DNA of 64,000 nucleotides from Glaucostegus cemiculus. Its lineage: Eukaryota. Of the stretch, positions 1-64,000 are shown one piece after another. The notes under the pieces are model-generated. The model was given only the letters and a program-made list of their open reading frames with translations. It did no database searches and had not been told where the DNA came from. Where the stretch lies: positions 29,822,001 through 29,886,000 of the forward strand of contig CDPCPM010000037.1 in the NCBI GenBank assembly GCA_976551045.1, given 5' to 3'. The number at the start of each line of letters is the position of its first letter. The first letter of the stretch is position 1. Made by a program: the position numbers and the translations under genes.

Positions 1-727
1 AGTACACAAAAGCAAGTGAGTTCAGGGGAGGGAACAGTGATGTTCTGGAGCACATTAACATTATGAAGGTAGTGGTATTGTAGGTCTTGAAACACAAAGA
101 TCAATAAATCCCTTTGGGCTCAGCAGGTCTCCTAACACTAAGCCAGTTTTGTATCCAGTATGCTAGTTCACGCTTGATCCTCTGTTCTGACCTTCTGGAC
201 TAGCCTACCATGTAGGACCTTGTCAAAAGTCTTGCTAAAATCATATAGACAATGTCTACCCATCCTACCCTCAATCCTCACCTTTTGTAAAAAAAAAACA
301 CCTCAGATCAAATTCACAAAACAAAATTTCCCATGCACAAAGCCATGCTGACTGTCCCTAATCAGTCCTTGCCTTTCCAAATGCAAATAAATCGTGTGTC
401 TTAAAATCTCTTCCAATAACTTACCCTCCACTGGTACAAGGCTCAAGCCTGTAGTTGCCTGGCTTATGCCTGCTGTCTTCCTTTAAAGGCACTACGTGAA
501 CTGTCTTCCTGTACCTCACCTGTGGCTAAAGAAGATATAAAAATCTATGCCAAGGCCCCAGCAATCTCTTCCCTTGCTTCCCATAATATCCTGGGATATA
601 CCTGCTGAGACCGAAGGGATTTATTGATCTTTGTGTTTCAAGACCTACAATACCACCAGCTTCATAATGTTGATGTGCTCCAGAACATCACTGTTCCCTC
701 CCCTGAACTCACTTGCTTTTGTGTACT
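1..727. repeat. Inverted repeat with arms 1-128 and 600-727; left arm cut by the window edge
   Basis: Manual reverse-complement comparison: 5 mismatches over 128 bp. Confidence 0.92.
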
Positions 728-1020
728 TCATGTAAGTGCAGACAAAAAGTATTAATTGAAGACCCTGCCCATTTCCCTGTGGCTTCAACTTGGATTACCA
801 CACTGATTCTTAAGGGGATGTACTCTCTCCTTAGTTACCCTTTTGTATTTTAATATACTTGTGGAATCTTTTAGGATTCTCCTTTATCTTATATGCCAGA
901 GATATTTCATGGCCCCCTTTTGCCCTCCTAATTTCCTCCTTGTGTATTTTCCTACATCCCTTGTACTTGAGGTAGTTGATCACAGCTGCCTATATCCAAT
1001 AGGTGACTGTTCTGGCTTAA
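130..1020 (-). mobile_element. Degenerate CR1-type LINE ORF2 fragment
   Basis: Reverse strand shows CR1 RT-region remnants (ccttgtcaaaagtcttgctaaaatc = DFSKTFDKV-like; cacaaagccatgctgact = SQHGFV). Confidence 0.75.
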
Positions 1021-2205
1021 TTCCCTGAAGTGACGATGGTTAGTGGATTCTACTTCGCATTGAATTTTCTGATTTGTAGAAATATTTGTTCCAAGTATCT
1101 GCCTGTGGTTCTGTTTGATTAAATGGTAAGGCCCAGTATATCCACTGGGTTCTACCATGGGACTGCTTAAAATCACACTTGTCTACGGTGAACTGTGCTA
1201 ACCAGTGTAACACCCTGTTGTGTGTAACCTGTACAAACTACAGTGGTATATGTGTACTATTGGAATGCACAAACTAAAGTCACCTTGAGTCCATAGTTCC
1301 CATCTCCAGTCTTTTCAGAGTTATGATCTGAGGTTATGGCTCCTCCAGTTAACCTTATCATCCTTCCTCCATGACCAACCTTCCTCCAAGATTTGCCCAC
1401 AAATGCCTTTCCCTTTTATTGCTTGTGACTCCTTTCCCCATAAAGTCCATGTGTGTCGATGTTGGGTGTTTACCTTGAGACACTCTGGGCTCTCAACTAC
1501 ATGTACACTTAAGGAGCCAACAAGCATCTGTGTCCCAGCTGATGTCCAGGAGAGGAAAGAAAGGGGTGGTTAAAAATTGAGTTCAATACCAATTTAGTGC
1601 TTTGTCCTCCAAAGCAGACAGCAATTAAAGACTGACAGGAAGCAAGGAGTCACCATGGAACCCTGGACCTTTGGTTCATTGTCTGCTCTCAAATGTACAA
1701 CAACAGTGTATAACATTCTCAATTTTGCAGCAGTAAATTTTAAAAATTATTGGAGGGTTGGAATGCATTGGGAATGCTTGTTACATTGATGTTAATAACT
1801 AAAAGCATACTTTAAGTGCTCAGATGTCCAATTACCTTGCCAGTGAAGGTTTTCTCTTTTGGGGGCGGAGGGTGGGGAAGGAAAACTGGGTCACAAACTC
1901 GACAACTTGGGAGGAAAGACTACTGTACGGAGTAACTTTAGTATTTAATTATTCATGAAGTTGATCTGCTGAATGGAGACCTGAAGTAATCTTACAAAAT
2001 TGTCAGGCCATGTGTGAATTATAAATAAAATGAACACTGTTTAGGATGTAGAATTCTGTGCTGGGTTTTATTACTTTAAAAAATATGTAATTTGTTTTGC
2101 CGGTCACTTCAAATCAGGCATTGGAAATTGTATCTCATTTATTCTGTGGAATCTTGACCAAGAAGCCATATTTCTGAGTAAACTTAGAAAAGTGATGACA
2201 AGATT

Positions 2206-2485
2206 GGGCGGCACGATAGCGTAGCGGTTAGCCCGACACTATTACAGTGCCAGCAATTGGGGTTCGATTCCCGTCGTTGACTGTAAGGAGTTTGCACGTT
2301 CTCCCGTGTCTGCGTGGGTTTCCTCCGGGTGCTCCGGTTTCCTCCCACATTCTAAAAGACGTACGGGTAGGTTAATTTGGGGGTTTAAAATGGGCGGCGC
2401 AGACTTGTTGGGCCGAAGGGGCCTGTTACCACGCTGTAAATAAAATTTAAATTTAAATTTTAAAATTTTAAAATTTAAATTTAAA
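2206..2485 (+). mobile_element. tRNA-derived V-SINE (HE1-like) with CR1-type tail (type A)
   Basis: A box TAGCGTAGCGG, B box GGTTCGATTCC, V-domain gtttgcacgttctcccgtgtctgcgtgggtttcctccggg, CR1-like 3' end gggccgaaggggcctgtt, (AAATTT)n tail. Confidence 0.85.
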
Positions 2486-2499
2486 CAAGCTGCTGTGTT

Positions 2500-2890
2500 A
2501 CATGGAACAGTACAGCACAGGAACCGGCCCCTTGGCCCATAATGTCTGCGCCAAACTTGATGCAGAATTAAATTAAATCTCTTCTGCCTGCACATGATCC
2601 ATACCCCTCCACTCCCAGCATATTCATGTGTCTATCTAACAGTCTTTTAAATGCTATTGTCTTTTAAACAGTCTATTGTATCTTCTACCACTTCCCTGGC
2701 ATCCCATTCCAGGCACCTACCACTGTGTGTGTCTATGTATTTAAAATACTTCTAATCTTTCTCCCTCTCACCTTAAATTGATATTTCTACCCTGTGTGTG
2801 TGGGGGAGGTGGGGGTGGGGGAAGGTTGACTGTCTACCCTTCTGTGCCTTTCATAATCTTAGACATTTCTATCAGGTCTCCCCTCGGCCC
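2500..2890 (-). mobile_element. CR1 LINE 3' fragment
   Basis: Reverse CR1 3' end (acagtacagcacaggaaccggcccc...), as in other copies in the window. Confidence 0.7.
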
Positions 2891-3204
2891 CTGGTGCCCC
2901 AGTGTTCTGAGTGTTTCTGCTGACCTTCATCCAGCATCCACTTCCTATGTTCTCCAACAGTTCTCGATGTTCGTGAACCCTGTGTGTGGGGGTTTTCCAG
3001 GCCAATGATTGTATTGATTTTGTATAGTTGCTTAATACATTAACATCTTAACACTGCCTAACGAACAATTCACTTTATGATGTTCCCACTGCGGCATCTC
3101 TGGGTAACCTGCCAGTGGGAACACGGGTCTTTCTTGACCTGTAGCTCAGAAATGGTGACTACTGTTTTAATATTTTCCTGTCCTCTTTTTTTTTTTACTC
3201 CTAG

Positions 3205-3257
3205 ATACAAGTACAGCCACCAGCCCTACACAGACAAAACGAAGGAAATCCAAATAA
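3205..3257 (+). CDS. NCOA6: NCOA6 terminal coding exon; rest of gene lies upstream of the window
   Basis: Strong acceptor (tcctcttttttttttactcctag, AG at 3203-3204). Phase-1 reading gives (D)TSTATSPTQTKRRKSK* with TAA at 3255-3257, matching my recollection of the human NCOA6 C-terminus (..KDITSAVQSKRRKSK). NCOA6 is the tail-to-tail neighbour of TP53INP2 in human. Confidence 0.85.
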
Positions 3258-3634
3258 AATCTCACAATTGTAAACCTGTGAAGTGTAAATGTTTGTGAAT
3301 TTAAATAATTTTTTCCAAGCTACTTTTCTAGCATGAAATTGTGTATAGAGTACTGTTTTAATATTTGTCCCACTGAAATGTGACTTTAAAAAAAAAAGTT
3401 TTTTGAATCCTGAAACTGTTTAACAAGGTAAAAACCTGTCATACAGCCAGTAAAACCCCACTGGAAAGTAACCTTACTGGTAATTTCTGTTGCAAAGCTA
3501 AAGTAAGTTGCCAGCTTTTGTCACTGTCACCAACCTTGGTAAAATATAGTATGTTATTTTTAATTTGGTATTTACTGACTGTTAAATTGTGTTCAAGTCT
3601 TAAATACTGTATGTGAATATTTGTATGAGGGTGC

Positions 3635-3640
3635 AATAAA
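3635..3640 (+). terminator. NCOA6: Probable NCOA6 polyadenylation signal AATAAA (3' UTR about 3258-3660)
   Basis: AATAAA ends an AT-rich UTR-like stretch and is followed by a GT-rich element (gatgttgagtgtg). Confidence 0.6.
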
Positions 3641-4399
3641 GCCCATCTCCACGGGATGTTGAGTGTGAAGCAGTATCCTTTACCAGCAAGTCTATACTGT
3701 TAGTTCACTTTATGTGGTCACATACATTTCCTTCCTCTTGAAATGGATAAATTATTCTGTATCCTTTTGAGGTATTAAAATGGAATCCAGTCCCTCCAGT
3801 AGATGCTGATGCCTCTAATCATAACCACTGAAACTGTAGCGACAGTGCACACTGAGACTACTTGAACTTTCAATGTGTGGAAGAGACAAGAATGAAATCA
3901 TCCCTCCACTGTCTGCTATGGAGAATGGTTCATGAAAAACTGAGCAGCAAAGAGCAATTGTAATAATTTTTAAGTATCAGTTGATAACTTGCTTACACTC
4001 TTCACCCCAGTCTGTAATATTTCCACTAATCACAACTCTTAAGATTTTGTACAGTTATGTAGTTTATCCCACTTGTATTAATAACATTAAATGTTCAAAT
4101 GAAAAGTAGTTGCAAATCTTGGTAATAACCATTTGTTATATTTGGCAACCCTCTCTTTGGCCTGGCAGGTGTTTCAGAATGCAGTTTAGTTGTAACCTTG
4201 TCCAAATAGTGCAGTATGTGTTTCTCACACAATTAAATTTGTACAAATCTCCGTCAGGAAGGAAATGTGATTTTGTAGGTTTAAGCAAAAGAACATTTGG
4301 CCTGTTCTCTGCTATTCGGTTATCTTAAACTCAGCACCACTTTCCTATTCTAACCTCATCCTTTGCCTTCTGATTTTTGGATATGTTCAACGACGGGTC

Positions 4400-5110
4400 C
4401 TTGGAGTAGGGAATTTTAAACGTTTACAACCTTTCTAGGTGAAGAAACTTCTCATCCCAATCCTAATTTGGCTGATATCTTCCTATGAGACTGAGATTTA
4501 GAGACACCAGATTTCAAGAGACTCTGGATACCTCTTTCAGGGAAAGCATCATCCTCCATCCACACTGGCAAGACTTGTGTATGTTTCAGTGAGATCACCT
4601 TGCATTCTTCCCAGCTGCAGAGTAAATAGGTGGTGTTTGGTCAATCTCTTGTCACCCTCTGCCTCTCTTATAGAATCAATCTAGTGAACCTTTTGAGCCT
4701 TGTAAGGAGACTAGACCTGTATATCATATTCCAGGCACAATCTCAGCAATGTCCTACATAATTACAGTAAGAAACCTCTACTCCTGTACGCAAATCCTTT
4801 TGAAATATCGGCCAGACTAATTGCTTGTTGTACCTGCACATTGACTTAGTAATTCAGGTTTGAGGATCCTCTGAACACCAAAACCTTTTGATTTCTTGCC
4901 ATTGCAAATTGTTTTTTCTATTTTTTTTCCACCAAAGTAGATGACCTGACACTTTCATGCATTATTCATCTCCCACGCCCTTGCCTGTTCACTCGGGCTG
5001 TCCTTCCGCTCTCTCTGCCACTAGCATTTGGTTCTCCATCAATCTTGGAGATGTTGCACTTAACCTCACATTGAAAGATGGGGGACAGTGAAGGCCCCAG
5101 TTCCAATCCC
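4400..5110 (-). mobile_element. Old CR1 LINE fragment
   Basis: Degenerate CR1-like motifs (tctagtgaacc, aaagtagatgacctgacac, tgcagcaccccacta). Confidence 0.55.
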
Positions 5111-6464
5111 TGCAGCACCCCACTAACCACAACTTAGTCCAAACAGTTGGTCAAGTTCACAAGTTCGATGCTTGCATTACCACCAGCATCTTTTGAAGGG
5201 AATGATGACTCTGGGCACTTCAATCAGTTGGGCAATGCTGCTCCTTCCTCAACCAGCCGGAGGGTCCTGTTAGCTTGATTGTAAAATCTGAAGGCAAGGG
5301 CTGCAGTTCTTTTACCCAATGAAGTATTAGAAATGTTAAAATTCCTGCATACTCCACTTGTTTTAAACAATATGGCAGATCTGGAAGGAAATGGAGTTAT
5401 AAAGTGGTATACCAGTTTTCAGTTTATTCTTCCCAATTAATTTTCTGGAATCTTCTGGACTAATGTAACAGAGGGTGTGGATTCTTAATGTTGCTATTCC
5501 ATTTAATTGCAATGCAGTAGATTTGAGGGGGGGGGCGTGGTAAGTAAATGTTCAATTATCAAAGACAATAGACATTAGGATTTAGTATAAAGGGAGCAGG
5601 GAAAGAATGGGGGTGCAGTTTTGAAAGGGGAAGGAATCGCCATCTTATTTCAATGCCATGTTTGTATTACCTTCATTCAACCAAATTCTAGATATCTGGA
5701 ATTGTGTTCAGTAGTACAGCTTGCATTTGTATAACACCCTTATCTGTTGTGCTCTAGTATAGTTCAGCAATGAGACAAATAGCACTCCAGTTCTAAAAGT
5801 TTAGACTGCCTATACCTTTAATAATCTCACACCCATCAAACTCAGTCACTGGTTAGTTTTTAATCTGCAAAATATGTCCAGTGAACTTGCTCCCTGTGTC
5901 ATAACTTGGTTGTATAGCAGTTGAGGGTTTTTTTTTGTACAATTTACAGGAAGCCACAGCTGCAGGAGCAGAGAGATCAATGAACTGGATATTTGTGAAA
6001 CTGAACAGTCGTGAAATATTGGATGCTTACAATTTAGACACAACACTGGAACACAATTGACATTCTATTGCTTAAGGAAACAAGTGGGTATTCTTTGAAG
6101 ACATTGAAACTTGAGATCAAGCAGATATAGTACAGGAGATGAGCTGTTGCTGGATAAGTTGAGGAACAACAGCCAAGGGGTAGGAGGTAGTGCAACTTGT
6201 AGGGATTCACTGGAGAAAGTGGAAATAGGTAAAAATATAATAAACTGACACTCAAACCAAGAGTGCACACATGGACCTAGTCAACCCTGCCACTGAGAAT
6301 GCAGAGAGTTTGAGGATTAATACGCATTAGGGCTGTTCTGGTGGACTAGCAGTCCAATTGGTATGAATTTGGGAGGTAACCACCTGTTCAATACTCAGAC
6401 AAGGGGTACTGGATTTGGAGTAAACAGAGCAGAGAAAGAATGAGAGTGCAGTTTCAAAAAGGAA

Positions 6465-6484
6465 CCCCCCCCCCCCCCCCCCCC
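6465..6484. repeat. Poly-C run (20 nt)
   Basis: Homopolymer seen directly. Confidence 0.9.
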
Positions 6485-7992
6485 AAATATGAAACATAAG
6501 TGACCTTTGTGTACTTGGGGGGATGTTTGATTGGGGATGGACTACAGCCTGGACATGGGGTAGAAATTAAAAACCACAAGATTCAGATGCTTGTGCACAA
6601 GGAAAGTGTCTGAGTCTCTGGGCACTGACTGGATTGAAGCATTGGTGAAGCTAAGCAAGAGGCCAGATGAATAGGGCCAAATTACCCCAGTGACACAGGT
6701 TATAATTTTTGCATCAGTCTATCGGGGTTAAGAGATTGCCACCCTACTAACTAAAATCATGCCAACAAACTTGTGAACTGCCTCTCTTTATAACGTAGTA
6801 ATGGCCGGTTGAGAAGATTTTAAATACTGCCACCTTGATAATGTTCTGAGTTCCAGAACAACTCTGCATTGCATTGAATTTCAAAACAATCATCCTGTTG
6901 AAATTGTAGCTGGGTCTTGTACTTCAGCAGCTACACACTCAGTTTATACTTTAGAATTGTTCAAGAGTGGGCTATGCATTTTAATCTGGTATCAGTATCT
7001 CCTGTGAAGCTAGACTCTGAAACAAGTGGACTGTAGCAAGATCCATTAGTTGGGGATACTAACCCAGTTTAAAACCCCTGCAGTACTTATGTTACGCTCC
7101 TGGGGGGGAAAGAGGCCAAACTTTTGTACATAAGTATTTGAATCTTCAAGGGAAAAATCATTATACAGCTTCACAGACAATTACCAAACATAATTAAGGA
7201 CACAATGCAATAGTTTTTGGGAAAAAAGTGATTTTTTTTATGAAAATAATGAAGTTCCCGCAGTCAGCAAGTGGCTATAACAACAAGCACTACTGCAACA
7301 GCCATAATCCAGTTACATTTCACACTTCCAATATTAAGAAACACACAATTTGGAAACAGTTATGAGACAAAAAAAAACTCAAGCTGCCCTTGGTTTTGCA
7401 TAGGACTTTACTGTTGCCATTCAAGTGTCAATTTCTGTTCACGCACACACTCATCTCAGATTAAAAGCTCATCACTTCAGCCCCAGAATGGAAGGCACGT
7501 GCACAAATCAATACATGAGAGGTAACTTACTGATGAACACAAGCTGTATAACTAATTTTTTAGTACTATTTTTTATTTTAAACATGGCTGCATATACTGA
7601 CGATACTGTGCCCAGCGATAGTGGAGATGTTTGACATGGAAATTACTCCATCAGGCTTGGTGACCACACTGCCATGGAACATATGCAACACTCCACCACT
7701 CATCGCACTTCCCTGCAGAAATGACACTGCTCATACATGGATACGTTACTGAAGTTTGAATAAATCGACAACAGACTTTGCTGCAAGTCACTGGCCCCAG
7801 CTACCTCCAACTCACGGTCCAGCAGTATTGTCAATAAATACCCATAATATATCTGATGACACATTCAGACTGCAGTTAGAACAAGGACCCAGATACTACG
7901 TTATGCTAACACATAAGATGTGTAGTTTCTCAACAATAAACAATTAATAGAACCACAAAAGTTAAAAGACAGAACACCCTCTAGTACCAAGT

Positions 7993-7998
7993 TTTATT
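7993..7998 (-). terminator. TP53INP2: Candidate distal TP53INP2 polyadenylation signal
   Basis: AATAAA on the minus strand with U/GU-rich downstream sequence, within a repeat-poor AT-rich block. Other minus-strand AATAAA sites exist (e.g. 13517-13522, 7572-7577). Confidence 0.3.
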
Positions 7999-10389
7999 CT
8001 ACTAGGTTTGACAGAGTCGTATAGCAATTTAGTGCTAACTAGATGTGCATGGTGCAGTATTCAATGTCTAAATATTATACATCAGAAACACAAAATGAAA
8101 AATGTACAGAAAAAAACTATTGGAAAATTAAGTGGATAATGGAAATCAAGCAAAAGAGTGAGATTACAATAGGAACCTCATCCAGAGGTGTATATGAGCA
8201 GAGATTTGATGGATTAGTTAGCCCATTTCAATCTTGTAACATTCTCTTTTGAAATTTCAGTGCACTGAATTGCAAAATTGCTTCTTTTGCATTGAAGAAA
8301 AGCCTTTACATTTCAAAGCCACAGCTTGGTGAGGAAAGAGGAGAAATGCCATTTTAATATTAGCTCCACCTCCCCCATAAAAGTATTGCTTTAAGTTCAG
8401 GCAATATATAAACTTAAAAGCAATGCACAGAGGACTGAGTATTGTACATCAACCCTTTGACAGAAATGAGCTGCTTAGTATGTCGTGATTTAGAAATCAG
8501 ACACAATTTAAATAACAAATCACAATTCGAGGACTTATGTCTAAAGATATGGTAGACCAAGCAGTTGTGGTTTAGAAGTTTATCACAGAACAGGTGAACA
8601 AAAGCATTTCAATGCAAAACAATAGTCTTGAAAGGTATAGATTCATCTGTTGGTTTTTAACCAAGTACATCACCTCAATGTGATAGACTGGATGTGATTA
8701 CTTAGTCAAATCTGGATTCTCAAAATAGCACTGATGGAAAACTATTACAGTAAATGAAGCTGCTGCTTTATTTGAACAGCAGCAATCTTCATCCTGAGAG
8801 AAAAGTTACTCTACTTCTTTTATTAGCCACCCTGAAATCCTTGACGAATACGAGCCAAAAAAAAGATTATGTACATAAGCCTCATATGTTTCTTATTTAT
8901 ATGGACATTAATTTAAATTAACACACTGCATTGTGGTGTATTGTCCCTGAGAGAGCCTGTGCTGTGTAGTTTAGCATGAAAAGTTGCAGCTCACACAATC
9001 ACATATATCCTTAAATAAATTATTCAAAACATACATCAGCAGAACACTCTCATCCCAGTCACTGACAGGCAATTCTATTTCAGAGCACTGGTCTCACAAC
9101 AGCACAGCAGATACTGCAGAACCTTTAGTTGTTGTTGTATTCAAGAAATAATACTGTCCACAAACTTACATGTTTTCAGTTACAAAATAAAGTTGTATAA
9201 TTCTATCAGTTCAGCACCACACTTGGGTTGATCCAAAGTCAGACTGTAGGGTCAGGACCTTCTTTTATAACAAGGCATTCAGTACAAGTTAGTAGGTAGA
9301 TACAAATTGCTCTTGAAAGCCCCAGTTACACCAGTAGAGTTTCAGTGCAGTGTGAATAGTTAAAGCATCTCGCAAGCACCACATTTATGAATTGGAGCCA
9401 GAGAGTACCCCACCTGCACCCCACAAACATTTGTCAGTTCAAAACTGGAGAAAGTTAATCTTTAGAGGGGAAGCAATTAAAAAGATAAACATTCTTAGTA
9501 TTGGTGACAAGCTGATATGGAGGTTGGGATGGAGGCATTAAAGACTAGCAAGAACAGACTGCAAAATCAGAAGGCCCAAGACTGATCAAGAAGAGTTGAC
9601 ATGGAAGATATCACCCACAAAATGAACAGAATTGTTCCAAATGCACAGTCGTTTTCTCAGCACCTTGAATGCAAAGGTCACAGTACAAAATGTGACCCTT
9701 TGTTAGAACTCAGTAACATTTTTTTTGGTTCATTTCAGATTTCCAGCATTCACCACATTCATGTATGCAATCTGCATTGCATGTTATTTTTGTGTAGTAG
9801 AATTTATTCTGGTACACCGCTGTGGAGTGTACTTTCCTGAGGCTAAGCTCCATTTGATGCAGCTAGTTTAAGTAATGATTGGGTTACATATTTCAATGAG
9901 TTTGTCCTGAAGACATTCATTGGATTCAATGTTCAATTATGATGAAATACACTGATGCTCTAATATACCATGCAGGACATTATTCCTGGAAGGACTAGGC
10001 TAGTGATTCCACCATCTGGAGAGTTACCAGTCACAATTAGCTATTAAGGGGATGTTCCAATTGTAGCCTAAACTTCTTCAGCAGGTCAAGGATGATATCA
10101 ACTGTTTGTTTTCAGGATAAGAATGATAATAACTGATTTCTAGATAAAAGGTCTCTGAACAAAAATTTTAGAACAAGGTTTGAAAGAAAGAGGATGGAGG
10201 GGAATCAAATGGACTTAAAAGTAATTAAAGGGCAAGATCCCTTAACTCTTGTTTAGAGACCCTGGGTTTCAGAGTATTAAAGCAGAGATGTTTTGTAGAA
10301 ACTTATCACCATGCTTTACAAAGGATGTGAATGGTCTGGGGGACTGTAGGCAGAAGAAATGCAAGAACATTTTAGTGGTAAGAGATTTC

Positions 10390-10770
10390 CGCTGCAAAGT
10401 TAGAGTAAAGTTGAGGCTGTTCTTTGCAGACCAAAGGAGATTGAGAGACGGTTTACAAGATTGCGACAGTTTGACATGGAGAGGAGCAGCTCCAGTTAGT
10501 GGATGGTTCGAGGACTAGGGGACACAGGTTTAAAGTGATGAGCCAAGTATACAGCGGGGATGAGAGAACGCCCTTTTATGCAGAATGTGGTTATGATCAG
10601 GAACTCACTGCCCGTAAGAGTAGTAGAAACAAAGTCGATCAGGGCATTTGAAAGGGAATTGACGGGCAGTTATTAACAGAAATAGAGAAAGAGTTGGGGA
10701 ACAAGGTTGACAGGACTGCTCCAAAAGAGCCAGCATGTGCTTATGGTGCCAAATGGTCTCCTGCTAAGGC
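10390..10770 (+). mobile_element. Old CR1 LINE 3' fragment
   Basis: Degenerate CR1 C-terminal coding remnant (KLRLFFADQRRLRDGL) followed by a CR1-like 3' end. Confidence 0.6.
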
Positions 10771-10934
10771 ATAATAATACAGTGCTTTGATCCAAATTGG
10801 GAAACCATTCAAACGAGGCTTGTCAACTTGGGCGATTTAAAGCCAAGGCAACTTAAAACTGACTCTTTTCAAATAAAATGATCTTCAGCATCATAATGGT
10901 AGTCATTTTCCATTCTTAATAATCCAGGGAAGTG

Positions 10935-11292
10935 TCCTGACCTGAAACATCGACTGTCCATTTCCCTCCATAGATGCTGCCTGACCCGCTGAGTTCCTCC
11001 AGCACTTCTTCTGTTCATCTTCAGCCCTTTGTCACTTCTACCTTTCACCTTCCAGCTTCTGACATCACTCCCACTCCCTCCTTCAACTGCCTATCACCCT
11101 CCCCCTTCACCTAGATCCACCTATCACCCACCAGTTTTTGCTCTGCTCCTTCCCTCCACCCTTTTATACTGGCAATGTCCCCTCCTTCTCTCCAGCCCAG
11201 ATGAAGGGTCTCGACCCAAAATGTCAGCTGTCCATTCCCTCCATAGGTGCTGCCTGACTCGCTAAGTTCCCCCATTCTTTTTGTATTGCTCC
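10935..11292 (+). mobile_element. Penelope-derived element with direct terminal repeats and degenerate hammerhead motifs
   Basis: The unit ...gaaacatcgactgtccatttccctccatagatgctgcctgacccgctgagttcc occurs at about 10945 and again at about 11218, flanking a pyrimidine-rich core. Hammerhead-like motif at 11193-11230. Confidence 0.7.
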
Positions 11293-13652
11293 ATTCTCAA
11301 TAGCTTTATTTAACTGGCATCACTGGTCTGCATCATGGGGAACTAACGTCTGACCTTCTAAAATTGCTGAACATTTTGATTTGACCAGTTGCTTGTTGCT
11401 TCCATTCAGAGCAGGAGTCTCAGAATCGGGAGACACCAGAATCACACTTACACCAGACCAGAAGGTTGACAGGTTTCTTTCAATAAAAAAGCTAATAAAC
11501 CTGTTGAGTTCTTTTTACAATTTGGCAGCTTCGTGGCCAATTTTAATCAGTGACAATTTTTTTTTGTACTTGAAAAACTAAAACTGAACTCTAATCTTCA
11601 AACAATTATAATGGAATTTGAACAAAAGACAGGAAAAGCCGGAAACACTCAGCAGGTCAGGCAGCATCTGTGGAAAGTGAAACAGAGCTAATATTTAGGT
11701 CAAAGACCCTCCAGAATTGTGGGACCTGAATTCAAGTTCTCTGGGTTACTGGTCCGGTAACAAATCACCACATGACCCTGCCTTGATTATCAGAAGTTAG
11801 TTGGTTATTGAATCTTTAAATGGAAGATTGGGGTTAAGATAATTTGCAATCACTGAAAAATTGACTGGTTAAGGATTCTGTTGCATTGGTAAAGCAAGGT
11901 GAAAGCACAAACATACAGCTCAACTTTCCACAGACTAACTCTCTATGTATCATTTGGGGATGCAATTATTTCCCCTTCCTTTGTTTTGCAACCTTTCACA
12001 GCAAGACAGAATGACACCAAAACTCAGAAAGAAGCGTCAAGCAGTCTCCCAAAATATATCGACAATCATAACACGTCAATTCATCTGATCCACTTCCTTT
12101 GGAGTAAATAACTCCCTTCAGTAAGAACTTTAACGTCAGGTCTATGCAGATCCCCACTCTAGACAAAGCTCTGGAAGACTTCATTGACTTAATGCCACTA
12201 ATGGTACAGAGATAATTGGCCATGGTCAACAAGAGGCAATGGTGACTAGGTGGACACTTCGGTGGTGAAGGTGAGGGGACCAATGAAAACAGTGAACCCA
12301 GGATTAAAAAGGTCATTAAGAAGGCAGTTGGTATTAGTTCAGATTCCCGTGTGGGCAAGGATGTTGTAGGTTAGAAAGAGAGACTACCATCCGCTTGGAT
12401 GAGCAATTGATAGGCTCCTTCAAATGGAATTCATTGGAAAAAAAGAACATCATTGCTTTAACTTTAGAACATGGTTCTAAAACCAACAAACAGACATTAG
12501 ATAAGCTGACTTTATCGGGAGGGACTTGGCATATGCACTGGGGCCAGATCTAGCAAAGAAGTCAGGTGCAGATAATATGACTGATGGAGATAGTTCCAGT
12601 GAGGATCCTATTGCCTTAAATGTTCTGATATTAGTGAGGCAAATAATGCAGCTCCAAGGGTGAGAACAATCCAGTGGACAACATTGATAGTGCTGCATTT
12701 GAAGAAGGTATCAGGGGAGATAGTATTTCTATTTTCCAATTGTTGAATGAAGCTAGTATATTACCTGATAAGAACCCTATGTGTAGTAAAAGCAAATTTG
12801 GCAGTTTGACGGACAAGACTGTTCACCTACTTGCCAAGAGGCATGTGAAGCCTAACAAAGAGGTAATACCTAATATGACTTCAAAGTGTGAAGACAGATA
12901 AAAGAAGGGAGCTCTTCAATTCCAGGGCCATAGAGAGATATGTAAGGAGCAAGGTGGGAGTTTATGAAGGTTCAGGAATTGTATAAAAAGAATAGGACCT
13001 CTCTGGACTAGGATATTACAAGTGCAGGTGAGAGAGACCAGGAATGCAGGAGGTATGCAAAAAGAACTTCTTGATCTGGTGAGAAAAATCCAGAGTACTC
13101 TGTAAACTTATCAACAATTCTTTACAAAACTGGCTAGACAAAGGCAATTATATCCATTTAATCCTGAAGCACTTCCCCAGTGAAATAGATTCAAGCAGAA
13201 AATGGTCGAGCAACTTGAGTTCCAACCCTAGTCAGGGTAAGTTAAACCCACATAGCGGACTATTGCGGGCTGGAATAGGCAGGTGTGGTAGAAGGTTCAC
13301 TACTTCCCCATTGGCACGTGAGCATTTCAATTTGCCTGAATGCATTCAGAAAGCAAAGCAAGCACTGGGGTTCTACTAGCCAATGTAACTGAGGCTTAGT
13401 TAGGAAGGAAAGCAAATGGCCAAGCTCATTTACACATTCCTAAAAAAGGCGAGCTAAGCAGAGACAAGTAAGAGAAGGTCCCAAATGACGTGTCCTTGTC
13501 GGAGCATGGAACAACTTTTATTTGAAAAGAGCTACGCTCAGAACAAAAAGGCCAGCTAAAATGAAAACCTTGTGCGGTGAGGTGCACAGTTTGTCCAAAG
13601 TTATTGTTGACGTCATCTGACTGACCCGAAACGCCCGGTTTCCTGAAGTGGT

Positions 13653-13902
13653 TTAGTAGTTGAATTGGCGTCGGGGTGGCTGGTACACAAAGTTGCCTTG
13701 GTGTTTGGTCCGGTGGGAACGACACTCCCTTGCAAGGTTCTGCCTCTGAATTCTGTTGCGGCTCAGCTGGCGTTTTTCAACCCGTTGTTTCGCCCGTTGG
13801 ATACGGCGGACCTGGTTTGCCTTTTCCAAGATGCCAGTTCGTCCTAACACTGCTGCAGGAGCTGGGGGTGCCCACCGTTCTACCCTGGCCTGAGCCGTGT
13901 TT
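13653..13902 (-). CDS. TP53INP2: TP53INP2 last coding exon: NTAQARVERW...LEKANQVRRIQRAKQRVEKRQLSRNRIQRQNLARE...FVYQPPRRQFNY*
   Basis: Acceptor ctcttgctctctttgtag| (AG 13904-13903) fits the phase-2 donor. Basic C-terminus ending RQFNY* resembles TP53INP2 (LEKAGQVRRLQRA...QRQFNY). Total CDS 118+331+250 = 699 nt = 232 aa + stop. Confidence 0.93.
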
Positions 13903-14061
13903 CTACAAAGAGAGCAAGAGAGCAGGTTTCACATTTTGTCTGCAATCATAGAGTTTTCTAACAGAGAGACAGGATTCAGCCCATTACATCCACACCATTG
14001 TTTCTCTGGTAATGTGCCATATGCACATTGTAAATCTGAGCTATCCCTCTGACTGTACAGG

Positions 14062-14390
14062 AACACAGAACATAGAAAAACCACAGCACAATTCAGGCCC
14101 TTTGGCCCACAAAACTGTGCTGAACTTGTCCCTACACTAGAAATTACTGGGCATTCCCATAGCCCTCTATTTTACTTAGCTCCATGTACCTATCTAACAG
14201 TCTCTTGAAAGACCCTATCGTATCCGCCTCCACCACTGCTTCTGGCAGCCCATTCCACGCACTCACCACCCTCTGAGTAAAATACTTTCCCCTGACATCT
14301 CCTCTATATCTACTCCCCAGCACCTTAAACCTATGTCCTCTTGTGACCACCATTTCAGCCCTAGGGAAAAGCCTCTGACTATCTATCCGA
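14062..14390 (-). mobile_element. Young CR1 (HER1-like) LINE 3' fragment
   Basis: ORF 14144-14353 TRGHRFKVLGSRYRGDVRGKYFTQRVVSAWNGLP is the CR1 ORF2 C-terminus. Confidence 0.88.
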
Positions 14391-14614
14391 TAGGAAGCAT
14401 AATAAAAACTTTTTTTTTCATGTTTTCTCTATTTCCTTATGACACAGAAGGAATTTATTCAGCATATCAAGTCTATAGTAGCCCACAGAGCAATCTCATT
14501 CCCCTACTAATTTTCCTTATAGCCTATTCACACATTTTCATCAATTCTACCATCAACACTAATACACTAGAGGCAAATTATGGTGGCCAATTAATCTACC
14601 AAACCTCACACCTG

Positions 14615-14880
14615 CAGGCATGGTAGTGTAGCAGTTAGCGTAACGCTATTACAGTGCCAGCGACCCGGGTTCGATCCCATCTGCTGTCTGTATGGAGTTT
14701 GTACTTTCTCCCCATGTCTGCTTGGGTTTCCTCCCACGTTCCAAAGACATATGGGTTTGGAAGTTGTGGGCATGCTACGTTGGCGCTGGAAGCGTGGCGA
14801 CACTTGTGGCCTGCCCCCAGAACACTCTGCAAAAGAAGCATTTTGTGGTGTGTTTTGATGTACAATAAAGATACCTTATC
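14615..14880 (+). mobile_element. V-SINE type B (non-CR1 tail) inserted into an older minus-strand V-SINE (about 14420-15020)
   Basis: tRNA head and V-domain, then ggaagttgtgggcatgct...gcccccagaacact...aataaagata. The flanks are the two halves of an older SINE. Confidence 0.8.
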
Positions 14881-15433
14881 TCTGGAATATGGGAGGATAA
14901 CAGGGAACCCGGAGGGAAACACTTACAGTCACTGGAAGAACATGCAAACCCCACACAGACAGGCACTGGAAGCCAGTATTGAACCTGGGGCCACTGGAGC
15001 CATGAGGCAGCCGTGTCACTTGAGGCTGAAGTCACCAGAGCAAAAGGCATGAGAGAATTCAAATCCTACCACTCAAGAGATTCTCGTCTATAAAGCCGCT
15101 GGACTGGCGTTTAGTGACACCCTCTGGTTCTCTCACACTTGTCAGCAAAGGAAGGAAATTTGCATCTTTACCCAGCCTACATATCTCTAGAGTCAGAGCA
15201 AGGTGATTCACACTGAAATGCCCTACACTTTAACATAGGCAGCAAAAGCCAAACTTGCTGCCAATTCCCACATCCACTGAAGGAATGAAAACTAAATGCT
15301 CATCCCCTAATATACAGAAAAATTGATTACTTTTAAATATTTTAAAACTTCAAGTTTCAAAGAAAGAATTTCTGATGAAAATGATACTTTTCCATCATTA
15401 ATGTTAATCTCTTCTAGTGGAAACAACCCTTCA

Positions 15434-15821
15434 AGACAGAGAGACAGAGAGACAAGAGAGACAAGAGAGACAAGAGAGACAAGAGAGACAGAGAGACAAG
15501 AGAGACAAGAGAGACAAGAGAGACAAGAGAGACAAGAGAGACAAGAGAGACAAGAGAGACAAGAGAGACAAGAGAGACAAGAGAGACAAGAGAGACAAGA
15601 GAGACAGAGAGACAAGAGAGACAAGAGAGACAAGAGAGGCAAGAGAGACAAGAGAGACAAGAGAGACAAGAGAGACAGAGTGACAAGAGAGTGACAGAGA
15701 CAGAGAGAGAGAGAGTGACAGAGACAGAGAGACAGAGTGACAGAGACAGAGAGACAGAGTGACAGAGACAGAGAGAGAGAGTGACAGAGACAGAGAGAGA
15801 GAGTGACAGAGAGAGACAGAG
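15434..15821. repeat. Compound micro/minisatellite: (GAGAGACAA)n changing to (GAGACA/GAGTGACA)n
   Basis: Tandem 9-mer array seen directly; it explains the low-complexity ORFs 15307-15950. Confidence 0.97.
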
Positions 15822-16433
15822 ATCTACTACAAGGTCTCCCATCCACACAACCTTACCAGCTCTAAAATGGGGAGTAGGTGGCTGCCACAACCTCTGACAA
15901 ATGCAACCTTTATCCTTGGTAGCTTCCATGTGAATCCAAATAATTTTCACCTCTTCCTTTCTAAGTGTGAGGGCTATACGTCAAATACATTTGCATTTCC
16001 TTTAAGAGCAACTCCAATTTCTTTGGGTTTTAGTTGTCTTCTGGCAGGGTTACCAGAGGGAGTGGGGGAGGGATGGATGGAACAGATCCAAGGAAACTCC
16101 CAGCTACAGACACTGCTGGCAGTTAACATCACTTCATTTAGAATACAATATATGTTTTCAAAAGTGACTGCCAAATAGCACATACTATAAAAAAACTGAA
16201 TAGGAACATCTATTAAAAACTATTTCCCTCTGATAAATAAAGGATGACAACTAATAGATGTGAATTTATTCAAAACACATCCAGAACATTGTAGGTAGGA
16301 CATAAGGTATTTATGCATGAATTCTATGATAGTTGTGGAGGGGATTAGTGACATTATAAGCATATACTTTTAGAAAAGTACAGTTCAGTTTACTTAAGGT
16401 GGCTAATGTTCCCAAGGCCAACAGCTGGAATGT

Positions 16434-16920
16434 AGGGCAGCACAGCAAGTAAAGCTGCCATTTCACAGCTCCAGCGACCGAGGTTCAATCCTGACCTCCC
16501 AGTGCTGTCTGTGTGGAGTTTGCACATTCTCCCTGTGACAGCATGGGATTCCTCCGGATACTCTGGTTTCCTGCCACACGTGCAGAGGGTTAAGAGGGGA
16601 CATGATTGAGGTATATAAAATAATGAGGTATGTACATAGTGTAAACTGCAGGAAACTTCTCCCCAGATCAGAGACAGATAAAACAGAGAGAACATAGAGC
16701 CCATTTCCTTGCTGTGCGATTCTATGCCAAAGATGTGCAGGTCGGTAGATTAATTGGTCGCTGTAAATTGCCCCAAGTGGAGATAGGTGGTAGATTCTGG
16801 GGGGAATTGATGGAAACGCGGGAAGGATGGACTATAGGGAAAATTAGCGGGGAAATGGAATTGCTCTGTGAGCCAGCACAGAGACCTAATGGGCCAAATG
16901 GCCTTCTTCACTGTTGTAAG
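16434..16920 (+). mobile_element. Older V-SINE interrupted by a short CR1 fragment (about 16580-16720)
   Basis: B box ggttcaatcc and V-domain; SINE resumes at ccaaagatgtgcaggtcggtagattaattgg. Confidence 0.7.
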
Positions 16921-18380
16921 GAAAATGGAAATATTCTTTGAAAGTGTTGGCAGTGGTCCAAAGCAAATGCAGCAAAGAATTGAAGATAAAAGGAGGGAAA
17001 CACTGCCTTACAGCAACATTTCCATAGATGTGGCTCGATCAAACAGGCGAGAGGAAGACTGTGGCAGATGGAAATTAGACCGTGCACAAACATAACCCAG
17101 CTAATAAACTGCGTAGTTCTATCACAACAGTGATATAAACCACAGGCCAGAAATTATACGGATAGTGTGGTTTATACACTAACTTTCTTTAAACCATCCT
17201 TTCCATTCTTTGACTTTGAGGTTTTATACATCTAAAGTTACATCTTTCGCAGTTTTCATTAAACTAAACAAAAAGAACAAATCAATAAAAAAAGAACTCT
17301 GAAGAGTACATAGGTCAACTGAGTAAACTTATACATTTAGTTCCAACTAAGCTTACAATCACCAACCCACGTTTATATAGTGTCTGTAAGCAAAACATAA
17401 AACAAAAGCTGACACCACACCAAATGAGATTCCAAGGCAGATTAACAAAGAGCTAGAGTGAGGAATGTGGTAAAAGGGGCAGGAGATGCTTTGGGAGGAA
17501 TTCCAGAGTTTCGAACCTTGGCAGCTGGTGGTGAGGTGGTGGACTGACACAAATCACAAACGAAAACTGGAGCTGCTGGCAACACTCAAGCTAACCTACT
17601 GAGCACTTCCACCGTTTTCTGCTTGATTTCAGATTCTCAGAAGTCTGCTTCTCTTTTGTTTCGATTTTCACTGACTAAGTTCAGGTCGATTGAGAGGCCA
17701 GAATTGGAGGAGTGCAGAGAGCTTGGAGGAGGGTTGCTGGGCTGCGGAGATTGCAGAGAGAGGGAGACCTTGGAAGGATCCATAAACAAGGAGGAAGGTT
17801 TATCAGCCAGCTGCTGTAGGTGAGTGAGCAGAGTTCCGAGTCAGAACAAAAACAGCAGAGTTCTGGTTGACCCTGTCTTGCGGAGGCGGGATTGAGCAGG
17901 GAACAGCTGGGATCGCATTGGAATAGTCAAGTCTACAAGATAACAAGGGCATTGTTGCAAAACCTTTGCAATTTAATTGGGAGAAACTACAGTAAAAACT
18001 TCAATGTGTTGTCTTGGCATCTGGCTCACTCATTAGTCCAGAGCGTTTGACAGGCTCAAACTCACTGGGTTCTAGTTCCCATTCCTTTTTAGCCCACAGA
18101 ACTCAATTCCCTGCTCCCTTTAAACTCACCCAATTCACAGGAAAAGATTATACAACGTGTACAAAAAAAAAGGAAAATAAAAGTGCGTTATGTGGCAATA
18201 ACATCCAATAGTCTGGAAAATCTGTTCATCAGGCTGTGCCGGATTATTGGAGGGTTCCATTGTGTTTAAATGATATTGAAAGGGGGCATTCAGTTATTGC
18301 AGGAGGAGAAGAAAGGTGCTTCCAATCACACTGACCCCCTCCCTCCACACTCTCGCAGTCAGACCCCAGAGCGTTCTTAC

Positions 18381-18711
18381 CCATTGCCGACCTCCTCGCT
18401 GGCATCCTCCAGGGTGCTGATGTTGGTGTTGCTGTCAGCATAAACAGACATGCTCGGGTGCTCAATGAGCAGGTTTTCCAAGGGGCTGCTCTCCACCTGG
18501 ATTTCATCCTGGCCTTCTGCAGTAAAACAGGGGGGAGGGGTGACAAACCAACTCTCTTCCAACGTGCAGGGCGAAGACTGCGGAGGACTGGAGTCACTGC
18601 CACAGCGACAAAGAGACTCAAGCGAAGAAGGGGCCGGTGGAGGGGTGTCGTCGGGCACGGTGGCGTTAACCTTCACCTCCACTTCTTCACTTGAGGGGGT
18701 ATTGCAATCAT
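18381..18711 (-). CDS. TP53INP2: TP53INP2 second coding exon: DDCNTPSSEEV...LEESWFVTPPPCFTAEG...SSPLENLLIEHPSMSVY...EEVGNG
   Basis: Contains the DOR/TP53INP signatures ESWFVTPPxCFTA and LENLLIEHPSMSVY. Acceptor aatttag| (AG 18713-18712) gives phase 1 (G+AT = Asp); donor GG|GTAAGA gives phase 2; 331 nt. Confidence 0.93.
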
Positions 18712-19794
18712 CTAAATTGGCAATGTGCAGGTGCGGGCAGGAGGGACATCCAGTGGTGTGAACGGTGGCCGTAACAGTTTATGCGAGACAATCAAAAGAA
18801 TCGGGTTGAAAGGGAAAAGGTGGGGGGGTGGGTGGGGGGGATAAAAAAAACAAAAAACAAAAGAGACTGATTAGTCATTTTTTCAGAATGACAGATCCAG
18901 CATTTCTTTCAAAAAAAAAGTTATAGGTCCATCAAGAGCAAACTGCTTAAGAACAATTTGCTCTAAAGAACAAATTCCCTTTTGTACCGAGACTGCATTT
19001 CCCTTCCCACGGGTCCGATGAGAGGGAATGAGTTATGCGTTATTTTCGGAGCAAGGGTCATGAGGAGAGAGGAGACATGTCTCTATACTAGGCAGAGAAC
19101 AGGGCTGAACTCTGTGGAACATCAGTCTGGATGTGCATGCATTATCAAGGGTGACCTTCACCCTACCTTCCCACCAGGTTCAGTGAGTCTCACCTTCTTA
19201 AAAATTTACAACGGCGTTACAACAAGCAAAAAATGTTCATTCTCCTTTCTGGTGGAGTGGTTTCATCTCTAGTTTAAAAATCTCAAGTTTCATCAACATT
19301 TTTTTCTCTTTCCACATCAATGCAAAATTAGAAATCAAAGGGTTTGGGTAAAATTCCCCCAAAGAGTGTTTCTCCACGATTAATGTGTGGCGCTCTCTGA
19401 AGTAGGACACTTCAAAGCCCCAGTCGTTGCAGAGTTGTTAACTGCTAAAGGTAATTGTGTGGGGGTCAGAGTTAATACCTATTACGTACAAATGTCAAGA
19501 GGAAATTCAGACCAAGCTGTAAAGCAAATTTCAAACCGATCAAGTTCAGTAATGCAACTTCTACATTTACAAGTGACCATTCAGCCTACGGTCTAAATGG
19601 CCATTCAGAAGGTCTCCCTCTCGCTGGCCAGAGGATGATGTAATTTCCCCAGTGTGGTTGCTCTAACATCATTCCAGGGTATGTGTGCAACTTAGAAACA
19701 AATCATACAACGTCCTCAATGAGGGATGGAAACACATGGACCCACCCTTCACTTCGCTCTGGTTGCTTGGGCACATTCTAGAGTACGACAGATC

Positions 19795-20400
19795 TCAGTT
19801 CAGTTTCAGTTTTATTGTCACTACCATATACACATACAGTATGCATAGAAGCGAAATACTGTACTCCACAGGTCAAGGTGCTCGATACATTAAAAAAAAG
19901 AGAAACAGACACTGAGAAACACAAAGACAGAGAGACACTAAAAACATTAGAACCACAAAATTAAATTATACAACTTAAATAAATAATCTTAAAGTGAGTG
20001 TACTGGCAGCGGACATTTAAAGTGCTGGTGCGTTTCTGTACGCCTAGCATCCTTTAGTGTTGGCGGGAGTGATGGAGGGATGAGGGAGTTCACAGTTCTG
20101 ATAGCTTGTGGGAAGAAGCTATTGCACAGTCTGGTTGTCCTTGCCCGGATGCACTGGAGCCTTCTTCCAGACGGCAAGAGTGTGAAGAGACGGTAGGAGG
20201 GATGAGAAGGGTCCGACATTATATTTGTAGCCTTCCTAACACATCGATCCTTATATATATCTGCAATAGAGGGTAGAGAGACACCTATGATCTTCTCCAC
20301 CGCTCTCACTATTCTCTGGAGGGACTTCCGACCAGCAGCTGAGCAGCTCCCAAACCAGATAGTGATGCAGTGTGTTAGGATGCTCTCAACGGTCCCTCTA
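19795..20400 (-). mobile_element. Rex1/Babar-type LINE 3' fragment
   Basis: ORF 19989-20309 ..DPSHPSYRLFTLLPSGRRLQCIRARTTRLCNSFFPQAIR is the Rex/Babar C-terminus; short tandem-repeat tail. Confidence 0.85.
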
Positions 20401-21204
20401 TATCTCCGGTCCCTCTATATCTCCAGCAAGTTCTGCATTAATTGGCCTCCTCAGATGCCACTGAGAATGTGCTGGTGGGCTGCTATGTAGAGCTCCCATG
20501 GTCGTAGCCTGAACTGAGCTGGGAAGTGAAACTATCTCAAAGGAAGCGCAAGAGGGAGAGGTCAATGAACCCAAAAAGATTAAAAGTAAATATGTGTTTA
20601 AAAACCAGCAAGGTTACTGTGATATCCTGCACTGCTGATATTTAACTGCCACACACACGTGACATTTCTTCTTGGCTCATTCATCTTCACATATAATATA
20701 ATCAGCTCTTTTAATCCTTTTACTATCTAGACCAGATGACCTTGATATGAATATAGGGCAAGATTAACGAACATTATATCGGATTATTGTGTGAGCTATT
20801 TTACGACCAATGAACAGCAGTTCATTTTTGTGGGGGTTTTATTTGAAGTAAAGTGCTTCCTATGCTGCTTTAATTTTTTGCAATTAAGTTCATCTGGAAA
20901 TGTTGCTAAGCATTTATTAAATTAGTTAACCCACGAGTGACCATCAGATGAAGGACAAATCTCAATCTTACTTTGTGTGTGTCCATTTGGAGACCGTTTG
21001 TTGGGCTGCTAGCCATATCCTTTGTTGGTTCCTGCACCCCCAAAGATCTCCAATCCCTGAGCAGAGTCTTAACAGCAGGACCTTTATTCTGAGTAAGTAC
21101 GTTTACAAATCAAATGTTTTAGAGCGGCAGCTGTAATAGAACTGGAGACTGTGATAGGGGTGAGAAGGAACAGATAGGGACAAGCACTAAACAGAGAGAA
21201 GACA

Positions 21205-22385
21205 GACTTGCATTTCTATAGTTCCTCCTGAAAACTTAGGATGTCCCAAAACTCTTTACAAATACAACTGCGTCCAGTGAAGTAGTTTTAAGAACATAGA
21301 ATATTACAGCACAGTACAGGCCCTTCAGCCCACAATGTTGTACCGATATCTTATCCTGCTCTAAGATCTATCTAACCCTTCCCTCCCATGTAGCCCCCTA
21401 TGTTTCTATCATTCATGTGTCTACCTAAGAGTCCCTTAAATGTCCCTAGTGTATCTGCCCCCACAACCTCTGCCGGCAATGCGTTCCACACACCCACCAT
21501 TCTCTGTGTAAAAAACTTACCCCTGACATCCGCCTTATACCTTCCTCCAATCACCTTAAAATTATGCCCCCTTGTGTTAGCCATTGTCGTCCTGGGAAAG
21601 TCTCTGACTGTCCATTCGATTTATGCCTCTTATCATCTTGTCCACCTCTATCAATTCTCCTTTCGTCCTCCTTCTCTCCAAAGAGAAAAGCCCTAGCTCG
21701 CTCAGCCTATGCTCATGAGACATGCTCTTCAATCCAGGCAACATCCTGGTAAATCTCCTTGGCACCCTCTCTAAAGCTTCCACATCCTTTCTATAATGAG
21801 GCGACCAGAACTCATGATGTATAAAGTAGACAAAGGCCAATTTGTCCACAGCACACTTCCACAACCAGGAACATGGTAACCGCCCACTTTGGTGAGGTGT
21901 CACTTGGTGGGTAGAGTACAGCCCAGGGCACTGGAGGGTCTGAGGAAGAACTTCATCACCCCAAGGGTGATGGAATCTGTAACCCACTGCCTGTGTGGGT
22001 GGCAGAGACAGGTACTCACAGAAGTATTTATAAAGTATGTAGACGAGGACTTGAATTACCCAGGCACAGAAGGCTACAGACCAAGTGCTGGTAAATGGGA
22101 TTAGTACAGGTAGATACACAATGGTCAGCATGGACATGACGGGCAGAAGGGTCTGCTTCTGTGCTGTATGACTATGACTGGAAAACTATGCTTGAAGACT
22201 GTCATGGAATCTTTAAGGGCTTTGGTCTGACCCATTACAATGATAAATGGATGGTACTGGACACATTAGAAGTGTCACCCAAGACTTGTGTTTAAGTCTC
22301 TGGAGTGGGACTGGAACTATTTCACCCTTCCCAACCCCCCCCCCCCCCTCTAATTTTATAACTTAGCATCAAGAGTGCTATTAAT
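21205..22385 (-). mobile_element. Fragmented DeuSINE (SacSINE1-like), split by CR1 insertions
   Basis: Tail gacttgcatttctatag...gatgtcccaaaactctttaca at 21205-21290 and head-like sequence at 22280-22385. Confidence 0.45.
21290..21812 (-). mobile_element. CR1 LINE 3' fragment
   Basis: ORFs 21372-21584 and 21577-22137 contain FWSPHYRKDVEALERV and TRGHNFKV...WNALP. Confidence 0.88.
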
Positions 22386-22394
22386 AAATTCATA

Positions 22395-22820
22395 AATTGG
22401 TTTATTATTGTCACAAGTACCAAGGTACAGTGAAAAACTTCCTTTTGCATGCCATCCATACAAATCATTTCATCACATCAGTGCATTGAGGTAGTACCAG
22501 GGAAAAACAACAACAGAATGCAGAATAAAGTGTTACAGTAACAGAGAAAGTGCAGTGCAGGCAGACAATAAGGTACAAGGTCATGATGAGGTAGATTGTG
22601 AGGTCAAGAGTCCATCTTATCATACAAGAGGTCTGTTCAATAGTCTTATAACAGTGGGATAGAAGCTGTCCTTGAGCCTGGTGGTACGTGCTTTCGGGCA
22701 CTTGTACCTTTTGCCCAGTGAGAGGGGGGCGAAGAGAGAATGCCTGGGCTGGGTGGGGTCTTCGATTATGCTGGCTGCTTTACCAAGGCAGTGAGAAGTG
22801 CAGACAGAGTCCGTGGAGGG
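22395..22820 (-). mobile_element. Rex/Babar-type LINE 3' fragment (ttttcactgtacc...aataataaaccaat tail family)
   Basis: Same 3' UTR and tail as 58003-58577, 25985-26340, 37775-38000 and 55655-55930. Confidence 0.8.
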
Positions 22821-23077
22821 GACACTAAAGCAGCAAGAACTGGCAGCAAAGTAAGTAGAGTGGGATGAAATCTCTAAGCTGATAGAAGTTCACTGACATG
22901 AAATGTTGAGGGGAGTAAAAGATTCCAGTTGAACCCACAGGAAATACTACTCCAATGAATATCTAATACAGAGAAAACTTCCAAAATTGGAGACCACAGA
23001 TTCTAATCCCTCTAGTTCAACCAATACCCTAGGAAACTGGAAACCAGTGTTTAGTACAAGAAAGTAGCAAGCAACAA

Positions 23078-23290
23078 GGGTCGGTATGGTAGTGTAACAG
23101 TTAGTGTAACACTATTACAGCACCAGCGATCAGGGTTCGATTCCCATGGCTGTCGGTAAGGAGTTTGTACATGCTCCCCATGACTGTGTGGGTTTCTTCC
23201 CACATTCCAAAGACATTCTGGTTAGTAGGTTAATATGGATTTAATTGGGCCAGAAGGGCCTGTTACTGTGCTGTGTAAATAAATACATTT
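23078..23290 (+). mobile_element. V-SINE type A, diverged
   Basis: tRNA head, V-domain and gggccagaagggcctgtt tail. Confidence 0.75.
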
Positions 23291-23339
23291 TAAAAACCCC
23301 GAGCAACCAGAGAAAGTTGCAGAGGCTTCGAGTGAAAAT

Positions 23340-24250
23340 GAATACGGACAAATTGAATGAGTGGGTAGGAACACAGCAGAGAGAATAGAATTTGGAAAAA
23401 TACAAGGTCATTCACTTTGGTGGACGTAACAGAAACAGTGGGAGATTGGATAGTGTTGATGTGCAAAGGGACTCGAGTGCGCTTGAACACAAGTCAGTGA
23501 AGGCAACAAAGGGTTACAAAAGTATGTTGGCCTTTATTATGAGAACATTAGAAAGCAGGAATAATAACAATGCATTTGTACAGAGGCTAGGTGAAACTGT
23601 ACAAGGACTACAGAGCTTTGGTCTCCTTTCATTAGAACGGATGTAATGCACCATAGAGGGAGCGCAGTGAAGATTTACTGGACTGTGTCTAAGGATTGCC
23701 ATACAAGGAGAGACCGAGTAACCTGGGACTGCCTTTTCTAAAGTTTATACCAAGGAGATCTCATTGAATTCACAAAATTCCTGAAGGATTTGACAGGCTA
23801 AATGCAGAGAAGATGGTTTTTCTTGGCTGAAGAGTTCAGAACCAGGTTTACAGTAGGGTAACAAACAATCTGCTGGAAGAACTCAGCGGGTCAAGCAGCA
23901 TCTGTGGGAGGAAAGGAATGGTACGGTTGACATTTTGGATCGAAATCCAGCATTAGGGCAAGATCCTTTCCTCCCACAGATGCTGCTCAACCCACTGAGA
24001 TCGTCGAGCAGATTGCTTGTTGCCCCAGGTCCCAGAACCTGCAGTCTCTTGCGGCTCCAGTTTACAGAAGGGCAGGCTGCTTAGGATTAAGAGGAGACAT
24101 TTCTTCACTCGGAGGACGGTGAACCTTTCGAATTCTCTCCTCCCGAGGTGGCTGTGTTCATTCAAAGCAGAGTCTGATAGATTCTGCACTGAAGGAGTAG
24201 AGGGATATGGGGATAGTGCAGGAAAATGGCTCTGACATGGAAGATCAGCT
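23340..24250 (+). mobile_element. Old CR1 fragment interrupted by a Penelope-derived foldback (23856-24060)
   Basis: KYKVIHFGGRN and RRHFFTRRTVNLSNSL remnants on either side of the foldback. Confidence 0.7.
23856..24060. repeat. Penelope terminal-repeat foldback (inverted arms about 23856-23918 and 23962-24026)
   Basis: gggtaacaaacaatctgctggaagaactcagcgggtcaagcagcatctgtgggaggaaagga is inverted relative to tcctttcctcccacagatgctgctcaacccactgag...gcagattgcttgttgcccc. Confidence 0.8.
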
Positions 24251-25124
24251 ATGTCCAGGTTGGTAAGTCAATTGCCTCTATTAATAGGCCCTTGTGTGTA
24301 GATTAGCGATGGAATCTGGGGAGAGTTGATGGGAATGTGCGGAGAATAAAAATGGGATTGGATTGGTGTAAACGAGTGCTTGATGGTAATGGTGGACTCA
24401 GTAAAGGGCCTGTTTTTGCGCTGTTTCTTAATGAATGGCAGAGCAAAGTCAAGGAACAAAAGTAGGCCGTCTGGTCCCGTTTCTTATTCAGTAGCTCTTA
24501 AAACCCAAGCTCAGATTGCTCAGTCAACCCTTCTTAATAATGTACATTAGACAGCACTTTCTATCCATTATTAACAGCGTCACAATGCATTTTTCTGGTC
24601 ACTAGGGAGTGCAGATCACCAGTGAAGCAGCTCAACCGAGAGCTGAATACAAACACTGAGGGCAGTATAATACTTGCATCCTGATACTGGAATACAGAGA
24701 TAAGGGGAAATTTCAAAGGTCTGAAAACAAACATAAACTCTGAGAACAAGAACATGAAGATCATGTGGGACATTGAATAATTCAGTGAGATTGTGGATCA
24801 AATCAATGGATTCAATACTTCCCATAACTTATGACTTTTTACAAAAGCCTCCACTATCTTATCATCTTCTTCCTTTATTACAGTATCCAAGGGGCATCTC
24901 AACATTACGTTCTTTGAATCAACATCAAATTAGAAGCACGAGATGTGGATTTCTGCAGGACACTAGATTTGGGAGGTGGGGGTGAGGTGTCAGGACTGTG
25001 GGAAGAAGTGAAGAGGGGAGAGTGCAGGAGTGAGAGAAGGTAGTACCGGCTAGAAAAACAGGCATAGAGGTAAGCATTCCTCCTCCAGGTTCTATCTGGT
25101 AATCAGGAGCAGGAGATGCCCATT

Positions 25125-25745
25125 GAAATCAAGTTTATTGCCACAGGCGTACGTACACAGGGTATAAATGCCATGAAAATTAGCCTTTTGCTGCAGTAGC
25201 AGCACAGTACATTACAACATAACAAACTTAAATTAGTACAAATTATACACAACAAAATAAACGTTACAACACTAGCACGAGAGAGAGCGCGCAAAGGAAT
25301 ATAGTCCGGGGTAGTGTTAGGATCTTTCAGGTGGGTTCAAGAACCTGAGGGCAGTGGGGAAGAAGCTGTTGTTGAACCTTGAGGTGTAGGGTCTTCAGGC
25401 TCCTGTTACCTCCTGCCCGATGGCAGCATCGAGACCACTGCAAAGCTTTTCAGAGTCAGAGTTATAGAGGACAGAAACAGGTCTACGATCCACCGTTACA
25501 TTACCTACACTTGTCCCGTTACCCGCATTAGGTCTGTAGCCTTCCATGCCTTTGCAATTCAAGTGCTTGTCCGGGTGTTTCTTAAATGTTGCCTGAGGAC
25601 CCGCCTCCACCATTTCGCCAGGCAACACTTTAGTTTCCAACTGTCTTTTGGGTGAAAAATTTCTTCATCAGATCCACTCTAAACCTACCTTTCATCTACC
25701 CTCTTGCTTTAGGCTCCCCCACCATGGGAGAAAAATCCTTACTAT
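25125..25745 (-). mobile_element. Adjacent Rex/Babar (25125-25435) and CR1 (25455-25745) 3' fragments
   Basis: Characteristic 3' ends of each family. Confidence 0.65.
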
Positions 25746-25984
25746 CTGCAATGGAGTCAGCATAGAGACAAAGACAGATTTTGCCAACATTAATAATGAT
25801 GGAATGGCCCAAACTTGCAGTGTAATTGATGGAGTAACTCTCCCTCTCCATTGTTGTAGGTTAAGAATGTGCTGGTCTGCAGCATATAGAGGCACATACT
25901 TCCAACAGCTCTAGTGAATGCAAGCAGGCTGGAAGTGTGCACAAATCCATCAAATGGGAGTATGTGATTAAATGATCCCACCCA

Positions 25985-26340
25985 TCTGGGTCGTTCTCTC
26001 TTCTCCCCTCTCCTATCAGGCAGAAGATACAGGATCCTGAGGGCATGTACCACCAGGCTCAAGGGCAGCTTCTATCCCACTGTAATAAGACTTTGAACAG
26101 TTCCCTTATATCATGAGATGGGCTCAACCTCACAATCTACCTTGTTACGACCTTGTACCTTGTTGTCTACCTGCAATGCACCTCCCTGTGACACTTTACT
26201 TTGTATTCTGTTATTGTTTTCACCCTGTACTACCTCAATGCACTGTATAATGAATTGATCTGTACGAACAGTATGCAAGACAAGCTTTTCACTGTACCTG
26301 GGTACAAGTGATAATAATAAACCAATACTAAATGTACCAA
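25985..26340 (+). mobile_element. Rex/Babar-type LINE 3' fragment
   Basis: ctatcaggcagaagatacagg (SGRRYR) followed by the family 3' UTR. Confidence 0.8.
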
Positions 26341-27363
26341 TTTGGGTTTCACAAGCAGCATTAGCCTCAAATGCCGAAGCATGTACTGGACTGACTGGTT
26401 TACCAGGGGAGCCTAAAACTAGAGGACATATGGTGAGAGGGGCAAGATCATAAAATGGGATCTGAGGGGCAAGATTTTTCACCACACAGAGGGCAGTGGG
26501 TACATGGAACAAGCTGCCAGAGGAAGTGGTAGAAGTGGGTCCAATTACAACATTTAGAAGAGACAGACTGTAAGGAACTCGGGGTCAGGCAGCCTCAGGA
26601 GAAAGAAATGGACATTTCTATTTGACTCTTCAGAGAGAAAAAGAAAACCTGGAAGGTTGTGCTTCATTTATACAGGTCGCCCCTGGGTTACCAACACCCA
26701 GCTTTGGATATCCATGTATACAATCAAACTCCCCTAATATTATTATAAGTATGACACATGTCATACATTCATTCCTACAAACAGTAGAACTAGTTTCCTC
26801 TCTCTCCACTTGTAGTTCATTCTTATCAGTCTTGTGCTTTTGATGCCATTCATTACAATCCTGTGGAGATATGGTTGCCATGATCCAGTGATTCGGTGTA
26901 CTTTCCCCACTTACAGACAAAAATTGACATGGACATCTGTAAGAATGGAACCTGTTTGTTACCCAGGGATATCCTGTACAAGGCATTGACGAGACCAAGC
27001 CTCAAGTACATTGTACAGTACTGGCCACCTTACTTAAGGATGATTGCAGCAAACCAACTTTTTGCAATTCATGCCACAACCACTCCCAAGTCCCTCTGCA
27101 CAACAGCATTCTGCAATCTTTCACTATTTAAATAATAATCTGATCTTCTATTTTTCCTTCCAAAGTGGATGACCTCACATTTACCAACATTGTACTCCAT
27201 CTGCCAGACCCTTGCCCACTCACTTTAACTACATCTCTCTGTAGACTCTCCGCATCCTCCACTACATCTATTTCTTAGGTTATTACCTATGCTACTGTAA
27301 TGTTGTTATTTAGTGGCCTCTAGACAACTCCCACCAGTTATTTTTTCCTTTTACTATTCCTAA

Positions 27364-27659
27364 GGGCAGGCATGGTAGCTTAGCAATTATTGTAACACTA
27401 CTACAGCACCAGAGACCCAGGTTCAATTCTGGCCACTGGCTGTAAGGTGTTTGTACGTTCTCTACATGTCTGCGTGGGTTTCCTCCGGGTGCTCTAGTTT
27501 CCTCCCACATTCCAAAGACGTATGGGTTAGGAAGTTGTGGGCGTGCTATGTTGGTGCCAGAAGCGTGGCGACACTTGTGGGCTGCCCCCAGAACACTCTA
27601 AGCAAAAGATGCATTTCACTGTGTGTTTCGATGTACGTGTGACTAATAAAAGACATCTC
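27364..27659 (+). mobile_element. V-SINE type B
   Basis: Full head, V-domain and type-B tail (tgcatttcactgtgtgtttcgatgtacgtgtgactaataaa). Confidence 0.85.
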
Positions 27660-27721
27660 GCCTTGATACAATGGATGCAGCTCAGATTTATCAGATTGAT
27701 ACCCTGAATGGGCAGAGTGTC

Positions 27722-28135
27722 TGATCAGAATCAGAATCAGTTTTATTGTCACAACCATATACATACATGGTACGCATAGGAGCGAGATACCGTCCTCCAC
27801 AGGAACACGTCTCATAGAAAAGAATAACATAACAACCAACAGAGAGACACATACACACTTGGCAGAATACACAGTACAAAACATTACCCATTAGTTCTTA
27901 CATAAATAGATCTTAAAGTGAACAGGCTGGTGTCAGGCATTTAAAGTGCTGGTGCAGTTCTGTGCACCTAGCATCTCCTAGTGTTAACAAAGGAAGATGG
28001 AGGGATGAGAGAGTTTGCAGTTCTGATGGCTTGCGGAAAGAAGCTATTGTTCAGCCTGGACGTTCTTGCCCTGATACATTTAAGCCTCCTCCCTGATGGC
28101 AAAATTGTGAAGAGGTGGTGGGAGGGGTGAGAGGA
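27722..28135 (-). mobile_element. Rex/Babar-type LINE 3' fragment; close relative of 47198-47700
   Basis: SHPSHHLFTILPSGRRLKCIRART..LNNSFFPQAIR; (CTGATT)n tail. Confidence 0.85.
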
Positions 28136-29061
28136 AAAGGTGGAGAGGCTGGGCTTGTATCTACTAGAGTTTAGAAGTGAGGGGACTTGACTGAAACAAA
28201 GTCTCAAGGGGTTTTGCCGGGTTGTTGTCCAAAACCAAGGGTGACTCTATAAATAAAAGGGTCACCCATTTAAAGCAGAGGAGGGGTTGAATTTTTTCCA
28301 CTTGGGAGGGCCGAGAGTTTTTTGATCTCTCTTCCCTAAGGGGATGATGAAAGCGGAGGTTTAAGACAGAAGTGTACAGATACCTCCACAGTTCCAGTGA
28401 TCTCAGTTCAATCCTGACCACAGGAGCAGTCTGTGTAGAGTTTGTATCTGCGCCACAGGACCATAATAGTTGCTGCCAGGTGCTCCCACTTGCCAAAGAC
28501 ATGCTATTATGTTAATGGACTGCAGTACATGACCCATTAGTGCAGGCACGTGGCAAAAGGAATCACAGGGGAGTTGTTGTGAAAGTGGGAGAGAAGCTGT
28601 AGTTCTACAGCAAAACGAGGAATGACCATGGGATTGTTACCCTGGCTGCCATCATGGACCTCATGGGCAGAGTGGTCTCCTTCTGTCCAAGGTCATAGTC
28701 AATGGCTGGCAGGTTCAAGGGGTTATATGCCCTTCTTCTGCACCTGTCTCGTGCTCTTGATAATCAGCAGCTATTCTGCCATTTGATGTGCAGGCAAACA
28801 AAGGCAAGTTAATCAGTTGTGGCTGAGAGGAGAGAGGATTGTAGCACCTGTAGAAATCTGAGCTGCACCTCAAACCTTCACCTGTAAGAGGCAGATGTTC
28901 ACATTAACCCAGTGACCAAGAGATCCAAGCTGGCTTTTTGACTTGGTGATAACAAATCCCTTCACTGCAAGACTACATTGAACCTGTACTTAAAAAGGAA
29001 AAACTAACCAAGCCACAGGGAAAAGAGGAAGGAGTGGGACTAAACGGTGAGCCAAGGTTTA

Positions 29062-29471
29062 GGGCAGGCACAGTAGTGTAGCAATTAGCATGGCGCTATT
29101 ACAGTGCCAGCAACCCAGGTTCAATTCCGGCCACTGTCTGTAAGTAGTTTGTATGTTCTCCCCGTGTGTCTGTGTGGGTTTCCTCCGGGTGCTCCAGTTT
29201 CCTCCCACATTCTAAAGACAAATGGGTTAGGAAGTTGTGGGCGTGCTATGTTGGCGCCAGAAGCATGGCGACACTTGTGGGCTGCCCCCAGAACACTCGA
29301 CGCAAAAAGGTGCATTTCACTGTGTGCTTTGATGTATTGGTTTATCATTATCACTTGTACCGAGGTACAGTGAAAAAAAAACTTGTCATGCATATTGTTC
29401 GTACAGCTCAACTCATTACACAGTGCATTGAGGTAGTAAAGAGTGCACGTGTAACTAATAAAGATATCTTA
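29062..29471 (+). mobile_element. V-SINE type B with an antisense Rex/Babar 3' end (about 29337-29444) inside its tail
   Basis: SINE tail breaks after gatgta (29336) and resumes at cacgtgtaactaataaagatatc. Confidence 0.8.
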
Positions 29472-32400
29472 TAAAGACTTGCATCCAGAGAGCTGGCATG
29501 AACATGACAGGCCAAATGGTCTCCTACTCTGTACAAGTCTATAGTTGGTACACAATATTCCTTCCAGCTAACGTGCAGCTGGAACACAATGACCATAACT
29601 AGTGACATTGTTTGCATACTAACGACCTAGGGGACAGTGCAGACAGGTTCAAAACAGTTTATTCTAAAAGCAGAAGACTAAGCAGAAAACAACCACAGAA
29701 AATCTAATCACAACAGCAAAAGGAGGCACATTTCCCATTTGCAAACTTCACCCACAGAATCAGATTTCAACCACAGATTGGGGAAGGGACAGGACCAGGG
29801 TGAAGGTGAGGAAGAAGGTTATTCTTTAATCAGTGATGCTGTTAACACAGGTGAGACGAAGCAGGTGCAAGGCAAACTCTTGCTTCATCCCAAACATAAC
29901 CTGAAGGGCCCGTGTTGATGGACTACATTGTCCCAGTGCATCGATCACTCCCACCAACTGGTTGTAGATGGTATGAACAACGAGCAGTCATATACTTAAT
30001 ACAAAAGAAAGAGGCACACAGAGTTGCAGTTACATAGCACCATTCAGTACCCTTTCAGAGCAGGCACCTCCCCATCACACTAAAACAGGGCATGAAACCA
30101 AGTCCGAGAAACTTCACCTTTGTACTCCCAATTTTATTTAAAGCAGGAGACTGCTCGATCAAGTAATTTATATCCAATGTTAGTGCAAGTTCTTTGCCGA
30201 GGTCAAGCATTAGAAGCAGTGGTATGTCATGTAGTCCCTGAAGACTACTCCAGTTCCGCATCTCCCTTTAGGACACTCCATAAATCCCAACACTCTGACC
30301 AAACGTTTGGTCATTTGCCCCAAAATCTCTCTCAGGCTCAGAATCAAATACCTTATGGCAAGTCCTCCATCTCAATCTGCTTTCCAATCCAATCACCATT
30401 TCCCTCGATTCCCAAAATCTCACTCTGCCTTGTAAGCAGGCTTCCCTCTGGGAGAGTCGATGGCAAAAACCCGCCTTCTCTCGGAGGGTAGTGAATCTCT
30501 CTGCCACGAGGTTGGAGTAAGCTAGATCATTAGATAAATATTTATCCATTGCCACCTTAAATCCGAACGATCGAGGGTTATGGGGAACTGGCACAGAAGA
30601 GGCGAGGCCAGCATAGATCAGCCATGACTTTATTGAATGGTGAGATAGGATAGAGGGACGGAGTGGCCTATTATCTTGTGTTCAGGAATTTCTTTGAAGT
30701 AAAGGAATTTATCTTCAGCTCTCAATCTCAGAGAACTGACCCCTTACCCTGAACAAGACCTTCCTAGCCCAATATATCTGTCAGAGGAAAGCCACCAAAA
30801 GCCATCAAGGAGAAGTGGAGAGTGGGTCAAACGTGATAGTATTGAATGACGGAACAGGCTCAAAGGGCTGAATGGCCTATTTCTCTATCGGGGCACGTTC
30901 ACTTATTGTTGCTCAGCACTTCCACTGGTTTTGGTCGCAAGCCTGCAGCTGAGAAATTCAGTAGCACCCGATGCCTTTTAAATCCCCCTTCACACACTGC
31001 ACCATCAGCAAACTGGAGGAAAACCACAGGGACGTCTGGGAGAGGGGCCGCAGGGGAGAGACGCTGCGTGGTCTTGTTGTTGGAATGGGACCTGGTGGGG
31101 GGAGGGAAGCAAGTACAGATGATCTGCCTGATCGCATTCCCAGCTGAGGGCTGGGACACTACTAGGGAGGAATCCTGCTGCTCCAGGACAAGTCGAGACC
31201 TCGTGGTTCTGAGACTGACCCAGCTTTGAAAAACTTGCACCGATTTCTCCAGCAGTGCTCTAGGAGGAGGGCTGTAGGTAGGGCAGTAGGTGCGTGCCTG
31301 ACCTGGTACAAGTACGGGTGACAGGTCAGATTTCCAGAGGGTCGGGTCTCAATCCAGAAGGGTGATAATCACACGCTTGAGAGAAAAGAAAGATTCTCTC
31401 AAAATAGGCATATGTTCAAAGTTTTAGACTACATCTTCAGTATCCATTCTCTCAGTCTCCCTCACAATTTAGTGTGACTGTCACTTTACAACCCATGTAT
31501 GGAATTTTGGAACAATCTGTGGAGTCCACATTGTCGTTAACCTGTACCAGGAATCGGGCGCATCTGTGGACGGCCACATATCAAGTGGCAGATATCTCTG
31601 ACTAAAAGCAACGGAGCTCTTCTGTGAATGGTTCCATCGTGGGACTTGTGGAATTTGTAAACTCCTTTCCTCTACAATCTAATGTGGTTTCAGAAGCTTT
31701 TGCTCATCGTCTTGCTTCGGAACTGAACCAAACTTTGAGAACTGTTGGGGTTTGGGGAACTAGCCACACACACACACACACTTTGGTTTATTTTGGTCAC
31801 TGTCTGGTATCTAACATTTTTTTCCCTTTATTATTACAAATAGTCCTTAACAAATAGATTCTAACATTTAAACATGGCTCATTGTGTTTCTATTGTTGCC
31901 GGTACATAACACTGAGGTCTTGCAGGCTGAGCCATCCCTAGTCGCCCTTGAGAAGGTGGTGTTAAGCTGCCTTCGTGAACCGCTGCGGTCCTGGAGGTGT
32001 GGGTATGCCCAGTGCTGTTTGGGAGAGATCTTTCTCAAGACTGCAATCACTCTGTGGTCTTGCACACTTCCCGCCCATCCCCCTTGGAATCTTTTCCAGA
32101 TCTGTAACTTTCAGCTCTCAGTGCTCCTCTACTTCTGGTCTCCTACTCATCCCCAAATTTAACAATGCTCGACCATCACCGCCAGACACCAAGAACCCAA
32201 GCTTCGAAATTCCTTCTTCACGCCATTATTCCTCTTTAAATTAGCACCTTAAAAATCCACCTCTTTGGCTATTTGCCCTACTGACCCCACATGCAGGTTG
32301 GCATCAACTTCGTGTTTGCCAAATACTGTGGGACCTTTGTGCAAGTTAAAGGTGCAACATAAAAAGAAGTTATTATAGTATCATAACATTACTTTCATTA

Positions 32401-32934
32401 GGTCACCAGTTTACCTTGGGATTATCACAAAATCATTTATCTTTAAAAGCTCACTATTGGCTTTATACATGGGATGAACTGATTTTAAACTGATCTTAAA
32501 GCTTATTAGCAACTCTGGTTGGCTCTACTCAAATGCCAGGCAGCTTTAGCAAGGAGGAAACCGTGAGCAGTTCCACAAAAGCAAGCACTGGTGCAGTTTT
32601 CAACCCACCCAAGATCTCCCCACTTCTATAAAACCGAGCCATAGGCTGGGAAATTTGCGCGTGGCTGCTTACTGCTACGACAGATGGAACGGGGAGAAGG
32701 TGCCGTATAATGCTCAAAGTTGATAGCTGGCTGACGTTGCTAAGAGTGAACAATTTGGTCTCGGGTCCTGAGGAAAGGAGAGAACATCTGTGGGCTCAGT
32801 CGGATACAGTTCAGTCTCCCAGTGCATTACCCGGGACAGTTCAAGTGTCTTCTTGCTCCAAAACACATACATCACTGATGCTACGACAACTCTTTGGTTT
32901 GTTTTACATGAGTATGTTTGTTGCTGGGTTATTT

Positions 32935-33225
32935 TAGGCCAGTGGTAACAGTAATGGGTTAGTAGACACCCCAGTGTATGACCTAGAGATGCCAGTTCAA
33001 ATTTCACCAGAGCAGCTGCAGATTGTGGCACATAAACTACCTAATTCACCAATACTCTTTTTGGGAGGAAATCTACCAGGATTACCCAGTCTGACCGGTA
33101 TGCAGACCCACAACACAACTTTTCAATGCCCCCTTGAAATGGTTTTTGAAAGCCAAATCAGTTCAAGAGGAAAATCAGGAGGAATAAATGCCAACCTCAC
33201 CAGTGAAACCCTAACCCCATGAGTG
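32935..33225 (+). mobile_element. Old tRNA-type SINE of a different family; related remnants at about 11300-11770 (-) and 44340-44720 (+)
   Basis: Degenerate A/B boxes (gtggtaacagtaatgg, gttcaaatttcacc) and an aataaatgccaacctcaccagtga-type 3' end. Confidence 0.45.
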
Positions 33226-34474
33226 ATTGGGACCAATACCCATCGTGATCAGCTGTTATCCCCGTTCTCAACCCTGCAGTTGAGCGAGGCTGGTTAAACA
33301 TGGGTGGTACTTAAAGCAACTCCAAAACACAAATACAATCACTATACATGTCCAGTACCATCAGGAAATAGACCAAAGATTCACAAGACTGACTGGGACT
33401 TGGTGAGGAACAGAGAGATGTGAAGGCATTGTACCACAACACCAATGGGCAACAAGACTGAAGACACCACCGTTCCAGTTCCGATAAAATATTAACTGTA
33501 TTTCTCCACGAATGCTGCCCAGACAGCTGAACATTTCCAGCAATCTCTGTTCAATTTCAAGTTTCCAGCATCCACTTTGTTTTTTGGGACATTAGCTTTT
33601 CCTTAGACAGTCCCCTGGTTCAAGGACGACTCGTGTGCATTATAGTTCAGGGGGTTCCAAGGCAGCCACAGTGTCCGGTGCGAGGGAGGGACACGGAGAA
33701 CTCTAGGGGCCAGGACGGGTGGACCGATCAGGTCCCTGCACCTTCCTTCAGCTGCTCATCCTTGGTTCCTTCCAGAGGGTTCAGTGAAGGCCAGCTTCGA
33801 GGGTCTTGGGACAGGAATTCCCATTAGTCAGTCAGGATATCTTTACCATCCCAAGGAGGTGATCTTGAGGACACCCCTGAAGTCTTTCCCCATCCCGGAA
33901 AAAGCTTGCTATAGCTGATCTCAGAGCGTAGTGCTGCTTTCGGAAAGCTGGAGCCCGATAGATGTACGATGTGGCCCACCCGTCAAACCTGTGCAGCTCT
34001 GATCAGAGTCTCAGTGTTGGGGAGAAGACAACAACGTTGCCTCTCCTACTCTGCCCGTGGATTTGGAGGATTTTGTAGAGGCAGTGTTAGCATCTCCAGT
34101 GCTATCAGATGCCGGCAGTGCTCACTGCTCACTGAGCAGCAGTCAGCTTGGTAAAGTCCTGGTCTTTAAAACATCTTCCCCCCTCCCGACGACCAACTAA
34201 AGGCTGATCGAGAAGTAGATTTCATCGCCAGTATCAGCCTTTGCCAAGGAGTCTCCTAAGAAGTGGGACATGTTCCCTGTTGACCAGGTTTTCATGGATC
34301 TTGATTGCTGTGGGTTTCTTTTTTTTTTGCAGGGTTGAGGTTAGGGTGTAATTTGTAGTGTGTTACCTTCCTTCACTGGTGTTGAAGGACTTGGGTCTTT
34401 CGGATATTTAACACGAAGCCCATTCACCTGCACACTTCAGGTGAAGGAATCACTAAGGACTCTCACCGTAAAGG

Positions 34475-34705
34475 ACATGCCCTCCTCTCGTTACTATCAC
34501 TGGAGAGGAGGTACAGGAGCCTGAAGACCCACACTCAACGATTCAGGAACAGCTTCTTCCCCTCCATCAGACTTCTGAACAGTCCATGAACACAACCTCA
34601 TTATTACTTTTTTAGCACTATTTACTTTGTAGTTATAGTAATTATGTTTTTTGCACTACACTGCTGCCTCAAAACAACGAGTCAGTGATAATAAACCGGA
34701 TTCTG
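34475..34705 (+). mobile_element. Rex/Babar LINE 3' fragment; left member of a tail-to-tail pair
   Basis: RRYRSLKTHTQRFRNSFFP coding remnant, 3' UTR and aataaaccggattctga tail. Confidence 0.8.
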
Positions 34706-34718
34706 AGTTTGGAGCTTT

Positions 34719-35295
34719 GAATCAGATTTATTATCACTGATATATGATGTGAAATGTGTTGTTTTACAGCAGCAATACAATGCAAGACAAAATTCTATAA
34801 ATTATAAAAATAATGCACAAAAAATGAGTTCTATAAAATGAATAGATTGAGTGGGTGAGTGGATAAAATTAGTTCTATATATAAAAATGAGTTTTTACGA
34901 TAATAAAAAGAAAGTAGTAAGAAGTTATGGGTTCATGGACTGTTCAGAAATCTGATGGCGGAGGGCAAGAAGCTGTTCCTGAATCGTTGAGTGTGGGTCT
35001 TCAGGCTCCTGTACCTCCTCTCCAATGGTAGTGAGAAGAGGGTATGACCCGGGTGGTGAAGGTCCTTAGAGATGGATGCTGCCTTCTTGAGGCGCTGCCT
35101 CTTGAAAATGTCCTTGATGGCGGGGAGGGTTGTGTCTGTGGTGGAGCTGGCTGAGTCTACAACCCTCTGCAGCCTCTTGTGACCCTGTGCATTGGAGCCT
35201 CCGTACCAGGCGGTGATGCAACCAGTCAGAATGCTCCCCACCGTACATCCGTAGAAATTTGCAAGAGTCTTTGGTGACATACCAAATCTCCTCAA
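34719..35295 (-). mobile_element. Rex/Babar LINE 3' fragment; right member of the tail-to-tail pair
   Basis: ORF 34933-35295 LANFYGCTVGSILTGCITAWYG...RLQRVV...RRYRSLKTHTQRFRNSF. Confidence 0.88.
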
Positions 35296-35959
35296 TCTCC
35301 AAGCTTACACATGTTTTGTCTGCACCATTTAGATAAAGGCCAGAGTTAATTGCGATCTTGGTTCTGAAATGGAGGTGAAGTTTGAACAATTTCCCACTTC
35401 CGGTAGACTTGCACCATCCAGTGGGAACCTTGTTGGAGGCAATATGCAACATTAGCGAGGAAGACTGAGAAGTTTATTCAGACAATCACAGCCTTTTCAA
35501 CCGTTTGTCATGGTGGGGTAGCACTGAGATTGTAGTGAATAGCAGGCTGAGAATAGGGACCAAGGTACTCATGTTAGAGACAAGAGTCTTGGTCGAGGAG
35601 ATCTTCAAAGTGCTCCTTCCAGCAGGTCCTTGGTGAATTCTTTTGTTTTTGGATCAGGTTGGAGTCCACGGGTGTTTAATCCTTAGATGGTCTTGACAGT
35701 GCTGAAGAATCCACTCATTTTGTGGTTATCAACCAAATGAGGTTCTCTCTCCACCCACCATCTGCTTCTCAGTTAAGAAGATTTTTTCTTTAGGTTGGGT
35801 TTTGACCTTCAGATGCCTGCAAGTCAGTTTTCTCTCCCCAGTGCAAAGGCCCAATAACATGGTACATTGGCAATTTATTAGCTCCTAGGTCTCCTGGTCA
35901 CTCTCCGCAGACCAATCCTATTGTTTCTGGTAAAGGGACTAAGAGACGCTTGACTAGAG

Positions 35960-36480
35960 GAGCAAAGGACTGCAGATGCTGGAATCTAAATGAAAAAACA
36001 CGATGATGCTGGAGGAACTCAGCAGGCCAGGCAGCATCCGTGGAGAAAAGCAGGCGGTCAACGTTTCGGGGCAGGATCCTTCTTCAGGACTGAAGGTAGG
36101 AAGGGGGGGCGGGGGGGGAAGACCAATATATAGAAGGGAAAAGCAGAGCAGTGATAGGTGGACAAAAGAGGGGAGGTGGGGTGGGCACAGGGTGGTGATA
36201 GGTAGATGCAGGTAAGAGATAGTGATAAGCAGGTTCAGGGGAGGAGGGGAGAGCAGATCGTCCGGGGGATGGATCAAAGGTAAGGAGAGAGAGGGGAAAA
36301 AAGGATAGGGAAAAAAAAGAGAGGTAAGAAAAGCAGCATGGTTGGGGGGGGTGGGGGGAGGTGTGGGGATTACTTAAAGTGGGAGAATTCAATATTCATG
36401 CCGTTAGGCTGCAAAGAAAGGCAGACAGTCAACATTTTGGGTCAGGACCCTTCTTCAAAACTGAAGATAGGAAGGGGGGT
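35960..36480 (-). mobile_element. Penelope-like element 3' end: ORF C-terminus between two hammerhead-bearing direct repeats
   Basis: Minus strand at about 36418-36371 reads LQPNGMNIEFSHFK*, resembling the end of a Penelope GIY-YIG domain. Repeat units at 36426-36463 and 36055-36092. Confidence 0.75.
36055..36092 (-). ncRNA. Minimal type I hammerhead ribozyme motif; core intact, stems imperfect
   Basis: RNA CAGUC-CUGAAGA-A-GGAUCCUGCCCC-GAAAC-GUU-GACCG has the CUGANGA and GAAA boxes and an NUH triplet; stem I is GUC/GAC. Confidence 0.6.
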
Positions 36481-37370
36481 TTTCTTCAAGAGATGCTTCA
36501 CACTTGCTGACTGTGCTAGACTTTAGGGCACACCAGGAGCCTTGGACACATTGTCTCTCCTGTTGGTTGGGAAGCACAGCCTGTGAAGTACTGACTTCTT
36601 GAGATCTCCTTGAGATCTTCAGCGGTGAGTTTCCGTTGCAATTCCTACGTAGGGACCAAGTTAATGGTTAAGTAGTGGTTGGTCTAGCAGATGTCAAAAC
36701 CTGTCATGGCACAGGTGACGTGGACATCCTCGCTGCCCATCAACTAGGGCATAACCTGTTAGTGCCCGAGTCAAGAGCATTTCACTTGCCTCCCTGATGG
36801 AACAGGGTGTTGGTGAAATCAAGCAAGACCACCTTATGAGCATTTTGTCATAGAGTCACACAGCACACCACCCCTTTGGCCCGACTCGTCCACACCAACC
36901 AAGAAGTTCATCTAAGATAGTCCCATTTTCCCGCATTCCTCCAAACCTTTCCCTTCTATGCATCCGTCCAAACATCTTTTCAATATCGTTATCATACCCA
37001 CCTTCCTCTGGAGGGGAGGACTTGGAGTTACAACAAGCAACACCTGAGGTTTCTACCGCTCCATGCCCTTTAAGAAAGTGTTCTACTTGTAGACTGCCAA
37101 GCTTCACAACCTTTCACACTTTTATCATTTCCAAAGACCCTAAAGCGGTGGGTATCCAAAGTGAGCTTCAAACCATCTCGGTGTCAAGGGTTTTTTTGGA
37201 AGTGCAAATTTGATTTGGATTCATAGATATATTTGTGGTAATAACAAATGGGTCTTTGTACTTGACAAGAACATTTTTTCTGATTAATTTGAAATAGAAT
37301 TCATTTTTTAAAAAATATTCCCATAATGAACCCTACTATCAACGACTGAGATTACGTGCTTCAGACTCAC

Positions 37371-37488
37371 CTGGGAAGTCAACGATTAGCCAGCCGTCAT
37401 CCTCCTTCTCGATCAAGCTGGGACTGGGAGCCTCAGTGCAGACCTCATCGGGTTCCCCATAGAAAAAGCTGGTGAGTCGGTGGAACAT
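37371..37488 (-). CDS. TP53INP2: TP53INP2 first coding exon: MFHRLTSFFYGEPDEVCTEAPSPSLIEKEDDGWLIVDFP, including the LIR motif DDGWLIV
   Basis: ATG at 37488 in ACCATG context; donor CCAG|GTGAGT after 37371 (phase 1; 118 nt = 39 codons + 1); sequence fits the TP53INP N-terminus. Not in the ORF track because it is too short. Confidence 0.93.
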
Positions 37489-37673
37489 GGTAGTCTGGCT
37501 GTGAGGGCGGCCCGCGGTCTAACGCACAGGCAGACAACCAATGGCGGAGGGGCTGGCAGGGGGCTGGTGGGCGAGCAGTGCACAAGGATCCGCTGGGCGA
37601 CGGGAAGCTGAGCAACGGGTAGGTCTCAGAGGGCCGTCATAAGGTGTTCACTTGGTTTACTGGCAAAGAAGGC
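37489..37673 (-). other. TP53INP2: TP53INP2 5' UTR part of the ATG-bearing exon
   Basis: GC-rich stretch upstream of the ATG, bounded by acceptor tttactttttgtcctcatatgttccag (AG at 37675-37674). Confidence 0.75.
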
Positions 37674-37774
37674 CTGGAACATATGAGGACAAAAAGTAAA
37701 GCAGACTTTACCCAACAACGATAACTAACCAAATGTGCTTTTTCTTCCGTACAAGCCCAACCCACAGCTGAAGA

Positions 37775-38000
37775 TCGGTAAATTGATTTATTATTGTCAC
37801 ATGCACAGTGGAAAACTTTGTTTTGCATTCCATCTATACTGATCATTTCGTTACAAGAGAGCATTGAGGTAGTCCAAGGGAGAAGCCATAACAGAATGCA
37901 GAATAAAGTGTTACAGTTACAGAGAAAGTGCAGTTCAGGCAGACAATAAGGGTGCAAGGCCATAACAAGGTAGATTGTGAAGTCAAGTGCCCATTTTATA
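37775..38000 (-). mobile_element. Rex/Babar LINE 3' UTR fragment
   Basis: Matches the 22395-22640 sequence. Confidence 0.75.
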
Positions 38001-38259
38001 ACAAAAACATCAGTATTAAACTGTGGGATTAAGTACACCATACTGCAGGGACTCTATTTAAATTTGTTAACAATCACACACTCTGGGGACGTAATCAGAC
38101 TTGACATGGATTAGGGGATACCAACTCTGGCTGGTTGTATTCCTGGTGATTTCATCATGTGCTCTCCTATTGCTGGTCGCAATGATATATCCACATCCTT
38201 CCCAGGCTTATCAAAAAGCACAGACTATTCTGAATTACGGCTGAAAATACTAGAAACAC

Positions 38260-38460
38260 TCAACAGATCAGGCAGCATCTGGGGAGAGGGAAACAGTTAA
38301 TAGTTTAGGTCTGGGACCCTTTGTCAGATGAATCCTTGATCTAAAATGACAATTCCAGTTCTCTCTTCACAGAAGCTGCCTGACCTGCTAAGTGTTTCCA
38401 GCATTTCTGTATTTAATTTCATGTTTCTGGCATCTGCAGTTTTGTTTTTGGTTTTTGGCT
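38260..38460. repeat. Second, more diverged Penelope terminal-repeat foldback
   Basis: gaaacactcaacagatcaggcagcatctg is inverted relative to cagaagctgcctgacctgctaagtgtttc, with hammerhead-like remnants between. Confidence 0.65.
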
Positions 38461-38719
38461 CAGACTATTATCCGATTTCATGACTCTTGATTCAAAGAGC
38501 CTTTTCTCTTCTTTTACCATGTTTTCAAAACTGATAAAAGTGTGTGATATAAAGCTATGCTTATTTCAATGCTTGTAATTTTCCAAAGTTGTTCGAGGCA
38601 GTGTTCAGATTCCAGGACAATTCTGGAGAGTTGGAAACCCTGACGTTGGGAGTCACCGTGGTAAACCAACCTGCCAACATCCACCTCAACAAATGGTCAT
38701 GGGCAAGATGCCAATGGGC

Positions 38720-39610
38720 TGCGATCCACATCCTGGAACATGAAGCAGGAATCGCCATTTGACCTTTGTGCCCATTCTGACATTCAATAAGATAGTGGCT
38801 GACCTTTTACCTCTGTGCCACTTTCCTGTACTAACCCCAAACTCCTCAATTCCCTTGAAATCCAAAAGATCCATTGACCCTTCCTTGAATATATTCAGCC
38901 CAGAATTCCAAGGATTCACCACCATTTGGGTGAAAAAATCTTTTCATCTCTTATTGAATGGCCCATCTTATACTTGAGACCATAACTTCTGATCCTAAAG
39001 GAAAAGTCATCCCTACATCTACCCTGTAAAGTCCCCTTAGAACTTGGCACATCATCCCTCATTCTTCTAAACTGTGGAGAACTTAAGCCCAAAATGCAAA
39101 CGCAAAACATCAGAAGAACTCAACAGGTCTAGCAGCATCTGTGGAGTGTGAAACAGAGTTAATGTTTCAGATTAATGATCCTCTCTGGAAGAGAGTATAG
39201 GCCTACACTGTTTAATCTCTCCACATGACAAACTCACTATCTTAGTAATCAATCTGGTGATATTTTGGCTGCACTACCCCTGTCGAGTATATTCTTGGAT
39301 GTGGTGACAGACTCATACACTATATTCCAGCTGCATTCTCAAAAGGTCCCTTGTATAAATGAAGCAGTTTGTCTTTATGTGCAGTGAAGACCAACACATC
39401 ATTTCCACTCCTAACTCCATGCTGTAACCTGAATATCAACTTGAAGCAATTTGTGTGCAAGGATGCTCCAACCCCTCTGAACATCTACATCTTCCTGGCT
39501 CTCACCATCTAAAACTCGGGGTTTCAATTCTTCTCCTAACGTGGATGACCTCACTTTTTCCAGATATTACATCTACCACATCCTCACCCATTCACTTAAT
39601 TTGTCTATAT
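38720..39610 (-). mobile_element. Old CR1 LINE fragment with a Penelope-repeat remnant (about 39105-39190)
   Basis: VVNPWNS remnant and CR1-like 3' end. Confidence 0.6.
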
Positions 39611-40134
39611 TCCTCCCCCCCCCCAAAAGCCCCCCTGCATCCGTCACACAGCCCACACTGCCACCTAGTTTTGTATTATTCAAGAAAAGAGGAGCAAAGG
39701 AAATAAAAGACAAAATTCTGTATGAGTGTTCATTGCACCTAATGGGTTAAAACTGCAATTCTATTTATAAATAGTACTCTCTTTCCAAGCCTATTTTGGT
39801 TTTATTAGACACGACAGAGCACCAGGTTCTGACAGCAGTGAAGACGTCAAGACTTCAGTGCCAACAACTGGAATTTGGTCATTAAAGTCAACCATAACAT
39901 AGCTGCAGCCTCACAATGCAACACATTCCATCAAGACCGTAAGTTTACAGGAGGTACTCTGTCTATTAGCTACTGTTTATGGACTTTTATTTGTTTCCCT
40001 GTCAACGGTTTTTATAACTGCGAAATATTTCCTCACTTGAGGTCTGTTCCAGAACCAAACTTTATTATTTCATGCACACCCTCCCCCCCCAAGAGACACA
40101 GTCACAGGAAAGATCGAGGAAGGGTCTTCTGGAG

Positions 40135-40448
40135 TTAGAAGCTTACCCGTGGTTAAGCACTGTGTCATTTTACAATCATAAGTGGTCATCATATACTTCT
40201 CTTTGGCCAATGAAAAGGGAATAGAGAACAGGAATTCCAGTTATTCTCAGACCCACAGGGGGTGTTGAAATTCCCTTCTCATTGGGTAAATGATGAACAC
40301 TTACGGTTTTAAAATGTTACAGTGCTTAACCACAGGTAAGCTGCTAATTCATACCTTACTCATGGTTGAGTGTTTGTCCTCCATTAATGCATCTCAGTTT
40401 GGAGATGCAATAATGAGGACAAACTCTCAACCATAGGCAAGGTATGAA
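40135..40448. repeat. Two adjacent long imperfect palindromes (40135-40347 and 40348-40448)
   Basis: Manual alignment: hairpin 1 outer arms 62 bp with about 9 mismatches plus an inner 15/16 pair; hairpin 2 arms about 47 bp with about 6 differences and a 6-nt loop. Confidence 0.9.
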
Positions 40449-41601
40449 GTCAACCTTTCCAGTGCAATAACATTGGTATAATAGAGAATTAAACAGTTTC
40501 ACATTCACAGGCAAAACCCATTACTGGGGCATTTTTTTCTTAAATCTCTCTTTACAAATGAGTAACAGCCAAGAAAACTGCAGTCCTTCCCCCCTCCAAA
40601 CAAGGAGCTCTTTAAAGATTTAGCTTTTTTTTTTAAAATGCCTATTAAAGCTCAAGTTGACAACACATTTGTATTGTTAGCCATCTATGTGGCTTTGAAC
40701 ATCTTAAAGTTCCTCAAGTTAAGGTCTCGAAATGGGGGCAGACTTAATTTCAAAAGCGTAAAGAGGACCTGGTGAAATTAGATTGGGAGCATATGCTTGC
40801 AGGTAAAACAACCGCCTACAAGTGGCAGTCTTTTAAAACCGAGTTATTGTGTGTAGAGGATTGAGTAGTCACTTGTTTGTGGGCATGCAATAAATTGAGA
40901 GGCATAGACTGAGTGGACAGCCAGCACCTTTTCCCCAGGGCGGCATCCAAGAGGAAAGTTTAGGGTTAAAACTGCAATAGAAACTGCAAGTTTTTACACA
41001 GGAGTGGTGGGTGCCTGGAACGCACTGCCGGGGAGGGAGGGGGGTGCGGGGAGGCTTGGTGGTTGTAGAGGCTGATTCAACAGGGACCTTTAAAAGGCTC
41101 TTGAAGGGGCACATGGAAGTAAGAAAAATAGAGAGTTACAAGCTGTACAGGAGGGAAGGGTTAGATTGATCATGGAGGTGTTCAGGTAGTCCGGCACAAC
41201 ATCATGGGCCAAAAGACCCGTACTGTGCTGTACTGTACTGTACTGTTCTATTACACACTGGGCAGTAAAAAGACTGGAGTGATTCAGAGGGGAGAAAAGG
41301 ACTTCTGGAGTAGGTGGGACCTGTACAAAGAGGACAGGTTGCACCTAAACCAGAAAGGGACCAATATCCTTGCAGTGAGGTCTGCTCACACTACTCGGGA
41401 GGGTTCAAACTAATCTAGCAGGGGGTAGGGAGTATGGCAGCAGTGTAGCAAGTCGGGAGAAAAACCAGAGGATAAATCAATGGGGCGAGCAGACGGAGGC
41501 AGTTCAGGTAGTATGGGGGGCTGACAGGCTCAACTGCATTTGCCTTAATGCAAGGGGCCTCACAGTTAAGTCAGATGAGCTTACAGCATGGATCAGCACT
41601 T

Positions 41602-41942
41602 GGAACACAGCATAAAACAGTCCCTTTGGCCCACCAAGTTGTGCTGTCCTTCAAACATTTCACAATCTAACTCTTTCCTCCCACATATCCTACTATTCCA
41701 CATTCTTCCATATGCCTATCCAACAATCTCTTAAACCTGTCCAACGTATCTGCCTCTACCACCACCCCAGGCAGCGCATTCCATGTGCCAACCACTCTCT
41801 GGGTGAAAAACTTCCCTCTGACATCTCCCCTAAACTTTCCACCCAATATCTTAAAGCCATGCCCTCTCATCTTGTGCATCTGCGCTCTGAGAAAGAGGCG
41901 CTGGCTGTCAACTCTATCTATTCCTCTCAATATCTTATACAC
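41602..41942 (-). mobile_element. Young CR1 3' fragment (copy 1)
   Basis: ORF 41667-41942 is an intact CR1 C-terminus. Confidence 0.88.
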
Positions 41943-43464
41943 AATTAGAGATTAGAGAGTAATTAGAGAGTATATCCTGGAGGGATCGTTCAATGAGGCC
42001 AAAGGAATTTAGGAATAAGAAAGGGGCATTAATTTTTCTGGAGTTATACTGTAGGCCTCCCAATAGTCAGAGGGAATTAGTCGAGTTGATTATACATGCA
42101 AATTGAGGGAAGGTACAAGACCAATAAGGTTACAGTAGCAGGAGAATTTTAATGTTCACAATGTTAATTGGGATTGCCTTTAGTGCAAGGGGCTTCGATG
42201 GGACAGAATTTGTGGAGTGTATCCAAGAAAGTTTTTGGATACAATATGTAGATAGTCCTACTAGAGATGGGGGCAGTACTCACCTCATCTTTGGTTATGA
42301 AGCTGGGCAGATGGTGGAAGTGACAGTGGGGGGGGCCACTTTGGGAACAGTGATCATAATTCTGCAAGTTTTAAGGTAGTTATGGAAAGGGATGAGGTTG
42401 ATCCTCAAGTTATGACCTTGAATTTGGTGTGGGGGGAGGGGGCCGAAAGAAATGTGTGGCGGGGGGGGGGGGGGGAGGAGAGTGGCTTGGGGTGGGGGTG
42501 TTGGGGGGGGGGGTAGTGAATAAAAGAGGCATATGGCTTACAGATCAAAAACAACAGTGCACCAGTGTCAGTCCTTTAAAAAGAGAGCAAGAGTTCAGGG
42601 CCAGTAAGGGTGAAAAGCAAAGACAACAAGATTAGAAAACCTTGGATGACAAAGGATATTGAAGGTTTAAAAATCAGAAAAGTATGTAGCAGGTCGAGGC
42701 AATGAGAACTGAGAGACACACAAGGAACATAGAACGCACAGGAGAGAATTTAAATTGGGAGGACAAAGAGGGTTATTGGCACATGAAATTAAGGAGAACT
42801 CCAAGATAGTGGTTGGTCAATAGAATCTTCTCCCCCCCCTACTGTAGAGATATAAAAAACAAAAAGAGCATAGATTTAAGGTAAGAGGAAGGGATTTGAG
42901 GGGAAAAAGTAATGTTTAGTCTCACACACACACAGCCTGATATTTGGAACGAGCTGCCAGAAGTGCAGGTGGAACCATTACCTTTAAGAGTCACTTAGAC
43001 AGGCAACTAGACAGTCCTGGTCTACGCAACCGTTCCTTGTTACTCGGCACCCAAGTCCAGGGGGCAACCTGGTAAATCTTTTCTGCACTCCTTCTAGTTT
43101 AATAGCATCTTTCCTATAATATGGTGACCAAAACCGTGCACAATACTCCAAGTGCGGCCTGACCAATGTCTTACATAATTTCCCAGCTCCCCTACTCAGT
43201 GCCCTGACTGATGAAGGCCAGCACACCAAACGCCGCCTTCACCACTCCACCTACCTGTGTTGCCACTTTCAGCGAACTATGCACTTGTACTTCTAGGTCC
43301 TTCTATTCCATTACACTCCCCAGGGCCCTGCCATTCACTGTACAAATTCTACCCTGGTTTGGTCTCTCAAAATGCAATACCTTACATTTATCTGGATTGA
43401 AACCCATTTGCCAATCCTCAGCCCACATACCCAGCTGATCAAGATTCCCATAATTTATCATAAC

Positions 43465-43824
43465 CATACCACAGAACCATAGAACCTTACAGCACAAAAC
43501 AGGCCCTTCGGCCCACCAAGTTGTGCCATCCTTCAAACATTTCACAATCTAGCTCTTTACTCCCACATAACCTACTATTCCACATTCTTCCATGTGCCTA
43601 TCTAACAATCTCTTGAACCTGTCCATCATATCTGCCTCTACTACCACCCCAGGCAGCGCATTCCATGCACCAACCACTCTCTGGGTGAAAAACTTCCCTC
43701 TGACATCTCCCCTAAACTTTCCACCCAATATCTTATAGCCATGCCCTCTCGTCTTGTGCATCTGCGCTCTGGGAAAGAGGCGCTGGCTATCGACTCTATC
43801 TATTCTTCTCAATATCTTATACAC
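43465..43824 (-). mobile_element. Young CR1 3' fragment (copy 2, same 5' breakpoint as copy 1)
   Basis: ORF 43549-43824 is nearly identical to 41667-41942. Confidence 0.88.
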
Positions 43825-43869
43825 TGATAACCTTCTACACTATCTACAACACCTATTTTATTATCCCAC

Positions 43870-44097
43870 CAGTGTCTGTAAGGAGTTTGTATGTTCTGCC
43901 CCTGTCTGCGTGGGTTTCCTCCAGGTGCTCCAGTTTTCTCCCACATTCCAAAGATGCATGGGTTAGGAAGTTGTGGGCATGCTATGTTGGCACCAGAAGC
44001 ATGGCGACACTTGTGGTCTGCCCCCAGAACACTACACAGAAAGATGCATGTCACTGTGTGTTTCGATGTACATGTGACTAATAAAGAAATCTTTCTT
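43870..44097 (+). mobile_element. V-SINE type B, 5' truncated
   Basis: V-domain and type-B tail. Confidence 0.8.
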
Positions 44098-45169
44098 ACA
44101 AACTATGCCTTGTACTTTCCCATCCAAATCATTTATATAAATTACAAATAAAGGTCCCAGCACCGACCCCAGTGACACACCACTAGACACAGGCCTCCTG
44201 TCTAAGCAACCTTTGACCATCACCCTCTGCTTCCTACCACTGAGCCAGTTATGAATCCAATCCACCATCTGCCTATGGATCCCATGTGATCTAACATCCC
44301 AGATCAGTACTTTTGGTATTACTTTCAGTACGAAACATTTATATATTGGTGTGGTGATATTGTAGTTATTTAAGTGGACTCTTAATGCAGAGATCTGAAA
44401 CAAATTCCAATCACACCAGACACTTTGAGAAACTGAATTCAGTTTTAAGAACCTGCAAGTGAAGTGTTGAACAAGTATGAAAATGTTGAATATATTAAAA
44501 TCACTCATTCCTTAATGGACATTAATCTTGCCACCCTTGCCTCCGGTGGCCATGGACAAATGTGTTTTACTCTGTACCCTCCGAATAAGTCTAACAAGGT
44601 GTTTCTTTCATTATCAAACTGGTTTTGCCCATGACACTCACAACTAGAGAGTGAATTTAACACCATTTGCTATTCAGCCCTTCCAGCAGTAAAGCTCCAC
44701 ACTATTTTGAATGTCACCCCATATAAAGACTCCCTTCTCCACCAGTGTACAGTGGATGCAAAATCTACTGCCTGCAAGATGGAATGCAGCAATTTGCCAA
44801 GGCTGCTTTATCGGCAACCTTTAACCAACGGCCCCTATCACAAGAGAGTAGGTGCATTGGAGCACCAGTGCACGCAGGCTCCTCTCCAAACAGCAGTTCT
44901 TCCTGACCCAGAAGTACATCAGCACTCGTTCACCATCTATCCTGGAACTTCTATTTAAGAGCAGTGGGATTATTGTCACCACAACGGCCAGGAACGCACA
45001 TCACAATCACTTTCTAAAGGGTAATCACAGATGAGTGTAAAAAGCAACTAATTAACAGACTAGCCAACTTTGATCAAAGGGAAGTTCATGAATAAGGTAA
45101 TGAATATTTGGTTGTGCTTTAGCTGATACCAAGATCAGTAGAAGGATCCTACTGCTGAAAGTACTTCAC

Positions 45170-45690
45170 TGTGGACACACACCAAGGCAGACATGAAGTG
45201 CTGCTGGAGGATCATCAACTTGGTGAAAGACGCCCTTTGGTGTGCCTGAAACTTGTTGAGATATTGGTCAGGGAATGTTAGAGACTGATGGAATCTGGAG
45301 CAATACACAAAAAGTGCTGGAGGAACTCAGCAGGTCAGGCAGCATCCGTGAAGGGAAATAAATGGTCGACGTTTCGGGCCAAGGCCCTTCATCAGAACTG
45401 GAAATTAAGAGGGCAGAAGCCAGAATAAGAAAAAGGACCACAGTCTGGGCTCCTTCTGCTACCGCACATGGAGAGGCTGAGTTGGGTGGGGTAGCCCCTC
45501 GAACAATGAAGAAGGCACATCACCCCAGGGGGGCAAATGAGTGGCGTGGTGCTATGTTTATTTGTCTGTCTTTTTCTAAAAAAAGTCTACATTACATTCA
45601 TGGTCATTACATTCAGTAAGAAAGTTTTCTGTACTGCTTTTTTCCTTTGTTATATATTTTTTCATTATGAAAATAGTTCATTTTGGAAAA
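45170..45690 (+). mobile_element. Tx1/L1-like LINE 3' fragment interrupted by a Penelope repeat (about 45283-45435, minus)
   Basis: tgctggaggatcatcaacttggtgaaagacgccctttggtgtgcc = CWRIINLVKDALWCA, a Tx1-like C-terminal motif. Confidence 0.55.
45363..45400 (-). ncRNA. Minimal type I hammerhead ribozyme motif; best-preserved copy in the window
   Basis: RNA CAGUU-CUGAUGA-A-GGGC(CUUG)GCCC-GAAAC-GUC-GACCA: intact core boxes, 4-bp stem II, GUC triplet (predicted cut between 45368 and 45367), 3-bp stem I. Confidence 0.7.
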
Positions 45691-45696
45691 ATAACC

Positions 45697-45990
45697 AATA
45701 TCTTTATTAGCTACATGTACATCAAAACACACAGTGAAATGCACCTTATTGCGTAGAGTGTTCTGGGGGCAGCCCGCAAGTGCCGCCACGCTTCTGGCTC
45801 CAACAATAGCATTCTCACAACTTCCTAACCCGTACGCCTTTGGAATGTGGGAGGAAACAGGAGCACCCGGAAGAAACCCACGCAGACACAGGGAGAATGT
45901 ATGAACTCCTTATAGACAGTGGCTGGAATTGAACCTGGGTCGCTGGCACTGTAAAGCGTTACAGTAACCACTACACTACTGTGCCTGCCC
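45697..45990 (-). mobile_element. V-SINE type B
   Basis: Full-length reverse copy. Confidence 0.85.
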
Positions 45991-46799
45991 CATCCAAAGC
46001 CCTCTCTCTACTTGTGATGCATGTCTTGTCCACCCTGCAGAGCCTTCCCTTGGTAACTGGGTTGAAATAGTAGATGAGAGTGGATACAAAAAACGAGCAC
46101 CAAATCAAAAGTCTTGGGTTCATGGTGTAGGCGGTTCATAGTGACAGAATTACATTCATCCACCTATAATTATTTGTACTGTTGTGAGGACATATTACTG
46201 CAAAATAATGTGATACTCAAAAATCACAATGCAGGATAATGAAGTAATTATACCCATGGAGCAGGGTACAGCTTGAAAGCTCAGAGGGAGAGGGTATCAG
46301 CTGCTTTATAAGAGATGCAATCCATCAGACTCTAGGTTTTGATTCAAGTGCTCAGATAACATCAGCAGAATGATTGGGTGTAAAGTCATCTACAAACTGG
46401 GTGAAGGCAGACTGGATTTCATCTGTGGCACCTTTCACAGCCTCAGGATATGCCCAGTACTGCATCCAAGCAAAGACAGGGGAGCATCAGAGTGTGCTAA
46501 ATGGAGGAAGTGGTGAATACCCAGACTCTAGTCTGCATACAGTATATTACGAGAATGCACCAGGTCAGGACTTAATAGTCCAGGCCATCTCTAGCCTCCT
46601 TCCATTGTCAGCCTAGCGTCACTTGTTGAGTCTCCAAAATTAATCTGTGTGGTGGGATTCCAAAGTAGGAGTTCATTAATCGATCCAATAGGGAATTTAG
46701 GAGCAACATAAGGAAAGCTGGGTAATAGAAAGATTGTGAAGTATAAACTAATATGATTAACTTAGAAATGGGTGCAAGAAGGCAGGTCAGGAGTATAAA

Positions 46800-47093
46800 G
46801 ATAAGATTTCTTCATTAGTCACACATACATCAAAACACACCGTGAAATGGATCTTTTGCGTAGAGTGTTCTGGGGGGCAGCCCACAAGTGTCGCCACGCT
46901 TCCGGCGCCAACATAGCACGCCCACAACTTCCTAACCTGTAGGTCTTTGGAATGTGGGAGGAAATTGGAGCAGCCAGAGGAAACCCACACAGTCACGGGG
47001 AGAACGTACAAACTCCTTACAGACAGCGGCGGGAATTGAACCCGGGTCGCTGGCGCTGTAATAACATTACACTAACCACTAGACTACTGTGCC
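46800..47093 (-). mobile_element. V-SINE type B
   Basis: Full-length reverse copy. Confidence 0.85.
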
Positions 47094-47197
47094 AGTATGG
47101 ACTGGTTAGGATGAATGGTATTTCTCTTTCTCCATCCTTATCCACACAAGCATAATGATTACCCACTTTCCTTGGCTTTGTGGCCAGGCCCCATCTA

Positions 47198-47700
47198 TCA
47201 GAATCAGAATCAGTTTTATTGTCACAACCATATACATACATAGTATGCATAGGAGCGAGATACCGTCCTCCTCAGCTGCTCGTCCCGTAAAAAAAATAAC
47301 ATAACAACCAACAGAGAGACACATACACACTTGGCAGAATACACAGTACAAAACATTACACATTAGAAGCTATGGAGATTGAAATTAAATTATTACGCAG
47401 ATTAAATTAAAAATGGCCAGTAAATAAATAAATAGTTATTAAAGTGAACGGGCTGGTGTCGGGCATGTAAAGTGCTGGTGCGTTTCTGTGCACCTAGCAT
47501 CTCTTAGTGTTAACAAAGGAAGATGGAGGGATGAGAGAGTTTGCAGTTCTGATGGCTTGCGGAAAGAAGCTATTGTTCAGCCTGGTCGTTCTTGCCCTGA
47601 TACATTTAAGCCTCCTCCCTGATGGCAAAATTGTGAAGAGGTGGTGGGAGGGGTGAGAAGGGTCGGCCATTATGCTTTTGGTCTTCCTCACACAACGGTC
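47198..47700 (-). mobile_element. Rex/Babar-type LINE 3' fragment
   Basis: ORF 47494-47691; near-identical to 27722-28135. Confidence 0.85.
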
Positions 47701-50700
47701 TTTGGGGGAGGGACAGGTAATTCTGAGTCAATGATGGCTCCGTAGAAATGCCAACAATGTGAAACGTTAATTAAGTTTCTCCCTACTTAGACGCTGCCCG
47801 AATTTTTATTTCAGATTTCCGGCTTCCACAATATTTTGCTTTTAAATCACCTCATTGCTGTTGGCGGGAGCTTACTGAACACGAGCTGGCTGCAGTGTTT
47901 CCTACACGAGGCAGCAATGGCACAGCAAGCAGAACTGCTGCCACGCTGCTCCAGCGACCCGGGTTCAATCCCGACCTCTGGCGCTGTGTGGAGTTTGCAG
48001 GACCTCTCTGCGACAGGGAATTATCTCAATGCTTCCAAAGCACTTCATTAGCCATCCCAAAGTGGGAAAGAATTTAAATAACTGCAGGCCCTTTTAAGTG
48101 TTTTTTTAAAGCTAGCATTTCACTAACTATAGGAAACACCAGATAACAAAGACACATGGACTATTTACTGTATTTTGTACAATGGAATGTTTCACCACAG
48201 GCTGGTTCCAGACTCAAAACAAAATCTCCCGTTATAATTGGTACTTTGTTTTGCCATACAGAGTTTCACATGCTACTAAATCTGATTAACAAAGCTAATT
48301 CTTTCCAGGAGAAAGGGAGTGGTTGGAGCAGTAGAAAGTTCAATTTGTGCCATGGTGACTTAACAAACACACAGAGTTAAAGTCACAGAGCTCTCCAAGT
48401 AACGTGCAGAAACTTTGAATTGGAAAACTATGTTATTTGAAGTCACCTTCTGCAAAGAGGAAATGACACATTTCCAAGAAATTCTTTTTATATTCATTTC
48501 TATTTAGCTCAGTTATCTCTTCCTCCTGCTGCTTTTGATTGTCTCAGCTTTTCACACATAAAAGGTGGGAAACTCTAATCACAATACAGAGGTAAAAGGC
48601 AAGGATGTCCATTTCCATTTACTGCAAGACCCAGGAGTATGCTTTTCAACAGATCACTGCAGGAAGGCTACACATTGCTCCTCATTCCACACCCCTACAA
48701 CTTTCCCTTTCTGCAGTAAAAATTAAAGTCTTGTTGCAACGTACAAGACTCTGGCGAGATCAAAACTGCACACATTCCCAAGAAGAGCACACTCGCCTTG
48801 GAGTCGGTACATCATTTGATATATTAGGTTGATTTCTAGGAGGCAGGAGGTTGTCCTGAAGAGATGTTGAGAAAGAGTAGCCCGTACTCTGTGGAATTCA
48901 GAAGAATGAGATGAGATGGACTGTCAGAAGATTTATCCAGAAACTGGTTCCCGAGCCATGGGCTACAGGATAAGGAGTAGACCGTTTAGCATTGAGACAA
49001 ATGAAGTTTCTTCTCTTGGAGGTTTGCAAGGCTTTGGCGTACTATTCAAGACTGACTGATAGGGGAACAGGGATAAAAGCTGATTAGGCAGGAAAGTGGA
49101 AGAGGCATAGATTCTGCCATGGTCTTGTGGACTGGCACAGCAGGATTTATGGATTACTCCTGATCCAAGGGGGATGCTTTATTTGTCTAAGCAAGAGTCA
49201 TTCACTGGTCATCCAAATGACCATTCCTCGTTTACAATGTTAGACAGCATGGCCTAGATATTCAGATGGTAATTCATTGCAACTGATCGAGTTGGTTACA
49301 GTCAGTGTCACAAACGGATCACCAAGCCCGTATGCCCACATGACATCCATGTGCAAGGACCAATCTACTACTCCCATGCTATCCAGCAGTTAATTCTGGA
49401 TAACAAGGACATTGGCCATTATGTCCTTCACTGATCAGCTGCCCAGACCAACTATCACAGCAAGATCACAGGTTTGACGACTCTGGTCTTCCTGACTACA
49501 AAAAATGTTGATCTATCAACAAGACAAGACTTGTTGCAATTGATCAAAAGGTTAAAAACTTTGAGAACTTCACAAAACTAAGATCTTGTTTTAAAGTCAT
49601 GTTAAAGTTAAAGGATTCCAAGTAACATGTCTGGCATGTGATCAAATCAAGTATACAATTCCTTTACTGTTGTTATTTCCATGCAGGATTCAGCAGAACT
49701 CACATACTGCACTGTGACACACCACATTTCAGTCACAAGATTGTGTTTGAAGTCAAGTTATTGGTAAGATGTTAATCTTGGCTCCAAGAATCTAAGACTA
49801 TCCACGCAAAAGAAAAAAAATTCTGATATCACAAGCCATGGACTTATGAGCTAATGTCCTTCCTATTCGTAAACACCATCTTTCACAGAGTTTCAACAAC
49901 CCAGAATTCTGAATGTTCTTCAGATCTTCTCCTCCAACAACCATCAGACTTTTAAAAGTATGAGCATTTTCTAATCTCTGCACCTTGATGCAATTCCTCC
50001 TTGACTTCCAACCTTGGCAGTGTACCATTACATATTTTTAACAAATGCTGAAGTAAGGAGTCCAAAATGGCTCAGTACATTGTTGAAATTCAGTCAACAT
50101 CAATCGCAAAATAACCTCCCCTAAATCTCAGCCAACATCAAGCCTGCTGATAATGCAGTCTGCCAAGTTACTTTTACATTTTCTTTGGAAAAATTATTTA
50201 GGATCCCATTAGACCAACCTCTCTCCCCTTAGTGACGTAACAAGTTCTTAAGAATTATCCCTCACCTCCTCCTTCCCCTGCAGTCAGTGAACCCTTAATA
50301 AATCTTCCCTCTGCAGAGAGTGGTGTGAACAAGAGGATTAAAAGTTACCTTGGTTACCTGATCTGCTTACTGTATTAAGTATAGTTTTGTGTTACACTGT
50401 TCCCTCTGTGTTAATAAGAGATTATTCACAAATCAAACATTTTAGGGTTATAATCAACCTAATATATGTGTAAGGGAAGTGGAAAAACAATAGGAATTTC
50501 TATATTAAGTACCAATGTGTTCCAGGTCAGTTACTCTTTGAAGAATATCTTTGGCTATTAAGGCTCTGGATTTTTAAAAAAATGCACTATTGACTCTAAA
50601 AAGAATGTAGCGTTAACAGTAATTCACAGAGAAGCACAAGTCTTGCATTGTCCTATATCTGATGCAGTCTCAGAACTTAGATTCAACTACAGAAGTCAAA

Positions 50701-51284
50701 CACTCTGCCTCTAAGTTTGTATTCCTAATAGCAACAGGAGCTTGAATGGAATGCAAGCCAACCACAGGCACTGCCAACTACAATTCACTGTGGCTTTGCC
50801 CTCCTCTTTTCCCTTGGTCCAATTCTCCACAGCAACCCCTCCACCCATTGTCCTAGAGAGATCATTCAGGGGAGTGAGACTCGATAATTAGCTATCTGAC
50901 TAGGGTGTGAGTGATGTGAGGACAGTGGGGACAAGATTGCGACCGAATGGGTGACAACAGAAAAGGGATGATATAAATTATATCTTCCCCCCCGAGTGGT
51001 TAGGATGTGGACTGCACTGCCAGATGTAGCAATGGAGGAAGATTCAAGTGTAACAGTCAAAGAGGGAAATGAACAAGTATACAAGTTGTAGGGCTTTGGG
51101 GAGAAGGCAGAAAAATAGGATTTGTTGGATTACTCTCAAGTGGAGCCAGCACAAACTCAATGGACAGAATAGCCTCCCATTCTGTGACAGAGGAGGAAAC
51201 TACTGGGGACCATGATTGAGGGATGCTGGAAGGACTGGAGGGACACAAAATGGGACAGAGGAGGGGAAAATTACAAGAACTGAC

Positions 51285-51497
51285 CACACCCACACTGAAG
51301 ACCCACATTCAATGTTTCAGGAACAGCTTCTTCCCCTCCACCATCAGATTCCCGATCAGTCCGCGAACACTATCTCATTATTCCTCTTTTGCACCTTTTG
51401 TTTTTATAATTTACTGTAATGTTTGTCTTGCACTGCACTGCTGCCACAAAACAACAAATTTCATGACATATGTTAGTGACAAGAAGTCTGATTTTGA
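51285..51497 (+). mobile_element. Rex/Babar LINE 3' fragment
   Basis: LKTHIQCFRNSFFPSTIR followed by the 3' UTR. Confidence 0.7.
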
Positions 51498-51712
51498 TGC
51501 AGCTGGGTGAGGAGTAAGATGGCTTCCAACTTCAACAACAAGGGATTACTGCTCGGCCTGCCCACACAGACTCACTTTCCTCTCTCATTGGCTTTGTGTC
51601 CATGTAACATAAAAGGAAGGAAGCCTTCCAGCCCTTCCAGGTTTTGCTAGCTCACAGTGCACTCCCACACCCCCCACTAATGTTCCCTGTGACCTACTCT
51701 CTTCTCCTTCCA

Positions 51713-51985
51713 GATAAGATTTCTTTATTAGTCACATGTACATCGAAACACACAGTGAAATGCATCTTTTTGCGTAGAGTGTTCTGGGGGCAGCCCGCAA
51801 GTCTCGCCGCACTTCCGGTGGCAAATATAGCACGCCCACAACTTCCTAACCCGTACGTCTTTGGAATGTGGGAGGAAGCCGGAGCACCTGGAGGAAACCC
51901 ACGCAGACACGGGGAGAACGTACAAACTCCTTACGGACAGCAGCCGGAATTGAACCAGGGTCGCTGGTGCTGTAAAAGCGTTCTA
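51713..51985 (-). mobile_element. V-SINE type B inserted in an older V-SINE (about 51610-52190)
   Basis: Reverse head, V-domain and type-B tail; flanks are remnants of an older SINE. Confidence 0.8.
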
Positions 51986-52919
51986 CCAACCACCAACACA
52001 AGAAGGGACAACTTACAATGACCAATTAACCTACCACACCATACAACACGTGGGATGTGGGAGGAAACTGGCACACCTGGCAGAAGCCCACATGGTCACG
52101 GGAAGGACACACCAACCCCACACGGACAGCAGAGGTCAGGACTGAGACCAGGCTGCTGGCACTGAGGAGGCACCTGTGGCGCTATGCCAGCTAATCTTGG
52201 TGCCAGCCCCAGGTCTACCCCCCAGCATCACTGCCCATTCTGGGCGCAGATGTTACACAGTCAGGAGGATTTGCACCACATTTAACTTCAGAAAAGGACA
52301 ATGGCAGATGGGATGCCACCAAAGGGAGGATACTGTGGACACCTACAAGCAGTGTGTTTGAGCTGCTGCTGGTCCCTGCTCATAAATGATGAATAAAGCT
52401 CATTCAGAACACAATAACTTCTGCAAAGCCCAGAGGTCACCACCATCCAAAACTTATTTCCAGCTGACCCGAGTAAAACCCAACACATCGGTATTGGATT
52501 TGATGTCCCTCCGCTAACCATTACCCATAAACTTGGGTGATTTACTGCACTGCATCTACCAATGTCCTTCCTAATGTACCACTCCTAACAAATCTAAATG
52601 CCTGCCTGACCCAAAATGAAGCAACAATGCCGGGGACTGGAACAAATGAGGCATTTTAGCAAGTTTTAAGAGAAAGGCATACAGGATGTCAACAGTGCAA
52701 AACACTAAAGCCGGCTGGGCATCTCCAAAGTCAAAATATTTGCTGCTTTCCTAACTCTGATTAGTGCTGTCAGGATCAGAGCCTTGTGCATGCATACAGT
52801 GCCTTTGCCTGACGTGAAGGCTTCAGTATAACATGGAATTCTCTGCAATTAATCTGGCAGGGCAACACAACAACAGACGATAAAACCAGACAGGCTAAAC
52901 ATGTTTGCATAGTTAACAA

Positions 52920-53310
52920 CAGGAGTCAGAGTCACACAGCACGTAAACAGGCCCTTCAGCCCAACTGGTCTATGTCGCCCAAGGTAAATTGGTTTATTAT
53001 TGTCACACATACTGAGATACAGCAAAAAGCTTGTCTTGCCTACAGATCTATTTGTTGCACAGTGCACAGAGGTCTAAGCTAGTTCCATTTGCCCGCGTTT
53101 AGCCCATATCCTTCTAAACCTTTCCCATGTACCTGTCCAAATGCCTTTTAATGTTGTTAATGTACCCATCTCAACCACTCCATAGACAGACCATCCTCTG
53201 GGTGAAAAAGTCACCCCTCTCACCTTAAACCTATAAACCTCTAGTTCTCAATTCCCCAACTCTAGGGGGAAAAAAGACTGTGCATTGACCCTATCCACAC
53301 CTCTCATGAT
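52920..53310 (-). mobile_element. CR1 3' fragment with an embedded Rex 3' end (about 52985-53070)
   Basis: aaacaggcccttcagccc CR1 end; attggtttattattgtcaca Rex tail. Confidence 0.65.
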
Positions 53311-54149
53311 TTGGATCGTGTCCTACCTCTATTCCAAGAGGCCATGTATTCCTCCAAATTCAAAAGAGAAAACCCTTCAACTCACCCAGACAAGGCAACC
53401 TCAGTCTAATGGGATATCCGATTCCTTGTGATCTGTCATACACCATACAGCAGTGTACGGAAAACAAACAAATACATACGCCCATTAGATGATGAAAGAT
53501 TCAAGTCATGTTACATGCTGTTCTGAATTACTGTGATGATTGCAGGAAGTTGCATTATTTGGTACTGAAAGGCTACAAACAGTTCAAGCATTCCATTCAG
53601 CAGCGATCTACCCACACACACACACACTTTGTTCAAATGCAGTATGCAAAGTTATTGCAATGACTCATTTTAAAAAAATAATTCAAATGTGATGTCACTA
53701 ATTCCAACTAAATAAAACAGTGAGAAGTTAAGGGGCACTCTGAAAATAGAAGGTTAATTGGAATACTACAGTGTAGATACACACGTCTCTAGGTACATGG
53801 TTGCTCCAGTACTGGAACAGCAACTCAGGAGACCCATTGGCCAATTGTATATTAGAAACAGTTCAACTAGTTCACTCAAAACCTTCAAAGTCAGGAACCT
53901 GTCACCCTTGCACAAGACTCAAGTCTAAATCAGTTCATCTGAAACTACAAGAAATTCAAGAAATTGTCCACCACGACCTTTTGAGAGCAGTTGCCATAAC
54001 TGCATCTGCTTCCCAAATGTGTGTGTGTGTCTGTGTGTGTGTGACCATGGAGTTTCATCTGGGTGCCCCAGTTTCCTCCCACATTGGTAGAATCGGGGGG
54101 AGGAAGGGAGTGTGGCAAGAATAAAATGGGTTAGTGTTGGAGCAAAAAA

Positions 54150-54540
54150 ATAGAACATACTACTGAAGGAACTCAGCAGGTCAGGCAACATCCGTGGAAG
54201 GAAACGGAGAGTTGAGGCTTCGGGTCGAGACCCTTCATCTGTGCTGAAAGAGTAGAGGGGAGAGACAGTACAAAGTGGTGATGGGCAGCGGTGAGGCAAG
54301 AGCTGGCAATCCATAGGTGGATCCAGATGAGGAGGGGTGATTGGCAGATGGAGTCAGGTGGGATAGGGAAGGGTGGAGATAGCAACAAGAGGTGGTAGTG
54401 GAGGCCACAAAGAGCTGCAGATGATGGAAGTTGATAGGAAAGGAAGGTGGAGCATGGAACCCAATAAGGGAGATGGGAACAGTGGGAGGAGGAGTGTGTG
54501 GGTGATGGGCAGATAGAGTAGGTGCAGAAGGGGATTTAGG
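54150..54540 (-). mobile_element. Penelope-derived 3' fragment with a degenerate hammerhead (54207-54246)
   Basis: CAGAUGA-A-GGGUCUCGACCC-GAAG, next to the shared gaactcagcaggtcaggca block. Confidence 0.65.
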
Positions 54541-55654
54541 GATGAATTGGTCGGCACAGACTCAGTGGTCCAAAGAACCTGTTTCCATGCTCTCTCTCTC
54601 CGACTCCATGACTACTTATTTTTAAAAATTAGTTTAGTTTCTCAGAGCCAGAAAACTTGCCTCCCACAACAGGTTCAACCACCTCCATTTATATAGTGAT
54701 TATGTTGCAAAAATTGACCCAATGTGCTTTTTAAAGTATTATCAGAATTGATTCTGAGACACAGGGAGACATTAGATCAGTTAACCAAAAGCTTATTCAA
54801 AAGAGGTCAGAAGACAGCACACAAACTATTCACATATCGAGACTAAACTGCCACAGTGACTTTGACGTTGTTATACAGCTGAAAAAAAAACAGCTCACCA
54901 ACTGACTGAAGGATCTGATGAATGTTAGCTCTGATAGTCTTACTGCAGACACTGCCTGGCCCACTGAGTGGCTCCGGTATTATTTTTTATTTCAGACTTC
55001 CAGCATCTGCAGGTGCCCCCCCCCATTTTGACTTTCATACTGTACAACGCTCCCATCCGATCAAGGTTACAAAATGAACTGTGGATATTAAGGAGTATCA
55101 TAAAAAAGTGTTTTAGATACGAAACTTGTGGCTGAACGTAACACAAGTGACCTACAAGACTGTACACAATGCAAGTGAAGAGACAAGCTTCCTCGCCTTA
55201 ACGCATGCCTCGTCATACTGAAGAATACTGCAGGCACTCAGGCACAGAACCCAGTGAACACCAAAGCAACTATTCTAGTAGGTGTTTGATTTAGAAAAGT
55301 GAAGCGATGATGTGGCTCAAGCTATTCAACACTTCATCCATCAATCCAAAACACCAATTTGCAAAACCATCCAGTGGCACACACACACACACTGCTGACA
55401 AGTGAATGCATCTACAGACTTGAAGTCACTGAGATATGCCAAGTGGCCATAATGATGATCATGAAGTTACATCAATGGCAATTCACATCAGCTCTTCATA
55501 AGTGCACCAGGTAATGGTCAGAACCATGACTCCTCAGTACGTTATTGATAAATCCAGAACTGGTGTAGTAATGAGACTAGATTTAGTCACCAGCCATAAA
55601 AGCAATTTGAAGAATCTTGGATGTGGGTGACAATTCCATTCACTTCCTCGAAAG

Positions 55655-55930
55655 CACATACTACCAAGTTCAAGGGCAGCTTCTACCCTGCTGTTAGAAG
55701 ACTATTGAACAGTCCCCTAGTATGATAAGATGGACAATCTACCTCGTTATGGTGTCACACCTTATTGTCTGCCTGCACTTTTGCTGTAACTGTAACACTT
55801 TATTCTGCATTCTGTTATTGTTTTCCTTTGCACTACCTCAATGCACTGATGTGATGAAATGATCTGCACGGATGTACGCAAAGCAAAGTTTTTCACTGTA
55901 CCTCAGTACATGTGACAAGAATAAACCAAT
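55655..55930 (+). mobile_element. Rex/Babar LINE 3' fragment
   Basis: Family 3' UTR and tail. Confidence 0.78.
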
Positions 55931-56399
55931 TTAATGTACATGTTCAAATGGCCTATGAACACGTCAGGTCAGAGTTTCAACTCTTTCTTCTATACCTTAT
56001 TCAGCGGAAATTTCATGAATAGTGAGAGTGTCAGACAGGACCAACACACCAGGCTTAACCACTGGGGAAGATAAAATCCACAGAAATCTTCAACTCTGCA
56101 GTAATGATTAACTGCATCCTCCAGTAGCAGCATTAGAGTAACCTATGTGATGTAATCAATGTTTGTCCCCCCACGATGAAGGGTTAACGATTAGATTCAA
56201 TGGAGGGAAATCGAGGAGAATGCGTTTAAATTCTCTTGGTTGCATAATAGAAAACTTTGCACACTATTGCAGAAAACTTTCAAAAAGCTGATAATCACTC
56301 CACTGTTCAATTCTCAAAACTCTATACACCATAAGGACATTCACCTGGTGCGTCTTGAAAGGAGATGTACTTATCTCTTTTCAATTGATACTTCAAAAC

Positions 56400-57110
56400 C
56401 GACCACCCAGATGAAAATCAACTCGGAACCAGGTTTTACATAAACCACAGAAAGGGAGGCGGCTCCTTTAAGAAGCATTACGTCATTGTGCGGCTGTGTT
56501 TTATGTTAATAACCTTCACGTCACCTTATTGACTAATCCCAACTAGCCAATACCGGCAAAAATCAGCTGTTTAACAATAGGAGAGCAAATCGGGCTTGAA
56601 TCAAACTGAAAAAAAATATATAAATACTTTGAGCCGGGGAGGAAGGGCTCTGAATGCAAGCCTCCGGGTAACTGTTTCCCAATTTGATCCAAGCACAAGA
56701 ATAAATATAACTAGTACAGTTAATCCGTTTCCGAGTTAAACAGCCCATAGGGGAATAGCAGCTATTTATATAAATTTCAGAACAAGGTCACACTTTGACG
56801 TGCAGCATTGTTGTAATCAACATTTCGAATTGATATACTGAGTTAGTGGGAAAACAAGCTATTTATACAGTGAACGGAGACTGTTCTCCTAGTCGGAGAG
56901 AGTGGGGGGGGGGGGGTCACGGCAATGACAATCATACTATGCGGGATAGTTTCACCAGGAGGTATTTGAAACACGATTCCAGATAGAAATAAAATCCCAA
57001 CACAAAGTATTACGCCAGAAGTGAACATCTCCAACACCCGCACATATTGTTAAATACCTCACACCGACTGCATCCTCAAGTTGCACAAGCGGTTACACAA
57101 GTAGTTACAA
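56400..57110. promoter_or_regulatory. Candidate promoter-proximal intronic enhancer
   Basis: Repeat-free and CpG-retaining. Contains ATTACGTCAT (56477-56486), CACGTCAC, CAAGGTCA (56783-56790), two GCTATTTATA motifs, and paired C/EBP-like TTGCACAA/TTACACAA (57081, 57093). Confidence 0.4.
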
Positions 57111-57255
57111 TGAGAGAGAGAGAGAGAGGAAAAAAAACCTGACCTTATACACAGTGAAAGATGTCACAATACTAGGGGTGAGGGGGTGGCGGGGAGGTGG
57201 GGGGGGGGGAGAAAGAGGTGGGGGATAATTCCAAGTAAACGTTACTTAGGCTTAC

Positions 57256-57390
57256 CTGCCTTCTTCTAGTTGTCAAGTGTCTGCAGTCTGCACCATGGAA
57301 AGAGCACAGCAAACAAAAACAATCAAAGGAAAAACACCTCGCGGGCAGTTGAAGTGAGGTAGAACTATGTAATTCAGCGGAAAGAAGTGC
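57256..57390 (-). other. TP53INP2: Probable non-coding first (5' UTR) exon of TP53INP2; 5' boundary uncertain
   Basis: Consensus donor GGCAG|GTAAGC after 57256, directly downstream of a motif-dense, CpG-containing, repeat-free region. It could instead be a 32-nt internal exon starting at 57287, because a pyrimidine tract and AG precede that position. Confidence 0.55.
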
Positions 57391-57960
57391 AGCCAGCTCA
57401 TTTATTTTAGCGGGGGGGGGGAGAGAGAGAGAGAGATGTTCCTTCTTGGAAAGAAAACTCCCCAGCCACTACCGCGCCATCTGCTCTCCCAGCCCCAGCG
57501 GGTCCCACCGAGTGTATCAGATTTTAGAATGTGACGAACAGCTGATCGGCCTCTGTGAGACCGTCGGGGGAGGTGGTGGGGGGGGGGGGCCACTTTGTGA
57601 CGCAATCCCGGCCTCTCCACCAATCAACGCCGCCTTCTCTCCCCCTCCCACGTGACCTTGCCCTGGCCAATTTGTTTTCAGGTGAGGGAGGATTGAGGCG
57701 CACGGTCAGAATAACACATGATGTCATCTTTTTTTAAAAACAAAATTGGAAATACAACGTTTGAAAAGAAGGATCGACTATGTTTGCAAATAAATGCAGC
57801 TTTTGTTTTTAAGATGTGCCTTCCTTTCTCCCTAAAAGGAGGTTGCTAGGCTGCAGAGAAAACGTCACATAGCTGGAGGTCCCTGGTGTCCACACTGGTG
57901 TTTACGTGCGGGGACTGAGGACCAGTTTGCTCACAGGCCACTGAGTATGGTGTTTGTTTA
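57391..57960 (-). promoter_or_regulatory. Probable TP53INP2 promoter
   Basis: TATA-like ctaaaataaa (57410-57401), TGACGCAAT (57598-57606), CCAAT (57620, 57667), CACGTGAC E-box (57649-57656) overlapping TGACCTTG (57653-57660), ATGATGTCAT (57718-57727), TGTTTAC (57899-57905) overlapping TACGTGC; raised CpG content. Confidence 0.6.
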
Positions 57961-58002
57961 AAAAAAAAGCAGTAGCAGGACGATGATGAATCACCTTGAT
58001 GA

Positions 58003-58577
58003 TAAAGTACATCTTATCTGGTTGTATCACGGCTTGGTACGGCATCTGCTCTGCCCAGGACCGCAAGAAACTGCAGAGAGTTGTGGATATTGCCCAGTGC
58101 ATCACGGACACCAGCCTCCCCTCCTTGGACTCTGTCTTTACCTCTCGCTGTCTCTTTACCGCTCACTGTCTTGGTGAAGCAGCCAGCATGATCAAAGACC
58201 CCACTGATCCAGGACATTCTCTCTTCTCTCCTCTTCCATCAGGTAGAAGATACAGGTGCCTGAGGGCACATACCGCCAGACTTAAGGACAGCTTCTACCC
58301 CACCGTGATAAAACTATTGAACAGTACCCTTATACGATGAGATGGACTCTGACCTCACGATCTACCTCGTTGTGACCTTGCACCTTATTGCACTGCACTT
58401 TCTCTGTATCTGTGACACTTTGTACTGTTACTGTTTTTACCTGTACTACCTCAATGCACTCTGTACTAACTCAATGTAACTGCACTGTGTTATGAATTGA
58501 CCTGTATGATCAGTTTATAAGACAAGCTTTTCACTGTACCTCAGTACAAGTGACAATAATAAACCGATACCAATACC
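58003..58577 (+). mobile_element. Rex/Babar LINE 3' fragment
   Basis: ORF 57996-58340 ILSGCITAWYG..DRKKLQRVV..LPSGRRYR..RLKDSFYP. Confidence 0.88.
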
Positions 58578-59249
58578 TTTAACTCTGCTGCATTTTCAGG
58601 CTTGGGCATATTGGTGATGCCGCAACTTTTTGCTTCACTATTTGTAGGGTACTTTTGGTGGAAAGTCTATTTGCTGCCAGTACTGTGTGGGGCAAAGATA
58701 TTGTACAGTCCCACTTTCTCATTGCCTGAACACACTTGCAAATTATGAAGTCCTCCTTTCTGTTATCATTTTGAATTCCCACTGAAATTGCATCTGTTTT
58801 CTTCCTTAGCCTTGGATCAACAGGTTCCCAAAATGTGAACATTCAGCCAATGTTTTAAACTGGCAGTGCTGTGCTGTATGATGGTCATTGCAATGATAGC
58901 AGTGGACTTAACTGATCTTACTAGTACACTCCTGGTTTGGTTCCATAGGCTTAGACTTTGCTGTGCCTCTTTGACCCTGGACTCTATTTATATCACAGTC
59001 ACTTGTTGAAGACAAAATCCCTTAGCATTGTCGGATACCATTAGCAACACCACAACATTATTGTCATTCACCAAACCACATACACCTACTATGGGCACAC
59101 TCCAAAAAAAAGCACCAAAATCACAATGTAAGGATAAGTTCTTTAATAAGACAATGTCCCTATTAATTGTCGCATCTGCCTCTGGCTCCTTGTCCCAAGC
59201 GTAAAACTTTGAGCTATTTCTAAGGGTTAAATTAATATTCCAGTGACTT

Positions 59250-59491
59250 GTGTTCAATTCTGCCGCTGTCTGTAAGGAGTTTGTACATTCTCCCTGTGAC
59301 TGCGTGGGTTTCCTCTGTGTGCTGCGGTTTCCTCCCACATTCCAAAGTCGTACAGGTTAGGAAGTTGTGGGCATGCTATGTTGGCGCCGCAAGCGTGGTG
59401 ACACTTGCGGGCTGCCCCCAGAACACTCTGCGCAAAAAGATGCATTTCACTGTGTGTTTTGATGCACATGTGACTGATAAAGATACCTTAT
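59250..59491 (+). mobile_element. V-SINE type B, 5' truncated
   Basis: B box, V-domain and type-B tail. Confidence 0.82.
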
Positions 59492-59825
59492 TTCCCTTGT
59501 CACCTCTGGCCCAATTTCCATCTGGAAAATTGCTTTTATACTCTTGTTTTGGGCTCTAATGATATTACATGATATTTTATCTTTGGGAATATTGTTTGCT
59601 TTAAAGAACACGTCAATTGATTTGATATACAGGCTGAAGTGTCCTCAAGCTGGATCATACATGCCAAAGCTCCTGATATAGCCAGTCATGTAGCCGGCTG
59701 TCTCAGTCCTATCGTGCTGCACTCAATATAACTGCACTGTGTAATGAACTGACCTGTATGATCGGTTTATAAGACAAGCTTTTCACTGTGTGAGAAGCTT
59801 GTGAGGGATGCTTGTGAGGAGAGTG

Positions 59826-60082
59826 GGGGCGGCACGATAGCGTAGTGGTTAACGCGACACTGTTACAGCGCCAGCGATCAGGGTTCGATTCCCGTCGCTG
59901 ACTGTAAGGAGTTTGTACATTCTCCCGTGTCTGCGTGGGGTTCCTCCGGGTGCTCCGGTTTCCTCCCACATTCTGAAAGACGTACAGGTAGGTTAATTTG
60001 GGGGTTTAAAATGGGTGGCGCGGACTCGTTGGGCCAAAAGGGCCTGTTACCACGCTGTAAATAAATTTTAAAAATTTAATTT
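59826..60082 (+). mobile_element. V-SINE type A
   Basis: Near-identical to 2206-2485. Confidence 0.87.
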
Positions 60083-61399
60083 ATTCAACAGTGAAACAGC
60101 TAAACTCGGTGTGTCTGAAAATGCACTGATAGATCACACCACTGCCCCTTGTTATTATGGCTTCATATGCTTGGGCACTCTCATCAATACATTAAGGAGC
60201 CTCAGATAAACAAAATTCAAATCAGGAGGTTGAAGGAAACATTCATGAAGTGAACTCATTTAAAGGTTGCCAAATGAGGATCATCAACATCGTTCAACAA
60301 GTCCTTCAACTTCCTCATCGCCAGTTAGAAATGTCTTCAGGATGCATCAAGATACTCTTTATAAATCCAAAAGAGGTAGAGGTTTATTTACAAAAGAACA
60401 CCCTTATTTACATGCTGTTAGAGCTGCTGAAACAGAATATCTGTGAAACAGTCCCATTGTATGAGAAGCAGGCATACCACAAGCTTCTGCTGTCCAATAG
60501 GACCACAGTATAAACATACACATCGATACAGAGAAAGTAGAATATTCCATGTTTAAAGATACATTACATACTGAAATTCTGTCAGTGGAAGGTTGCTATA
60601 TTAATACTGTATGTTCAGTTGGGAGGGCTTTATGTCATGCCATGGGGTAAGATATTCTACAGTATTTCCATATATCAACATATTGTATTCTTATTAGATG
60701 AGGGAGTCGTGTGAAGTCCCCACTCTCTTATTCTGCAAACCCTTTTTTTCTCCCCTCTTCCCTCCCCAGTTCATTCCCCGCACTCCATCCACCAGTCGCT
60801 TGCACTATCTGGGAACGAGACTTATATCAGGGTCATTTCAAGGCCGGATGAAGACTCTCAACCCAAAACGTCGACTGTCCATTTCCCTACATGGATACTG
60901 GGTTCCTCCAGCTCCTTCCTGCCAGTTCAAGGCCACCGAGTGTTCACCATAGGCCAGATCCAACCGACATTGGGCTCACAGCTGCAGTTCCACTCCTGGA
61001 ACCTCTGATTTTTCACTTGAGGGCTGCCGCAACCCAGCCCCATAAGCAGCCTTGCTGCAACGTGCCTTTTCACGGTGATAATGGTGTATAATGTTGGGCA
61101 GGCCATCGCCTGGTACTCTGCTGGTGGTCAGTTATCCCAGAACAGATGCTAAATGTTGGTAGATGTTATTGGGGGAAGGGAGGGTGGTGTGTGGAAAGGG
61201 TGAGGGAGAGCGAGTGACAGAGAGAGAGGATGGTGGACAGAGAGAGAGAGTATGGAGGGTGCAGAGGGAGAGGAACGTTGGGGGATCTGAGTGGGGCTGT
61301 GCTTATTTTTATTCAATCAAAGTCACCAGGACAATGCCAACTGCATCAGATGTCTGTGTGATTCAAACTGCCGATTCCTCTTAAAACTTCTTACTTAAC

Positions 61400-62040
61400 G
61401 ACACTTCCCTGTCACCCCTTTTTCCTCGTTCAGCTCTGCTGAGCAGCTGCTGGTCTTGTTTGGTTTGGTTCTAGTTTGTCAAGAGAAGGAACTGCAGACC
61501 CCCAAGATGCTCCGTGCTTATCTCCGCCCTTCTTGCGTCAAGCAGCTTGCAGGATATTAGGCAAGTGCCCAGCGTCCAGTCTGTGCCAAGGATGGAAGAA
61601 GATCAACATATGTCAAGGTCGCACCATTGCCAATAGCAGGACTTTTATGGGCAAAGGCAGTGAGACAGGTTGTAAAGGCAGGAGTCAGAAAGAGCTTCGG
61701 AGGAGCACAACGATTCCTCAACACCCATCCCCATCATCTCTGGCTGCACGTCATGGAATTCCTTACCCTGCTCCCTCCCACTGCCGTGAGAGTACCTTTG
61801 CCAAGTAGGATTAATGTGCTTCAAGCCATCTTCTCAAGGACAAATAGGGATGCACAAGAAATGCCAGCCATGCCAGCGATGCCCACATCCTGGAAACCAA
61901 TAAATAAAGTTCCACCACACCTTGCTGTCTTTCCTCAGTTTATTTCCCTCATTCACATCCAGTTTCCTCCTCAGAATGTTTCTGACCCATTCCCATCGAT
62001 GCGCCTTTGAGACTGATTCTCACGGCTTCCCTACAAGTTC
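61400..62040 (-). mobile_element. Probable degenerate RTE LINE 3' fragment
   Basis: Resembles a reverse RTE C-terminal region (atgccagcgatgcccacatcc, gttccaccacaccttg); no intact ORF. Confidence 0.4.
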
Positions 62041-62169
62041 CCTGGTCACACTATTTCTCTTCCTTCCACCTACCTCCCATCTCCACCACACCCCCACCCT
62101 CTACTTACACTCATGCCATTGGGGAAAAACTGCCCCAGCTCCCTCACTGATTCGCTCACATTCAAAAAC

Positions 62170-62952
62170 CCGCTGCATCATCAATGGGTCTGCTGTAGAA
62201 CAAGTAGGCAACACCAAGTTCCTGGGGGTGCACATCACTGATGACCTGACCTGGTCCACTAACACCACAGCCCTCACTAAGAAAGCCCAGAAACGCCTCT
62301 ACTTCTTGCAGAGACTGAGGAAAGTGAACTCCCATCCCTCGATAATGAAAACTTTTTATAGAGGGACCATTGAGAACATCCTAACTTAATGCATCACTGT
62401 CTGGTTTGGGAGCTGCTCAGCTGCTGGACGAAAGTCCCTCCAGAGGATAGTAAGAGCAGTGGAGAAGATCATAGGTGTCTCTCTCGCCTCCATCACAGAC
62501 ATATACAAGGACCATTGCGTTAGGAAGGCCAAAAATATAATGTCAGATCCTTCTCACTCATCCCATCATCTCTTCACACTCTTGCCGTCTGGAAAGAGGC
62601 TCAAATGCATCAGGGTGAGAACGACGAGGCTGTGTAATAGCTTCTTCCCGCAAGCCATCAGATCTGCGAACTCTCTCATTCCTCCATCTACCCTGTTAAC
62701 ACTAAAGGGTGCTAGGCGCTCAGAAACGCACCAGCACTTTAAATGCCCGCCATCAGTTTGTTCACTTTAAATCTATTTATTTAACCTGCTGAATTAAATT
62801 TAATTTTTGTGGTTTTAATGTTTATTTTAGTGTGTGTCAGTGTGTCACTTTTGCTTGTTATTTAATGTGACGTGCACCTGTGGAGGACGGTATCTCGCTC
62901 CTATGCATACTGTGTGTGTGTATATGGTTGTGACAATAAAAATGATTCTGAA
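62170..62952 (+). mobile_element. Rex/Babar LINE 3' fragment; same subfamily as 19795-20400
   Basis: INGSAVEQVGNTKFLGVHITDDLTWS..KKAQKRLYFL and DPSHSSHHLF..LPSGKRL..SFFPQAIR. Confidence 0.9.
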
Positions 62953-62969
62953 AACTCTTCTCAGCTTCA

Positions 62970-63402
62970 ACATAGAACAGTACAGTACAGGAACTGTACT
63001 GCCTCTTAAAAGCCTCTATCATATCTGCTTCCACTTCCCTCCCCAACAGCCCATTCCAGGCACCACCACTGTGTAAAAAAAAAACTTGCCCACACATCTC
63101 CTTTAAACTTTCTCCCTCTCACCTTAAATGCATGTTCTCTAGTACTGACATTTCTACCCTGGGAAAAAGATATCAGCTGTCTACTCTACCTATGTCTCTC
63201 ATAATCTTATAAACCTCCATCAGGTCTCCCCTCAGCATCACCCGCTCCAGAGAAAACAACCCAAGTTTGTCCAACCTCTCCTTATAGCACATGCCCTCTA
63301 ATCCAGACAACATCCTGGTAATCCCCTTCTGAACCCTCTCCAAAGCCTCCACATCCTTCCTGTGATAGGGTGACCAGAATTGCACACAATACTCCAAGTG
63401 CC
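62970..63402 (-). mobile_element. CR1 LINE 3' fragment
   Basis: EYCVQFWSPYHRKDVEALERVQK...LGLFSLER. Confidence 0.88.
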
Positions 63403-63428
63403 TTGCTATTTTTTGATTACTTACTACT

Positions 63429-63681
63429 TTTTACAAAAAATTTTTTTTATTTACAGCGAGGTAACAGGCCCTTTTAGCCCTGAGTCCACGCTGCTCATTT
63501 TTAACCCCCAAATTAACCTACCCGTACATCTTTCGGAATGTGGGAGGAAACCGGAGCACCCGGAGGAAACCCACGCAGACACGGGAGAACGTACAAACTC
63601 CTTACAGACAGCGACGGGAATCAAACCCCGATCGCTGGCGCTGTAACAGCGTCATGCTAACCACTACGCTATTGTGCCGCC
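63429..63681 (-). mobile_element. V-SINE type A
   Basis: Reverse copy of the 2206-2485 element. Confidence 0.87.
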
Positions 63682-64000
63682 TAGAACAAGGCCATTTTGC
63701 CCATTGTGTTCATGCCAGACCCCAGCAGAGCCATCCCATCGGTCCCATTCCCCTTCCTCTTTCTTCCCTGAAGCCTGTAACTGATTCTACTTCACAAGCA
63801 CATTAATTCTCCTTTGACTCATTTACCTCTTACCTACATGCGGTCACAGGGAGAATGTGCAAACACACAGACAGCACCTGAGGTCAGGATTGAACCAGAG
63901 TCCTTGAAGCAGTACTAACTGCCCCACTGACTATCTGCACTTCCCTCAGGAAAGCAGCCAACATAATCAAGGACCCCTCCCACCAAGGTCATTCTCTCTT

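Follow-up and report, generated by a model that had tools for sequence, protein, structure and literature searches.

Decayed minimal hammerheads of Neptune-type Penelope-like elements in the ray Glaucostegus cemiculus, and copy ends that point to a probable uncleaved RNA template

The window analyzed here, a stretch of 64,000 nucleotides of the Glaucostegus cemiculus genome, contains the host gene TP53INP2, whose DOR-family exon has 97% identity to sawfish TP53INP2, followed by other rays, together with dispersed copies of a repeat that carries hammerhead motifs (Table 1). Six of these motifs had been listed from the letters alone, and all of them (6/6) are found at their positions and on their strands. 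Two, 36055-36092 and 36426-36463, lie 371 nt apart as a partial tandem, are intronic in TP53INP2 and sense to the gene; between them are the last 14 codons of an endonuclease (36414-36373) and its stop codon (36372-36370).

Table 1. Host gene and repeat copies in the window (pLTR, pseudo-LTR; PLE, Penelope-like element)
Feature	Position	Strand	Remarks
Short pLTR copy	10929..11015	+	Start near +4 of the hammerhead, whose core is broken; upstream member of a same-strand pair
pLTR remnant, U4A subfamily	11014..11293	+	Hammerhead 11193-11230, core changes U4A and G12A
Old pLTR remnant	11635..11712	-	Degenerate hammerhead
TP53INP2 host gene	13656..37488	-	Coding exons 37488-37372, 18712-18380, 13901-13656
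Head-to-head inverted pair of short copies, A9C subfamily	23860..24057	23860-23957 -, 23964-24057 +
Weak old remnant	33487..33549	+	3' part alone
PLE 3' end	35960..36414	-	Endonuclease end, pyrimidine-rich 3' UTR, hammerhead 36055-36092 (core intact, GUU triplet, 2/4 stem II pairs), tail
Partial upstream pLTR	36415..36490	-	Same subfamily as 35960..36414; hammerhead 36426-36463, core changes C3U and G12A
Head-to-head inverted pair of old short copies	38244..38412
Old remnant	39112..39175	-	Lacks 5' half of hammerhead
pLTR remnant, ORF-linked main subfamily	45278..45431	-	Hammerhead 45363-45400, core intact, stem II 4 bp, stem I only 3 bp
pLTR remnant, U4A type	54154..54353	-	Hammerhead 54207-54246 broken (U4A and A15.1G; stem I absent)
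Short copy	60834..60916	+	Begins at hammerhead front edge; hammerhead 60841-60877 broken (U4G and G12A)

Every motif sits in a longer repeat with a conserved downstream part of 60-100 nt. A profile built from genome copies identifies 16 members in the window but gives no match in a reversed sample, and one intact-core pattern has 805 exact matches in the genome while its reversed form has none; thus, the motifs are not chance occurrences. The sequence-only reading held that they fit the hammerhead pattern: this stands for the minimal type I anatomy, but the catalytic core is kept in just two of the six (45363-45400 and 36055-36092), and the strict hammerhead test is passed in the window by 45363-45400 alone. 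Among the main subfamilies the CUGANGA and GAAA boxes with NUH are the family-majority state, which the U4A and A9C subfamilies do not share. Two peculiarities noticed earlier were borne out, namely the extra A between positions 9 and 10.1, present in 89/92 scored copies, and the near-absence of stem III, which is replaced by an ACGU palindrome (15.1-16.1 in 3/3 copies examined). The active dimer was the cofold minimum in none of three copies examined, an Rfam search returned no hammerhead match at E<=5, and single-strand folding of eight motifs (six from the window, two intact genome copies) found none more stable than shuffled sequences (z from -1.7 to +1.3).

Stem covariation, which had been read from the alternation of GGGU..ACCC with GGGC..GCCC in stem II and from a stem I exchange at 11193, was not upheld at the level of individual copies. 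The variable stem II pair is UA in 86 cases, CA in 10, UG in 6 and CG in 2 (Fisher p=0.23), and the stem I C-G swap occurs in 1/84 scored copies, with its closing pair broken. In the oldest subfamily a U-A replaces the C-G at the first stem I pair (2.1-1.1); this subfamily-level change (p=0.05) is plausibly one compensatory event. A change of G10.1-C11.1 to A-U (p=0.03) is confounded by age.

The Penelope origin proposed for the motifs is supported by the RT/GIY-YIG frames found upstream of them and by the endonuclease end in the window. Loci found through the intact motif have RT, thumb and GIY-YIG remnants upstream. Among 20 loci drawn from protein-only match lists and chosen for long frames or for both domains, 17 carry the hammerhead about 300 nt behind the RT/GIY-YIG frame in the same orientation, for 16 of them with respect to the main frame and for one with respect to an inverted fragment; the three non-fitting loci (L139, L140 and L152) show, one each, unrelated DNA between frame and motif, a motif 1.3 kb off and a missing motif. 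Pfam RVT_1 and GIY-YIG matches are all below the curated cut-offs, with RT or GIY-YIG recognized under cut-off in 4/10 long frames, because all frames are broken. A CX4CX2C linker is present in 3/6 frames examined (L001, L146 and L150) and a strict GIY-C-C-YIG match in L150. The element reads, in order, RT, CX4CX2C linker, GIY-YIG, pyrimidine-rich UTR, hammerhead and tail.

Neptune elements are defined by a CX2-5CxxC linker before a C-terminal GIY-YIG with CCHH (PMC8557442). The ray element resembles Neptune-clade EN+ PLEs (Craig et al. 2021, PMC8557442) in having an RT followed by a C-terminal GIY-YIG with two cysteines between GIY and YIG, and it fits a Neptune-type PLE, a clade call made from the linker motif and the cysteines and not from a tree; Nematis also has the linker motif (PMC8557442). 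Its copies show 5' truncation, partial tandems, inverted copies and an optional tail, as in EN+ PLE insertions and as described for Neptune PLEs, where the optional tail measures 30-40 bp (PMC8557442). They differ from the Neptune PLEs described there in that the ray loci yielded no intact ORF; among the fetched loci neither an intact full-length ORF nor a pLTR-ORF 5' junction was recovered. The motifs represent the minimal hammerhead of type I, located in the 3' pseudo-LTR of a Neptune-type PLE, an arrangement already described (PMC4209133).

Indeed, metazoan PLEs are known to bear minimal hammerheads in their pLTRs, as is the case for Xena, Poseidon and Neptune of fish (Cervera and De la Pena 2014, PMC4209133), and such motifs have been published for fish, coelacanth and frog (PMC4209133); PMC6155905 restates the published PLE hammerhead and retrozyme findings. 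The ray motifs share with them the type I topology without helix III, the palindromic 15.2-16.2, the extra base between 9 and 10.1 and G10.1-C11.1, as well as the occurrence mostly as single dispersed copies, with pairs on opposite strands (PMC4209133). They differ from those in the available part of PMC4209133 in their batoid host, their 4-bp stem II and the amplified U4A or A9C subfamilies. A search of the available literature found no paper specifically on elasmobranch or batoid PLE hammerheads, while Lunse et al. 2017 and the supplements of PMC4209133 and of bioRxiv 10.64898/2026.07.22.740005 may list shark or ray motifs and variants. The ray hammerhead family itself is an expected one: real, correctly recognized and mostly dead.

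The abundance of the family was estimated from 80 stretches of 10 kb, evenly distributed over large contigs, which contain 129 matches, that is 1.61 per 10 kb (bootstrap 1.26-1.99); if the sample is representative, the genome holds about 4.6e5 remnants, in line with the very high copy number anticipated from the window. This density is far above the 4,000-9,000 matches reported for coelacanth and Xenopus (PMC4209133), which are counts from an intact-motif descriptor and not comparable. All sampled matches together, from dispersed stretches, window flanks and window, number 192, and 95 of them span the hammerhead; 17 of these 95 have an intact core and three pass the strict test, so most copies are inactivated, as had been supposed. 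The motif contains four CpGs, one of them on the catalytic G12, and G12A is found in 26/95 scored hammerheads. Since divergence reaches 41.7% at CpG sites, compared with 7.9% in the non-CpG core and 10.6% in flank columns, the CpG-dominated pattern fits neutral decay. The core-breaking change from GAAAC to AAAAU pointed out earlier does occur, and its cause is CpG deamination.

Conversely, the change from CUGA to CAGA is not the copy-by-copy inactivation it had been taken for, but an inherited subfamily state with 210 exact copies. U4A, with 210 exact genome matches compared with a combined 112 for U4C and U4G, is associated with flank alleles (p=3e-6). In the flank context of its subfamily, A9C occurs in 602 matches and the remaining three bases account for 59; these counts indicate that both states were copied from source elements. 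Changes at U4 and A9 lower hammerhead activity. The A9C subfamily has a stem I of just 3 bp, and no ORF was found within 1.5 kb upstream of 30 A9C loci. A search of the available literature found no published cleavage data for U4A or A9C, and the available part of PMC3088659 names natural hammerhead variants other than these two.

Copy 5' ends were mapped with subfamily profiles reaching 110 nt upstream. Of 230 non-anchor copies called, 163 were kept for the statistics, which exclude L021-L050, all duplicating a single insertion, as well as loci selected by protein, pattern anchors, 32 copies of the old subfamily and those with low scores. A third of the copies (54/163) have their start between -5 and +6, counted from the first C of stem I. 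After one more removal, 53/162 ends fall in this interval at the stem I front edge and 9/162 around the cut site, with 11 and 17 in the neighboring 12-nt windows (p=4e-9); simulated uniform truncation places about 6% of ends in each 10 nt. The ends are spread over about 12 nt and centered on 0..+2, and some copies are flanked by target duplications of 12-13 bp.

The base before AGUCC, when it is not C, is G in 407 genome matches, A in 238 and T in 307, giving a G/(G+A) of 0.63 compared with 0.39-0.43 in the background. Among the first copies fetched, 19/20 with G, 10/10 with A and 5/10 with T are truncated exactly there, and 6/20 G-copies are inversion junctions. The sequence CCAGTCC fits the initiator consensus YYANWYY. 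In L1, capped full-length insertions are recognizable by an extra G (PMC11702581), and the pile-up at the front edge behind an extra G likely marks the start of the element RNA. Because the ends pile up at the stem I edge and G is in excess, the short copies are likely cDNAs of a capped, uncleaved 5' end. Target-site preference or microhomology at inversions could also contribute to the G excess.

A different origin of the pile-up, with no start site, would be stalling or template switching of the RT at the boundary between the purine-rich hammerhead and the pyrimidine tract. Inversion junctions make up 17/54 of the piled-up copies, and inversion joints in RNA reads from a probably related organism cluster at the same hammerhead front edge; however, 37/54 copies are not inverted, a structural stop should fall at the 3' foot of stem I instead of its 5' edge, and the G excess is left unexplained, which makes this origin doubtful. 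Three RNA runs of that organism gave no piled-up starts or ends, such libraries being insensitive to them; the reads are compatible with cleavage as well as with its absence.

The position of the 5' ends is also compatible with a splice acceptor, given that in D. virilis Penelope the start is followed after 46 nt by an intron that ends directly at helix I (PMC4209133). If the CAG with which stem I begins, preceded by a pyrimidine tract in all subfamilies, were such an acceptor, the short copies would derive from spliced RNA. This is improbable: the one donor junction tested, at the stop codon, has no match in the genome or in the fetched loci, the piled-up copies share no upstream exon, and their ends center on 0..+2 and not on +3. 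Moreover, G leads before AG, whereas the consensus of host exon ends favors A or C there.

Taken together, the motifs are very probably decayed hammerheads of several Neptune-type PLE subfamilies, with the 100-135-nt copies probably being cDNAs of the uncleaved 5' end of the capped RNA. In the mechanism suggested by the copy ends, transcription from a promoter in the upstream pLTR would be initiated at the A of CAGUC, reverse transcription would begin internally at the tail, 100-135 nt downstream of the RNA start, and run-off at the cap would give inserts of 100-135 nt. For cutting, the ribozyme would need either to form a dimer through ACGU or to have the element protein present, and cleavage would remove the first 32 nt of the RNA. 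Minimal hammerheads cleave weakly in this manner (PMC4209133; review PMC6765202). Hammerhead cleavage is likely dispensable for inserting the short copies, which then likely decay neutrally and without a host function.

This scheme resembles that of the anole Poseidon PAc (PMC11167929), with a hammerhead near the 5' part of the RNA, two 3' ends defining a tail and uncleaved RNA as template. For PAc, internal RT start and use of uncleaved RNA were shown in vitro, and its hammerhead depends on the protein and is dispensable for insertion (PMC11167929); for the ray family, template use is deduced from copy ends. The PAc ORF starts in stem II (PMC11167929), whereas the AUG of the ray core opens just a short frame in the copies seen. 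A search of the available literature found no published link of PLE copy ends to a strong-stop or start site.

A broader proposal, to which we give even weight for and against, is that the capped mRNA of batoid Neptune PLEs begins with the hammerhead as its first structure, that hundreds of thousands of short copies, as strong-stop-like cDNAs of the uncleaved 5' end, record the start site and the cap, and that the A9C and U4A subfamilies were amplified as a whole with their core changes. If true, cleavage would be a decapping off-switch or dispensable, and not the step that produces the transposition template. Since copy ends avoid the cut site and sit at a likely capped start, and two core variants were amplified, the family is of value as an extensive fossil record for asking what PLE hammerheads do; the amplified natural variants U4A and A9C also provide specific constructs for testing this role.

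Finally, active ribozymes could be kept for host RNA processing, or tandem retrozymes could spread as circular RNA. There are at least 805 intact-core copies, retrozymes are known in one chondrichthyan (bioRxiv 10.64898/2026.07.22.740005), and repeat-matching RNA, from the probably related organism, is abundant on both strands with some sense bias in the UTR. The ray copies also share with animal non-LTR retrozymes (bioRxiv 10.64898/2026.07.22.740005) a relation to the PLE pLTR, a hammerhead, non-coding sequence and many monomers, but they differ in being nested 3' fragments of coding PLEs. Moreover, the core is conserved no better than its flank, G12 is often lost and 5' ends avoid the cut site, so that either possibility is highly improbable. 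No tandem arrays were seen, nor a retrozyme-type tandem unit of 150-400 nt bounded by hammerheads, and six sister copies run into ORF sequence. The 371-nt tandem junction is private to the window locus among the fetched copies; an RNA joint at 36473>36115 is a mapping effect of this duplicated pLTR and is present in the contig run too. Same-strand pairs under 1 kb are uncommon, with 16 pairs among 181 copies.

Over the 3' UTR of the Penelope-like element (PLE), RNA reads from three runs of a probably related organism (X19-X21), mapped onto the region of the genomic PLE locus L142, showed a sense bias of about 3:1, assuming that the libraries were stranded as usual; the inversion joints in these reads cluster at the hammerhead front edge, the 5' start of stem I where the 5' ends of copies pile up. 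In the A9C subfamily, whose pseudo-LTRs (pLTRs) have C at hammerhead core position A9, loop II is often UUCG, replacing CUCG (e.g. loci L218, L225 and L238). Elsewhere in the genome, loci L021-L050 are a single PLE insertion with an inverted 5' pLTR, multiplied within segmental or satellite duplications; L003-L012 form a separate set with CAGGC in stem I and kilobases of flank in common.

Besides the PLE copies, the window contains another very frequent family of short repeats, putatively SINE-like. A Pfam search of the window matched ALKBH8_N in one of the four LINE-like 3' fragments. The 128-nt inverted repeat is possibly a MITE, and the hairpin is probably an inverted repeat. Protein comparison of the middle TP53INP2 exon gave 97% identity to the sawfish protein.

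Host gene and repeats in the window
Feature	Position	Strand	Details
TP53INP2 coding exons	13656-37488	-	sawfish protein match
Tandem array	15311-15823		AGAGAC-type, period 9 nt
Inverted repeat	1-128, 600-727		128-nt arms, 96% complementary, spacing 471 nt
Hairpin	40363-40433		miRNA model matches below threshold
Putative SINE-like family, sites 1-3	2206-2462, 14617-14863, 27369-27634		
Putative SINE-like family, sites 4-6	29067-29334, 43864-44070, 45698-47093		
Putative SINE-like family, sites 7-9	51714-52135, 59262-60083, 63482-63681		
LINE-like frame, 3' fragments	19958-20414, 34933-35304, 57990-58340, 61904-62801
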